Positions 1 through 64,000 of a stretch of 64,000 nucleotides of DNA are shown one piece after another. Where the stretch lies: the NCBI RefSeq assembly GCF_006345805.1, contig NW_021831284.1, positions 744,001 to 808,000 of the forward strand. Direction: 5' to 3'. A program made the translations under genes and the position numbers. Position 1 is the first letter of the stretch, and every line of letters starts with the position of its first letter. A model generated the notes under the pieces. It saw only the letters and a program-made list of their open reading frames with translations, did no database searches and was not told the DNA's origin. This DNA comes from Octopus sinensis. Its lineage: Eukaryota.

Positions 1-171
1 TGCCATCATCTATTGTTGTTATTTTTAAAGAAAAGCCTAATAAATTAGAGCATGTTGGTGATTTAGTTGTTACCTGCTCAAAAACATGATTGGCCGAAAT
101 TATCAATTGGACCTGCAGGTTTGCCAGATTTTGCAGAGGAAGTAAAACTCTCATGACGAGTTCAATTGGAC

Positions 172-330
172 CAGCGGTTCTCAATGGTGGGCGATTCGCC
201 CCTTAGGGAACGATTTTTTGGTAGGGGGCGATGGTTGATTGCTAATATTTGAAAAATTAAAATCTCATGTTAGAAGTCGATAATTTTTGAAAATAAAGAT
301 ATTTAATCGAGTCTAATAGTATTTATTATT
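172..330 (+). mobile_element. hAT (Buster/Charlie-like) left-end remnant
   Basis: Starts CAGCGGTTCTCAATGGTGGGCGATTCGCCCC and matches the left end of the hAT at 35835 for about 150 bp; no right end seen. Confidence 0.8.
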
Positions 331-1081
331 TCATCACTCGGAATCCTGGGAGCTTTTCTATTGTGGCAGTACGTCTCGAATTCACTAATTTGAAACGAAT
401 GCCTCATTTGATTGTTCTTCTCGATCGTACTAAATCTGAGTTTTTTTAATATAACTTTTTTAATGTATTTTTTACACTATTTTAAAGTATCATCATTATG
501 AAGAAACACGTGATTAGTATTGAGATATTATTCGGAGTTTTCGTTTGACATGGTGGTACCCTTCAGTCTGCTTCTGAACATGATGGTGTTTAGTAGTCTG
601 ACAATTTTTCCAATTAAACTTATTGTATTATAAACAAATAGAAATCTGCGTCTTAAAATTAAATGATTTATTTTTCCGAGTAATTACACTAATTGCAATA
701 AAATTCCAAATTTGGGTATAAGTTGGGTATATTTTTAATAAAAATATTATAAAAAAATATGGTCAATATCTCTGAAATACTAAGAAAAAATTAATCCAGT
801 CATTCAATACTATTCACGTGTTTTCTAAATTATTAAAATAATCCAATTAAAATTAATTCAAAGCTTTTAATGATTTTGTTGCTCATTGAAACAATATACT
901 CCCATGTTATTACACAACCACAATAATATTTAATTAAAAAAATAAATGCAAGATAATTTCGTCAGTTGCCGGCAAAACTCGCAGGGGAACAACCAGACCA
1001 TATTATATGCCGGCAATTCGAAATCGTGAAAATTTTTTTAAAAAAATCAATAAAAATACTTTTGATAATTACAAATATCTA

Positions 1082-1852
1082 TCACATCGGAGCATAATTC
1101 TCAAAATCGTTTGTAAAGCCGTACATCGCAGGCGGCAGATACCAAAATCCAGACTAGTATATTAAGAAACTCATAAAACCGCGATATAAGAAAAACTCGG
1201 AGTATTATGTCCCCATTTACAGTTCAATTCTGGGTTGTTTTGCATACTAAATATTGCATTGGCCGCCGACATGTGGTTATAAAAACTAACAAAAATCAAT
1301 ATTTACAAACCTTACGAAGCCATATCTTTCTCCTATTACTCTGATTAAAGCAATGCTTCCATATTCGACGAACATGTTGTACAAATCAATTTCCGTAGCC
1401 CCCCTCAAATTGCCTACATACATGCAGACATTCGTGCCAGCGCCTTCTCGAGAAATGTCTTCTATTGTTTTATCTACAAATAAATGTTCAAATAACTGCT
1501 TGGTCGTTTGTTGGTCCCCATTCCTACACGAATTGCCCTTCCCTTTATTTTCACTCCGTTCATTTTGCTTAGACTGGCCACGGCGTCCTAAAGTTAAATT
1601 TGTAGCTTCAAACCTCAGAATTCTGAAACTCGACAAAACCATATCCAGCACTTGCTCCTGTAGACCCTGATCTGATTATCCTTACAGCACTATAAACTCA
1701 ACTTATTTAGACAACCGGATCTTGCCACAAACTTCGAACTCTCTTTTGATGTGCTCAACAGACACATCTTGATTCAGATCGCCGACAAAAACTGTATTTG
1801 GATCGACAGAACTTGGGTCAGACGCGCTATTTGTAACAGAAGCACCGTTCAT
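1082..1852 (-). CDS. TIA1: TIA-1/TIAR-like RRM RNA-binding protein (multi-exon; may extend further 5')
   Basis: After removing ~25-nt introns: RRM 'NTVFVGDLNQDVSVEHIKREF...GASAGYGFVEF...MNGVKIKGRAIRV', then a second RRM 'MYVGNLRGATEIDLYNMFVEYGSIALIRVIGERYGFVRF...AIFSMQNNPELNCKWG'; stop TGA at 1082-1084. Resembles TIA1 RRM2-RRM3. Confidence 0.6.
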
Positions 1853-2253
1853 TCTCCTAGTAACACTATAGATGCGTAACTGTCTATTTTATACGTTTTA
1901 ATACGTCGCGTCACGGTGGTTTATTTGGAATTGAATGCACATCGATTAATACATGTAATAACGTGATTATTGTCTATTCTAATCAGAAATTCTGGTAGAT
2001 AATTTCTCTTTGAAAAATAATGACTTTCAAGGATATTCGATTATTGATGTTTCTAGCGGACTGGGAATATTGTTGTTGAACTTGTCAGGATATTAGAAAC
2101 CGCAAATTTGTGCAATCAATTAATCTTAACTGATTGAGACTTAAAAAGTGTTTTTTTGAGAATTAATTCAATAACTACAATATAGAGTGCTTTTAATTTT
2201 GTTTTACCTAGATCATAAATGTATTTAAAATTAACGTCTTTAGTTACTAATAG

Positions 2254-2790
2254 CTAACTAATCTGTATAATTCTTTTCCTTTTTGGACCGTTGCACTGGA
2301 TCCGCGTATTCTCCTCCTCTAACACTTCATATGACACATGAGACACATCTTCCGGTAAATCTGGTGGATCTGTTGTTTCTCTAGCCAATTTTAGGAGGTG
2401 GTTGGTGGCCCTCGAAACTTGTTCCTCATGTTTTTCAATTTCCACTCCATGTTTGTGTTCAACAAGCATGGTCTCCAATGTCTTTTTAATTGTCAGCGAT
2501 TGTATATACTATCTAGTGGAGGCATCCAACTTGAGTCTTTCCATATAAGACTTATAGAATTTAGAAACTATCCCGTCCCATGTGAGGAGAATGGGGATTA
2601 TCGTTACCTTCGCACCGTGAGATAATTCTCCAGCAAGAAGATCATATTTATGCAGTTTTTCTACTTCCACTTGCTTTAACATGGCGTGAGAAGTAATTCC
2701 GACTTCAATTAGAGTGATTTCGTTTTATCAAGGACAAAGATATCTGGTCTATTGTTTTTTACATGAACATCTGTCTGCAAGGTGGTGGCC
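2254..2790 (-). mobile_element. R4/Dong-like non-LTR retrotransposon 3' fragment (restriction-like endonuclease)
   Basis: Frameshifted translation 'NRPDIFVLDK..ITLIEVGITSHAMLKQVEVEKLHKYDLLAGEL..IIPILLTWDGIVSKFYKSY...YIQSLTIKKTLETM' gives a PD..D/E..K RLE; it ends next to the Tigger at 2822. Confidence 0.75.
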
Positions 2791-2821
2791 ACTCTTATAA
2801 GTGTATTTAATAAAATAAATA

Positions 2822-4155
2822 CAGTATAACCTCCATTTGGGGCATCAATTTTGAAAATTGCCCAAAAATAGAGGTTTCCCCAAAAATGGAGGTCTGAAAT
2901 TTTCTTTATTTTTATAAAAATTTTAATAGTTTTAGCATATTTTTCATTAATTTATAAATAAATAAAGTATTTTTAAGAACATTTAAACATGTTTTCCACT
3001 AATTTTATTGATAATTAGAGTATTTTTCAAGTAGAAAAAAATTTTTATTCTATTATACACGAAAATAATCTGTTATTTTGTTTCCTGTTGCAGATTTCTT
3101 CATATGTATGCCCAATATTTTTCTGAAATTGTAATAGTCTTTTAACGCATCGGGAAACAAACGGTGAATATTCTCTTCAAGGTTATTCATTGCTGTTATC
3201 GTGTCCAAGTGTGAACAGTTGCATTCAGTTTGGTCATATATTGACTCATCATTATTTTCTTCTTCATTTTCAGCAATTACGTCTGCAATTATCGTGTCCA
3301 AATTTTCTTTCTCACTGTTAACTAAAAAATTTGAACTAGGAATCTGTTGCCGACAGTTATTAATTGTTTCCCAACAATTCGTTATTGTTTCAGGATTTAA
3401 ATTTTGCCATGTTTTTCCAACAATTATTATGACATGACGAAGATTTCAAGCGAAGAAACATCGGAAGAGTTTTTCTCTCCACTAATTGTCTTAAATGACA
3501 ACATATGTCTTTTCTTAAATTTTTCCAACCAGCCATTGGACCCTTTGAACGCCGAATAATTCAACATCCTTGCTACTTTGGAAGCAATATTTTTTAAAAG
3601 AGGACCGGACACAGGAATAAATTCTTCCCTTGTCTTGGTGAAAGCCTCAAAAACAATTTTATTATCCAATTTTTGGGATAAAGTATGAGGAGAGCGTTGA
3701 ATATTTCTGGGAAAATCTGTTTGAACAGCCCCAGTATTAAAAAAATTGAGATAATTTTTTTTAATACGTGACACCGCGCCTAAAAACTTACATTAATAAA
3801 AAACCTTTACTAATTTTGTACTTATCTACAATATCTCGTTCAGTAAGATGTTTATTTTCACTTAATTCCTTGGCAATTTTGATCTTTAACTCAAGACTAA
3901 GCTTACGAGCCATAACAACAAGAATACAAAAATTACACGAGGCTTCCAAATGAAATTTTATATAATTAATTTTAATTTTAATAGCAATATGTATATAAAT
4001 TAAAATCCTGTGCCCCACTTAGAGGTTCCGGTAATTTCTAAATTTGGAATTACCGCATAAAAATTATATCCTTTTCAAACTACCCCAAAATAGAGGTTTC
4101 CCCAAAAATAGAGGTTCCCCAAGCCAGAGGTCTGCCCCAAATGGAGGTTATACTG
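2822..4155 (-). mobile_element. Tigger/pogo DNA transposon, internally deleted
   Basis: TIR CAGTATAACCTCCATTTGGGGCA at both ends, TA duplications at 2820-21 and 4156-57; HTH 'RKLSLELKIKIAKEL' and CENP-B HTH 'PVSGPLLK...FKGSNGWLEKFKKRH'; DDE core missing. Confidence 0.93.
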
Positions 4156-4514
4156 TATAAACTAATCCATTTAACAAATATTTTTTGAAAATTAAAGGTT
4201 ATAAATAATATTAATATCGTATTCGCCTGCAAATCCATCACCAATCATAGAATTATTATTCACTACACTGGATATAGTGCACAAATGCATGAACATACAA
4301 CAAATTAGCAGAAAAAACATCCAGAAAAATTATGTACTAAACAAAATAATGATCGCGAGAAATGCTACGTAGAAGAGTCTACGTTGGTGAAATTAATTTT
4401 TAAATAAAAAACATATAAAATAAGCAAATAATTTTGAATATATGAATTATTCAAATCAATGAAATTTAATATTTAAACTAAATTGACATTTTTTTAATTA
4501 ATTTGTCAAAAATT

Positions 4515-5330
4515 CCGACTTAAACATGGAGGGATTATTGTCTTATTTCGAATAGCTTGAAAATCCAAAGACTAATATTTAATAAATAATGAATCACTTG
4601 AAAGAACGGATGAATTATAATTTCTTTGACTCCTCCCTTTGAATTTCCAAGACGGTCTGTTGGATTTTTTTTCAGAAGCTACAATAAAACATTTCTTATT
4701 TACAATATATAGAATATTATGAGTTATAAAATCTACATAATATGGAAAATCAATTTCTAAATGAATTATTTTTTCACCCACATTTAGGCCACAGAATGGG
4801 TACTATGTGAGTAGAATGCAAAATAATTAACTTTTCTGAATGACATCAAGTACAGACAGACGTTGAACGTCCAAAAATCAACAGATCTTGTGTATGGTAT
4901 GCATTTTATGATTTCGGGAGCCATGTAGCACCGGGTACCTTAATATTTATATATTCTTGAATCCCATTCCATTTTAGGTTTTAAAATACCAAAGTCAGCT
5001 AGTTTAGGATACCCTTCTGACCCCAGTAAAATGTTTTCAAGTTTTAAATCACTGCTGAATTATAAAAACGATTGTGCCTGTGAACTATGTTGTTTTCGTG
5101 AAGAAACGTAAGTCCCAGTAGAATGCACGCACCGTAAAATCTGCATAGCTTATCAGAGATTTGATTCTTCAAAACCAACGATTGTAAGTCTCCTCTTTCA
5201 ACTTACTCCATTACTATATGTGTATAATCCTACAAGTCTTATAAAATGGGATACAGGAAGATGGTAAACAAAAGTTCCATTTCCAAGGTCTTTAATTTTT
5301 GTAAAGTCACAAATGGTATTTCTAAGAAAA
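4515..5330 (-). pseudogene. AGC-group Ser/Thr kinase pseudogene (PKC/PKA-like)
   Basis: Spliced reading: 'KDLGNGTF' joined directly to 'VYHLPDYTHIVME*VERGDL...[50 protein letters not shown]...LLKKNPTDRLG..HPFFQSLDF'. The beta3 Lys and alphaC are missing and there is an in-frame TAA. Confidence 0.8.
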
Positions 5331-6728
5331 TAATATTTCAATTATTTACGCTTCCTGAGTATTTTTTGCAGAATAAAATTTTAATTTTAATGAAACTGGG
5401 CTTCTCTTTATAAAAACGTATGGAAAAATCATATTTTTCCTCCACCTGCCAAAGTAAATTTTGTAATAAATGGTAAATTATTAACCAATAAAAATAAAAT
5501 AATTGGGGACAACCATTCCACAATTTTTACTTTTAGTCAAAGCTTTGCAGAACCTAAACCCAAATAAACAAAACAAAATTTGAAATTGTGAAATAAATTC
5601 AATTTTTCTGAATAAACTGTTTCTTAATAAAGAACAAAATAATTAATATAAACTGTCGCATCCATAACTGGGAATATCGTCAAAACTCTGATAAATAAAC
5701 TAACATGATGTTCATTAATAATCAGAGTGAAAAATTATTTAATAATCTTGAAGAAATTCCCCCTTAAAAATTTTAGAAACCTATCAAATCTTTCAAGAGA
5801 ACGATTTGAATCATCACAATGATAGCTATAGTCAAGCAAGCACGGTAATGAAGCACTGGCAAATAGTACCAATGAATAAATACTGCTCATCTAATGAATA
5901 ACTCAAAATACAGTACCCGACAAAAAATTGTATTTTTTTTAATTTGTTAAAAGAAATTGTTTAAAAAAATCTAGTTATTATGTACTGGCTCGCAGGATTG
6001 AGAGACAATTCCCGCAAAAAACAGCCAGCGAGATCCTCTGAATAAGAAATATAAATTCCCTGGGATTTGTATTAAATCGACTTTTTTTCTTTAAAAATTA
6101 TAAATTAATATTTAAAAAATCCGCCCAAAAAATTTATTAGAAATATTTGGAGTCACTAGAAAATCTAGTTATGTCAATGAAATTTATTTTTAAGTCCTAA
6201 TTTCTAAGAAAACTTGAAGTTACGAGAAAATGAATAAAATATATTTAATTTCCGAAATAGTCATAATTTCTCTGATATCAATTATATTCATGAATAAAAT
6301 TTAGTTATTCGGAATCTTAAAAAATTAGATTAAACAACAAAAAGCTATCATTAAACGACAATCATCAAATATCAGCCCGCCCGTCGTTAATAATAATCAT
6401 ATAGCATCCAAAGACTAATCAAATCAATTACTATACTATACTATTTACTACCAATGAGATAACACCACTAAAACAAATAGACAACAAACTAACGTGTGAA
6501 AATGTTTTTTAATTTTAGATTATTTAAAATTAACAAATAATTAATTATAGTTTAAATATCTAAAATCTATTATAATTTGTGAAACTATTTATTTATGAGT
6601 GTTTTGCAAGTCGAACAAAATTGATCCAATTACACGAAATTCACAGATTGGAAATTTTAAACAAAATGTACTTTTTATCATATTCAATCTTCATGTGATA
6701 TTTGAATAATAAATAGTTTCTTAGCAAC

Positions 6729-8943
6729 ATGTCGTCTTATAGAACTGAAAGCATAATAAGAGATATAATAAAAGAAATATGCCAAAATTGTAGTGCAAAG
6801 TTAGTGACTGTGAGCGAAGCATTGGCTGCTTTCATGGTGATTTACTCATACATAAACAAACAGGTGAAATCAACAGTGCTCAACCCTGATAACAAATTAA
6901 ATCAAGTCCTATCCTCCACAGACATTGAGAATATAATAAATGTCTAAATATTCTATTACACCTAGATATGTGTAGAAAGATTGAGCGAGGATAAATCCGT
7001 ATCTCTCGATACAATAAAAATGCAAGTTTATTTCGACTTGAATTACAGTGAGAAAGGTTATTAGTCACTAAAACCTTGTAGATGAACTTATTCGCGAACA
7101 TCGTGCTTTGCTTGGAACAAGAATTCTTCCTCTCTACCAGGAAATAGCAGACAGTCGAGCAAGAACGAAAGATGAACTTAACCAACTTTATATGAAGATT
7201 GTATCCGCTACCGTGATCGGGTCAAGTCTTGGTGGAACTACGGAAATTCAGGTTTTGAGAGAAGCAACAGGTTTGGGTAATTATTTAACAAAATAGCTGC
7301 ACTTCAAAGCGTCTTTTCTGAATCTGAACTCCGAAATTTCACAAAAATGAAAAAGTCTGAAAAAATGAAACATCTTGACGAACTGACGTGTATTGTGGCC
7401 GGAATTAGAATATTTAATAAAGACTGTGGAAAAGGGGGGAAAACAATAAACAACGGTTTTTAATATTTATCAAATAATATAGTTCCTGCAATGTATTTCG
7501 GAGTTGTGGGTTCTCTGATGACTAGTATTGAGACTAGTATTAAGGAAACTGTTGATACATGTGATTATCTGACATGTGTAGAATTGGAAATAATATTTTT
7601 AGCAATTCTTGAGAGCCTGTATCATCGAGGAGAGGATAACACTTTGACAAGAGTACTTTCTGAGTTGGTAGTGAATTGCCGACAATATGAAATATATTTA
7701 AGTTTAATATTAGTAAATTTAATGTTCTAATTGAAAGAATGATGTGAGCAATTCAGCTAAATATATGACAGAATTGTATGAACAGCTCAAAAACACAGTT
7801 CAAGTATTGAGAAATGTGATTCAAGACAAAACTGCTGTCCCCACAGGACAAGTCTATGTATAGTTAGTTTGCTTATTCAAGCCACAATTCTTCTCCTTAT
7901 ATAACTACTGGAAAACTTTTCAGGAAGAATTAGTAGTCTTTGATTTGCATAAAACTATTTGGACACAATTGAACGAATTATTCAAGTTATTTTGACAAAA
8001 TTTAAATTTATAAGAATCGAAAGTCTTGGTCAGTCAACGAAGAGATACAAAATCTTGGAAAAGAAATAACTGTCCTCACAAATAAAGAACGAATTAAGGA
8101 ATAAATATTAATTAACGACAATAGACACCCCAAAACCATGAATTACTAACGCAACCTCAATATGACTGTTCTTTTAGAGTGGTGGACCCTCAAGAACATA
8201 ATTTTGAAAAACTGTCAGTCTATTTACAAGTAAATGTTACTAATTTGATGATTAGGGATTTTGTATAAATAATTTTGTGAAATATAATGGATTATTAATC
8301 CCTGCCAATACTGGTTTGGGGCTAATAGAATACAAAAATTTATTTTTTGGCTTTGCAAGCAAGCAGGATGCGGCAGAATTTTGTAAAAATATCAAATCGT
8401 ATAATTAAGGTCTAATTATTTAGAAATTTGATTAAAATCGGAAAATTTGCTGCGAAAAACCCAGAGTTTATTCACTTGCTTGACCTCCATTCATCCACCG
8501 AAGCCACCAACGCCAATTTAAATTCAACTGCGAATTTCCTCCAACCGACACTGAAAAAAGAATTCGGAATGCAGACTGATCTCCACCCCTATGAGAGTAA
8601 CATCGACCCAGACTATCAATGGAATGAATGGGAGTTGAGAAGACAAGCCATTAAATTGGTAATATTTTTGAAATTAATTAAATCAGGCTAATTTGAGAAC
8701 AAAGTTAACATGTTCAACTCAAACTGCTAAAAGTAATTTGAGAAGAGAAAATATAACCCAAACTTATCCACCAAAGTAATATGATAGCAATTATGTATTC
8801 CAAGGGAATTCGGAGTCCAAACAAAGGGAGATGGACAATCTAGTGTTCCCAAGCCGCAAACATTCTTGTCTGGACTTAGAGGGTGCAAGGACGTTAAAAA
8901 CGCGTTTTCTAAAATCGATTTGACACAAGAAATTGAAGAATAG
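6729..8943 (+). CDS. CFAP206: Cilia- and flagella-associated protein 206 (multi-exon)
   Basis: 'VTVSEALAAFMVKSTVLNP', 'KMQVYFDLNY', 'LYMKIVSATVIGS', 'QTDLHPYESNIDPDYQWNEWELRRQAIKLANL', 'VPKPQTFLSGLRG'; GT-AG introns e.g. 6837-6863, 6942-6965, 7057-7081, 7271-7296; stop TAG 8941-8943. Confidence 0.93.
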
Positions 8944-9068
8944 GATTAATTTTTGAGTAAACTAACCAATAAATAATAATTGTCGCGTCAATGATAAATT
9001 CAACTATTATTTTGAGTTCCATCATTCTTTCAGGTAAAAGAAACAATTTAACTTCCGGATTGCTTAAT

Positions 9069-10932
9069 TTTTTTTTTTTAAATTTTTCTTTTTTTCACAG
9101 AAACAAAACAATTGTCAGTTAACTAAATTAACCCAGCCGAACGGATTGCTTGCGCGTTCCCGCGCACGATTGCGAGCGAGATCCTCTGCCTCAACCAAGA
9201 GGACTCGCGAGCATCCATCTTCTTCCGAGCGATGAGGATACCGAGGTCTTTAACGAAGCATGAGGTCAGCGGACCGGAAGCGCCTGATGTCTCAAAAGCC
9301 ACAGGCACGAAGGAATGCCGAGTGGCAAGATTCTTGTACTTTTCTACATTGCGGGCTTCCGCCACGGCCGCGACCGAGCCGGAAGAAGAAGCAGATGACA
9401 GTAGAGCGGATGGGGACCACGTGTCTGCGCACGTGGCGTCCCAGATCAGGTAATTGCCATTTCGGAATGGGAAGGTAGTCATCCCGTCTGGGCGTTTGCC
9501 GTCCCCCCTGTCCAATCCAACTGGTTCAAGCACGTTGGGGAAGCCAGCAGCGTTGAGAGCTCTTGAGATAACGTCGTTGATTGCTCCATGGCGAGGCGAG
9601 CGGCCTGCGCTCCGGCGGCAGGAGAGGGGGTGAAGGCCTTTCACGTCCACCGTACCTCCGCATCGACAGGGATGAGAGGCGCAGACATCGAGCCCCAGCC
9701 GAAGAGCGACCCCGATGCGCAGTGTTTCGTTGTCCAATAGCGAACCCGTCGATAACGTTGGGTAAGCGTCGAGCCAGGATCCACTATGCTCGTGTGCTGC
9801 AGCAAACAAGCACCCTTGGCGGTGTTGGTCCAAAACCGGTTGGAGCGTAGAGAACGAGTGTGCTGCCCAGATCTCGTCCCAATCCCTCTGTCTGGACATC
9901 TCAGAAGGGATATGAAGTCCAGAGTTGGTCCAGAATTCCAGGAGGTCGACAGTTGACAACTCCAGGGAGAGTTCGTTGAAGTGGAGTAGAACCTCTCGGA
10001 CAGGTTGACGGCTTACAAGTTGACGGCTTCTGGAAATTGAAGAGAAATGTGCATGTGGCGCCAGATCTTTAGGCGAGCGAAGACCGATCAAGTTTAACAG
10101 CCACGTGAGGATGGAGTAGGGCATCCTTTGAGAGAAAGAGAGTTCGGGCCCCGTGTACGGCAGCTTCACAGTCGTTTGGGATCCCCGACTCCCAGTTGAA
10201 GTGGAGCTAGTTCGGTGCTGAGGCGTAGACTGACGTGTCGTGCGGCAGCTTTAGCGGCAAGCCGGCGGAACAAGTTGCCAACAGCGATCGGACGAATACC
10301 TCCGTCCTTTTTTCTGAATGCCAGTAGATGAGACGAGTAGCTTCGTAGCAAAATTCGGGATGTTCCCACTCAGCAACCGGTTTATAAGTGTGGTGATGGC
10401 AGTGAGTAGAGTTTGGCCTGCCTCGGCTGTCGTTTGGGAAATGAGGTCTTTTAGGTGCCCTGGGCGTAGTCCGTCCAGGCCCCCACAGCTGCTTTTCCCG
10501 AAAGATTGAATTGAGCGTTTGACTTCCTCGTTTGTTAGAGTTAGGACTGGAGTGTCTCTTGGGCGTTCGAAGGGTCGGAGGTCGACGGGAGGGTCTGGAT
10601 GTTTGGTTTTCAGTTTGTCGAGAACGTCGGGAGTTGGAAGTAAGACCGTGTCGTCGTTCATGACAGTGCGGATAGCAGCTCGGATGTCGCCTTCGACCAG
10701 CTTGCTACTGACACGTTCACTCAAGTTCCGCCCGGAGTTGTAGTCCGGGTTAGGGTGCTTGTTGTCATTCTTCGTGGGTTGTGTGAAGGACAAGTTTGCG
10801 GGAGAAGTCTTTGGTAGAGAGAAGATTTTGCTGATGTTCTGTTTGATTCGTGAGGAGAGAGGTTGTGGATTTTTTTCAGTGCGAATCTGAGTCCCGAGGG
10901 TCAGAGGGGCAAAGCTGATGAAGCGGGTCCAA
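9069..10932 (-). mobile_element. CRE-clade RLE retrotransposon (family A), 5'-truncated, RT core deleted
   Basis: 'GGLDGLRPGHLKDL', 'RPIAVGNLFRRLAAK', zinc knuckle 'CRCGGTVDVKGLHPLSC', 'KRPDG..LIWDATCADT', 'RQRISLAIVRGNA'; A-rich tail; candidate TSD CTTAAT at 9063-9068 and 10933-10938; sequence jumps from VKLD to GLRSP, deleting YLDD. Confidence 0.88.
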
Positions 10933-11031
10933 CTTAATAGACAATCAATCAAATAAAATTTGAATCAAGCATCTGGAAATAAGCAGACAATTGATTAATT
11001 CTACTTGCTATTAATTATTGTTAATAAATAT

Positions 11032-11090
11032 TTAATTAGCAGTAGAGGATAAGATTGAATGCCAATTCCCACGCAAAATTCTATGGAAAA
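11032..11090 (-). mobile_element. CRE 3'-end micro-remnant
   Basis: Translates 'ILRGNWHSILSSTAN*', similar to 'ILRGNYHSILYSAAN*' at 12326. Confidence 0.7.
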
Positions 11091-11221
11091 TTAAGTTCTA
11101 CTCCTCCTTTCCTTTAATTTTAAAAAATGTCTTTAATATCTTAATTGGTAACTTTAAATAGAGAAATAAGAATAAACAAGCCCAATTCAAATAAGAATAA
11201 TCGTGATATTAAAAAAATAAA

Positions 11222-11666
11222 TTAGGATAACCGAGGAAACTCTTCTAAGCTGGATAGGTTGATACTTCCTGTATTTTTCTCGACTCGATTATTGATGAGT
11301 TTTCCATCGGGTCCATATTGAAAAAAGGGAACGAATTTCTTTTCTTTGTCTTCTTGTTTTGGAGCAAATTTCACAGGAGCTTTATTCCAGACGTTTCCCG
11401 AGGGAGTCGGAATTTCCACAGGCTGAGGAACTGGTTTTGTACACTCCAAAATCTCGTCAGTGCTTTAAAGTTATGGGTGGATTAAATTATACTCTTTTGC
11501 TACTGGAATTGGCGGTTCATCTTCAAAATCCTCTTCTTCCACCTGTGAAACGCAAATTAGACAGAAAGGGGAGATTTACCTTATTTTTCTTCTCGGAATT
11601 AGCCATTTTTAAAGCATGTTTTTGCTTTTCTTCATCAATTTTCTTGAATAAGCGCTGTAAACTCAT
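11222..11666 (-). CDS. CDV3: CDV3-like protein (two tiny introns)
   Basis: 'MSLQRLFKKIDEEKQK', acidic stretch 'VEEEDFEDE', 'SGNVWNKAPV', 'INLSSLEEFPRL' parallel the CDV3 motifs SLDNFF.K.DKKK, SGPWNK and EI.S..QFPSL. Recognised by recall only. Confidence 0.5.
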
Positions 11667-12025
11667 TTATCTTTGATTATCAAATCTAACACAGGAAATA
11701 AAAACGAATCGCTAATGATGTATATTATTTATTCATGAAATAATACATAAATAATAAAATATAACTTAATAAAAATAATTTATTATTAAAATGTAGTTTT
11801 GCCTTTTACTTGAACTTTTTGGTCCATACAAAGTAGTCCAGATGGCTGTAGTCTTGGGATATAGTAGTCTATTCGAAGGCACGTGACCAGACAATATCAA
11901 TCTGTAAAAATCGACTGTCGGTATACCTAACTCTTATGTGACGAATTTCTAATTTTTTGTATCGTTCTATACTGAATTTTGACTTTTTATGAAGTTTTAT
12001 TAATAAAAGGACTAGAGAGAAATGG

Positions 12026-12250
12026 TCATTGGCAGATAGCCAGAGTATTGCCTCTGACTATGGCTATGGATATTCTTTCGGTTAAATACTGGTGCTCACA
12101 CTAGTCGCCGGTAACTCTTTCATTAGTGAGCCAATCCGCAGGAGTAGGGTCCGAGTAGAAGTCCCCTGTATTCCTGACGTCTCAACAGCCAGAGGGACAA
12201 ACACTCTGCCATTCCAAATTCCAGCGTATTTCTCACTCTCTTGACTTTTT
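12026..12250 (-). mobile_element. CRE 3' fragment (family D)
   Basis: 'FVPLAVETSGIQG...HQYLTERISIAIVRGNTLAICQ*'; a near-identical copy lies at 62895-63030. Confidence 0.8.
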
Positions 12251-12325
12251 AAACTTTCGATGTTGTTTCATACAATTTTAATAGTTTTGATATTTGTGAT
12301 AATCAAAGAATTTGTTATTTAGTAT

Positions 12326-12656
12326 TTAATTAGCAGCAGAGTATAAGATGGAATGGTAATTCCCACGCAAGATGGCTATTGATATGCGTTGGAAAAGCCA
12401 TGTCCGTTCCCGATGATCATTTCTCCTTCTGCTTGCCAGGTCCCCCAGTTTAATAAGGAATTTTTTAGTTCTGGGACCGAGGAGTCCCGACGTCTCCACT
12501 GCGATCGGGGCAAAAGATTTCCGCAAGATTGACTTTTAATGTTTCCGCAAGGTTGGCTGCGGAGCCCGGCTGACGTAAAGATGTCTCCGGTGGAGAAGGT
12601 GTCCGTGCAAGTTGCGTCCCAGATGAGCGACTTGCCATTTTTGAAGGGGATAGTTT
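12326..12656 (-). mobile_element. CRE 3' fragment (family E), internally deleted
   Basis: 'IPFKNGKSLIWDATCTDTF' followed by 'FAPIAVETSGLLGP...WLFQRISIAILRGNYHSI'. Confidence 0.85.
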
Positions 12657-13268
12657 TTATTGATACAAAAATTGTGTAAAAATATAAACTGATTTATCCG
12701 ATCTTTGATCTTCAAAAATGTACAGCCCCAACCTTTACAATTATTTATCGTTATGTTACAGTTAATAATATCCAGTCTCTGAATAAATTATATTCAACCT
12801 TTATTCAGAAACAAAAATATTTTTAAAAAACTAAAATTTTTTAACAAGTTGTTATATTTATTTCAGCAACTAATTTTGCCATATTTTCACGGCTTTCAGA
12901 TTACTTTAATCAAATTGAAATTTTATTTAAATATCATCCATTTTCTCAAAAAACCCTTTGCCCTCGTCGGAAAAAATCGGACAAAAAATGGAACTACAAT
13001 TGGGATAAGTTGTTTTATGATATCTATCTAATAGCCCAAACCCTTTTAACGGAATTAAATTGTTAATTCAATTGCCAAACGAAAAATTTATTCAATCAGG
13101 CATGGAAATTTTAATGTCCAAGAAAAATAAAATTTAGAAAAATCTCTCATTAATTTGTGTTTTATGTTGATTCAAAAATGTTTCAAAGGTCATGAACAGG
13201 CAAATTTTACCGCCATGTGGTTACTATCAATGATTTGTTCTTGGAAATGTAGATCAAGTATTTTATTA

Positions 13269-13858
13269 TGTCGCGAGCGCAGCGCGCGACCGAGCGCTAG
13301 ACGCACTTTGACACCTAACAAGCCTATCATCAACAAATATATTTATTAAATTATTTAAAATTTTAACATGATTTAAAATTAAAATTGAAATAACTTAAGT
13401 TTTCCATTGAATCCCATAAAATAATTTATAAGTAGACCTTAATAGAAAAAGTAAAATCAATGAATACTGAACGCTAATTTGGTTTAGGTTGTGAGGGGGG
13501 TAATAATTTGACAGATCTCATTGCTATTTTTTCGTTTTAATCTCTAAAATTAGGTCTTCTAATCAAAAATGAACTGTGCAGACAGGCTTGCTCCTTCAGA
13601 AGATTCTTGTTTTGACATTTTTATAAATTATGAAGCATTTAGATTTTTTCTCATTATTCTAAAATATCAATTATAAATTTTAAAATATTATTCTTATTTA
13701 TAAAATCGGTTTTAAAGCTCATTCTGCTTTGGCATCGATTTTAATTTTTGTTATCGAATATATTTAATCCCAAATACAAGCCTGGGTATTTGTAAATTTA
13801 TAGATTTTTTGATTGATCGGATCTAGAAATTGAGTGGTTGCTCGCTGCGCTCGCGACA
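13269..13858. mobile_element. Non-coding TGT...ACA element with ~23-bp terminal inverted repeats (MITE or solo-LTR-like)
   Basis: Left TGTCGCGAGCGCAGCGCGCGACC; right reverse complement TGTCGCGAGCGCAGCGAGCAACC; TATTA on both flanks (5-bp TSD). Confidence 0.75.
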
Positions 13859-14129
13859 TATTATTTATCAAAATGATTGTGATGTTTCTGGAGATATCAA
13901 TTCCGATGTGACTGTCATCCAATCAAGCTCCAATTCTGAAGGATTGGCCTGCTATTGTTTAAAAAAAAGATCAAGACTTTTTTACCACATTTCAAGAATG
14001 ATCTAGACTCCAATCAGAATAAATAAACAGCACAAAATATGAGTTACTGCAAAAAGAAGACTATTTTCTAATTTATTATTATTATTTAATTTTATTATTA
14101 TTTAACCCAAGAATCACCAACAGTTAATT

Positions 14130-16347
14130 AGGGTAATTAATTATGTGATTCCAACAATCCTCAAAATCTTTCTTAGCTTTTCCCGATGTTGGACTCTGGA
14201 CCCAACGCAAGTGCGGGACGGGCGGGGAGCAGTTTTTGTGAGGAATTGGATTGGCGTGATGTACTTCTGATTGTTGAAGTCTTTTGGCAGGTGGTCTTGT
14301 TGGATGGCTAAGAAACCCTTTCCATCTTTCTTAATAAGTTGGTCAAGCGGAGTTGGGGTAATGTTGTTCAGTTTGGAAATTTTCGTTATGCTAGCCGCGG
14401 CTCGGCATAGTGTAGTCTCAATTTTAAGGCGGTTAGACCATGAAAGATTAGAACCCCAAGCGGCGCAGGCATAGCCAATTGTTGGTTCGATGAATTATTT
14501 GTAGAGAGTGCCGAGAGCCGGGAACGGTGTCTTTAGTCCACCAAAAATCGATTTGATTAGTCCAATTTTTCTCTGACTGGATCCGATGGCCTTCTCTAAA
14601 TGGCAGTAAAACACATGTGGGTGTCAAAAGTGACCCCCAGAATTTTAGGGTTCTTCGTGAATGGGATCTTTTCGTTGTCCAAAAAAAGATCAACAGTAAG
14701 GCTTCCAAGTCTCTTGTCCGACGTAAATAGGGTAGTGGACGATTTTTCGGGGGAGGTGTTCATCCTGTTGTGATATAGCCAAGTTCAAATTTGTGATAAG
14801 AGATCTTGTGTTCTTTTGGAAGCTTCCGAGAGGTCTTGGTCACGTGATCCAATGAGTAGGTCGTCAGCGTAGGCAAGAATGATTGAGTCTTCCATTTCAC
14901 GGTTAGGAATGTCGGATAGGTATAAATTGAATAGGACAGGAGAGAGGGGGGGAGCCTCGGGGAACTCCGTTTGGAAGTAATTTCGAGATTGATTTGATTC
15001 CATTCAGGCATACACGCCCTCTCCTTCCGCTGAGGAAATTCGAAAGCCAGAGTTTTATGTTCGAGTCAATCGATAGGTCGAATATTTTTCGGGTCAGTAT
15101 CTTTCTAGAGACCGAATCAAAGGCCTTCTGAAGATCGAGTGAGCATACAATTGATTTGAGATGAGGTCTAGTTGCAAAACCTTCCATTATAAACTGGGTT
15201 AATGTGGTAAGATGTGTCGAGGTAGAGAAGTTACTCCTGAAGCCATGTTGGATATGGGTAAGGGGGAGAATAGGGGTGATCAAATCGAGAATTAGTTTTT
15301 CAAGAATCTTTGTAATTGAACATAGAAGTGAAATGGGTCTGTAGGAGGAGGGGACGTTCTTCGGTCGACCCGGCTTGAGAATTGGGCGTATAAGAGAATT
15401 TTTCCATATATTTGGTATTTGATTCTGGTTAACGGAATAGTTGAAAATGTTAGTCATTACATCAATTCCGATGGGACCAAGATGCTTTAGCAAGGTTGTT
15501 GGGATCAAGTCTGGTCCACAGGATAGGGATGATTTTGTACTAGTAATCACTGCTGCAACTTCTGCAGGGGATATATAGGTAGGTGTGCTTGATTTCTTTG
15601 GTTTATTGTTTACATAATGTGAGTTTATCTTTAGATAATTCTTGTGGCTGATTCCGGCGTAGAATTTCATGAGTTTACTCAATTCAGGTTGACTTTTCTG
15701 TTCGGAGTCTTTGCAATAGTTGGCGGGTCTGAACTTTTTGAGTGTGTTCCACATGTTTTGGGTAGATTTTTCCTTATCAGGCGTTTTGATTTGTTTTTCC
15801 CATCTTCTTCTTGATGCTTCGGATGCTTAGCGTTTAAGTCTCCGCAAATTAAAAGGTTCTTTAAATTGGATAGCTTTGAGAAGTTTGGATTGAATCCCTT
15901 TGGACAAGACGGAGGGGGTGGAACATATATGTTGGCAATAGTGGTCTTTCCAAATTTAGTATTCAGCGTGATTCCAGATATTTCTGATACGCCCTCCTGT
16001 ATTGTTGCCTTCAGATCATCCGTGGAGTCCGAATAGTGTAAACCGTTTTTGACAATAAATAAAAGGCCGCCGCCAGGTCGGTTTAACCGATCTGAGCGGA
16101 TACAGTTATACCCCGGGAATGAGGGGGTAAGTGAGCAGGGTGTTAATCTGGTTTCTTGTAACGCAGCTACGTCGATGTTGTGTTTTTTGAGGTATGTTCG
16201 TAATTCAAGAATTTTCCCTCTTATTCCATTGATGTTCAGTTGGAGTATGGTTAGGTGTGGTCCTGGATTCACCTCGACATCGCCCGAAAGCAGAATACTC
16301 AAGCCTTTTGTCCACCGGGTGCTGAGATCCCGGGATTGTCGTCGTTA
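14130..16347 (-). mobile_element. APE-RT LINE with an N-terminal 2A (StopGo) motif, degenerate
   Basis: 'LLSGDVEVNPGP-HLTILQLNING..LQET..GDLNAKH' (APE), 'SYRPISLL..QHGFR..LDLQKAFD..NGVP(Q)G..YADDL' (RT); frameshifts and internal deletions. Confidence 0.92.
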
Positions 16348-16529
16348 ATAAATAATTTGTTTTGATTTCGTATTTGGTTATTTTTTTAAAATGAAATTTT
16401 CTTCAGAAATTAATTATATACTTTTTGTACTTTATTTTAACCTTTTTTACTGTATTCTTTTTCTATTTAAATTTATAAAGATCTAGATACAGTTATTTGA
16501 TAAGAAATCATGATGATCAACAAAGGTGG

Positions 16530-18582
16530 CTTAATATTGATATTCGAGAATTTTTTCATAAAAGGAATTTAGTTTTAATAATTAGTTATGGATTTTTAAG
16601 TTGTTGTCCAATAAAAGATTAAAATTCATTTAAAAACGAAAAAATTATTCCGATACCGATAAAATTAACTAAATCCAAAGAATAAATTAAATTTCTAAAT
16701 ATCCATTTTTTAATAATTTTGTGAAATATAATGGATTATTACTCCCTGCCAATACTGGTCCGGGACTAATATCCATTCCATCAATTATAGCTTTTAGGAT
16801 GAATGTAGCCAGTTCTTTACTATTCCAATAATACACATGTGACAACAAATAACGTGAAAAATTATATTTTTTTTCACTGAGAGCATAGTCAAGACGAAAT
16901 TCGAGTCCTACAAGTTGAAGTTTATTTTATTACCTTCCGGAAGAAACAAGGGTTCGTCAATGCTAAAAATTTGGCCAATGCTAAAAATTTCGTAAATGGT
17001 AAAATAATCATGTAATGAAAAATAAAATCCATTTGAATGTAAATAGTGATTCCACCCTCGGTAAAAAATACAATCAGGTTTGAAGAATTGTAGAGACGTG
17101 ATATTCATGACTATTTTTTGTTTAACCACTTCTTTTAATATAACAGGGCGTATATAACAGGAATATCGGCAAAACAAAGGTTCCAACCTATAAGCCTATA
17201 AATACTTTAGATTAAAAATATTTCACTATGAAATCGCTTGGATAAAAAATGTTAAAAAGACGGTAGGGCATCCCATATTTGGGTAGAATATCTTCTTGGG
17301 TTGAAGAATCACAAACCGATTTTCCTCGGAGCATCAAAAACATGGAAATTGGCGACCCAAGCATAAAAAAGTTTTTAATTTTGAGATCTAAAATTGAAGG
17401 TAAGAATAGGTTATTTTTTAAAGATGGATCAATCCAGGTATCCCCTTCCGTAATGAGGTCATAAACGATCAGAAAGCCTAAATTTAAAATAACTTCAACT
17501 GATTATACCTAGAGAATGAGCTACAATTGATATATCCGGAAGATTTGTTTTTTTGTCTTTTCTGTATTCGACAAAAAGCGAATACATTGTGATAATTCAG
17601 TTGTTAATTTCTCGATAATCTATGAATATCAAAAAATTAAAATGACAACTTTGGGTCTAAAATAAGGACTTGTGTAGTATAGGATGTCAAGAACAGAGTT
17701 GTTAATAAAATTACGGACATTTTTATTAGAAGATGGCATTAAAACATCTAATATATCTAAAAGAATATTAAATTTTATTAGAAAAACTTTCTCCCAATTC
17801 GACTGTGCGCCAATTCACTGGCATTAGTTCAATTACTGCGTTTTTATTATGTCCATAACGGTGTTTTAGTTCCTGTTGTATTACATTATTTAAGCTATAA
17901 ACATAAATCTATGAAAATATAAACCTCTCAGATATTTCGATGTAATTGCGTTCGTTCAATGACTGCGCAATCCTCGGAACTACAAAAACAAGATGAGAAA
18001 TTTCTTTTTCTTCTTTCGATTTTTTTGCATTTTTACGATATCCTCGTACTATTTGAAGTGAAGTATCTATTATGTATTTCTATCAAAATAAACTAGAAAT
18101 TCCGATGTTATTAAATATTGATGATAATAAAGTTTTCGATTTTTTTGTAAGGAATATTTTATTTTCTGATTTCCACTTAACTGTATATTCTTCAAGGATT
18201 AGTGGCTCTAAAGATTGGGGAGATAATAAATACTTTTATTTGTCGAGGCGTACATCTCGTAGTAATAGGGATCTATTTGTTCAGCTAGCGATTCAGATAT
18301 GGGCTCATATTTAGGATAGGTAAACCAAGTTCCACGGATAACTTCAAACCATGATTCTTTAAATATAAATAAATTGTAGTTGCCTCTATCGTATATTGGA
18401 AAGCATCTCCGATCGTGTAAATTAACCACAAAAATTCCGCGACGAACTATTACTTCTTTCCATTCCTTGCCACTTCTGTATTCTTCTTCAAGACGAGTTG
18501 TATCATAGCTTCCAAATTTAAAGAAAGAATTGTTTTTTATGTAAAACCAGCGAACTTGCTCCATTAACTGAGTCTTTCGCAT
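16530..18582 (-). CDS. DDHD1: DDHD-domain phospholipase A1 (DDHD1/PA-PLA1-like), copy 1
   Basis: 'RWFY..YDTTRLEEEY..VRRGIFVVNLHDRRCFPIY..IRGTWF', 'VLDILYYTSP', lipase 'SIVAHSLG', 'PIAYRLEPLF'; tiny introns. The 3' end is imprecise and intactness was not verified base by base. Confidence 0.75.
16712..16770 (+). other. 59-bp insert copied from a CFAP206 exon, with ~10-bp target duplication
   Basis: 55/59 identical to about 8268-8326; flanked by AATATCCATT repeats; absent from DDHD copy 2 at about 55665. Confidence 0.85.
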
Positions 18583-18595
18583 TTTATTGTTATTA

Positions 18596-20224
18596 CAGTC
18601 CGACCTCTAATTGGGGCGCACCTCCAGGGGTGGGGCACCTCTTTTTTGGGGAAAACTCTGTTTTGGGGCATTATAAATTTTTTTAACCAAATTATAAAAA
18701 ATCAATTAATTTTAACATCTCTATTTGGGGCATTGATTTTTTATTAAATAAAATTAATTATACCAATTAAAAAAATAAATATTTTAAGACACGTTTCATT
18801 TCAAATTTCTTGTGTAATGCCTTTGAATTATGAAACCAAGTTGAAGATTGCTGATCATCTTTAAAAGAAGACATTCTGAGAGGAGATTATCCATAATGTA
18901 CAATACTAGCAAGGGAACTATTTTTCGTATAAAAAAGAATATTCTTCCATTTATCAAAAAAGGATTTCTTTCCTCATCATTAAGTGAAAATAAAACGGAT
19001 TTGATGAAAAAGTCCTTGATATTTTTCAGCGTCTAAGGGATCAGAATGTTCCAGTTTCTGGAACTCTTTTAAAAAAATTTCCCTAACTGTTTCTTCGAGA
19101 ATGGGCTTAAACAAGTTTAAAGCTTCAAATGGATGGTTAGAAAAATTCAAGCAGAGGCATGAATTAAAATTCCGAACATTGTCAGGCGAATCCGCATCTG
19201 CTGATCATGCGATAATTTTGAATTTTTTATCAGAATTAAATATCAAAGTTGAACAATATGGAAAGGAGAACATTTTTAATTGTGACGAAACTTCTCTTTT
19301 TATCAAACTTACTTCACGTAAATCATTCGTGAAAACTGGTGATTCGGCACGGGGCTTTAAAAGGAGTAAAGATAAAATTACTCTTCATCTATGCTGTAGT
19401 TACACTGGAGAAAAATTTGAACCAATAATAATCGGAAAATATAGAAATCCTAGATGTTTCAAAAATTTTCTCCCAAAATTTATGGAATTTTATACTCTTC
19501 GTCCAAAAATGCGTGGATGACATTTAAGAAAAATCTTAATGTTATTAGATAACGCTGCTTGCCACAAAATATCGACATTTAGCAACGTTGATTTTTTATT
19601 TTTACCAAAAATACGACACCAATACTTCAACCATTGGATGCTGGAATCATTAAAAATTTCAAGGATAATTATTGAATTGTCTAATTGATTTTTTATGTTT
19701 TCAAGACGAACAGGATTTGTTTATAGAGTCTTTATCCAAATTAAATTTGCGGCAAGTGGTAACAATAATCTCAGATGCTTGGAATAATGTATCTGCGGAT
19801 ATTATTTATAACTGCTGGCAAAAGGTTTTTCGACAATCTCCATCAGACTCGAGTTGCATAAATGAATCATCTGAAGAAATATTTAATAATGTTATTGATG
19901 AATGTTTTAATGAAATAGAAGATAATGATCCAAATATCTATGAGAATATAAGCTGCGAACCATCAATATCACAAATTTTAAGTTTGATGGAAAACTTAGA
20001 GACAAACATCTTTGATTTGATTCCAGATTCTCTTCATGATTTGTATGAATTCAGAAAGAAAGTGTCGTTAGGAATTAAAAATAAATATAAATATGGAGAA
20101 AAATTAACTGATTATTTTAAAAAATAATGTTCTTTTTCTTTATTTATTGAGCTTTTTGAAAAACCTCTTTTTTGGGGAAACCTCTGATTTGAGGCACTTA
20201 GTGCCCCATTTAGAGGTCGGACTG
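18596..20224 (+). mobile_element. Tigger/pogo DNA transposon, defective
   Basis: TIR CAGTCCGACCTCTAA..GGGGC and its reverse, TA TSDs; 'FKASNGWLEKFKQRH', 'NIFNCDETSLF', 'KDKITLHLCC..GEK', 'LDNAACH', 'LQPLDAGIIKNFK'. Confidence 0.93.
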
Positions 20225-20229
20225 TATTA

Positions 20230-20960
20230 TTAATAACACACCGCAAAATAACGTTAGTAAAGTTATCTCGATTGTGCCACCCTCTCCTGGATGCGTTTTG
20301 TTAATCGCTTCCAAGTCCTCTGTTCCTCGATAGTTCTCTTTAAGTGCTCAAGATCGTCTTCTGATTCCAGCCCTTTTCCAATCAAAGTTAGATCTTGGTG
20401 CAGGAGGGTTGCTAGATTGATTCGTGGTCTTCCTCGGAAGTTTGTTCCCAGATGGGGGGCGTAGTGGTGTTCCATTGCAAGATTTTCGGGAGTTTTCCTG
20501 TCCATTCTTAGGATGTGACCAAATAAGCCCCATCTATTACTTCTTATTTCTTCGTCCAACGGATGTACATTGTACTTGGAGTAGAGATGTTTGTTTGATA
20601 TGCGTTTTGGCCAAAAGATTCCTAGGATGTATTTCAGCTGCATTCTGTGGAAGGAATTCAGATTTTCCATTTCGTGCACTGTGAGTGCCCAAGAGGAGGA
20701 GTTGTACAATAAGACTGGTTTTACGAACATATTGTATAGTTTGATTTTTAAAGACGCAGAAATTTGTTTGCCTCTCAACCTGTTTAATCTTTTAAGCGCG
20801 AAAGTTGCTAGCGATTTTCTTCGTATCATGTCTTCTGTATCTCCCAAGAGAGTGCCAAGTTTCTTTGTATACCTTCATTTTTCCTCGTATTCGGTTTTCT
20901 CAGTGTTAATTTTTAGGAATGATTTTCAAAGGACCCACACAAGCTTATAATTCTGTCGAT
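20230..20960 (-). mobile_element. RTE-clade LINE 3' fragment
   Basis: 'LKINTEKTE..LGTLL..RRKSLATFALKRL..KIKLYNMFVKPVLLYNSSSW..RWGLFGHILRM..GRPR'; TAA-type tail next to the Tigger TA site. Confidence 0.85.
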
Positions 20961-21347
20961 GTTTATCCGGAAAATATTAGAAAGTATGGGTATAGAACAT
21001 AAAGTCTGGAATGATCCCAGCGGAAAAATGTCCAAAGTCTTGGCTAAAGATAGAACGACGGAGGAATCTTTGCCGAGTATGGCCATTAAGTCAGATTTAA
21101 GAGCGACCACAGAGGAGGCAAATCCTGTGAAATTGACGAGTGTGCTCTTCGAAGAAATTGGCTCTTGGTCGAAGTAGAAAAAACGACTAAGAGCAGACTC
21201 AGTAATTAAAAATTTTATTTGACAATACTACACAAAATACTGTAAACACTCTCGAATCCTCCATTTTTTAAATAAAAATACAAATTTCTTAAGGAAATTC
21301 TCGAATCCGCACATTTACACGAAATTAATTTTTGTAAATTTTCATTT

Positions 21348-22015
21348 TTTTTCAATTTCAGATATTTAATTAACAACGAAAATCGTTAAGTCCCAGCGGC
21401 AAGGACGCAGTGTGCGTTGCCCCGAACAATGGCCAGACCGATGCGCTGGCGGAACCAGAGGCCCTCTCTCGGGTCCTTGAGCCTCCTCCCGATGGACTGC
21501 CCGACCTCGTTGAGGAACGAGTCAGTCTCCTTTCCCGCAGTTCCAGTGGTCTCCAGGGCAATTTCCGTAACGCGGTAGCAATCCGCGAGCGAAGAATAAT
21601 TTTGTATTTTGATCTTTTCGGCGTGGTTTGCAGCCGAACAAGGGTTTGCGGCGGAAGAATGGATCCTCGATTTTGAAAAGGTATCCATAACGGTAACATC
21701 CCATACGAAGGCCTTCCCCGACGGGTACGGGAATATTGTCATCCCGTCTGGCCTTTTGCCATCTCCCCGATCGAGTCCGACCGGTTCGAGGAGGCACGAA
21801 TGGCCCGCCGATTCGAGACCGGCCTTCACGATTTCATTGAGGGCCTTGTGTCTGTGTTCCCTGCCTGCGCTCCTCTTGCAGGAAAGTGGGTGCAGTCCCT
21901 TTTCGTCAACGTCCTCACCGCATCTGCAGCGGTGTTTTGCGCAAACATCCAGGCCGAGACGGTGAGCCACTCCGATGCGTATGAAAGCATCGTCTAGCAG
22001 CCACGTCCCGATGCT
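21348..22015 (-). mobile_element. CRE 3' fragment (family F; RLE domain)
   Basis: 'RIGVAHRLG..CRCG..GLHPLSC..KRPDG..WDVTVMDT..ETTG..RQRIGLAIVRGNA'; A-rich tail; possible ATGAA TSD. Confidence 0.9.
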
Positions 22016-22492
22016 GGAAAGAGTTCATAAAATAACGTAAAATAGCCCCAAATATTGTTAGTTGTTGAATATTAAATTAGTCATTTAACTGGCATATTAT
22101 TGCTGTTCCGCGCTTAATCCAATGTTGGGCTTGCTTTTGCGTTTTAAGAAGCATAGAAATCACGAAATTAGTCGAATGTCCTGTGGTTGATAGAGTTCCA
22201 CGTCTTTCAAGTGTTTTATACACCGGACAGACGTATCTAAGCACATTTACATGAATATAAAAACCTCTGATCATTTACAGCCATATCAGTCTTCTTTTTA
22301 AGAATTATCCAAATTATTGGCAGTTCTTCAAAATATTTTTGGTTTTTGCTCACCAAACATTTTCTAAGTTCAATCAAAACTGAAATTTAACCCGTCAATG
22401 TCCCATCGGCCTCCATCAAGGAAAAGTCCATATACATAGGCTCCGTTTTCGGCTGAACTGTCCAAGGTGTATTGCGTCATAACCTTATTTGT

Positions 22493-23076
22493 CGTGATGT
22501 AATGACAAACCTTAAAGTCAAATGTTAGTAAATCAATCGGAATAACATATTTCCGAGCATAATTCTGCATGACTCCAGTTAAGAAGGCCTGGGTGAAATA
22601 AAATCCGGAAAGCCAAAAAGTGTTCGGTTTCCCGAAATCGTGATGTAATGACAAACCTTAAAGTCAAATGTTAGTAAATCAATCGAATAACATATTTCCG
22701 AGCATAATTCTGCATGACTCCAGTTAAGAAGGCCTGGGTGAAATAAAATCCGGAAAGCCAAAAAGTGTTCGGTTTCCCGAAATCGTGATGTAATGACAAA
22801 CCTTAAAGTCAAATGTTAGTAAATCAATCGGAATAACATATTTCCGAGCATAATTCTGCATGACTCCAGTTAAGAAGGCCTGGGTGAAATAAAATCCGGA
22901 AAGCCAAAAAGTGTTCGGTTTCCCGAAATCGTGATGTAATGACAAACCTTAAAGTCAAATGTTAGTAAATCAATCGGAATAACATATTTCCGAGCATAAT
23001 TCTGCATGACTCCAGTTAAGAAGGCCTGGGTGAAATAAAATCCGGAAAGCCAAAAAGTGTTCGGTTTCCCGAAATC
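22493..23076. repeat. Four tandem copies of a 146-bp unit (dynein exon part plus intron donor)
   Basis: Unit starts at 22493, 22639, 22784 and 22930 (one unit is 145 bp); copies essentially identical; no spacers. Confidence 0.95.
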
Positions 23077-25628
23077 AAACCATTTCTAATAATAACGAGA
23101 GATACCAGTATAAGGAAATTTCAGATACTATAAAAACCACAAACTCGTATAATAAATATATTTTTGTTAATATTACCTGTAGAAAATTCAATCTGTCAAC
23201 CAAGTCGTTGATATAACTCCCAAATGGTTTCATAGAAAGATACGAATTATTATTCCAATTGACGGTACTTTGCCAAAAACAAGACTATTTCCAATCTCCT
23301 CTAACTCTGAATTGAGTAGAACTAATCCTTTTACAGCCTTTTGGAGATCTGTTAGATTTGAGCGAATTAGAGCAGTTAAGCTAAAGAGTCAGCATATGCC
23401 TCACTACCGATTAAATCTTACCATTTCCTGCACAAGAACTGTGTTCATACTCTCATTATAGACGACGGGATATTTAATATTAGCCAGTCCAATGTCAAAA
23501 CTGGAAAGAAGCTGGAAAAGATTATTTTTAGATATTTATTCAAACCTTGGCTAAGATTTCGGAGGCAACCTGGTTGACACTCTCATCCAACTGAGCCGAT
23601 CCTCCCCGACTACCTGTACCGACGACCAATAAGACCGAGTCAAAGAGTTGTTTAGTCTCCTGAAGTTCTCGAGAAATGTCCACATTTTCATGCATTCCAA
23701 AAACCTCTGGAGATTGGGAATTTGGAAGATTCTTCAACTTTTATAGACCATCATAAATTTATGAACTCAATATAGTCCTCATAAGAGTTCTTTAGTGGTG
23801 GGTAGTATACTCCACTTGGAGAGAAACGATACTTGTTATTATCGACAACCTAACATATATTTCCTAAAAAAGCAACCTGATTATTGTAAAAACTTTCAAG
23901 GATAACACTAAGAGTCCTTCTGTCCCATTCGTCGGTCACCCTTCCACCATAGTTACACTCCGCAGTCAAATATTTTATGGCGCTGTAAGGCACATCTTCA
24001 TATTCCGTAATAAACATCTGAATATGTCTATCTAGTCACACCTTCAACTGACGCACTGATATTCTCAAATCCGAATCGTTAAGCCATACGGTTGTTCCAG
24101 CCTAAAGAACCAAATTTCTTACGCTCCTGAATCAAAGCATGAAAGAAGCACAACGAATACATAAGTTTCCACCATTTCTAAAATAAGAAAACATTCAAAT
24201 ACGTGCTTCTTATTTTCGTGAATTTTACCAAAAAATTCAGGCTCGGAAATTGGATCATTAGTGTAGGATTTTAAGAGATTCTGTCGCAGCCCAGTTGGAG
24301 GCTCGTTGGTCATCTTGGCTCCATTTTGAAGTATAGAAACAGGAAACTAAACTTATGCCATGTCATCATAAATACATTATTTGAAGGATAACTTGTCAAC
24401 CAAAGCCGAAATGAAGTGTGCGACTTGGAAGTCGATAAATTATCGCATATTTTCTCCAAAGACTTCATCCAGGAAGTAGCGAGATGACAGTTTTGGAGAC
24501 AAACCCAATATCCGTTCTCTCGGGCTTCGTTAATTGCTTTCAAGGCAACAGGCCCTTGTCCTTGCCCGAGGGAGACGACCTGCATTCTTTTTCCGTTGAA
24601 GCCGTTATCATCCGCAAATTTGAGCAAGGCATTCATGGGATCGGCTCCAGGGGAGAGCACAAAAATCAATTGAGTTTCGTTTGAAGAATCCAAAAAACTC
24701 TTTTGGAGATCAAACGGCGGCGGTTTGTGAACTTAGTCCCCAATGTTTCAGATACGTAGGAAACAATGCAGGAATAATCTATAAATTACAAATCAATTAA
24801 AACCTTATCCTGTCTTAAACACCTCAAAATAGTCATTTTGTCAAAAGAGCTGAGTTTATTCCATGGATACGGGTAGTCTATCTTTACAGGGTCTTGATGC
24901 ATATCTCTCCAAAGATTCTCGGATTCAACCACCGATTTTCTAATGCGGCGTCTACTTTACGTATTACTTTAAGTCTGTAAATGGTTCCAACTGACTTAGC
25001 CGACAAATTTCGTCCCATGATTTGTCTGATAGCCACGAGGAAAGTGGATTGAACTCGGTGTTTTCCAATCCCACGCCGCCAGTGAGCATAAATAAGACAT
25101 TTTCTGAATTAATAATTTTTTAGCACTGAATTTAGAATTTTATTTTACGTTTGAATGCCGAGGCAGAGAATGAACGAAAACAACAACTTGTCCTTCTCAA
25201 ACAAAGAGCGACATACATTTGAATACAAGTTGTATGTAAAGTAATCGGAAAGATATCGAATTCGCTTCTCAACTTGTTTAGATTTATTGCTAATAAGAAT
25301 TGTGCAAAAAACATAACTACCTGTCTTGGATAGACGTTATAAATAAGTTGATAAACCACGCGAGAGAGTACTGGTACATTGGATCAATATTGGAAAGATC
25401 AGAAATTGAGAAATACAACACTGAAGAATGATTGACAACCATTTGATAGCAAAGTCTTGTTTCGTTGATCCGTTTTTGAGTCTCTTCTGCAACCTTAGAA
25501 ATATTTCAAAATAGAAAGACCTTCTGTTTCTTGGAAATTTCATTTGAAAGTTGGTTTGAAGAGTCTAAAATTTCGATCGCGGTCTCGTCCTCCAAAATGT
25601 TTCCTTCAGAGTTTTCCAATGTGTAAAG

Positions 25629-26976
25629 CAGTGGTTCTCAACCTTATTTTTGTATCGCCCCCTTGGAATTTTTTTCGCCCCTCCAATTTTATATCGCCCC
25701 CTTATTTCATTAGTAAAAATTTTTATTAAAAAATAAGAGTTTTAATGAGATCCTTGTGGTTGATGAAGATTGACAAGTTTTTCAAATTTGTACTTCTTTT
25801 CGTAAGTGTAATTCGAATGTCGCCTCTTTCTTCTATATTTAGTTTGTTTCTTTTTTTTCCGATCATACTATTCAGAGTTCTGAATCCTCTCTCTACGCAG
25901 TATGACGTAGGAAAACATAATATTATTGGCATCATTTTTTCCCATGATTTCGGGAATTTCATTTTTATAGATTTTTCTCCCCAGAATTGTGTCAGGTTTT
26001 CATTTTTTAATTTTATTTTCAGTTTTTCGTCGTTTTTTAGTTCTATGAATTGAAGTGGACATTGGAGATTTTTGTTTTAGAAAAGCTAAAAAACCACGAT
26101 ATTTTCCAACCATAGCCATTGCGCCATCAGTTGCGCACGATAAAATATGTTCAAATGGAATATCATTTAAGAATAAATAAGATTTAAACATTTTGAATAT
26201 TGACAATCCTGTAGTATCCGTGACTAAAGATTTTGCAAATAATAACTCTTCTTGCAAAATAGAATCCTCATCGAAATATCTTTATAAAAAGTATTTATAA
26301 AAAGTAATACCTTACATATGCCATCAAAATTGACTGATTATCAACGACGGATGACATTTTCTGCAATCGAATGGGCATTACCTATAAATTAAAATAATAA
26401 TGCAACCAGTTTTTGCGATTATCTCTGCAACTTTATATGAATAAGATAATCCAGAGACATTTTGAGATATATTTTTATTAAAGATTGACGGTAAGGTGTT
26501 TTTATTTTCAAAATTCTTTTTTAATTCTAGAAAAAAGTCTGGCTTTTTTCCAATTGAATTATGATGTTTTCGCTTTAAATGTTCAATCAAACGAGACGGT
26601 GTCATTGCCTCATTCGAAAAAATTGTACCACATTGAAGACAAGTGGTTTATTAGGATCTTGAGGATCTTTAATAAATCCAAGAGAAATATATTCATCTTT
26701 ATACATTCTGACTTTTTTTGAACACGACCCATAAAGATAACTAGAAATCACGCTTAGAAATTTAAATAAAATATAATAAAAATATCATATTATTAATAAA
26801 TATTATTAGACTCGATTATATATCTTTATTTTTTTTAAAGATTATCGACTTCTAACATAAGATTTTAATTTTTCAAATATTAGCAATCAGCCATCGCCCC
26901 CCTGGCAGAAAAAATCGCCCCCCTACCAAAAAAAATCGCCCCTAGGGGGCGAATCGCCCACCGTTGAGAACGACTG
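25629..26976 (-). mobile_element. hAT/Buster deletion derivative inserted in a dynein exon (unit 1 only)
   Basis: TIRs CAGTGGTTCTCAAC / CAGTCGTTCTCAAC; 8-bp TSD GTGTAAAG / GTGTATAG; empty site at about 42983-42990; BED-finger and C-terminal 'FPTSYCVERGF' remnants. Confidence 0.95.
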
Positions 26977-28272
26977 GTGTATAGTATCTTATCTTCGATT
27001 TCCTTGAGCTGTTTTGCATTTTGAGCAGTTGTTATAATTAAATTTTGTCTTTCTTGTTCCAGTTCTGGTCTAAAAATAGTTGCCCATAAAAAGACCTTTC
27101 TTTAGCCACCACAATTCCGAGTAGCTGATCTTCCAGCCCATCCGGTGTGATCATAAAATTTATTATTGAGACCTTCGTGGCAATCTCTGAAGATAGTGAG
27201 GGTTCCGAAGTTTTGTTGTGATATAAAGTCTAAAATCTTTGCTGTATTCAATCATGGAATCTCCCAAACTAATCATTTCGACTCCTCCTGTTTATATATC
27301 AGTAATGTTGTGATTCAACCAGATTTAAGATTTGTTTTAAAAGTATGGCTCGAGCGATGTTTCGAGCTCTTCACCCACATTCTCAATGAGGACAGGGTTC
27401 CCAAACTGGATAGAGTTTTCTACAGTTCGCATGTAGTCACTATCAGTTAATTTCACAACAGCCAGTGAGTTATTTTTCTCCATATTCTTAATCCAGCTAT
27501 TCGACTGGTTCTGTGGATCTATCATCAACCGCCTAAAAAGTATTTTGGAAATTCATCACCATCTCTGCCCGTTGGCCACGATAATTCCATTGTCGGTCGA
27601 AAATTGGTCACGTGGAAGACCGTTAATATTCCAAGATTGTATTTTAATTGGTTCCCCCAATGTTTCCGACAACGAAAATCGGTACGAGCATGGAATTTCC
27701 AAGTCTTGCACAATTCGGTCCATTCACTCGTGCATTTATCTCGATATAAATAAGTAAACGGGCCCAAGTACGATATAAATCCGGCAGATATGAGGATATT
27801 TCCTAGAAAGAGAAATTATTTTTTCGACACAACCAGGAAGATTATTTAAGGTGTTTTGGAGGTTTGCAGCCTCTTTATTCCACCTTTCTTTTTCTCCGCC
27901 AAGACTTCCAATAAGCTTTTCCGCTCTGACCAGTTTTTTCCCGCACAATTCTACCTAAAGCGTGATTATTTTGCTTGCTGCCTGATTTTCAAGATTTTCT
28001 TTCTTATTTTGGGCTTCTTCTAAATTCATTTTGAGACTAGCCAAGAGATCTTCGACATCCTTTAATTCCTTTTGTTTGATTTTCAAACTTGTCATTGTGC
28101 TTTCTAACTCTTCTTCAGCAATTTTTAGGGTAGCCTTCTTGGGGGCAACGACTTTGGCCACTCGATCGTATATTTCTATAGCAAGAATCCACTTGCATAG
28201 TCCCTCAGCTGCAGATGACGCTTTCGCGACTTTGGAAGGATCGAAATCGAGATTTTTCATATATTCGTTGGC

Positions 28273-30061
28273 ACGACCGCCATTATCGAAGCCGTGGAAG
28301 GACAGTCGGGTTCCCCCGAGAAAGGTGACGTCATCCATTGGGGTAACGTTCGCGCCAGGCAGGGTTGCTCTAAGGCGGGGCACAGCGGATTGGAAGTCGG
28401 CCTCCGAACACGAGACATTAATGATCTCGGTCTTCTTTGCGTTGACCGAGAGGCCGAGGGTAGCCAGTGCTGGTGCGATGTGTTCGACATCCCAAATAAC
28501 CTGGTCAGCATGACCACCCAATATGGCATCATCAAGATACCACAGATTGAATGGAGAGACAGCAAGTCGAGCTGCCTCATCGATTGTCATCGCGAAGAGG
28601 AGTGGCCCTAGCGGATCACCCTGTTGCACGCCGGTCTCCGAACGGATGATCTCATTCCCGTATACAAGACTGCTCTCTGAGCCGTAGGCAAGCGAGACAA
28701 GATTGATTATTTCTGGTGCTCTTCGAGAGCATGTTTCCAAAATAGCATCCCGGCGCACGGTGTTGAAAGCGTTGGTGATATCAAGCTTCACAACGATAAA
28801 ATCGGTAGTAACTCGTTGGCCCATGTAGAAGAAACCCCTGGTGGCATGAACAGCTCCTTCGCAGCCGCCACGCACACCAACTTGCGTAGGCGAAAGCTCG
28901 GCCCCGATTCTCGTTGCAACCCTTCTGGCAGCGACTTTGCCGCAAAGCCTTCTGAAGTAGTTGCCAATCGCTATTGGGCGGACACCTCCGTCCAGTTTTT
29001 GAAAAGCGTGAAGGTGGGCAGCGAAAAAGAGATTCCTCGCGAAGAGGGGGATCCTTCCGTCGATGATCCTTCCGACAGGTTTCGTGATTGAACACAAGAG
29101 CCGAGAGCCGGATTCCCCAGTGATCGCAGAAGTCATGTCCTTGATATCAATTCCCCCGCTGCTGCTCGCTCCGAAAGATCTGATTCCCGACAGAACTTCT
29201 TCCTCAGTGATAATCATCAGTGTGGGGTTTCGGGGGGGAGTCCAAGGCCTTAGGTCTTCAGGGGCCGGCGGATGCTTTGACCTCAGCAAAGTTGATGTTC
29301 TGGACGTACACTCGGCAACAGAGTGCCCGGAGCACAAGACTCGGAGGGCAGCTCTCACGTCTCCTTCGAGGAGCTTTCGATTCACCCGATCGATCATCCT
29401 GGCGTCCTGTCCGATGCCATTTTCGGATAAGCCGGACTTCCTCTAAGAAGAGGGAAGGGTAGGACAAGATTGTCGCATTCCTCGCCGAAAGAAACTGCCC
29501 GAGATTCCCTTGCGGACGAGATTCCCTTGCCGGGATTGGTCGGCTCGTGCTTGTTTCCAAGGACGAGAGGTGCAAACAGGAAGATACGGAACCACGGGAG
29601 GTCTTCTTCGAAACTGAGTGCTTCTGAGATAATTTGTTCGAGGCAGGAAGCGGTCATTGTTTGGGGATACGGAGAGGGATGTCTCTTGTGCCACGAAGCG
29701 AGGACAGGGACAGAATAAATTCCTCAGTCGAGAGATTGTGGCGGGTAGTAGTACGAGAGGGTCCCCGATTTGGCCCAGCGCCCTTTGAGTTGAAGAGGCA
29801 GCGGGCACAGTGCCATGCGCCCAAGGCACTTGCAGTCGCCTTGACAAAGATACAAGCTCAGGTGGAAATGGGCATCGCAGAGGGCGCAGTGGATTCCCCG
29901 TTTGCGGGGGTTTGACACGAGGCACGACTGACATACTGTTGGGGAGCGAGTGAACTGTTCAGGTTTTTTCATAGTTCGATTTTCTTCAGAGTTCGTCATA
30001 TATTTCACACAGATCGAGTAGCGTTTAAAAACAACAACAACGACAACAATGCACGTCAATA
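28273..30061 (-). mobile_element. CRE retrotransposon (family C) 5' half: PHD finger + RT, fused to dynein
   Basis: PHD-like 'CQSC..IHCALCDAHFHLSC..WHCARC'; RT 'RPIAIG..VKLDITNAFN..GVQQGDPLGP..WYLDD'; 3' half absent. Confidence 0.88.
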
Positions 30062-30089
30062 TTCATTTGAATTTGGAATTGTATTATTT

Positions 30090-31090
30090 TTAGTAAATTA
30101 ATTTTTTTGGGGTGACTTTATTTTCATGTTATGCCCCCAAATTGTACCAGATTGTTGATTAATGAGAAGATCAGAATTTTTACATTTTATAATAATAATT
30201 TGAATCTACCTGCAATCATAAGACTTTTTACAACGTCTCTAAAAAGAATATTCCTTGAAGAGCTATTAACTATTTTAAGAAAAATAACACCTTTGGGGAA
30301 TTTATTGGAGTTCCCCAATCTAATAAAACTAGAGTTTTCGTCTTAAAATATTCTCTCAATCGACAAAATGACATCAGGATAGATTGACTTAATAAGCGGC
30401 GCATTGCTACATGACAATTATTGAAAGTTCAAAGGATTTCGGAAATGGAGGGACTATCTAGTTTTAAAGCAAGTGCGGGTTTTTTGTTTTTTGTTAATTT
30501 TAAGGCTTTTTAGAAAAATTTAAAAAACCTGAATGGTCTAAAATTAAGAAAACTGCACGGTGAAATTTCATCATGTAATGAACTGAATGAAAAATGTATT
30601 AATGATTTTCTTTCTTTGGAAAGATAAAATCTTAAAATACTGAATTGAAAATGTATACAACGCTGATGAAACATGAATTTTTTACAAAACATTTCATTCA
30701 AAAAGTGTATGCACAAACCCAAAAAAGGTTTCAAAATGTCAAAAGACCGGTTTTCAATTTATACATCTGAAAATTTCTGAACAGTTCTTCGCTATGAGGC
30801 TATTGATGAAAATTCAGTTGAGACCAGCAAAAATGAAAATGTGAATATTTTAGATTCTTTTCGCGCATTGGATACCTTAAGAAACTATTTTAAACTGAAT
30901 GTGACAGACATGGAAACTTTAAACATGTTGGAAAATATTGGTCAAAAGCTAGAACAATCCAGATTTAAGACTAAAATCACTGATTTTTCGAAATAAAAAA
31001 ATTTTCATGTCTTTATACAAAAATAATTAAAAACTCGATAAAAACCCTCTCTAATCCGTCACATTTCGGTCAAGAACCAAAAATGGTCAA
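30090..31090 (+). mobile_element. Tigger/pogo transposase remnant
   Basis: 'RLLINEKIRIF' HTH, 'FKASAG', 'LRKLHGE', 'NVYNADET', C-terminal 'KTKITDFSK'; degenerate. Confidence 0.75.
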
Positions 31091-31099
31091 GAAAGAATG

Positions 31100-34000
31100 A
31101 GGCACCGGAGTGTCTCTACTTAGCAGCATATTTCCCTGATATCTGATGTCCACTACAAAAACAACCGCGCCTTCTCCAGGACGGACTGTATTTTAGGGAC
31201 GCAGGATTCATATGAGTTATCCAATTTTTCTTTGAGATCGAGGCCGTAGGCGTAACGCCAACTTAATGGCCTCGTTTTCTCGAGTTTGTCGATTAGACAA
31301 ACCCTCTCATCTGTGTCATACCAGCCCTCAAACCCGTAGGTGAGAACCGGTTGTACACATGTCTTGTAAACGTAGATGAATGTTTCTGGACTCAGATGAA
31401 ATCTGATCAGGCTTCGTAGGATTTTAACGGCTCTCTTCCTTTGGGTATCGATATGATTTCCATAGGAGCCTCTGGCCAAGTTATTGTAACCCCAAGGTAT
31501 TGGAGGTTCTGCGAAAGTTTCAAGTCCCCAACTCCAAAGACACGAGCAGTTTCGCTCCTCCGCTTCGACAGTCTGCACACTGTGCTCTTGTCACGGGCCA
31601 GCGTTAGACCCTTTGCACGAGTCCATTCCATTATCTTGGCAAGGTTCGAGCCTTCGCCATGACAGATCACTCCGTCTCGAGACATCAGTTACGAGAATGT
31701 AGTCCGCGTATACAATGAGATTACTCGATCGACCCGTAGGTAACGGGATGTCAGCAAGAAAAAGATTGAATAATAGCGGGCTCAGTATAGAACCCTGAGC
31801 TCTTTTGAGATCCACACAATCCGATAGTCGATTTCTGCACCGTACATAAGATTTCCTCTCGTGGAGATAACTCTTTAGCCATTTGAATATTTTTTCACCT
31901 GCACCAGTCTCCAAAACTTTTTCCAGAAGTCCAAGGTGCCAGACGCAGTCAAAAGCCTTCGACAAATCCAAGCACATAGCAGTCGTGCAAGATTTATTAC
32001 GTATTGCCCAAGAAAGTTCCCTTTCTAGAACCTTCAAGCAGTTTCCCGTGGATTTCCCAGGACGAAAACCCATTGTACAAAGGAAAGCAGATTATTCTTT
32101 TCAACATGTAATGAGAGTCCTTCAAAAATTATTTTCTCCATAATCTTCGAAAAAGCGCAGATCAGGCTTATGTAGTTTTCTGCTAGGAGACTTGTTTTCT
32201 CAGGTTTCGGGATCATACGAACGACTGTGCACTTCCAGGTGGGCGGAAGATAACTAAGGGTAAAACTAGCGTCGAAAAGCATAGTTAGAGCCCGTAGGAG
32301 GATCCTCGGAGCCTTCTTAAGAAGTAACACAGGTATGTAGTCGAATCCAGGGCTTTGTTTTTCAGCCCTGCTATCGCTTCTTGTGTCTCTTTTCGGTAAT
32401 AGCCTCGCATAGAGGTCCATTCACAAGATTTAGAGATTCTAGCCTTGAAGTGACTTTCTCAAAGGTCTTTTGTGGAATAATTGATTCGGGTTCGACTTCT
32501 TGGGTTCTACCCAGCTGCCTTCTTAGTTCATCGGAGGGGATATACTTTCCATCTTGCCCCTTTAACACAATGTTGTCACCTTTCCCTTCCGCGTTGTTCA
32601 GGCGCTGATACGCCTTCCAAAACTTCGGATTTCTCTTATCCAGCATTCGGCATTCCTTCCTCCATGATTTTTCTATTTTCTTTTTGCCAATTTCAACTAT
32701 CATCGTCTTGAGGTGGTCGATTTCAACTTTTAACTGATTTCTGACTCCCACGTTGGAACACCTCCTCCTGCGATTCTGAAGGGTGCCCTTCTTCGTTATA
32801 AGCATCGACAGTTTTTTGTCTGTTTGGCGGAAACAAGGGCCCGATGCTCTCAATAATCTCTTTTCCGTAAATTTTTCCAAAAATTCGACAATTGATGACC
32901 TCAGATAGGCATCGAGGTCGTCGATATCCTCCATGGTCCGAAGAGGACGGAGCACGGTAGTATTAAGTGCCAAGCGCATGGAGTACTCAAATAGATGCCA
33001 ATCCACATTCGACAGATTATATCCAATAAACACGTCCTCTGTCAGATTTATTTTCGTCCTTAGTCTCAATGATTGCGGGATGTGATCACTCCCTACATCC
33101 ACCTTGATTGTCGGACGATCACAAAGTGGAGTAATAGACGCCGAGGAGAGAAAAATTCCAAGGCGATCCGGTCTGCCTCTATCCGGATAGTTGTTTAGCT
33201 CTTCGGACGTCCATATCGAAAAACCGAGATTTCGAGACAAACCCTCAAGTACCTCTCCGTCCGTATTGGTTGCTTCACACCCGTAGACAATATTCTTTGC
33301 GTTCAGATCACCGGCTAGGATAGCCAGATTGTTCTCTTCAAAGAATGTCCTAACAACAGCCGGGTAGCTTCTCAAAGCCTTTGAATACATCCCTCCGACA
33401 GTAACCCAGCCAACGGCTGTAAGTACTTTGAACGATATAAGTTCACAGGACTTGTCTTCAATAATCTTTCCGTTTTTGACTCTCATACTTCCATTATAGA
33501 AGACAGACGATCCTGTTCCTGCTACTGCGTCAGTTTTCCATGGGATATTAAGGGATTTGTAGCCTTCAAATTCAATTTTATTTGGTCCCTTCAGCTTCGT
33601 CTTGTTGACAATAAATACGTCCGTTTTCGCTGAGGCTAGCAGAAACCTCAGCTCCGTTACCCGTCTCGTGAGTGAGCGGGCATTTAGAATTGTCAGAATG
33701 AGACATCCTTCCGACATGGGTGGCTGACCTCCCGTGGGAGCGCCACCTTTTTCGGTAAAGGGGGCCTGCCTGCTTTCCGTTTGCTACCCACTTCAGCCGG
33801 CTCTAGAGGCGTCCGCGTCCTCCAGCCGGGCTTCGGGACTTGGCAGCTGAACACCAGAATTCGCTACCGCAGTTTTCTTCACTGCTCTCGCCTTCGGGGC
33901 GGCGGGTTTTGTTTCTAGGCATGGGTCCGTTTGGATTTCCGTATTAATGAAGCAGGTCTGAGTTCCGGGTTCCATCCGGTTTTTGACAATGTCGTCAGTT

Positions 34001-34835
34001 TGAACACCAATATCGCATTTCTTTGTGGATTTATAGTCAATTAGATGAGTTCTCTTCTGTGTGCTGATAGCAGCATGGGTAGCAGGTTTTGGATCAAGTA
34101 ACTTCTCCGACCAAGGGGCCTTCATGCCAGACATTTGTCTTGCATTTACATGATTTCCCTTAGTGTGAGTCATTTCCAGTTTTTTCTTTATCGATTGTTT
34201 TGCTACCGGACAGCCCAATTAGTTCGCCCGGTGTCCGTGTGATCCGCAGTTGATGCACGGGAGTTTGACGTGTGTTCCAATCGTACATTGGATGCGATCG
34301 TGAGCCTCACCGCACAACAAACAGCGCACTGCCTCCTTACAGTATAACGAGATGTGTCCAAATTTGTAACATCGGTAGCATTGCCTCTCAGGCTTTTTGT
34401 ACCAGATAAAACGGATTTGGTTGAAGCCAATTTTGAGACCTAGGGTGATCAACGACTGTGCTTCGTTTCTGTCCTGAATAGTAAGTTTGGCGAGAGGCAG
34501 ATATTTCCCATTGTGACCAAATCTTTCCAGTTTGAACCCTGGGGATAGCACTTTCGACAAAAGCCTGTGTAGATCCTCGTTATCGACCAAAAAGGTAAAT
34601 TCCTCATCATTAAAATCGAATCCCTGGGTGTCCGGTGCTCTATTGTGTGCCCATTGTCACCAAAAGGGGGTTCATTTCCCAATCGTTTTTAAAAGACACG
34701 AAATCCAGTTCCGAATTAAAGACAAGCTCGTATGAGCCATCAAAGCGACGGGAGATTCTCGCCTTGAGGGCAGTTTTCGAATTACAGATGATATTGGCTA
34801 CCTCAATTGAATCAAAAGAGGTGTTTGACACACGT
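31100..34835 (-). mobile_element. Jockey/I-like LINE (gag ORF1 + APE-RT ORF2), unit 1 copy
   Basis: Three CCHC-like knuckles 'CYRCYKFGH..C', 'CLLCGEAH..C', 'CINCGSHGH..C'; APE 'LNARSL..GDLNAK..SDH'; RT 'QWGFR..LDLSKAFD..QGSILSPLLF..YAD'. The 5' remnant continues after 39488. Confidence 0.92.
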
Positions 34836-34840
34836 ACAAT

Positions 34841-37800
34841 TTTTTTTTTAATTTATAAGTAAACGAAAAGAGTTAAAATGCGCAGCGGATCGACTGGCAA
34901 TTCCCGCGCATGATGGCCAATGAGATCCTTTGAAAGAGTCTGATCGACTCGTTGGGATCTTTCGTGGCAACCACGAGCTTAGATCCAAGGCGGCGGAGAA
35001 ACGATAGCGTCTGCGGGCCGATGACTCCAGAGGTTTCCACCGCGACTGCAGTGAATTGGTGATTCTTTGCCAGGACCCGGTACTTCTTCTGTTTTGTTAG
35101 TTCCGCCTGCTTTGCAACTGAGCCCGGTTCCGCAGCGGAGGCAATTAGATTCTTGGCGGAGAAAGTGTCGGAACAGGTGGCGTCCCAGATAAGGCATTTC
35201 CCCTTTTCAAACGGGAAGATTGACATGCCATCCGGGCGCTTACCGTCGCCTCTGTCGAGCCCGACTGGTTCGAGCTCATTAGGAAACCCCGCCGTCGTTA
35301 GGGCACGGCTCACGGTGTTGTTGATGGCGGCGTGTCGTGGGAAACGTCCGGCACTACGTGAGCAGGAGAGGGGATGATGGCCAAATGAGTCCACTCTTAA
35401 ACCGCAGCGGCACTGGTGTGTTCTGCAAATGGGAAGTCCGAGGCGGAGAGAGACGGAAATCCTTACACAGTCGTTGTCCATTAAGGTGCCGATTGACGCC
35501 ATAGGGATTGCTGTAAGCCATGCACCAGAATATGGTTGCGAGGCGGCCAATAAGCAAGCCAAGCAATGTTGATTGAGTTTCGGCTTGAGGCTGTTTATCT
35601 TGTGGTCGCAGAGGATCCGGTCCCATTGGCCTTGAGCGTGTGTATTCTCCGGGATTTCCAGAGACATCCCTTGCCAGCAACTTTCTGCGGCGACCGACTC
35701 TGTGTCCATAGATGATTCGGTTACGGATTGGAGAATCTCCTGGACCAGATCGTTGGTCGCATTAACTGAAGATAAGTACGCCGGGATAGAAAGGTCGACA
35801 GATGATCGGATACCAATACCGCCATGGCTTATAGCAGTGGTTCTCAACGGTGGGCGATTCGCCCCCTAGGGGCGATTTTTTTTGGTAGGTGGGCGATTTT
35901 TTCTGCCAGGGGGGCGATGGCTGATTGCTAATATTTGAAAAATTAAAATCTTATGTTAGAAGTTGATAATCTGTGAAAAAATAAAGATATATAATCGAGT
36001 CTAATAATATTTATTAATAATATGATATTTTTATTATATTTTATTTAAATTTCTAAGCGTGATTTCTAGTTATCTTTATGGGTCGTGTTCAAAAAAAGTC
36101 AGAATGTATAAAGATGAATATATTTCTCTTGGATTTATTAAAGATCCTCAAGATCCTAATAAACCACTTTGTCTTCAATGTGGTACAATTTTTTCGAATG
36201 AGGCAATGACACCGTCTCGTTTGATTGAACATTTAAAGCGAAAACATCATAATTCAATTGGAAAAAAGCCAGACTTTTTTCTAGAATTAAAAAAGAATTT
36301 TGAAAATAAAAACCCTTACCGTCAATCTTTAATAAAAATATATCTTAAATTGTCTCTGGATTATCTTATTCATATAAAGTTGCAGAGATAATCGCAAAAA
36401 CTGGTTGCATTATTATTTTAATTTATAGGTAATGCCCATTCGATTGCAGAAAATGTCATCCGTCCTTGTTTAAATTTATTTATAAACGATATCTTACAAA
36501 AAGATTCTTCAAATATTATGAAGACTATTCCATTAAGCAACGACACTATACAAAGAAGAATTGATGAAATTTCTAATGAAATTGAACAATCTTTAATTTT
36601 ATTTCTCAGAGAACGCAAGTTTTCAGTCCAACTTGACGAATCAGTTGTCGTTGATAATCAGTCAATTTTGATGGCATATGTAAGGTATTACTTTTTATAA
36701 ATACTTTTTATAAAGATATTTCGATGATGATTCTATTTTGCAAGAAGAGTTATTATTTGCAAAATCTTTAGTCACGGATACTACAGGATTGTCAATATTC
36801 AAAATGTTTGAATCTTATTTATTCTTAAATGATATTCCATTTGAACATATTTTATCGTGCGCAACTGATGGCGCAATGGCTATGGTTGGAAAATATCGTG
36901 GTTTTTTAGCTTTTCTAAAACACAAATCTCCAATGTCCACTTCAATTCATTGTATTTTACATCGGCATCATTTAATTGCAAAAAAATTATCTGAAGAATT
37001 GAATGCATCAATGTAAATTGTTATCAAAGTTATCAATAAAATTAAAAGAAACAGAGCAAGTACGATCGTATTTTTCGTGAATACTGCACTAATCAAAATG
37101 AAGATTATGTTAGGTTACTTTTACATATCGAAGTAAGATGGTTATCCAAGGGAAATTGTCTTGAAAGATTTGTGATATTATTTGATGCAATTGTTGATTT
37201 TTTAAGATTACAAGAAGAATTTAAATTGTTTAATTCCTGTAAAATTCATAAAAAAATATTTTTTATTTTTACTAATGAAATAAGGGGGCGATATAAAAAT
37301 TGGAGGGGCGAAAAAAATAAAGGTTGAGAACCACTGGCTTATAGGAAGGGTGGCCTTTTGCCAACCGATCTCATCAAGGGTAATATTGCAAATGGACTCC
37401 AAGCTGGATTTAAGCGAAAAATCAAATGATTCGAGAGCCCTCAGGTTAAAGAAACATGGGGCACTTCTGAGGATAAATAGAAGCTTTGGAATTGCAAAAC
37501 AATTGCGTAGGAAAAACAGGCCGGAATGGGAATCGATTTTTGCTAGTTTGTTAGAAATTGCCACTAGCGAGGATGTTTTAGCATGTAGGGATGATTCAAC
37601 ACCCAGATTAGATATAGGAGACCCTAAGATTTTCAAATTTTCGATCAAGGTCCTGCGGATATTTGGAAGGACATTCGAGAACGTATTAAATACAGAGGTA
37701 AAATCTTCTGGGGTAAAGCCAATATTGGCAATTTCGGATTTGAGCGGATTGATGGATAGGCCAAGAGAATTAAGGGAGGGGATCAGATTTTCCAAATCTT

Positions 37801-39488
37801 TAAGGACAGAAGCTACCGGACCTCCGATAGTAGCGTCGTCAGGTACCATACATTGAAACGAGATGAGATGTTCCGAACAACAGGATCGATCGTCAGGGCA
37901 AAAAGCAACGGGCCAAGTGAATCGCCCTGTTAAACACCGTTGCTGGGATTTGGTCATCGGCAATAAGAAGGCTTGGCTTGGAGTAAGCCATAGATACCAA
38001 GCGGGCAATTGAGGGAGCACGCCGGTAGCAAGTTTCGAGAATACAGTCCCGACGAAGACTGTTGAAGGCATTTGTCAAGTCTAGCTTCACGAGTACAGAG
38101 GCGTTATCCGGCCTTTCGGTTGAGGCGGAAATAAACTTTCTTGCAGCATGGACAGCAGCTTCACAGCCGCCGCGGACACCGACGCCCAACTGAAACGGGC
38201 GTAGTTCCTGACCCAAAGACTTGGTAACTTGTCTACAGGCTACTTTGGAAGCTAGGCGGCGAAAAAATGTACCAACAGCAATAGGGCGGATCCCGCCTTC
38301 CTTCTTCCTCAATGCGGTGATGTTTGCAGGAAATAGAAGGTCCCGAGCGTACTGATCATGTTTGTCAGAGCAGTTATGGAGACGAGGAGCCGAGCGCCAG
38401 CCTCGCAAGTGTGGCTTGAGAGTAGTTTTTTCACATGCCCTGGGCGTAGTCCGTCGATGCCCCCGCAGCTGCCTGTTGCAAGGGAATTAATAGCATCTAG
38501 AACATCTTCTTGGGGGCATAGGTTGCGGGGTAATCGGAATTTAAAGTAGTAAAGCGAAGGTCCGCGGGGGGACTCGGATGTTTTGCATTAAGCTCAGCGA
38601 GGACACTTGGTGTAATGGAAAGAACTGAGTCATCAGATGATAAAACACGGACAGCGCTTGCAACATTTCCCTCCATCAGTTTAGTGTTGATCCTGTTCCG
38701 CAGGCGCAAAATGTCTTGGGCTTCTGGGTCTACGTTGCTACTTTGACTGGATTTTTTGACTTTATGCGTTGACTGGGGCTTTGTTTCGCCCAGCCAGGCA
38801 GAAAAGTCATCATCAGGGCGATTTAGGTAGGCTGAGATGTTATGCTTAGAACGGTTAGAAATCGATTTTGGTGGGGAGTCCTCTCTGCGGAGGCCGAGAG
38901 CCATGACGCCAAAGCAGAAAAGATGATTCCAGGAGGCTGGGTCATTGGAAGTAATGGCTTTGTCGATGACTATTGATAAAGAGTCTGCGGCAAGGATACG
39001 TGCGGCCTTCGGGATTTTGATAGGGATCGAGCGGCTTCTCTTGGCTTGTGCGACCGCCAAGAGGAAATCTTTTACCGAGGGGGAAGAAATGATGGGCTGA
39101 GAGTGTGAATCTTTGGATGAGAATACCGGATGCGGGCTCAAGTTTAATTGGGTAAGGCAAGAGTGGCAACTCCACTTCGACAGAGAAGCGGCGGCCAATT
39201 TAGGTATTCCGGCACAGGATTGATGGAAAAAAAGGTCACAGGAGGAGCAATGACAGCCGTTCTTCCTGGGGTTGTTAAGCATGCACGAAGTGCAGCAAAG
39301 CGACTTTTTAGAGAAACAGAGAGCATGAGGAAAAAAAAGAAAAGTAGATTGAAACAATGACAAAGGATTAGGACAATAGAATGGAACAATAGAAAGTACG
39401 AATTGAAATAATTTGAAAAATAAATTGGAATTACAAATAAATTGAAAAAAATTACACCACAACATTTAAACGTGAATTTAAAATCACG
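34841..39488 (-). mobile_element. Near full-length CRE retrotransposon (family B): PHD-RT-RLE, interrupted by hAT
   Basis: PHD, RT ('NAFN', 'QGDPLGP', 'WYLDD'), zinc knuckle and RLE; poly(A) tail; 10-11-bp TSD CACGTACAAT at 34831 and 39489; inserted into the LINE ORF1 start. Confidence 0.92.
35835..37336 (+). mobile_element. hAT/Buster deletion derivative nested in CRE-B (unit 1)
   Basis: TIR CAGTGGTTCTCAAC at both ends; perfect 8-bp TSD GCTTATAG; splits 'ATLPIS|HGGIGIR'; transposase 'FSVQLDES', 'ATDGAMAM', 'HCILHRHHL', 'EVRWLSKG'. Confidence 0.96.
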
Positions 39489-39815
39489 CACGTACAATTA
39501 TCGACGTACAATTATCGACACTTTCGAATTTTCTTGTTTGAAATTAACATTAATTTTGCTATTTGCACAACCAGAAACGAAATGCACCATGCTTCAATGG
39601 GACGCGTTTTGTATATCAAATTTAAGGCATATATACTGTCATTTGGTAGAAAATCAAACTGATAAAAAATGGCTTACTAGTGGTATTCGAAAATTTTTTC
39701 ATAAAAGGAATTTAGTTTTAATAATTAGTTATGGATTTCTAAGTTGTTGTCCAATAAAAGCTTAAAATTCATTTAAAACGAATAAATTATTCCGATACCG
39801 ATAAAATTAACCAAA

Positions 39816-42800
39816 TCAAATATTTTATGGCGCTGTAAGGCACATCTTCATATTCCGTAATAAACATCTGAATATGTCTATCTAGTCACACCTTCAACTG
39901 ACGCACTGATATTCTCAAATCCGAATCGTTAAAGCCATACGGGTTGTTCCAGCCTAAAGAACCAAATTTCTTACGCTCCTGAATCAAAGCATGAAAGAAG
40001 CACAACGAATACATAAGTTTCCACCATTTCTAAAATAAGAAAACATTCAAATACGTGCTTCTTATTTTCGTGAATTTTACCAAAAAATTCAGGCTCGGAA
40101 ATTGGATCATTAGTGTAGGATTTTAAGAGATTCTGTCGCAGCCCAGTTGGAGGCTCGTTGGTCATCTTGGCTCCATTTTGAAGTATAGAACAGGAAACTA
40201 AACTTATGCCATGTCATCATAAATACATTATTTGAAGGATACTTGTCAACCAAAGCCGAAATGAAGTGTGCGACTTGGAAGTCGATAATTATCGCATATT
40301 TTCTCCAAAGACTTCATCCAGGAAGTAGCGAGATGACAGTTTTGGAGACAAACCCAATATCCGTTCTCTCGGGCTTCGTTAATTGCTTTCAAGGCAACAG
40401 GCCCTTGTCCTTGCCCGAGGGAGACGACCTGCATTCTTTTTCCGTTGAAGCCGTTATCATCCGCAAATTTGAGCAAGGCATTCATGGGATCGGCTCCAGG
40501 GGAGAGCACAAAAATCAATTGAGTTTCGTTTGAAGAATCCAAAAAACTCTTTTGGAGATCAAACGGCGGCGGGTTTGTGAACTTAGTCCCCATGTTTTCA
40601 GATACGTAGGAAACAATTGCAGGAATATCTATAAATTACAAATCAATTAAAACCTTATCCTGTCTTAAACACCTCAAAATAGTCATTTTGTCAAAAGAGC
40701 TGAGTTTATTCCATGGATACGGGTAGTCTATCTTTACAGGGTCTTGATGCACGTCTCTCCAAAGATTCTCGGATTCAACCACCGATTTTCTAATGCGGCG
40801 TCTACTTTACGTATTACTTTAAGTCTGTAAATGGTTCCAACTGACTTAGCCGACAATTTCGTCCCATGATTTGTCTGATAGCCACGAGGAAAGTGGATTG
40901 GACTCGGTGTTTTCCAATCCCACGCCGCCAGTGAGCATAAATAAACATTTTCTGAATTAATAATTTTTTAGCACTGAATTTAGAATTTTATTTTACGTTT
41001 GAATGCCGAGGCAGAGATGAACGAAAACAACAACTTGTCCTTCTCAAACAAAGAGCGACATACATTTGAATCAAGTTGTATGTACAGTACCGCTCAAATG
41101 TTTCGGACCACCCTATTTTTCTCAATTTCCAAGTCAATCCTAAATTATTTTTATACGGTTCTTTAGAGAAACTTATTAGATAAGCTTAAACACATTTATT
41201 CTATTTTAAAAACTTGGACAGATATTCATGTTTGGCGCAATTTTAAAATTATCGATTTTATACTCGATCATATGTTCCGGACCAGTTTAAAAAAAACCGA
41301 AAATTTATTAAACTTATAAAAAGTTAATAATTAATATTTCCTCCGTTGTTCGTTATAACAGCATTTATTCGCTCTGGAAGTGAATTGTATAATTTTTCAA
41401 TGTACGAATTATCAATCTCGTACCAAATTTTTTTGGTCAAATTCCAGAGCTCTGGAAGATCTTTTGGTTCCAGATCATAAAGTTTTTGTTTTAGTACCGA
41501 CCATATTTTCAATAATATTCAGTTCGGGTGACTGGCTCGGCCAAGTTTCTAAGATTTTTATTTGTTTCCTTTGAAAAAATTCATTGTCGACATGGACCGA
41601 TGGGAAGGAGCGCCGTCTTGCTGGAGATACATGGTCTCATCATAAAAATTTTCGAGTCCAACATTTATAATTCTCTGATACTCTGCGGAATCAACATTTT
41701 TAATGCATAAGACAATGTTTCTCCATCCATTTGCAGCAATAGCTCCCCAGACCATAATGCTAGGAGAAAATTTTCGTGTTTTTAACAATATTTTGAGTCA
41801 AATCTAGAGTTTGGTGGCCTTCTAACATAATTTTTTGTGTTTGAATGCAAATTTATTTTGCATTCATCACTAAAAATAATTTTACCCCAATCATTTTGGC
41901 TCCAAGTTAATTTCTCAATGCACCAATTTTTTCTAGCCTTTTTGGCATATGGAAAGACTTGGTTTTGGGCATTGCTTTCGCCCATTCAATTATTTCTTTG
42001 TAGGCATCTTTTAATTGTATTTGTGCTTACAATAGAATTTAATTTCATATCAAATTTAATTTGATTTGCCGTTTTTGTGGGGTCTGCTTTCGAAATTCTC
42101 ACTAATTTGCGTTCAGATCTTGGGGATAACAATCTCGGTCGACCAGATTTGGGTCTGTCGGAATATAGTCCAACGGATGAATATCTGGAAATTGTTCTTT
42201 GAACAGCAGTTTTGGATATTTTTAATTTTTCGGCAATTTCTCTTTGTGAAGCTCCATCTTTAAAAAAGTGATGATAGCGACCCGATCAACCAGTGAAACA
42301 CGCGGCATTTGTTATTTATTAGTCTTTTGTTTTTAATTGAATCAAAAATTATTTAAATTTAAAGAGATTTAACTGGTTCGAAACATATGATTGCAACTGG
42401 TCCGGAACATATGATCGAGTCAAAAATCAATTATATTCAATTGGCGCCAAACAAAAATATTTAAAGAAAATTTTAGAATAGAATAAATGTATTTAAGCTT
42501 ATCTAATAAGTTTCTCTAAAGAACCGTATAAAAATAATTTAGGATTGACTTGGAAATTGAGAAAAATAGGGTGGTCCGAAACATTTGAGCGGTACTGTAA
42601 AGTAATCGGAAAGATATCGAATTCGCTTCTCAACTTGTTTAGATTTATTGCTAATAAGAATTGTGCAAAAAACATAACTACCTGTCTTGGATAGACGTCA
42701 TAAATAAGTTGATAAACCACGCGAGAGAGTACTGGTACATTGGGTCAATATTGGAAAGGTCAGAAATTGAGAAATACAACACTGAAGAATGATTGGCAAC

Positions 42801-43774
42801 CATTTGATAGCAAAGTCTTGTTTCGTTGATTCGTTTTTGAGTCTCTTCTGCAACCTTAGAAAATATTTCAAAATAGAAAGACCTTCTGTTTCTTGGAAAT
42901 TTCATTTGAAAGTTGCTTTGAAGAGTCTAAAATTTCGATCGCGGTCTCGTCTTCCAAAATGTTTCCTTCAGAGTTTTCCAATGTGTAAAGTATCTTATCT
43001 TCGATTTCCTTGAGCTTTTTTCCATTTTGAGCAGTTGTTATAATTAAATTTTGTCTTTCTTTTTCCAGTTCTGGTCTAAAAAAGTTGCCCATAAAAAGAC
43101 CTCTCTTTAGCCACCACAATTCCGAGTAGCTGATCTTCCAGCCCATCCGGTGTGATCATAAAATTTATTATTGAGACCTTCGTGGCAATCTCTGGAAGAT
43201 AGTGAGGGTTCCGAAGTTTTGTTGTGATATAAAGTCTAAAATCTTTGCTGTATTCAATCACGGAATCTCCCAAACTAATCATTTCGACTCCTCCTGTTTA
43301 TATATCAGTAATGTTGTGATTCAACCAGATTTAAAGATTTGTTTTAAAAGTATTGGCTCGAGCGATGTTTCGAGCTCTTCCCCCACATTCTCAATGCGGA
43401 CAGGGTTCCCAAACTGGATAGAGTTTTCTACAGTTCGCATGTAGTCACTATCAGTTAATTTCACAACAGCCAGTGAGTTATTTTTCTCCATATTCTTAAT
43501 CCAGCTATTCGACTGGTTATGTGGATCTATCATCAACGGCCTAAAAAGTATTTTGGAAATTCATCACCATCTCTGCCCGTTGGCCACGATAATTCCATTG
43601 TCGGTCGAAAATTGGTCACGTGGAAGACCGTTAATATTCCAAGATTGTATTTTAATTGGTTCCCCAATGTTTCCGACAACGAAAATCGGTACGAGCATGG
43701 AATTTCCAAGTCTTTGCACAATTCGGTTCATTCACTCGTGCATTTATCTCGATATAAATAAGTAAACGGGCCCA
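39816..43774 (-). pseudogene. DNAH12: DNAH12-like fragment, unit 2 copy, interrupted by Tc1
   Basis: Near-identical to 23968-27766; truncated at both ends; Tc1 inserted in the exon encoding 'DYFTYNLY'. Confidence 0.88.
41085..42597 (-). mobile_element. Tc1-family DNA transposon (unit 2 only)
   Basis: TIR CAGTACCGCTCAAATGTTTCGGACCACC extends about 200 bp; TA TSD; 'IFSDECK', 'MVWG', 'QQDGAPSH', 'WPSQSPELNIIEN'; empty site at about 25236. Confidence 0.96.
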
Positions 43775-45541
43775 GTCGGGTTCCCCCGAGAAAGGTGACG
43801 TCATCCATTGGGGTAACGTTCGCGCCAGGCAGGGTTGCTCTAAGGCGGGGCACAGCGGATTGGAAGTCGGCCTCCGAACACGAGACATTATGATCTCGGT
43901 CTTCTTTGCGTTGACCGAGAGGCCGAGGGTAGCCAGTGCTGGTGCGATGTGTTCGACATCCCAAATACCCTGGTCAGCATGGCCACCCATATGGCATCAT
44001 CAAGATACCACAGATTGAATGGAGAGACAGCAAGTCGAGCTGCCTCATCGATTGTCATCGCGAAGAGGAGTGGCCCTAGCGGATCACCCTGTTGCACGCC
44101 GGTCTCCGAACGGATGATCTCATTCCCGTATACAAGACTGCTCTCTGAGCCGTAGGCAAGCGAGACAAGATGGATTATTTCTGGTGCTCTTCGAGAGCAT
44201 GTTTCCAAAATAGCATCCCGGCGCACGGTGTTGAAAGCGTTGGTGATATCAAGCTTCACAACGATAAAATCGGTAGTAACTCGTTGGCCCATGTAGAAGA
44301 AACCCCTGGTGGCATGAACAGCTCCTTCGCAGCCGCCACGCACACCAACTTGCGTAGGCGAAAGCTCGGCCCCGATTCTCGTTGCAACCCTTCTGGCAGC
44401 GACTTTGCCGCAAAGCCTTCTGAAGTAGTTGCCAATCGCTATTGGGCGGACACCTCCGTCCGGTTTTTGAAAAGCGTGAAGGTGGCCAGCGAAAAAGAGA
44501 TTCCTCGCGAAGAGGGGGATCCTTCCGTCGATGATCCTTCCGACCAGTTTCGTGATTGAACACAAGAGCCGAGAGCCGGATTCCCCAGTGATCGCAGAAG
44601 TCATGTCCTTGATATCAATTCCCCCGCTGCTGCTCGCTCCGAAAGATCTGATTCCCGACAGAACTTCTTCCTCAGTGATGATCATCAGTGTGGGGTTTCG
44701 GGGGGGAGTCCAAGGCCTTAGGTCTTCAGGGGCCGGCGGATGCTTTGACCTCAGCAGAGTTGATGTTCTGGACGTACACTCGGCAACAGAGTGCCCGGAG
44801 CACAAGACACGGAGGGCAGCTCTCACGTCTCCTTCGAGGAGCTTTCGATTCACCCGATCGATCATCCTGGCGTCCTGTCCGATGCCATTTTCGGATAAGC
44901 CGGACTTCCTCTGAGAAGAGGGAAGGGTAGGACAAGATTGTCGCATTCCTCGCCGAAAGAAACTGCCCGAGACTTAATTGCGGACGAGATTCCCTTGCCG
45001 GGATTGGTCGGCTCGTGCTTGTTTCCAAGGACGAGAGGTGCAAACAGGAAGATACGGAACCACGGGAGGTCTTCTTCGAAACTGAGTGCTTCTGAGATAA
45101 TTTGTTCGAGGCAGGAAGCGGTCATTGTTTGGGGATACGGAGAGGGATGTCTCTTGTGCCACGAAGCGAGGACAGGGACAGAATAAATTCCTCAGTCGAG
45201 AGATTGTGGCGGGTAGTAGTACGAGAGGGTCCCCGATTTGGCCCAGCGCCCTTTGAGTTGAAGAGGCAGCGGGCACAGTGCCATGCGCCCAAGGCACTTG
45301 CAGTCGCCTTAGACAAAGAAACACAGCTCAGGTGGAAATGGGCATCGCAGAGGGCGCAGTGGATTCCCCGTTTGCGGGGGTTTGACACGAGGCACGACTG
45401 ACATACTGTCGGGGAGCGAGTGAACTGTTCAGGTTTTTTCATAGTTCGATTTTCTTCAGAGTTCGTCATATATTTCACACAGATCGAGTAGCGTTTAAAA
45501 ACAACAACAACGACAACAATGCACGTCAATATTCATTTGAA
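43775..45541 (-). mobile_element. CRE family C, unit 2 copy
   Basis: Duplicate of 28305-30061; PHD intact in ORF 45122-45529. Confidence 0.88.
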
Positions 45542-45569
45542 TTTGGAATTGTATTATTTTTAGTAAATT

Positions 45570-46895
45570 AATTTTTTTGGAGTGACTTTATTTTCCTGTT
45601 ATGCCCCCAAGTTGTACCAGATTGTTGATTAATGAGAAGATCAGAATTTTTACATTTTATAATAATAATTTGAATCTACCTGCAATCATAAGACTTTTTA
45701 CAACGTCTAATAATAATAGAGGCACGTCCGCAAGATCGCAACTTAATGTGAAATCTCGCTCTGGCCAGCCACATAAGATCAAGATAGAAAGAGAGAACAT
45801 GTTATTAGGAACTAACTAATCCAAACGAACGAATCCAAACGAGCTGTCCCCCGCATCTATTTTTCTCTCGTGCTGTGGCTGATGTAGACATCCGGTTCCG
45901 CAGTGAAATCACTGATGACGGCGTCACTCGTCAATCCTGGGTGCATGTAATGCATGGAACCTTCAGCCGGAATGATAGCAGTGAGATTCGAACCCAGAGC
46001 TTCGCTAAACTGCCAAATTCTTCAAGCACTGCACCACCCGGCCTAAAAAGAATATTCCTTGAAGAGCTATTAACTATTTTAAGAAAAATAACACCTTTGG
46101 GGAATTTATTGGAGTTTCCCAATCTAATAAAACTAGAGTTTTCGTCTTAAAATATGTCTCAATCGACAAAATGACATCAGGATAGATTGACTTAATAAGC
46201 GGCGCATTGCTACATGACAATTATTGAAAGTTCAAAGGATTTCGGAAATGGAGGGACTATCTAGTTTTAAAGCAAGTGCGGGTTATTTTGTTTTTTGTTT
46301 CATTTTAAGGCTTTTTAGAAAAATTTAAAAAACCTGAATGGTCTAAAATTAAGAAAACTGCACGGTGAAATTTCATCATGTAATGAACTGAATGAAAAAT
46401 GTATTAATGATTTTCTTTCTTTGATGAAAGATAAAATCTTAAAATACTGAATTGAAAATGTATACAACGCTGATGAAACATGAATTTTTTACAAAACATT
46501 TCATTCAAAAAGTGTATGCACAAAGCCAAAAAAGGTTTCAAAATGTCAAAAGACCGGTTTTCAATTCATACATCTGAAAATTTCTGAACAGTTCCTCGCT
46601 ATGAGCTATTGATGAAAATTTAGTTGAGACCAGCAAAAATGAAAATGTGAATATTTTAGATTCTTTTCGCGCATTGGATACCTTAAGAAACTATTTTAAA
46701 CTGAATGTGACAAACATGGAAACTTTAAACATGTTGCAAAATATTGGTCAAAAGCTAGAACAATCCAGATTTAAAACTAAAATCACTGATTTTTCGAAAT
46801 AAAAAAATTTTCATGTCTTTATACAAAAATAATTAAAAACTCGATAAAAACCCTCTCTAATCCGTCACATTTCGGTCAAGAACCAAAAATGGTCA
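45570..46895 (+). mobile_element. Tigger remnant, unit 2 copy, carrying a SINE
   Basis: Duplicate of 30090-31090 plus a ~336-bp insertion. Confidence 0.75.
45708..46043 (-). mobile_element. tRNA-derived SINE (unit 2 only)
   Basis: The 5' end GGCCGGGTGGTGCAGTGC (A box)...GGGTTCGAATC (B box) is followed by a ~250-nt body and a (TAT)n tail; absent at about 30238. Confidence 0.82.
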
Positions 46896-46904
46896 AGAAA
46901 GAAT

Positions 46905-49900
46905 GAGGCACCGGAGTGTCTCTACTTAGCAGCATATTTCCCTGATATCTGATGTCCACTACAAAAACAACCGCGCCTTCTCCAGGACGGACTGTATTTT
47001 AGGGACGCAGGATTCATATGAGTTATCCAATTTTTCTTTGAGATCGAGGCCGTAGGCGTAACGCCAACTTAATGGCCTCGTTTTCTCGAGTTTGTCGATT
47101 AGACAAACCCTCTCATCTGTGTCATACCAGCCCTCAAACCCGTAGGTGAGAACCGGTTGTACACATGTCTTGTAAACGTAGATGAATGTTTCTGGACTCA
47201 GATGAAATCTGATCAGGCTTCGTAGGATTTTAACGGCTCTCTTCCTTTGGGTATCGATATGATTTCCATAGGAGCCTCTGGCCAAGTTATTGTAACCCCA
47301 AGGTATTGGAGGTTCTGCGAAAGTTTCAAGTCCCCAACTCCAAAGACACGAGCAGTTTCGCTCCTCCGCTTCGACAGTCTGCACACTGTGCTCTTGTCAC
47401 GGGCCAGCGTTAGACCCTTTGCACGAGTCCATTCCATTATCTTGGCAAGGTTCGAGCCTTCGCCATGACAGATCACTCCGTCTCGAGACATCAGTTACGA
47501 GAATGTAGTCCGCGTATACAATGAGATTACTCGATCGACCCGTAGGTAACGGGATGTCAGCAAGAAAAAGATTGAATAATAGCGGGCTCAGTATAGAACC
47601 CTGAGCTCTTTTGAGATCCACACAATCCGATAGTCGATTTCTGCACCGTACATAAGATTTCCTCTCGTGGAGATAACTCTTTAGCCATTTGAATATTTTT
47701 TCACCTGCACCAGTCTCCAAAACTTTTTCCAGAAGTCCAAGGTGCCAGACGCAGTCAAAAGCCTTCGACAAATCCAAGCACATAGCAGTCGTGCAAGATT
47801 TATTACGTATTGCCCAAGAAAGTTCCCTTTCTAGAACCTTCAAGCAGTTTCCCGTGGATTTCCCAGGACGAAAACCCCATTGTACAAAGGAAAGCAGATT
47901 ATTCTTTTCAACATGTAATGAGAGTCCTTCAAAAATTATTTTCTCCATAATCTTCGAAAAAGCGCAGATCAGGCTTATGTAGTTTTCTGCTAGGAGACTT
48001 GTTTTCTCAGGTTTCGGGATCATACGAACGACTGTGCACTTCCAGGTGGGCGGAAGATAACTAAGGGTAAAACTAGCGTCGAAAAGCATAGTTAGAGCCC
48101 GTAGGAGGATCCTCGGAGCCTTCTTAAGAAGTAACACAGGTATGTAGTCGAATCCAGGGCTTTGTTTTTCAGCCCTGCTATCGCTTCTTGTGTCTCTTTT
48201 TCGGTAATAGCCTCGCATAGAGGTCCATTCACAAGATTTAGAGATTCTAGCCTTGAAGTGACTTTCTCAAAGGTCTTTTGTGGAATAATTGATTTAGGTT
48301 TGACTTCTTGGGTTCTACCCAGCTGCCTTCTTAGTTCATCCGGGACAAGATCGGAGGGGATATACTTTCCATCTTGCCCCTTTAACACAATGTTGTCGCC
48401 TTTCCCTTCCGCGTTGTTCAGGCGCTGATACGCCTTCCAAAACTTTGGATTTCTCTTATCCAGCATTCGGCATTCCTTCCTCCATGATTTTTCTATTTTC
48501 TTTTTCCCAATTTTAACTATCATCGTCTTGAGGTGGTCGATTTCAACTTTTAACTGATTTCTGACTCCCACGTTGGAACACCTCCTCCTGCGATTCTGAA
48601 GGGCGTCCTTCTTTGTTATAAGCATCGACAGTTTTTTGTCTGTTTGGCGAAACAAGGGCCCGATGCTCTCAATAATCTCTTTTCCGTAAATTTTTTCAAA
48701 AATTCGACAATTGATGACCTCAGATAGGCATCGAGGTCGTCGATATCCTCCATGGTCCGAAGAGGACGGAACACGGTAGTATTAAGTGCCAGCGCATAGA
48801 GTACTCAAATAGATGCCAATCCACATTCGACAGATTATATCCAATAAACACGTCCTCTGTCAGATTTATTTTCGTCCTTAGTCTCAATGATTGCGGGATG
48901 TGATCACTCCCTACATCCACCTTGATTGTCGGACGATCACAAAGTGGAGTAATAGACGCCGAGGAGAGAAAAATTCCAAGGCGATCCGGTCTGCCTCTAT
49001 CCGGATAGTTGTTTAGCTCTTCGGACGTCCATATCGAAAAACCGAGATTTCGAGACAAACCCTCAAGTACCTCTCCGTCCGTATTGGTTGCTTCACACCC
49101 GTAGACAATATTCTTTGCGTTCAGATCACCGGCTAGGATAGCCAGATTGTTCTCTTCAAAGAATGTCCTAACAACAGCCGGGTAGCTTCTCAAAGCCTTT
49201 GAATACATCCCTCCGACAGTAACCCAGCCAACGGCTGTAAGTACTTTGAACGATATAAGTTCACAGGACTTGTCTTCAATAATCTTTCCGTTTTTGACTC
49301 TCATACTTCCATTATAGAAGACAGACGATCCTGTTCCTGCTACTGCGTCAGTTTTCCATGGGATATTAAGGGATTTGTAGCCTTCAAATTCAATTTTATT
49401 TGGTCCCTTCAGCTTCGTCTTGTTGACAATAAATACGTCCGTTTTCGCTGAGGCTAGCAGAAACCTCAGCTCCGTTACCCGTCTCGTGAGTGAGCGGGCA
49501 TTTAGAATTGTCAGAACGAGGCATCCTTCCGACATGGGTGGCTGACCTCCCGTGGGAGCGCCACCTTTTTCGGTAAAGGGGGTCTGCCTGCTTTCCGTTT
49601 GCTACCCATTTCAGCCGGCTCTAGAGGCGTCCCATTGTCCTCCAGCCGGGCTTTGGGGCTTGGCAGCTGAACTCCAGAATTTGCTACCGCAGTTTTCTTC
49701 ACTGCTCTCGCCTTCGGGGCGGCGGGTTTTGTTTCTGGGCATGGGTCCGTTTGGATTCCCGTGTTAATGAAGCAGGTCTGAGTTCCGGATTCGATCCGGT
49801 TCTTGACAATGTCGTCAGTTTGAACACCAATATCGCATTTCTTTGGGGATTTGTAGTCAATTAGATGAGTTCCCTTCTGTGTGCTGATAGCAGCATGCGT

Positions 49901-50657
49901 GGCAGATTCTGGATCAAGTAACTTCCCCGACCAAGGGGCCTTCATGCCAGACATTTGTCCTTCATTTACACAATTTCTCTTAGTGTGAGTCATTTCCAGT
50001 TTCTTCTTTATCGATTGTTTCGCCACCGGACAGCCCAACCAGTTCGCCCGGTGTCCATGTGATCCGCAGTTGATGCACGGGAGTTTGACGTGTGTTCCGA
50101 TCATACATTGGATGCGATCGTGTGCATCACAACACAACAAACAGCGCACTGTCTCCTTACAGTATAACAAGATGTGTCCAAATTTGTAACATCGATAGCA
50201 TTGCCTCTCAGGATTTTTGTACCAGGTAAAACGGATTTTGTTGAAGCCAATTTTGAGACCTAGGGTGATCAACGACTGTGCTTCGTTTCTGTCCTGGATA
50301 GTAAGCTTGGCAAGTGGCAGATATTTCCCATTATTACCAAATCTCTCCAGTTTGAACTCTGGGGATAGCACTTTCGACAAAAGCCTGTGTAGATCCTCGT
50401 TATCAACCCAAAAAGGTAGATTCCTCATCATTAAAATCGAATCCCTGCGTGTCCGGTGCTCTATTGTGTGCCCATTGTCACCAAAAGGAAGGTTCATTTC
50501 CCAATCGTTTTTAAAAGACACGAAATCCAGTTCCGAATTAAAGACAAGTTCGTATGAGCCATCAAAGCGACGGGAGATTCTCGCCTTGAGGGCAGTTTTC
50601 GAATTACAGATGATATTGGCTACCTCAATTGAATCAAAAGAGGTGTTTGACACACGT
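46905..50657 (-). mobile_element. Jockey/I-like LINE, unit 2 copy (ORF1 open for 380 codons)
   Basis: ORFs 49511-50653, 48720-49535 and 47397-48218; duplicate of 31100-34835. Confidence 0.92.
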
Positions 50658-50661
50658 ACAA

Positions 50662-53600
50662 TTTTTTTTTTAATTTATAAGTAAACGAAAAGAGTTAAAA
50701 TGCGCAGCGGATCGACTGGCAATTCCCGCGCATGATGGCCAATGAGATCCTTTGAAAGAGTCTGATCGACTCGTTGGGATCTTTCGTGGCAACCACGAGC
50801 TTAGATCCAAGGCGGCGGAGAAACGATAGCGTCTGCGGGCCGATGACTCCAGAGGTTTCCACCGCGACTGCAGTGAATTGGTGATTCTTTGCCAGGACCC
50901 GGTACTTCTTCTGTTTTGTTAGTTCCGCCTGCTTTGCAACTGAGCCCGGTTCCGCAGCGGAGGCAATTAGATTCTTGGCGGAGAAAGTGTCGGAACAGGT
51001 GGCGTCCCAGATAAGGCATTTCCCCTTTTCAAACGGGAAGATTGACATGCCATCCGGGCGCTTACCGTCGCCTCTGTCGAGCCCGACTGGTTCGAGCTCA
51101 TTAGGAAACCCCGCCGTCGTTAGGGCACGGCTCACGGTGTCGTTGATGGCGGCGTGTCGTGGGAAACGTCCGGCACTACGTGAGCAGGAGAGGGGATGAT
51201 GGCCAAATGAGTCCACTCTTAAACCGCAGCGGCACTGGTGTGTTCTGCAAATGGGAAGTCCGAGGCGGAGAGAGACGGAAATCCTTACACAGTCGTTGTC
51301 CATTAAGGTGCCGATTGACGCCATAGGGATTGCTGTAAGCCATGCACCAGAATATGGTTGCGAGGCGGCCAATAAGCAAGCCAAGCAATGTTGATTGAGT
51401 TTCGGCTTGAGGCTGTTTATCTTGTGGTCGCAGAGGATCCGGTCCCATTGGCCTTGAGCGTGTGTATTCTCCGGGATTTCCAGAGACATCCCTTGCCAGC
51501 AACTTTCTGCGGCGACCGACTCTGTGTCCATAGATGATTCGGTTACGGATTGGAGAATCTCCTGGACCAGATCGTTGGTCGCATTAACTGAAGATAAGTA
51601 CGCCGGGATAGAAAGGTCGACAGATGATCGGATACCAATACCGCCATGGCTTATAGCAGTGGTTCTCAACGGTGGGCGATTCGCCCCCTAGGGGCGATTT
51701 TTTTTGGTAGGTGGGCGATTTTTTCTGCCAGGGGGGCGATGGCTGATTGCTAATATTTGAAAAATTAAAATCTTATGTTAGAAGTTGATAATCTGTGAAA
51801 AAATAAAGATATATAATCGAGTCTAATAATATTTATTAATAATATGATATTTTTATTATATTTTATTTAAATTTCTAAGCGTGATTTCTAGTTATCTTTA
51901 TGGGTCGTGTTCAAAAAAAAGTCAGAATGTATAAAGATGAATATATTTCTCTTGGATTTATTAAAGATCCTCAAGATCCTAATAAACCACTTTGTCTTCA
52001 ATGTGGTACAATTTTTTCGAATGAGGCAATGACACCGTCTCGTTTGATTGAACATTTAAAGCGAAAACATCATAATTCAATTGGAAAAAAGCCAGACTTT
52101 TTTCTAGAATTAAAAAAGAATTTTGAAAATAAAAACACCTTACCGTCAATCTTTAATAAAAATATATCTTAAATTGTCTCTGGATTATCTTATTCATATA
52201 AAGTTGCAGAGATAATCGCAAAAACTGGTTGCATTATTATTTTAATTTATAGGTAATGCCCATTCGATTGCAGAAAATGTCATCCGTCCTTGTTTAAATT
52301 TATTTATAAACGATATCTTACAAAAAGATTCTTCAAATATTATGAAGACTATTCCATTAAGCAACGACACTATACAAAGAAGAATTGATGAAATTTCTAA
52401 TGAAATTGAACAATCTTTAATTTTATTTCTCAGAGAACGCAAGTTTTCAGTCCAACTTGACGAATCAGTTGTCGTTGATAATCAGTCAATTTTGATGGCA
52501 TATGTAAGGTATTACTTTTTATAAATACTTTTTATAAAGATATTTCGATGATGATTCTATTTTGCAAGAAGAGTTATTATTTGCAAAATCTTTAGTCACG
52601 GATACTACAGGATTGTCAATATTCAAAATGTTTGAATCTTATTTATTCTTAAATGATATTCCATTTGAACATATTTTATCGTGCGCAACTGATGGCGCAA
52701 TGGCTATGGTTGGAAAATATCGTGGTTTTTTAGCTTTTCTAAAACACAAATCTCCAATGTCCACTTCAATTCATTGTATTTTACATCGGCATCATTTAAT
52801 TGCAAAAAAATTATCTGAAGAATTGAATGCATCAATGTAATTGTTATCAAAGTTATCAATAAAATTAAAAGAAACAGAGCAAGTACGATCGTATTTTTCG
52901 TGAATACTGCACTAATCAAAATGAAGATTATGTTAGGTTACTTTTACATATCGAAGTAAGATGGTTATCCAAGGGAAATTGTCTTGAAAGATTTGTGATA
53001 TTATTTGATGCAATTGTTGATTTTTTAAGATTACAAGAAGAATTTAAATTGTTTAATTCCTGTAAAATTCATAAAAAAAATATTTTTTATTTTTACTAAT
53101 GAAATAAGGGGGCGATATAAAAATTGGAGGGGCGAAAAAAAATAAAGGTTGAGAACCACTGGCTTATAGGAAGGGTGGCCTTTTGCCAACCGATCTCATC
53201 AAGGGTAATATTGCAAATGGACTCCAAGCTGGATTTAAGCGAAAAATCAAATGATTCGAGAGCCCTCAGGTTAAAGAAACATGGGGCACTTCTGAGGATA
53301 AATAGAAGCTTTGGAATTGCAAAACAATTGCGTAGGAAAAACAGGCCGGAATGGGAATCGATTTTTGCTAGTTTGTTAGAAATTGCCACTAGCGAGGATG
53401 TTTTAGCATGTAGGGATGATTCAACACCCAGATTAGATATAGGAGACCCTAAGATTTTCAAATTTTCGATCAAGGTCCTGCGGATATTTGGAAGGACATT
53501 CGAGAACGTATTAAATACAGAGGTAAAATCTTCTGGGGTAAAGCCAATATTGGCAATTTCGGATTTGAGCGGATTGATGGATAGGCCAAGAGAATTAAGG

Positions 53601-55315
53601 GAGGGGATCAGATTTTCCAAATCTTTAAGGACAGAAGCTACCGGACCTCCGATAGTAGCGTCGTCAAGGTACCATACATTGAAACGAGATGAGATGTTCC
53701 GAACAACAGGATCGATCGTCAGGGCAAAAAGCAACGGGCCAAGTGAATCGCCCTGTTAAACACCGTTGCTGGGATTTGGTCATCGGCAATAAGAAGGCTT
53801 GGCTTGGAGTAAGCCATAGATACCAAGCGGGCAATTGAGGGAGCACGCCGGTAGCAAGTTTCGAGAATACAGTCCCGACGAAGACTGTTGAAGGCATTTG
53901 TCAAGTCTAGCTTCACGAGTACAGAGGCGTTATCCGGCCTTTCGGTTGAGGCGGAAATAAACTTTCTTGCAGCATGGACAGCAGCTTCACAGCCGCCGCG
54001 GACACCGACGCCCAACTGAAACGGGCGTAGTTCCTGACCCAAAGACTTGGTAACTTGTCTACAGGCTACTTTGGAAGCTAGGCGGCGAAAAAATGTACCA
54101 ACAGCAATAGGGCGGATCCCGCCTTCCTTCTTCCTCAATGCGGTGATGTTTGCAGGAAATAGAAGGTCCCGAGCGTACTGATCATGTTTGTCAGAGCAGT
54201 TATGGAGACGAGGAGCCGAGCGCCAGCCTCGCAAGTGTGGCTTGAGAGTAGTTTTTTCACATGCCCTGGGCGTAGTCCGTCGATGCCCCCGCAGCTGCCT
54301 GTTGCAAGGGAATTAATAGCATCTAGAACATCTTCTTTGGGGGCATAGGTTGCGGGGTAATCGGAATTTAAAGTAGTAAAGCGAAGGTCCGCGGGGGGAC
54401 TCGGATGTTTTGCATTAAGCTCAGCGAGGACACTTGGTGTAATGGAAAGAACTGAGTCATCAGATGATAAAACACGGACAGCGCTTGCAACATTTCCCTC
54501 CATCAGTTTAGTGTTGATCCTGTTCCGCAGGCGCAAAATGTCTTGGGCTTCTGGGTCTACGTTGCTACTTTGACTGGATTTTTTGACTTTATGCGTTGAC
54601 TGGGGCTTTGTTTCGCCCAGCCAGGCAGAAAAGTCATCATCAGGGCGATTTAGGTAGGCTGAGATGTTATGCTTAGAACGGTTAGAAATCGATTTTGGTG
54701 GGGAGTCCTCTCTGCGGAGGCCGAGAGCCATGACGCCAAAGCAGAAAAGATGATTCCAGGAGGCTGGGTCATTGGAAGTAATGGCTTTGTCGATGACTAT
54801 TGATAAAGAGTCTGCGGCAAGGATACGTGCGGCCTTCGGGATTTTGATAGGGATCGAGCGGCTTCTCTTGGCTTGTGCGACCGCCAAGAGGAAATCTTTT
54901 ACCGAGGGGGAAGAAATGATGGGCTGAGAGTGTGAATCTTTGGATGAGAATACCGGATGCGGGCTCAAGTTTAATTGGGTAAGGCAAGAGTGGCAACTCC
55001 ACTTCGACAGAGAAGCGGCGGCCAATTTAGGTATTCCGGCACAGGATTGATGGAAAAAAAGGTCACAGGAGGAGCAATGACAGCCGTTCTTCCTGGGGTT
55101 GTTAAGCATGCACGAAGTGCAGCAAAGCGACTTTTTAGAGAAACAGAGAGGCATGAGGAAAAAAAAGAAAAGTAGATTGAAACAATGACAAAGGATTAGG
55201 ACAATAGAATGGAACAATAGAAAGTACGAATTGAAATAATTTGAAAAATAAATTGGAATTACAAATAAATTGAAAAAAATTACACCACAACATTTAACGT
55301 GAATTTAAAATCACG
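50662..55315 (-). mobile_element. CRE family B, unit 2 copy
   Basis: Duplicate of 34841-39488 with the same TSD and the same nested hAT. Confidence 0.92.
51657..53161 (+). mobile_element. hAT/Buster nested in CRE-B (unit 2)
   Basis: Same TIRs and GCTTATAG TSD as 35835-37336. Confidence 0.96.
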
Positions 55316-55499
55316 CACGTACAATTATCGACGTACAATTATCGACACTTTCGAATTTTCTTGTTTGAAATTAACATTAATTTTGCTATTTGCACAACCA
55401 GAAACGAAATGCACCATGCTTCAATGGGACGCGTTTTGTATATCAAATTTAAGGCATATATACTGTCATTTGGTAGAAAATCAAACTGATAAAAAATGG

Positions 55500-58400
55500 C
55501 TTACTAGTGGTATTCGAAAATTTTTTCATAAAAGGAATTTAGTTTTAATAATTAGTTATGGATTTCTAAGTTGTTGTCCAATAAAAGCTTAAAATTCATT
55601 TAAAAACGAATAAATTATTCCGATACCGATAAAATTAACCAAATCCAAAGAATAAATTAAATTTCTAAATATCCATTCCATCAATTATAGCTTTTAGGAT
55701 GAATGCAGCCAGTTCTTCACTATTCCAATAATACACATGTGACAACAAATAACGTGAAAAATTATATTTTTGTTCACTGAGAGCATAGTCAAGACGAAAT
55801 TCGAGTCCTACAAGTTGAAGTTTATTTTATTACCTTCCGGAACAAGCGAGGTTTCTTCAATTCTTAAATGATCATAGAATGGAGAAAAAAATTCATATGA
55901 GTTCAGATGATCATTCCAACCTCGGTAAAAAATACAATCAGGTTTGATGACATTTCGATGAATGATATTCATGACTATTTTTTGTGTAACCACTTCTTTT
56001 AATATAACAGGGTTTATATTATAGAAAGCTCGGCAAAACAAAGGTTCCAACCGATAAGCCTATAAATACTTTAAATTAAAAATATTTCACTATGAAATCG
56101 CTTGGATAAAAAATGTTAAAAAGACGGTAGGGCATCCCATATTTGGGTAGAATATCTTCTTGTGTTGAAGAATCACGAACCGATTTTCCTCGGAGCATCA
56201 AAAACATGGAAAGTGGCGACCCAAGCATAAAAAAGTTTTTAATTTTGAGATCCAAAATTGAAGGTAAGAAAAGGTTATTTTTTAAAGATGGACAAATCCA
56301 GGTATCCCCTTCCGTAATGAGGTCATAAACGATCAGAGAGCCTAAATTTAAAATAACTTCAACTGATTATACCTAGAGAATGAGCTACAATTGATATATC
56401 CGGAAGATTTGTTTTTTTGTTTTTTCTGTATTCGACAAAAAGCGAATACAATCGTGATAATTCAGTTGTTAATTTCTCAATAATCTATGAATATCAAAAA
56501 ATTAAAATGACAACTTTGGCTCTAAAATAAGAACTTGTGTAGTATAGGATGTCAAGAACAGAGTTGTTAATAAAATTACGGACATTTATATTTGAAGATG
56601 GCATTAAAACATCTAATATATCTAAAAGGAGATTAAATTTTATTAAAAAAACTTTCTCCCAATTCGACTGTGCGCCAATTCACTGGCATTAGTTCAATTA
56701 CTGCGTTTTTATTATTGGCCAGATATGTTACACTAAAAATTCATATAAATAGAAATAAAAACTTTTAAAATAAAAATTAATACAAAGCATAACCTAATTG
56801 TTCGCAAAAATATGCTTTTCTGAATAGAAAAAATTTGGACTGAAACATGAATTTTTTCCCAAAAACCAACATACCGTGTAAAATATGAGTTTTAAATTAT
56901 TTAGCAATCTATTAATTTTGGCTTATCCATATCTTTTTTTTATTAAATAATTATTCTTTTTTTTTAAAAAAAAATTTTAAAAGCCTCTTATTAGTTTAAA
57001 ACGTTTTCTATCAAGGAATCACAAAAAAGAAGGATCATTCCCAATTTTAATTAAGCGTGAAACATGTATTTTCTCATACATGTCACCTGTCTCACTTTGT
57101 ATTGTTACTACAAAATCGTCTTTTGCCACAATTGTGTATTTCACCATCTCTAATCCATCATAAAGTGGATATTGTCGTTTGTTAGCGTCATTATCTTGCC
57201 TAAATTACATGTTTATACATCCCAAATACCTTAAGATTACTATCTCTCCTACACTAAAAGTAGCCTCGTCATACTTCCATTTTCTTCTCTGAGCCATTTT
57301 ATCAGCTGCCAACAGAATATTTACATACGCTTCATTCCTTTCCTCTTCCAAATATTCTATGTCATCATTTTGCAATAACAATGATTCTAGTTCCTCCTCT
57401 GATGTTTCAATAGGATATTTTATGCCCATAAATAGATTAAATGGGACTTTTTTTGTGGTGGAATGGACAGTATTGTTATAATCAAAAACAATGTCTTTGA
57501 TTATATCGCAATAGCGTCCAAAACATTCATCAGAGTAACTTTTAGATGAAATCCATCTTTTGATACTCTGATTTAGTCTAAAGAATAATGTTATCTTACA
57601 ACCTTTCCACCTGTCCCTGTACCCAAGGAGCCCTTGGTCGTCCACGGACATGTTTAATTTTGTACTTTTCACATAAACGGGCGACATGGTCATTGCAAAA
57701 TTCTTTACCATTGTCTGTATGCAAGATCAATGGTGGCCCAATATAATAAAAGATGTTCTGAAATAACGAAGCAATTTCATGAGCTCTTTTGGTAAAAGAT
57801 AACTCAACTATCGCGAATTTCGAAAAAGAATCGACAATTACAAGAATCTAATCTTTATATAGCCAAAAGTACCCAGTTATAAGAATCATTAATATCTGAA
57901 TATCTCCTTAGGTCCACTAAATCGGCGATATACCGATCGCGACTCCGCCTTGCAATGATCGGCGTAACTGGGGGTTTAGTAGCCAATGATTTTTTTGACT
58001 AAAAAATTAATAAAAAAAACTTAAAACCTGGCAAGGAATACATCGTTTTATGACACGATTGATCTCTGCACGTGATATTCCGTGGTATAAGCGCGCCAAT
58101 TTTGAAAACAACCGGTCTCGACCAAAATGATTCAAATTATGTTCAGCCAATTGAAATAAACATTTATTATGCAAACTTCAATATATTTATCTTTAAGTTC
58201 AGCTTCATCGCTGCAGAAAAATCTTAATTTAAGTCCATCTTTAGTGATATATGGAGCTCCATCCAAAAAATCAAATTTATTTGCTAATTTCAGTAGTCTT
58301 GATCTTTGCATCCGCGAAAGCGTCCTGCTGACGAATACGAGCTCAGGATTGCTCTTAAGTTCCTTAAGTAATTCTAAGTCTTCCTTTGTTACTTGCACTA

Positions 58401-59088
58401 AACGCATTTTTAACGTGTATTTGTAATTTAAAAAAACATCAATATTTTTTAAAAATTTATAAGTTTTCTTTGATTTCATAGAAATATACCAAAGGATTCA
58501 TGTTTTAAGTTTTTTCCAACTTGACATTTTGATGTTGGTGTAACACATCTGGCGGAGTAACAGTTGTGGCCGGTGACAGATGATATAAAGTTTTCGATTT
58601 TTTAAAAATTAATTAATTTTAATTATCTTCAAAAAAAAACTGCGACCACTTCGACAAAAGTACCGGAATATTTCATTTCTGATTTCCACTTAACTGTATA
58701 TTCTTCAAGGATTAGTGGCTCTAAGATTGGGGAGATAATAAATACTTTTATTTGTCGAGGCGTACATCTCGTAGTAATAGGGATCTATTTGTTCAGCTAG
58801 CGATTCAGATATGGGCTCATATTTAGGATAGGTAAACCAAGTTCCACGGATAACTTGAAACCATGATTCTTCAAATATAAATAAATCGTATTTGCCTCTA
58901 TCGTATATTGGAAAGCATCTCCGGTCGTGTAAATTAACCACAAAAATTCCGTGACGAACTGTTACTTCTTTCAATTCCTTGCCACTTCTGTATTCTTTTT
59001 CAAGACGAGTTGTATCATAGCTTCCAAATTTAAAGAAAGAACCGTTTTTTATGTAAAACCAGCGAACTTGCTCCATTAACTGGGTCAT
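55500..59088 (-). pseudogene. DDHD1: DDHD phospholipase copy 2, disrupted by a Ginger-like element and an adjacent deletion
   Basis: Largely colinear with 16530-18582; the segment equivalent to about 17845-18120 is missing beside the insertion. Confidence 0.78.
56718..58553 (-). mobile_element. Ginger-like (retroviral-integrase-type) DNA transposon with introns
   Basis: H2C2 'HFGRDRLF..RCIPCQ'; rve 'RYIADLVD..IVDSFSKF..LHTDNGKEF..GRPRAPWVQGQVERLNQ'; 16-bp inverted ends GCCAGAT(A/G)TGTTACAC; three tiny introns; no LTR or RT. Confidence 0.8.
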
Positions 59089-59732
59089 AAAATAATGTTA
59101 AATGGCGATAAATTAATTTAAAAACCAAGAATGGCGTTTCTAGTTCGTCGGGGCTGTTGCGATCACGAAAGAGTTATGCGTACAATCGCAAGGGATATTC
59201 GCTCAAAAACCATCTCGATTTGCGTGCGTTGCATGTAAATGTAGAAATCTTGACTTTGAAATTTACAAAATTATGTTAATTTGATATTCATTAACATTGT
59301 TGAATAACATTGACTGGTGGCGGCTAGCACTCAGGTGGGCATTAGGCTCGCGACATTTTATTAATCAAAATGAAGAGGTTAGTTGACTAGTTTGGTTATT
59401 AGCAGATAGTCAGGGTATTAATTCTGATTATAGACAAAGAGGCTCGCTTGGCCAGAATGGGTAACCTTTTCCATAACACCAGATGTATTGAAACAGGCTT
59501 CGAACAGAAAGTAACTGGTTTTTTTAATTTTAATTGGGAAATGTTTTTAATTCACTCAAATTGTATTTTTGTTATTTTAAAACCCAACCATAAGGCAGGG
59601 ATTATTTATAGCTATAGATTTCAAAATACCGATTTTCTGACTATTAGAATACTATTCAACAAAATACAAAGAATACTGAGTTGTTTAAAAATATCGATGA
59701 TTAAAAATATTAAATAACCATAAAAATTTAGT

Positions 59733-61252
59733 TCAGATGTCACTTGAATCAAGTCTGTAAATTTTGTACTGATCTCCGTATTCGGTAGTTGCAATCTCGA
59801 AAATGCAGCCAAAACATAAGAGGACCTCTCCTGAATGTATATCTTTAATTATCTATATCAATTAGATTAAAATATAATTGTTTATCACATTAAGAACTGA
59901 AAAGTATTCAAGAAATAAATTCTTTTCCATTAAATTATATTTTTGAAGCTGGAACATGAACTTGGATAGATATTCGTGGAATTCTTCGTTAATGGAATAG
60001 TTGAAGTTTGAACAGCAATATTCTGCAACAGGAATCTTATATTTTAGTCACTAAATTCGACTACTGATCTAGAAGACGCCATTTCATTGCCAAGAGAATA
60101 GACTTTTGTAATAACCTCAATGTTCATATTATCCGATCCAATAAGCCTGAAAATATGATATAGAAAATATTGCTCACGTCATATTCCATAAAAATTTTGA
60201 ATAAATCGCATCTAATTCCACATTGAAGTTAATCTAGCTTTGTTTATTCCATTTTTAGTCATATACCCAAAATTTTACTAAATAAAATGCATTTTCTGGG
60301 CCTTGCCGAAACATCATCGCATAATTTGGAGAAAATTTGTCTGTAATTTTATTCAGATTAATTTTCTAATAAATATATTACTAAAAAATCGATAAACTTC
60401 ATAAATGAAATCACAGGTGGATTCTATCCGTGAGAAAATGTGTTTTTGTGTCGATATAAGCTTTAAGATAATTAAATTAAATATATACGCCTGATTGATG
60501 ATTTTCAGTTTCACAAAATACGTAATAACTTTGTAATCTCAACCTCACGCCGTTAAAACCTCCTACAAAAAGATTGTGCTGCATAAAATAGTTCATCGAA
60601 GGTTCATATCGCAAAGGTGTTTGGTTAGAAGATGAATTTCTGAAAATTTATAAATTTGTTCAAGATTTACTGAAATTGAGACTGTTGATTCGTTGATATA
60701 ATCTATAAATATTTAGATCCAAACATTTACATTATTAGAAGGAAAATGAAAAGATTTTGAACATGACATTTTTGATTCGTCTGGAACGAAATATTTCGTG
60801 CTAAATGGACGTGATGCTTCGAACGAAGAATCAGAAGAGTAACCAATCTTTTCTTTGTTTTTAATAAAGTTCTTAATTTCACAGTATATTTTAGATATAC
60901 GTCTCTTTTTTTCATTCGACGATTTATCACTTGGATATGACTCGATACTTGTTTCCGAGTACGAGTCTTGCCAGTTTTTTCATGTATATATCGAGCAATA
61001 AGTTCATTTCTACCTAATAACATGTTAGATATAAAATAACTAACCAAACATTTTTCCCTCATTAGCAAAAACTATCTTCCTTCTCCCACATGGAGGATAT
61101 ATATTTAAGGCATCTTGAAAAATTTTGTCAATGTCGGCAGACCACACTCCTTCAGCAATCGTATCGTCGTCATTAGAATTCATTCTTAGTTGATTGTTTT
61201 CGGAGATTTCATTTTTTTTGTTAAGCCTTCCAAAATCATTCCAGTTTTGCAT
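59733..61252 (-). CDS. TEAD: TEAD/Scalloped transcription factor (TEA domain + YAP-binding domain)
   Basis: '[33 protein letters not shown]|[25 protein letters not shown]' with a 31-nt intron; C-terminal 'ITKVYSLG', '[10 protein letters not shown]', '[19 protein letters not shown]'; stop 59733-59735. Confidence 0.92.
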
Positions 61253-62894
61253 TTCAAATCTATTATAAATAAATATACTTGTTAATTTTGTATTCATAAA
61301 TTAATAACATTAGCCATTCATTAACATTTATTTTTTAAAAAAAGACTAGCCTACTTGAATATATAAAAACGAACTAATCTAGAACAATCTATCTTTTAAT
61401 GTAAAAAATTTGCGGAATTCATTGAATCAATTAATAAAATTGTTAACAAAAAATATTGACAGTTAACTATTCTATTGCTCAACGTAATCAATATTGTTTT
61501 TCTCTAAAGATTTGCTACTTATTAGACTAAGCACAATAATTAATAAGCATAAACTCAACTAGGATAGAAGAAATGAATTTTTACTTTAACCCAGTAACCT
61601 AAATACCTCAAAATAGAAATAGCTGATTATGAAAATATAAAACCATAAAACAAATATTTTTGATAACTATAGGGTATAATAATATGATTAAGATAAATAA
61701 GGAACCCATGATTGAAAATCAACCGAATAGTCCTAAATTAACAAAATCCGATTTTATAATGCTCGAAAAACCAAAAATTCCTAGCATAACTTAGAAATTT
61801 ATTGATATAATTAATTCAATTAAAATCTGTTATATTAGGAATATAGAATAATATTTAGGTAGTTTAAAGTTTAAATAATGGATTAATGCAGGAATTAAAC
61901 AAACTTTATAATTTAATGCAACAAAAATTCGAAAACAGGAACTAATAAAAAATTCAGTAATTTAACTAGCTTGTGGTTGCTCTATTGCTTATCGCAAACC
62001 ACAATTAACCTTTAATTGCAGAAAATTAATTTAAAGCGCCGAATGTTAAAAATAGATTTTTATTTCTGTAGACTTACGAAGTCGTTTTTTCTCAGAAAAT
62101 TGATATTAGTTAAAACTTTGATGGTTCATCTTTGGTGATTTTTGTATCTTTTGTCAATGCAGACATAATTTATAAATTGAAATATTCACAAACATAACAG
62201 AAAAGGCTGTGAAAAACCAGTTTTTCATGGATTGTTACTCCCTGAGATAATAAAATTTTTTTCTGATGAGGCATGACACTAATGTAATGAAACTAGATGT
62301 CTCCACAGAAAAGATTCAAAGATAAGGCGATTCATCAGTCATCTATACTTTTTTCCTTTTATTTTCGGTTTAATTTAGCAAATCCCGTGTACCAGACTGA
62401 ACCTAAGAAGTTCCTGCATGTGAAGGTGTCTGAGCACGAGGCGTTGTAACAAAAACTACTTATCGCTTAATTAGAGAAAAATTGTGCTTTTATCGGGACT
62501 TTTTCCTATTATCCAGACAGAGAGACTCTAAAAAATCTTTCAATTCTAAAATACGCGGGACAAGTGATTTCCCGAAATTGTGGTCAGTTTCAGGACCTGT
62601 ATAAATTATTAAATTTGAATCTCTAATGGATACTATGAATACTTTACAATATGCAGACTAGATGTATTTTAAGAAACAGCCTAAAATGCAAAATTACTTT
62701 ATTTTTCATGATATTCTACAAGATTAATTGAAATTTAATTCTTTAATTAACTAAATAGTGAATTGACAACCTTTGATCACAAACTGAAATAAAGTTCATT
62801 AAATACAATTTAGCGAAAACGAAAAACCTAGAAAAATTGCCAAGATAGTTGATAAAATAGATTATTAATATTTATTTATTAATAAAAAGACAAG

Positions 62895-63030
62895 AGAAAA
62901 ATCGTCATTGGCAGATAGCCAGAGTATTGCCTCTGACTATGGCTATGGATATTCGTTCTGTTAAATACCGGTGCTTACACTGGTCGCCGGTAACCCTTTC
63001 GATTAGTGAGCCAATCCGCTGGAATTATTA
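62895..63030 (-). mobile_element. CRE 3' fragment (family D, second copy)
   Basis: About 90% match to 12020-12140; 'TERISIAIVRGNTLAICQ*' with a TAAA-type tail. Confidence 0.8.
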
Positions 63031-63534
63031 ATTAAAAAAATTTTTTTCCAACTATATTTCAGTTTTTCCATTTAGTATTTTAAATCATAAGGGTAACAAT
63101 TTAAATATTAAGGATGGGGAAATTATTAAAACTTCAATATTCCTAAAGGATAAGAGAAATTTTTTTTAATTTTGCATTTCTACTTTAATTTTTTTAATTT
63201 GTTCAATGTGATATTACTGAATTCTAATAAAACAATTATTTTGTTTTTAATGTCAAATTTGTCAAAATTTTTAGCTTAACAAAAAACTATTGACACTGAA
63301 TTCACGTATTGATTTTATTTGTTACCTAAAAACAATTGTCATAGAATTGTGAATAGTTTTAAGATTCTCATATATTTTGCGCGTTTTTAAAGAATTTAGT
63401 TTAAGATCTTTAACTCTCGTGAAAATTATTCCTGAAATTAACAGAATGTTGAATAATTTAATAATTATTATTTTTTAAATTAAGTAGTCACAAAAAATGA
63501 AACCTTTATTAATAAAAAGAAACTAACTAATTAA

Positions 63535-63629
63535 TTTGTCGATGTGTTTGTCGATGTGTTTGTCGATGTGTTTGTCGATGTGTTTGTCGATGTGTTTGTC
63601 GATGTGTTGTCGATGTGTTTGTCGATGTG
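63535..63629. repeat. 12-bp minisatellite (TTTGTCGATGTG) x8
   Basis: Eight tandem units, one of them 11 bp. Confidence 0.97.
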
Positions 63630-63659
63630 GGTCACCTTCTCGTGGTGGCAAATGATAGT

Positions 63660-64000
63660 TTCTCATGGAATTAACTACCAAAAGACCCACTCTGCCGAGT
63701 CCTCCATTGAATTGGCTAACCTAAACAAACAAATCACCGCTGCCATTAACCTGCACGCAGATTCTAAGTGGACCGAATTTATCACTCAATCGACTACAGA
63801 TCTAACAGCTCCAAAATCTGGAAGACCCTGAAGGACATGAATGATTTGATTTATGAAAAGCCCAAGTCCCATGAATCTGCCACTTCTAACTCAAACATCC
63901 CACTGAATCCGGTTCAGGAGGCAAACTCGCTCATGAACTACTACGCCTCCTTAAGCCACAAAACCTCAAACAAAAACGATCGGAAGGTCGCCAAATCTCG
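63660..64000 (+). mobile_element. APE-LINE inter-domain fragment, related to the 14-16 kb LINE
   Basis: 'KWTEFI..KIWKTLK..EANSLMNYYASLSHK' resembles 'MWNTLK..SKLMKFYAGISHK' at about 15650-15754; runs off the window. Confidence 0.6.

Follow-up and report, generated by a model that had tools for sequence, protein, structure and literature searches.

In a 64-kb stretch of DNA (hereafter the window), we found that retroelements of the LINE and SINE type lie almost exclusively on one strand: with duplicated copies entered once, 14 non-LTR insertions are on the minus strand and one is on the plus strand (two-sided binomial p = 0.00098; like all orientation p-values here this is post hoc, because the window was picked out for its skew). 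This same-strand pile-up of dead copies is real and unusual. The skew may arise at the insertion step, with ascertainment added; this explanation is preferred tentatively, at somewhat below an even chance, and in it we infer both the cause and the link to replication direction.

Orientation of non-LTR retroelements

The minus-strand set comprises nine CRE-like elements of the RLE (restriction-like endonuclease) type, their assignment to CRE rather than another clade being provisional, one R4-like fragment, three APE LINEs, and one tRNA-headed SINE.

2257-2951, minus: R4-like (non-CRE) RLE-type non-LTR 3' fragment; 94% amino acid identity to P0483
5950-6097, minus: CRE-like RLE element, 5'-truncated 3' end; profile match to positions 942-973, E = 6e-6
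9070-10990, minus: CRE-like element A, N-terminal part and RLE with poly(A) tail; RLE ORF, E = 1.8e-120
11010-11080, minus: tiny CRE-like 3' end, f1 family; 90% identity to the f1 3' end over 48 nt
11996-12255, minus: CRE-like fragment f2, 5'-truncated; profile match
12310-12660, minus: CRE-like fragment f1, 5'-truncated; 84% DNA identity to the focal element of related locus L001
14144-16450, minus: APE LINE-2; Pfam Exo_endo_phos and RVT_1
20266-21072, minus: APE LINE-3, 5'-truncated, C-terminal part of ORF2; 86% amino acid identity to P0361
21340-22024, minus: CRE-like element C, RLE part; profile E = 1.9e-91
28267-30062 (copy 43773-45532), minus: CRE-like element D, N-terminal part and RT; profile and RVT_1
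31100-34830 (copy 46900-50650), minus: APE LINE-1; gag-like CCHC ORF1, APE and RT by Pfam
34840-39495 (copy 50660-55320), minus: CRE-like element E, near full length; PHD finger, RT, CCHC and RLE
45716-46043, minus: tRNA-headed SINE; A and B boxes, (ATT)n tail
62875-63019, minus: CRE-like fragment h, f2 family, 5'-truncated; profile E = 4.5e-8
63664-64000, plus: LINE-like ORF pair running off the window edge; the only plus-strand non-LTR candidate

The R4-like fragment gives no match to the CRE profile and carries a PD..E..K-like motif, read straight from the sequence; its longer relatives (P0472, P0511 and P0515), which it matches at the C-terminus, have RVT_1 and lack APE. The C-terminus of the 5950-6097 copy, ...IQRISLAVFCGNCLSILRAST*, lines up with those of other CRE-like copies and has an A-run behind it. 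Element A has an internal deletion of the RT region and is adjoined on its 5' side by the 11010-11080 fragment, f1 sits about 55-75 bp upstream of f2, and fragment h is 92% identical to f2 over 145 nt with different flanks. Element C starts 56 bp past the stop codon of a dynein gene piece, and element D, lacking its 3' half, is joined in frame to a dynein stalk exon (RVT_1 and MT in one ORF). Element E has a poly(A) tail and a target-site duplication of ~10 bp, AATTGTACGTG, and hosts a nested plus-strand hAT (35835-37330). Full-length relatives of LINE-3, which weakly matches the LINE-1 C-terminus, have Exo_endo_phos and RVT_1. The SINE was not called by ARAGORN or Rfam. The plus-strand ORF pair had no match in the Pfam search and weakly matches the corresponding N-terminal part of the LINE-2 RT ORF (E = 0.03).

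The original prediction had counted 13 of 14 retroelements on the minus strand with p about 0.002 (recomputed, p = 0.0018), and the skew proved slightly stronger. The R4 fragment, the three APE LINEs, the SINE, and the sole plus-strand LINE at 63660 were all recovered at or near their places and on their strands; the eight CRE insertions were rightly assigned to the minus strand, and their number is corrected to nine. The skew holds in each subclass (CRE-like, 9/9; APE LINEs, 3/3; the SINE; the R4-like fragment), and between 9 and 63 kb all 12 non-LTR insertions, dense and nested in ~54 kb and of many families, are minus. Even the six fragments of 70-400 bp (5950-6097, 11010-11080, f1, f2, h, and the SINE) are all minus (p = 0.03). 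When every ORF of at least 30 aa was scanned with the profile, no RLE/RT match lay on the plus strand. Merging four adjacent pairs into single events leaves 10/11 minus (p = 0.012).

Host genes, duplication and source genome

Dead transposable elements (TEs) and broken gene copies make the region a graveyard, which a recent tandem duplication of ~15.8 kb has enlarged; the junction of the two units falls inside a dynein exon.

6717-8688, plus: CFAP206; Pfam FAP206, 1.5e-15; introns of 25-27 nt
16459-18606 (alpha) and 55434-59097 (beta), minus: DDHD-domain gene fragment; copies 87-96% identical
22080-28299, minus: axonemal dynein heavy chain, 3' third (stalk to C-terminus); introns of ~26 nt
23966-55648: tandem segmental duplication; unit 1 23966-39820, unit 2 39816-55648, about 98.7% identical

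The co-oriented insertions belong to at least nine families and fall into two or more time layers: D, E and LINE-1 are older than the duplication, whereas the SINE inserted after it, since it is present only in unit 2 and the corresponding site in unit 1 (30239-30250) is empty. The dynein piece has its 5' end cut off and contains two interruptions, one a hAT and the other a 4x146-bp repeat. As predicted, the broken kinase, dynein and DDHD copies are all minus, and an apparently ordinary TEA-domain (TEAD-type) gene piece is minus as well. The claim that most host genes are minus holds for these pieces; it had overlooked CFAP206, the only plus-strand host gene, whose alignment with CFAP206 in PDB extends to residue 574 of 640 and which ends about 400 bp before element A.

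Introns in the host genes are 25-32 nt long with GT-AG borders, and TE copies in the window match contigs labelled Octopus sinensis at up to 98% identity; together, these features make a dicyemid, a parasite of the octopus kidney, the most likely source. The mean dicyemid intron is 38 bp, in a genome of 67 Mb with 49% repeats (PMC6736024).

DNA transposons and related loci as controls

DNA transposons, used as an internal control for strand bias, are mixed, as had been predicted, with four on each strand.

170-328, plus: hAT end
3056-3792, minus: Tigger
19012-20124, plus: Tigger
25629-26976, minus: hAT, unit 1 only
about 30500-30760, plus: Tigger
35835-37330, plus: hAT nested in element E
41085-42597, minus: Tc1-like
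57208-58100, minus: integrase element

Their strand distribution differs from that of the retroelements (4/8 versus 14/15 minus; Fisher p = 0.04). As a baseline, eight related loci, apparently of the same or a sister genome, were processed by the same pipeline: neighbouring non-LTR pairs were in the same orientation in 20 cases and opposite in 15 (57% co-oriented, not different from 50%, p = 0.5), and the strongest skew in any locus was at most 5:1. Against these loci, the window is atypical (p about 0.001; 0.012 with adjacent pairs collapsed).

Origin of the strand skew

In the preferred explanation, target-primed reverse transcription (TPRT) would favour one DNA strand across a unidirectionally polarised domain, ascertainment would add to the apparent effect because the window was singled out for being skewed, and co-orientation would be a neutral by-product at a locus without dedicated function. 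Replication- or transcription-coupled TPRT, which the original prediction had offered as an alternative to a piRNA cluster, would, judged on sequence, fit the controls a little better than the cluster. The evidence leans this way in that the bias is limited to TPRT elements (14/15 against 4/8 for DNA transposons), shows no length dependence, with fragments of 70-400 bp offering little to select on, extends to minus elements left of CFAP206 amid minus-strand genes (2257-2951 and 5950-6097), and persists from pre- to post-duplication insertions. The plus strand lacks a transcription-linked signature: from 9 to 63 kb each strand has 94 AATAAA motifs, and AT skew and GC skew are both about zero in the 12 kb of unmasked DNA. 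L1 TPRT requires a structure typical of a primed lagging-strand template, which is strongly preferred (PMC12503042), and strand asymmetries of both the replicative and the transcriptional kind are described for L1 and SINEs (PMC10030826).

The mild neighbour co-orientation in related loci (20 versus 15) also fits a bias at insertion: it corresponds to a per-element strand bias of about 0.69, and at 0.7 about 0.035 of windows would reach 14/15. Without chance, however, a bias of at least 0.8 is needed, above the baseline's mild co-orientation, and no nucleotide skew in the 12 kb unmasked points to unidirectional replication. To our knowledge, replication coupling is undocumented for RLE-type elements, the majority here, and coupling to minus-strand gene transcription would oppose the usual antisense bias. 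Were the per-element probability 0.5, the window would be a roughly 1-in-1000 event, which would point to a cause particular to this locus, a piRNA cluster for example.

Such a uni-strand (flamenco-type) cluster or TE trap is possible but doubtful. A long plus-strand precursor, perhaps beginning as CFAP206 read-through, would yield piRNAs antisense to the retroelements; antisense insertions may be kept while terminator-carrying sense insertions are lost. The defining features of a piRNA cluster, here a long plus-strand precursor and 1U small RNAs of 24-31 nt from one strand, are not readable from DNA, and the literature searched contained no small-RNA study of dicyemids. The crowding of nested, dead copies from many families into ~54 kb, the atypical skew relative to the eight loci, the end of CFAP206 just short of the first downstream co-oriented element, and the duplication of the locus, as of flamenco in D. 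simulans, are consistent with a cluster, as are the four Piwi-like and two piRNA-type Tudor genes listed for Dicyema japonicum (PMC12147562, Suppl. Table 2). Against it, an even split of eight DNA transposons has a probability of 0.046 if the bias is 80% and of 0.27 if it is 50%, 2257-2951 and 5950-6097 lie outside any unit starting at CFAP206, where a plus-strand precursor is unlikely, the minus-strand TEA-domain piece lies within the putative interval, AATAAA is symmetric, and very short fragments have the same bias.

Pure chance, an extreme draw of independent coin flips among ~1000 64-kb windows of a 67-Mb genome, is unlikely. With p = 0.001 over several hundred TE-rich windows, a genome should contain ~0.5 such windows, p is only 0.012 with pairs collapsed, and co-orientation in the baseline loci does not significantly exceed 50%; nevertheless, the skew recurs in every subclass and across time layers, and none of the eight loci goes beyond 5:1.

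Less probable still is non-independent insertion, in which site-specific RLE elements, or ones homing to earlier 3' tails, build co-oriented head-to-tail arrays. Three to four pairs are spaced ~0-120 bp apart (11010-11080 with A; f1 with f2; E in the 5' region beside LINE-1; possibly C with LINE-3), for which P(at least three pairs) = 0.006-0.03 under random placement; moreover, most RLE clades are target-specific (PMC4640811) and Alu elements form directly oriented clusters (PMC10030826). Yet the 3' flanks of eight copies share no motif beyond AT-richness, partners in pairs are of different families, adjacent RLE elements in related loci also face opposite ways (for instance in L001, 8669-9025, minus, beside 9214, plus), and 10/11 remains with pairs collapsed. 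Finally, a plus-strand host gene might span the region with a very long intron or transcription unit in which antisense copies were retained. This reading, suggested by the mainly antisense LINEs and SINEs within mammalian genes (PMC10030826), is close to excluded, since a 55-kb intron is implausible beside host introns of ~26 nt and the dicyemid mean of 38 bp (PMC6736024), the interval from 9 to 63 kb yielded no plus-strand exons, and AATAAA is symmetric.

Comparison with known systems

Like R2-group RLE retrotransposons (CRE, R4, NeSL and HERO clades), the CRE-like elements have RT followed by CCHC and a PD..D/E..K endonuclease, with no APE, and their profile can be aligned with solved R2 proteins across the span from RT to RLE (E = 1e-24); unlike that group, they have an N-terminal PHD finger and their nine sites show no target-site specificity. 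Directly oriented, closely spaced non-LTR copies recall Alu/LINE head-to-tail clusters, whereas neighbours here are of different families and related loci show both orientations. As in the read-through-fed core piRNA clusters described for mosquitoes (bioRxiv 10.1101/2022.08.22.504762), a precursor here would begin shortly past the end of a plus-strand protein gene, CFAP206, and run into antisense inserts, the read-through itself being putative. With flamenco, the Drosophila somatic uni-strand cluster in which 79% of TEs are antisense and which is duplicated in D. simulans (PMC10495008), the window shares a nested dead-TE graveyard, a strong retroelement strand bias, and locus-level duplication; most antisense TEs of flamenco are Ty3/mdg4 LTR elements, whereas the bias here is confined to non-LTR elements, with mixed DNA transposons and two co-oriented elements beyond the putative unit. 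The bias of human L1 insertion linked to the lagging-strand template and to replication direction differs from the present case in that most elements of the window have a restriction-like endonuclease instead of APE and the effect needed exceeds the mild co-orientation of related loci; the likeness lies in a TPRT-specific, length-independent bias that spares cut-and-paste transposons and spans domains of tens of kb.

Co-orientation of the non-LTR retroelements

The window was annotated with Pfam on stop-to-stop ORFs of both strands (at least 80 aa; at least 45 aa in the flanks), with tblastn on both strands using as references 120 database proteins related to the CRE-like protein, with a profile HMM that combined 40 of them and was scanned over all ORFs of at least 30 aa, and by searching 1.84 billion representative proteins. 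By these means, 14 of 15 non-LTR retroelements were placed on the minus strand (two-sided p = 0.00098), so that the co-orientation claimed in the original prediction is confirmed and is slightly stronger than claimed. Four pairs of elements lie within ~0–120 bp of each other (probability of at least three such pairs under random placement, 0.006–0.03), and counting each close pair as one event left 10/11 on the minus strand (p = 0.012). The DNA transposons are mixed, as had been stated (four plus, four minus), and the retroelements differed from them by Fisher's test (p = 0.04); all of these orientation p-values are post hoc. Deeper duplication as the source of the co-orientation is ruled out, because the CRE-like elements A, C, D and E are ~50% identical in protein, the flanks of the 5'-truncated CRE-like fragments f2 and h are unrelated, and the only duplicates in the window are the 15.8-kb units and the DDHD-gene pieces described below.

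Every item listed in the original prediction was found on the strand given there, including the R4 fragment, the SINE and three APE LINEs, the last recovered by Pfam and by the domains of their relatives. The count of eight CRE insertions had to be raised: nine independent insertions are present, all on the minus strand, two of them also copied with the duplicated units. Neither the 120 references (tblastn) nor the 40-sequence profile (ORFs of at least 30 aa) gave a plus-strand CRE-like match. Conversely, the lone plus-strand LINE predicted near 63660 kept its position and strand, its identity as a LINE being weakly supported.

Selected elements of the window (coordinates, strand, description)
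2257–2951, minus: R4-like fragment, 94% identical to a database protein; longer relatives carry RVT_1 and no APE domain
45716–46043 (328 bp), minus: putatively tRNA-headed SINE, only in unit 2 of the tandem duplication, with an empty site in unit 1
57208–58500, minus: integrase element (H2C2 + rve), replacing ~300 bp of DDHD-gene fragment beta
63664–64000, plus: LINE-like ORF pair, weakly supported, the sole plus-strand non-LTR candidate

Directly 5' of the plus-strand LINE-like ORFs, a microsatellite, (TTTGTCGATGTG)x8, occupies 63535–63629. A B box (GGTTCGAATC) and an A-box-like motif (TGGTGCAGTGC) were read directly in the SINE, which ends in an (ATT)n tail, and ARAGORN and Rfam made no tRNA call in it; these programs found no RNA gene in the window. 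Over 65 nt (45909–45971), the body of the SINE is 85% identical to positions 18342–18406 of L001, a related Octopus-labelled locus; these hold either another copy of the SINE family or a conserved SINE core. The integrase element (~57.2–58.1 kb) lacks clear terminal inverted repeats and has no reverse transcriptase nearby; it may belong either to a Ginger DNA transposon or to an LTR retrotransposon, lying on the minus strand in both cases.

Identity of the CRE-like elements

Pfam RVT_1 was detected in elements D (1.9e-15) and E as well as in all database relatives of the CRE-like protein, and an alignment of 40 proteins revealed invariant C856, H868, C872, D916, D932 and K962, forming a CCHC plus PD..D..K pattern. 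The 40-sequence profile aligned from the reverse transcriptase through the restriction-like endonuclease (RLE) with the R2 structures 9nl3 and 9dou (E = 1e-24), a match that came only with this profile: neither the CRE-like nor the R4-like proteins, searched singly against PDB, returned anything. No Pfam match to Exo_endo_phos (APE) occurred in the CRE-like ORFs. These elements are RLE-bearing non-LTR retrotransposons of the R2 group, for which "CRE-like", after the name used in the original prediction, is retained as a label of convenience that does not imply membership of the strict CRE clade. By profile, the N-terminus matches PHD fingers, and several relatives carry extra domains (USP ubiquitin hydrolase, OTU, Ulp1, SAP, PHD, nuclear-receptor zinc finger); the N-terminal domain repertoire of the group is varied.

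Segmental duplication and broken genes

The GC content of the window is 37.8%, with a background of ~30% and inserts of 45–52%. Transposable elements are dense and fragmented, comprising at least nine non-LTR families together with hAT, Tigger, Tc1-like and integrase elements, and they are nested in places, a hAT lying within E, and E beside the 5' end of LINE-1, one of the APE LINEs. Every larger retroelement carries a frameshift or a truncation.

Self-comparison revealed a tandem segmental duplication of 15.8 kb (unit 1, 23966–39820; unit 2, 39816–55648; ~98.7% identical). At the junction between the units, a dynein exon breaks off immediately after ..EYEDVPYSAIKY and continues into a 214-bp piece, which is found as well beside both members of an older pair of DDHD-gene fragments (16459–18574 and 55434–59086; 87–96% identical), both devoid of the lipase core. 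Partial plus-strand copies of one CFAP206 exon (..NNFVKYNGLL.PANTG..) were also noted at ~16500–16700, ~39700 and ~55500, within a 214–250-bp segment that occurs in three copies, bordering the duplicated blocks. Three insertions postdate the duplication: a hAT in unit 1 only (25629–26976; 8-bp target-site duplication; empty site 42960–43020), a 1.5-kb Tc1-like element in unit 2 only (41085–42597; 200-bp inverted ends, TA target-site duplication; empty site 25235–25243), and the SINE in unit 2. A 536-bp deletion in unit 2, corresponding to 27767–28302, is also later and has removed the CRE–dynein junction.

The dynein heavy-chain piece (28299 down to 22080, minus strand) extends from the stalk to the C-terminus only and is interrupted by the hAT. 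Its 5' end is cut, with a CRE-like reverse transcriptase reading in frame into the stalk exon, giving one open frame of 495 aa (27958–29442, minus; Pfam RVT_1 + MT, the latter being the microtubule-binding stalk). Since the 3' half of the element is missing, this frame is a rearrangement junction and not an ordinary insertion. Moreover, a piece of the C-terminal exon (22492–23076) consists of four tandem copies of a 146-bp unit, 99% identical, and as 146 is not a multiple of 3 the repeat disrupts the frame. The ORF pieces overlap in different frames, and a processed pseudogene or template-switch chimera was considered; canonical GT-AG introns of 25–32 nt rule this out.

Host gene pieces on the minus strand comprise a kinase, an RRM protein, the dynein heavy chain, DDHD and a TEA-domain (TEAD-type) protein. 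The broken kinase, dynein and DDHD copies thus lie on the strand originally assigned to them, whereas CFAP206 (6717–8688), on the plus strand, had been missed. The kinase (4538–5890, minus) and CFAP206 stand head to head, their short spacer holding a 5'-truncated CRE-like fragment (5950–6097). Considering the truncated and broken dynein, the core-less DDHD copies, the defective larger retroelements and the insertions and deletion after the duplication, the region is a graveyard rather than a working gene set.

Source organism

The introns of CFAP206, like those of the dynein, are canonical GT-AG introns of 25–32 nt. Frame-compatible introns of 25–29 nt were found at most of the dynein junctions tested and at all of the CFAP206 junctions tested, and introns of ~26 nt also occur in the Octopus sinensis assembly GCA_006345805.1, on a related contig (L011:6712–7737). 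One Tigger copy in the window is 98% identical in DNA to a contig of this assembly, and two transposable-element ORFs of the window are 86% and 94% identical in amino acids to RefSeq proteins of the same assembly. Dicyemids inhabit octopus kidneys, and we know of no association of myxozoans with octopuses. Among animals, introns mostly shorter than 30 nt are known only from dicyemids and myxobolid myxozoans (PMC13644364; PMC6543705), with a median of 27 bp in Dicyema sp. (PMC6543705); the D. japonicum genome has 49% repeats and 36.7% GC (PMC6736024), compared with 37.8% in the window. From the ultra-short introns and the transposable-element identities, we infer that the window and the matching Octopus-labelled contigs are, in the simplest reading, dicyemid DNA, which suggests that parasite contamination accounts for several contigs and RefSeq proteins named "Octopus sinensis" (e.g. 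XP_029654863, XP_029654692, XP_029654314). Intron length rules out Hydra, planarian or cephalopod origin. That the dynein shows low identity (at most 60% among the matches listed) is uninformative, because none of the matches listed exceeds 2001 aa.

Comparison with related loci

As a baseline, eight loci of 21–23 kb, taken from the Octopus-labelled contigs and each with an RLE element at its centre, were annotated with the reference set used for the window. Of the neighbours of the focal RLE element, 20 shared its strand and 15 did not (57%, not different from 50%), and the strongest skew at any locus was 5:1; in the same pipeline, the window yielded 10 unique intervals on the minus strand and none on the plus strand. 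Similar skew in typical windows, named in the original prediction as an observation that would speak against it, did not appear in these loci, and the window is atypical relative to them, eight being a small baseline. The presence of oppositely oriented, adjacent RLE copies in the baseline shows that co-orientation is not inherent in RLE insertion. Taken at face value, 57% co-orientation would fit a strand bias of ~0.69 per element, and a bias of ~0.7 would yield 14/15 in ~3–4% of windows.

Discussion

The explanation we tentatively put first, at somewhat under an even chance, is a strand bias at insertion, inflated by ascertainment. A strand preference in target-primed reverse transcription (TPRT) at insertion would orient non-LTR elements, leaving DNA transposons mixed. 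Such a bias predicts the mixed DNA transposons, the co-oriented elements to the left of CFAP206, the symmetric AATAAA counts (94 plus vs 94 minus, with composition skews near zero and hence no directional signal) and the minus orientation of the short fragments of 70–400 bp (6/6). If the skew does reflect the polarity of TPRT, stretches in which non-LTR elements share an orientation could be a sequence-only proxy for fork direction, useful for organisms in which replication cannot be mapped.

A uni-strand piRNA cluster of the flamenco type, transcribed on the plus strand, is an unlikely though serious candidate. The graveyard character of the region, the 14/15 bias and the site just downstream of CFAP206 (the gene ends at ~8.7 kb, element A starts at 9.07 kb) are in keeping with it, as are the duplication of the window, which flamenco shares (PMC10495008), and the four Piwi-like genes reported, with two T3 Tudor genes, in D. 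japonicum (PMC12147562, Suppl. Table 2). Dense, nested transposable elements of many families do not discriminate clusters, as the baseline loci show the same. The cluster is, however, opposed by the mixed DNA transposons, by the two co-oriented elements left of CFAP206, amid minus-strand genes, by the AATAAA symmetry, and by the short fragments, which are all minus yet offer little for selection. More doubtful still is the fuller proposal that the window may be the first piRNA cluster seen in Dicyemida, flamenco-like, uni-strand and fed by CFAP206 read-through, with an almost exclusively non-LTR (mainly RLE-type) load, in a drastically reduced parasite genome in which Piwi-like genes persist and Ago-like genes, according to one survey, are missing. 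Should the skew indicate a source of piRNAs, the window would offer a way into dicyemid transposon control in a 67-Mb, half-repeat genome.

Chance alone, under which ~0.5 such window is expected per 67-Mb genome, is improbable. Non-independent insertion, by tail-homing or otherwise, is very improbable even when taken jointly with a giant plus-strand intron. Site-specific RLE insertion is ruled out by flanks without a common motif (E, A, C, f1, f2, h, 11010–11080, 5950–6097), and the target-site duplication of E (AATTGTACGTG) is not seen at the other CRE-like copies. A giant intron is ruled out by the ultra-short introns and the absence of plus-strand exons.

The co-orientation is at present a well-documented oddity rather than a discovery. 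Whether insertion bias or piRNA cluster proves true, the phenomenon would be a known one and the instance new. For database hygiene, it also matters that several entries under Octopus sinensis, both contigs and RefSeq proteins, resemble parasite DNA.

To our knowledge, no replication coupling of RLE elements is documented. L1 TPRT favours the lagging-strand template (PMC12503042), and a replicative strand asymmetry is described for LINEs and SINEs (PMC10030826). Human L1 insertion, with its replication-strand bias, is of the APE type, whereas the elements of the window are mostly of the RLE type; and while insertion into one specific repeated target characterises the CRE, R2, R4 and NeSL clades, the eight CRE-like copies compared in the window show no such specificity.
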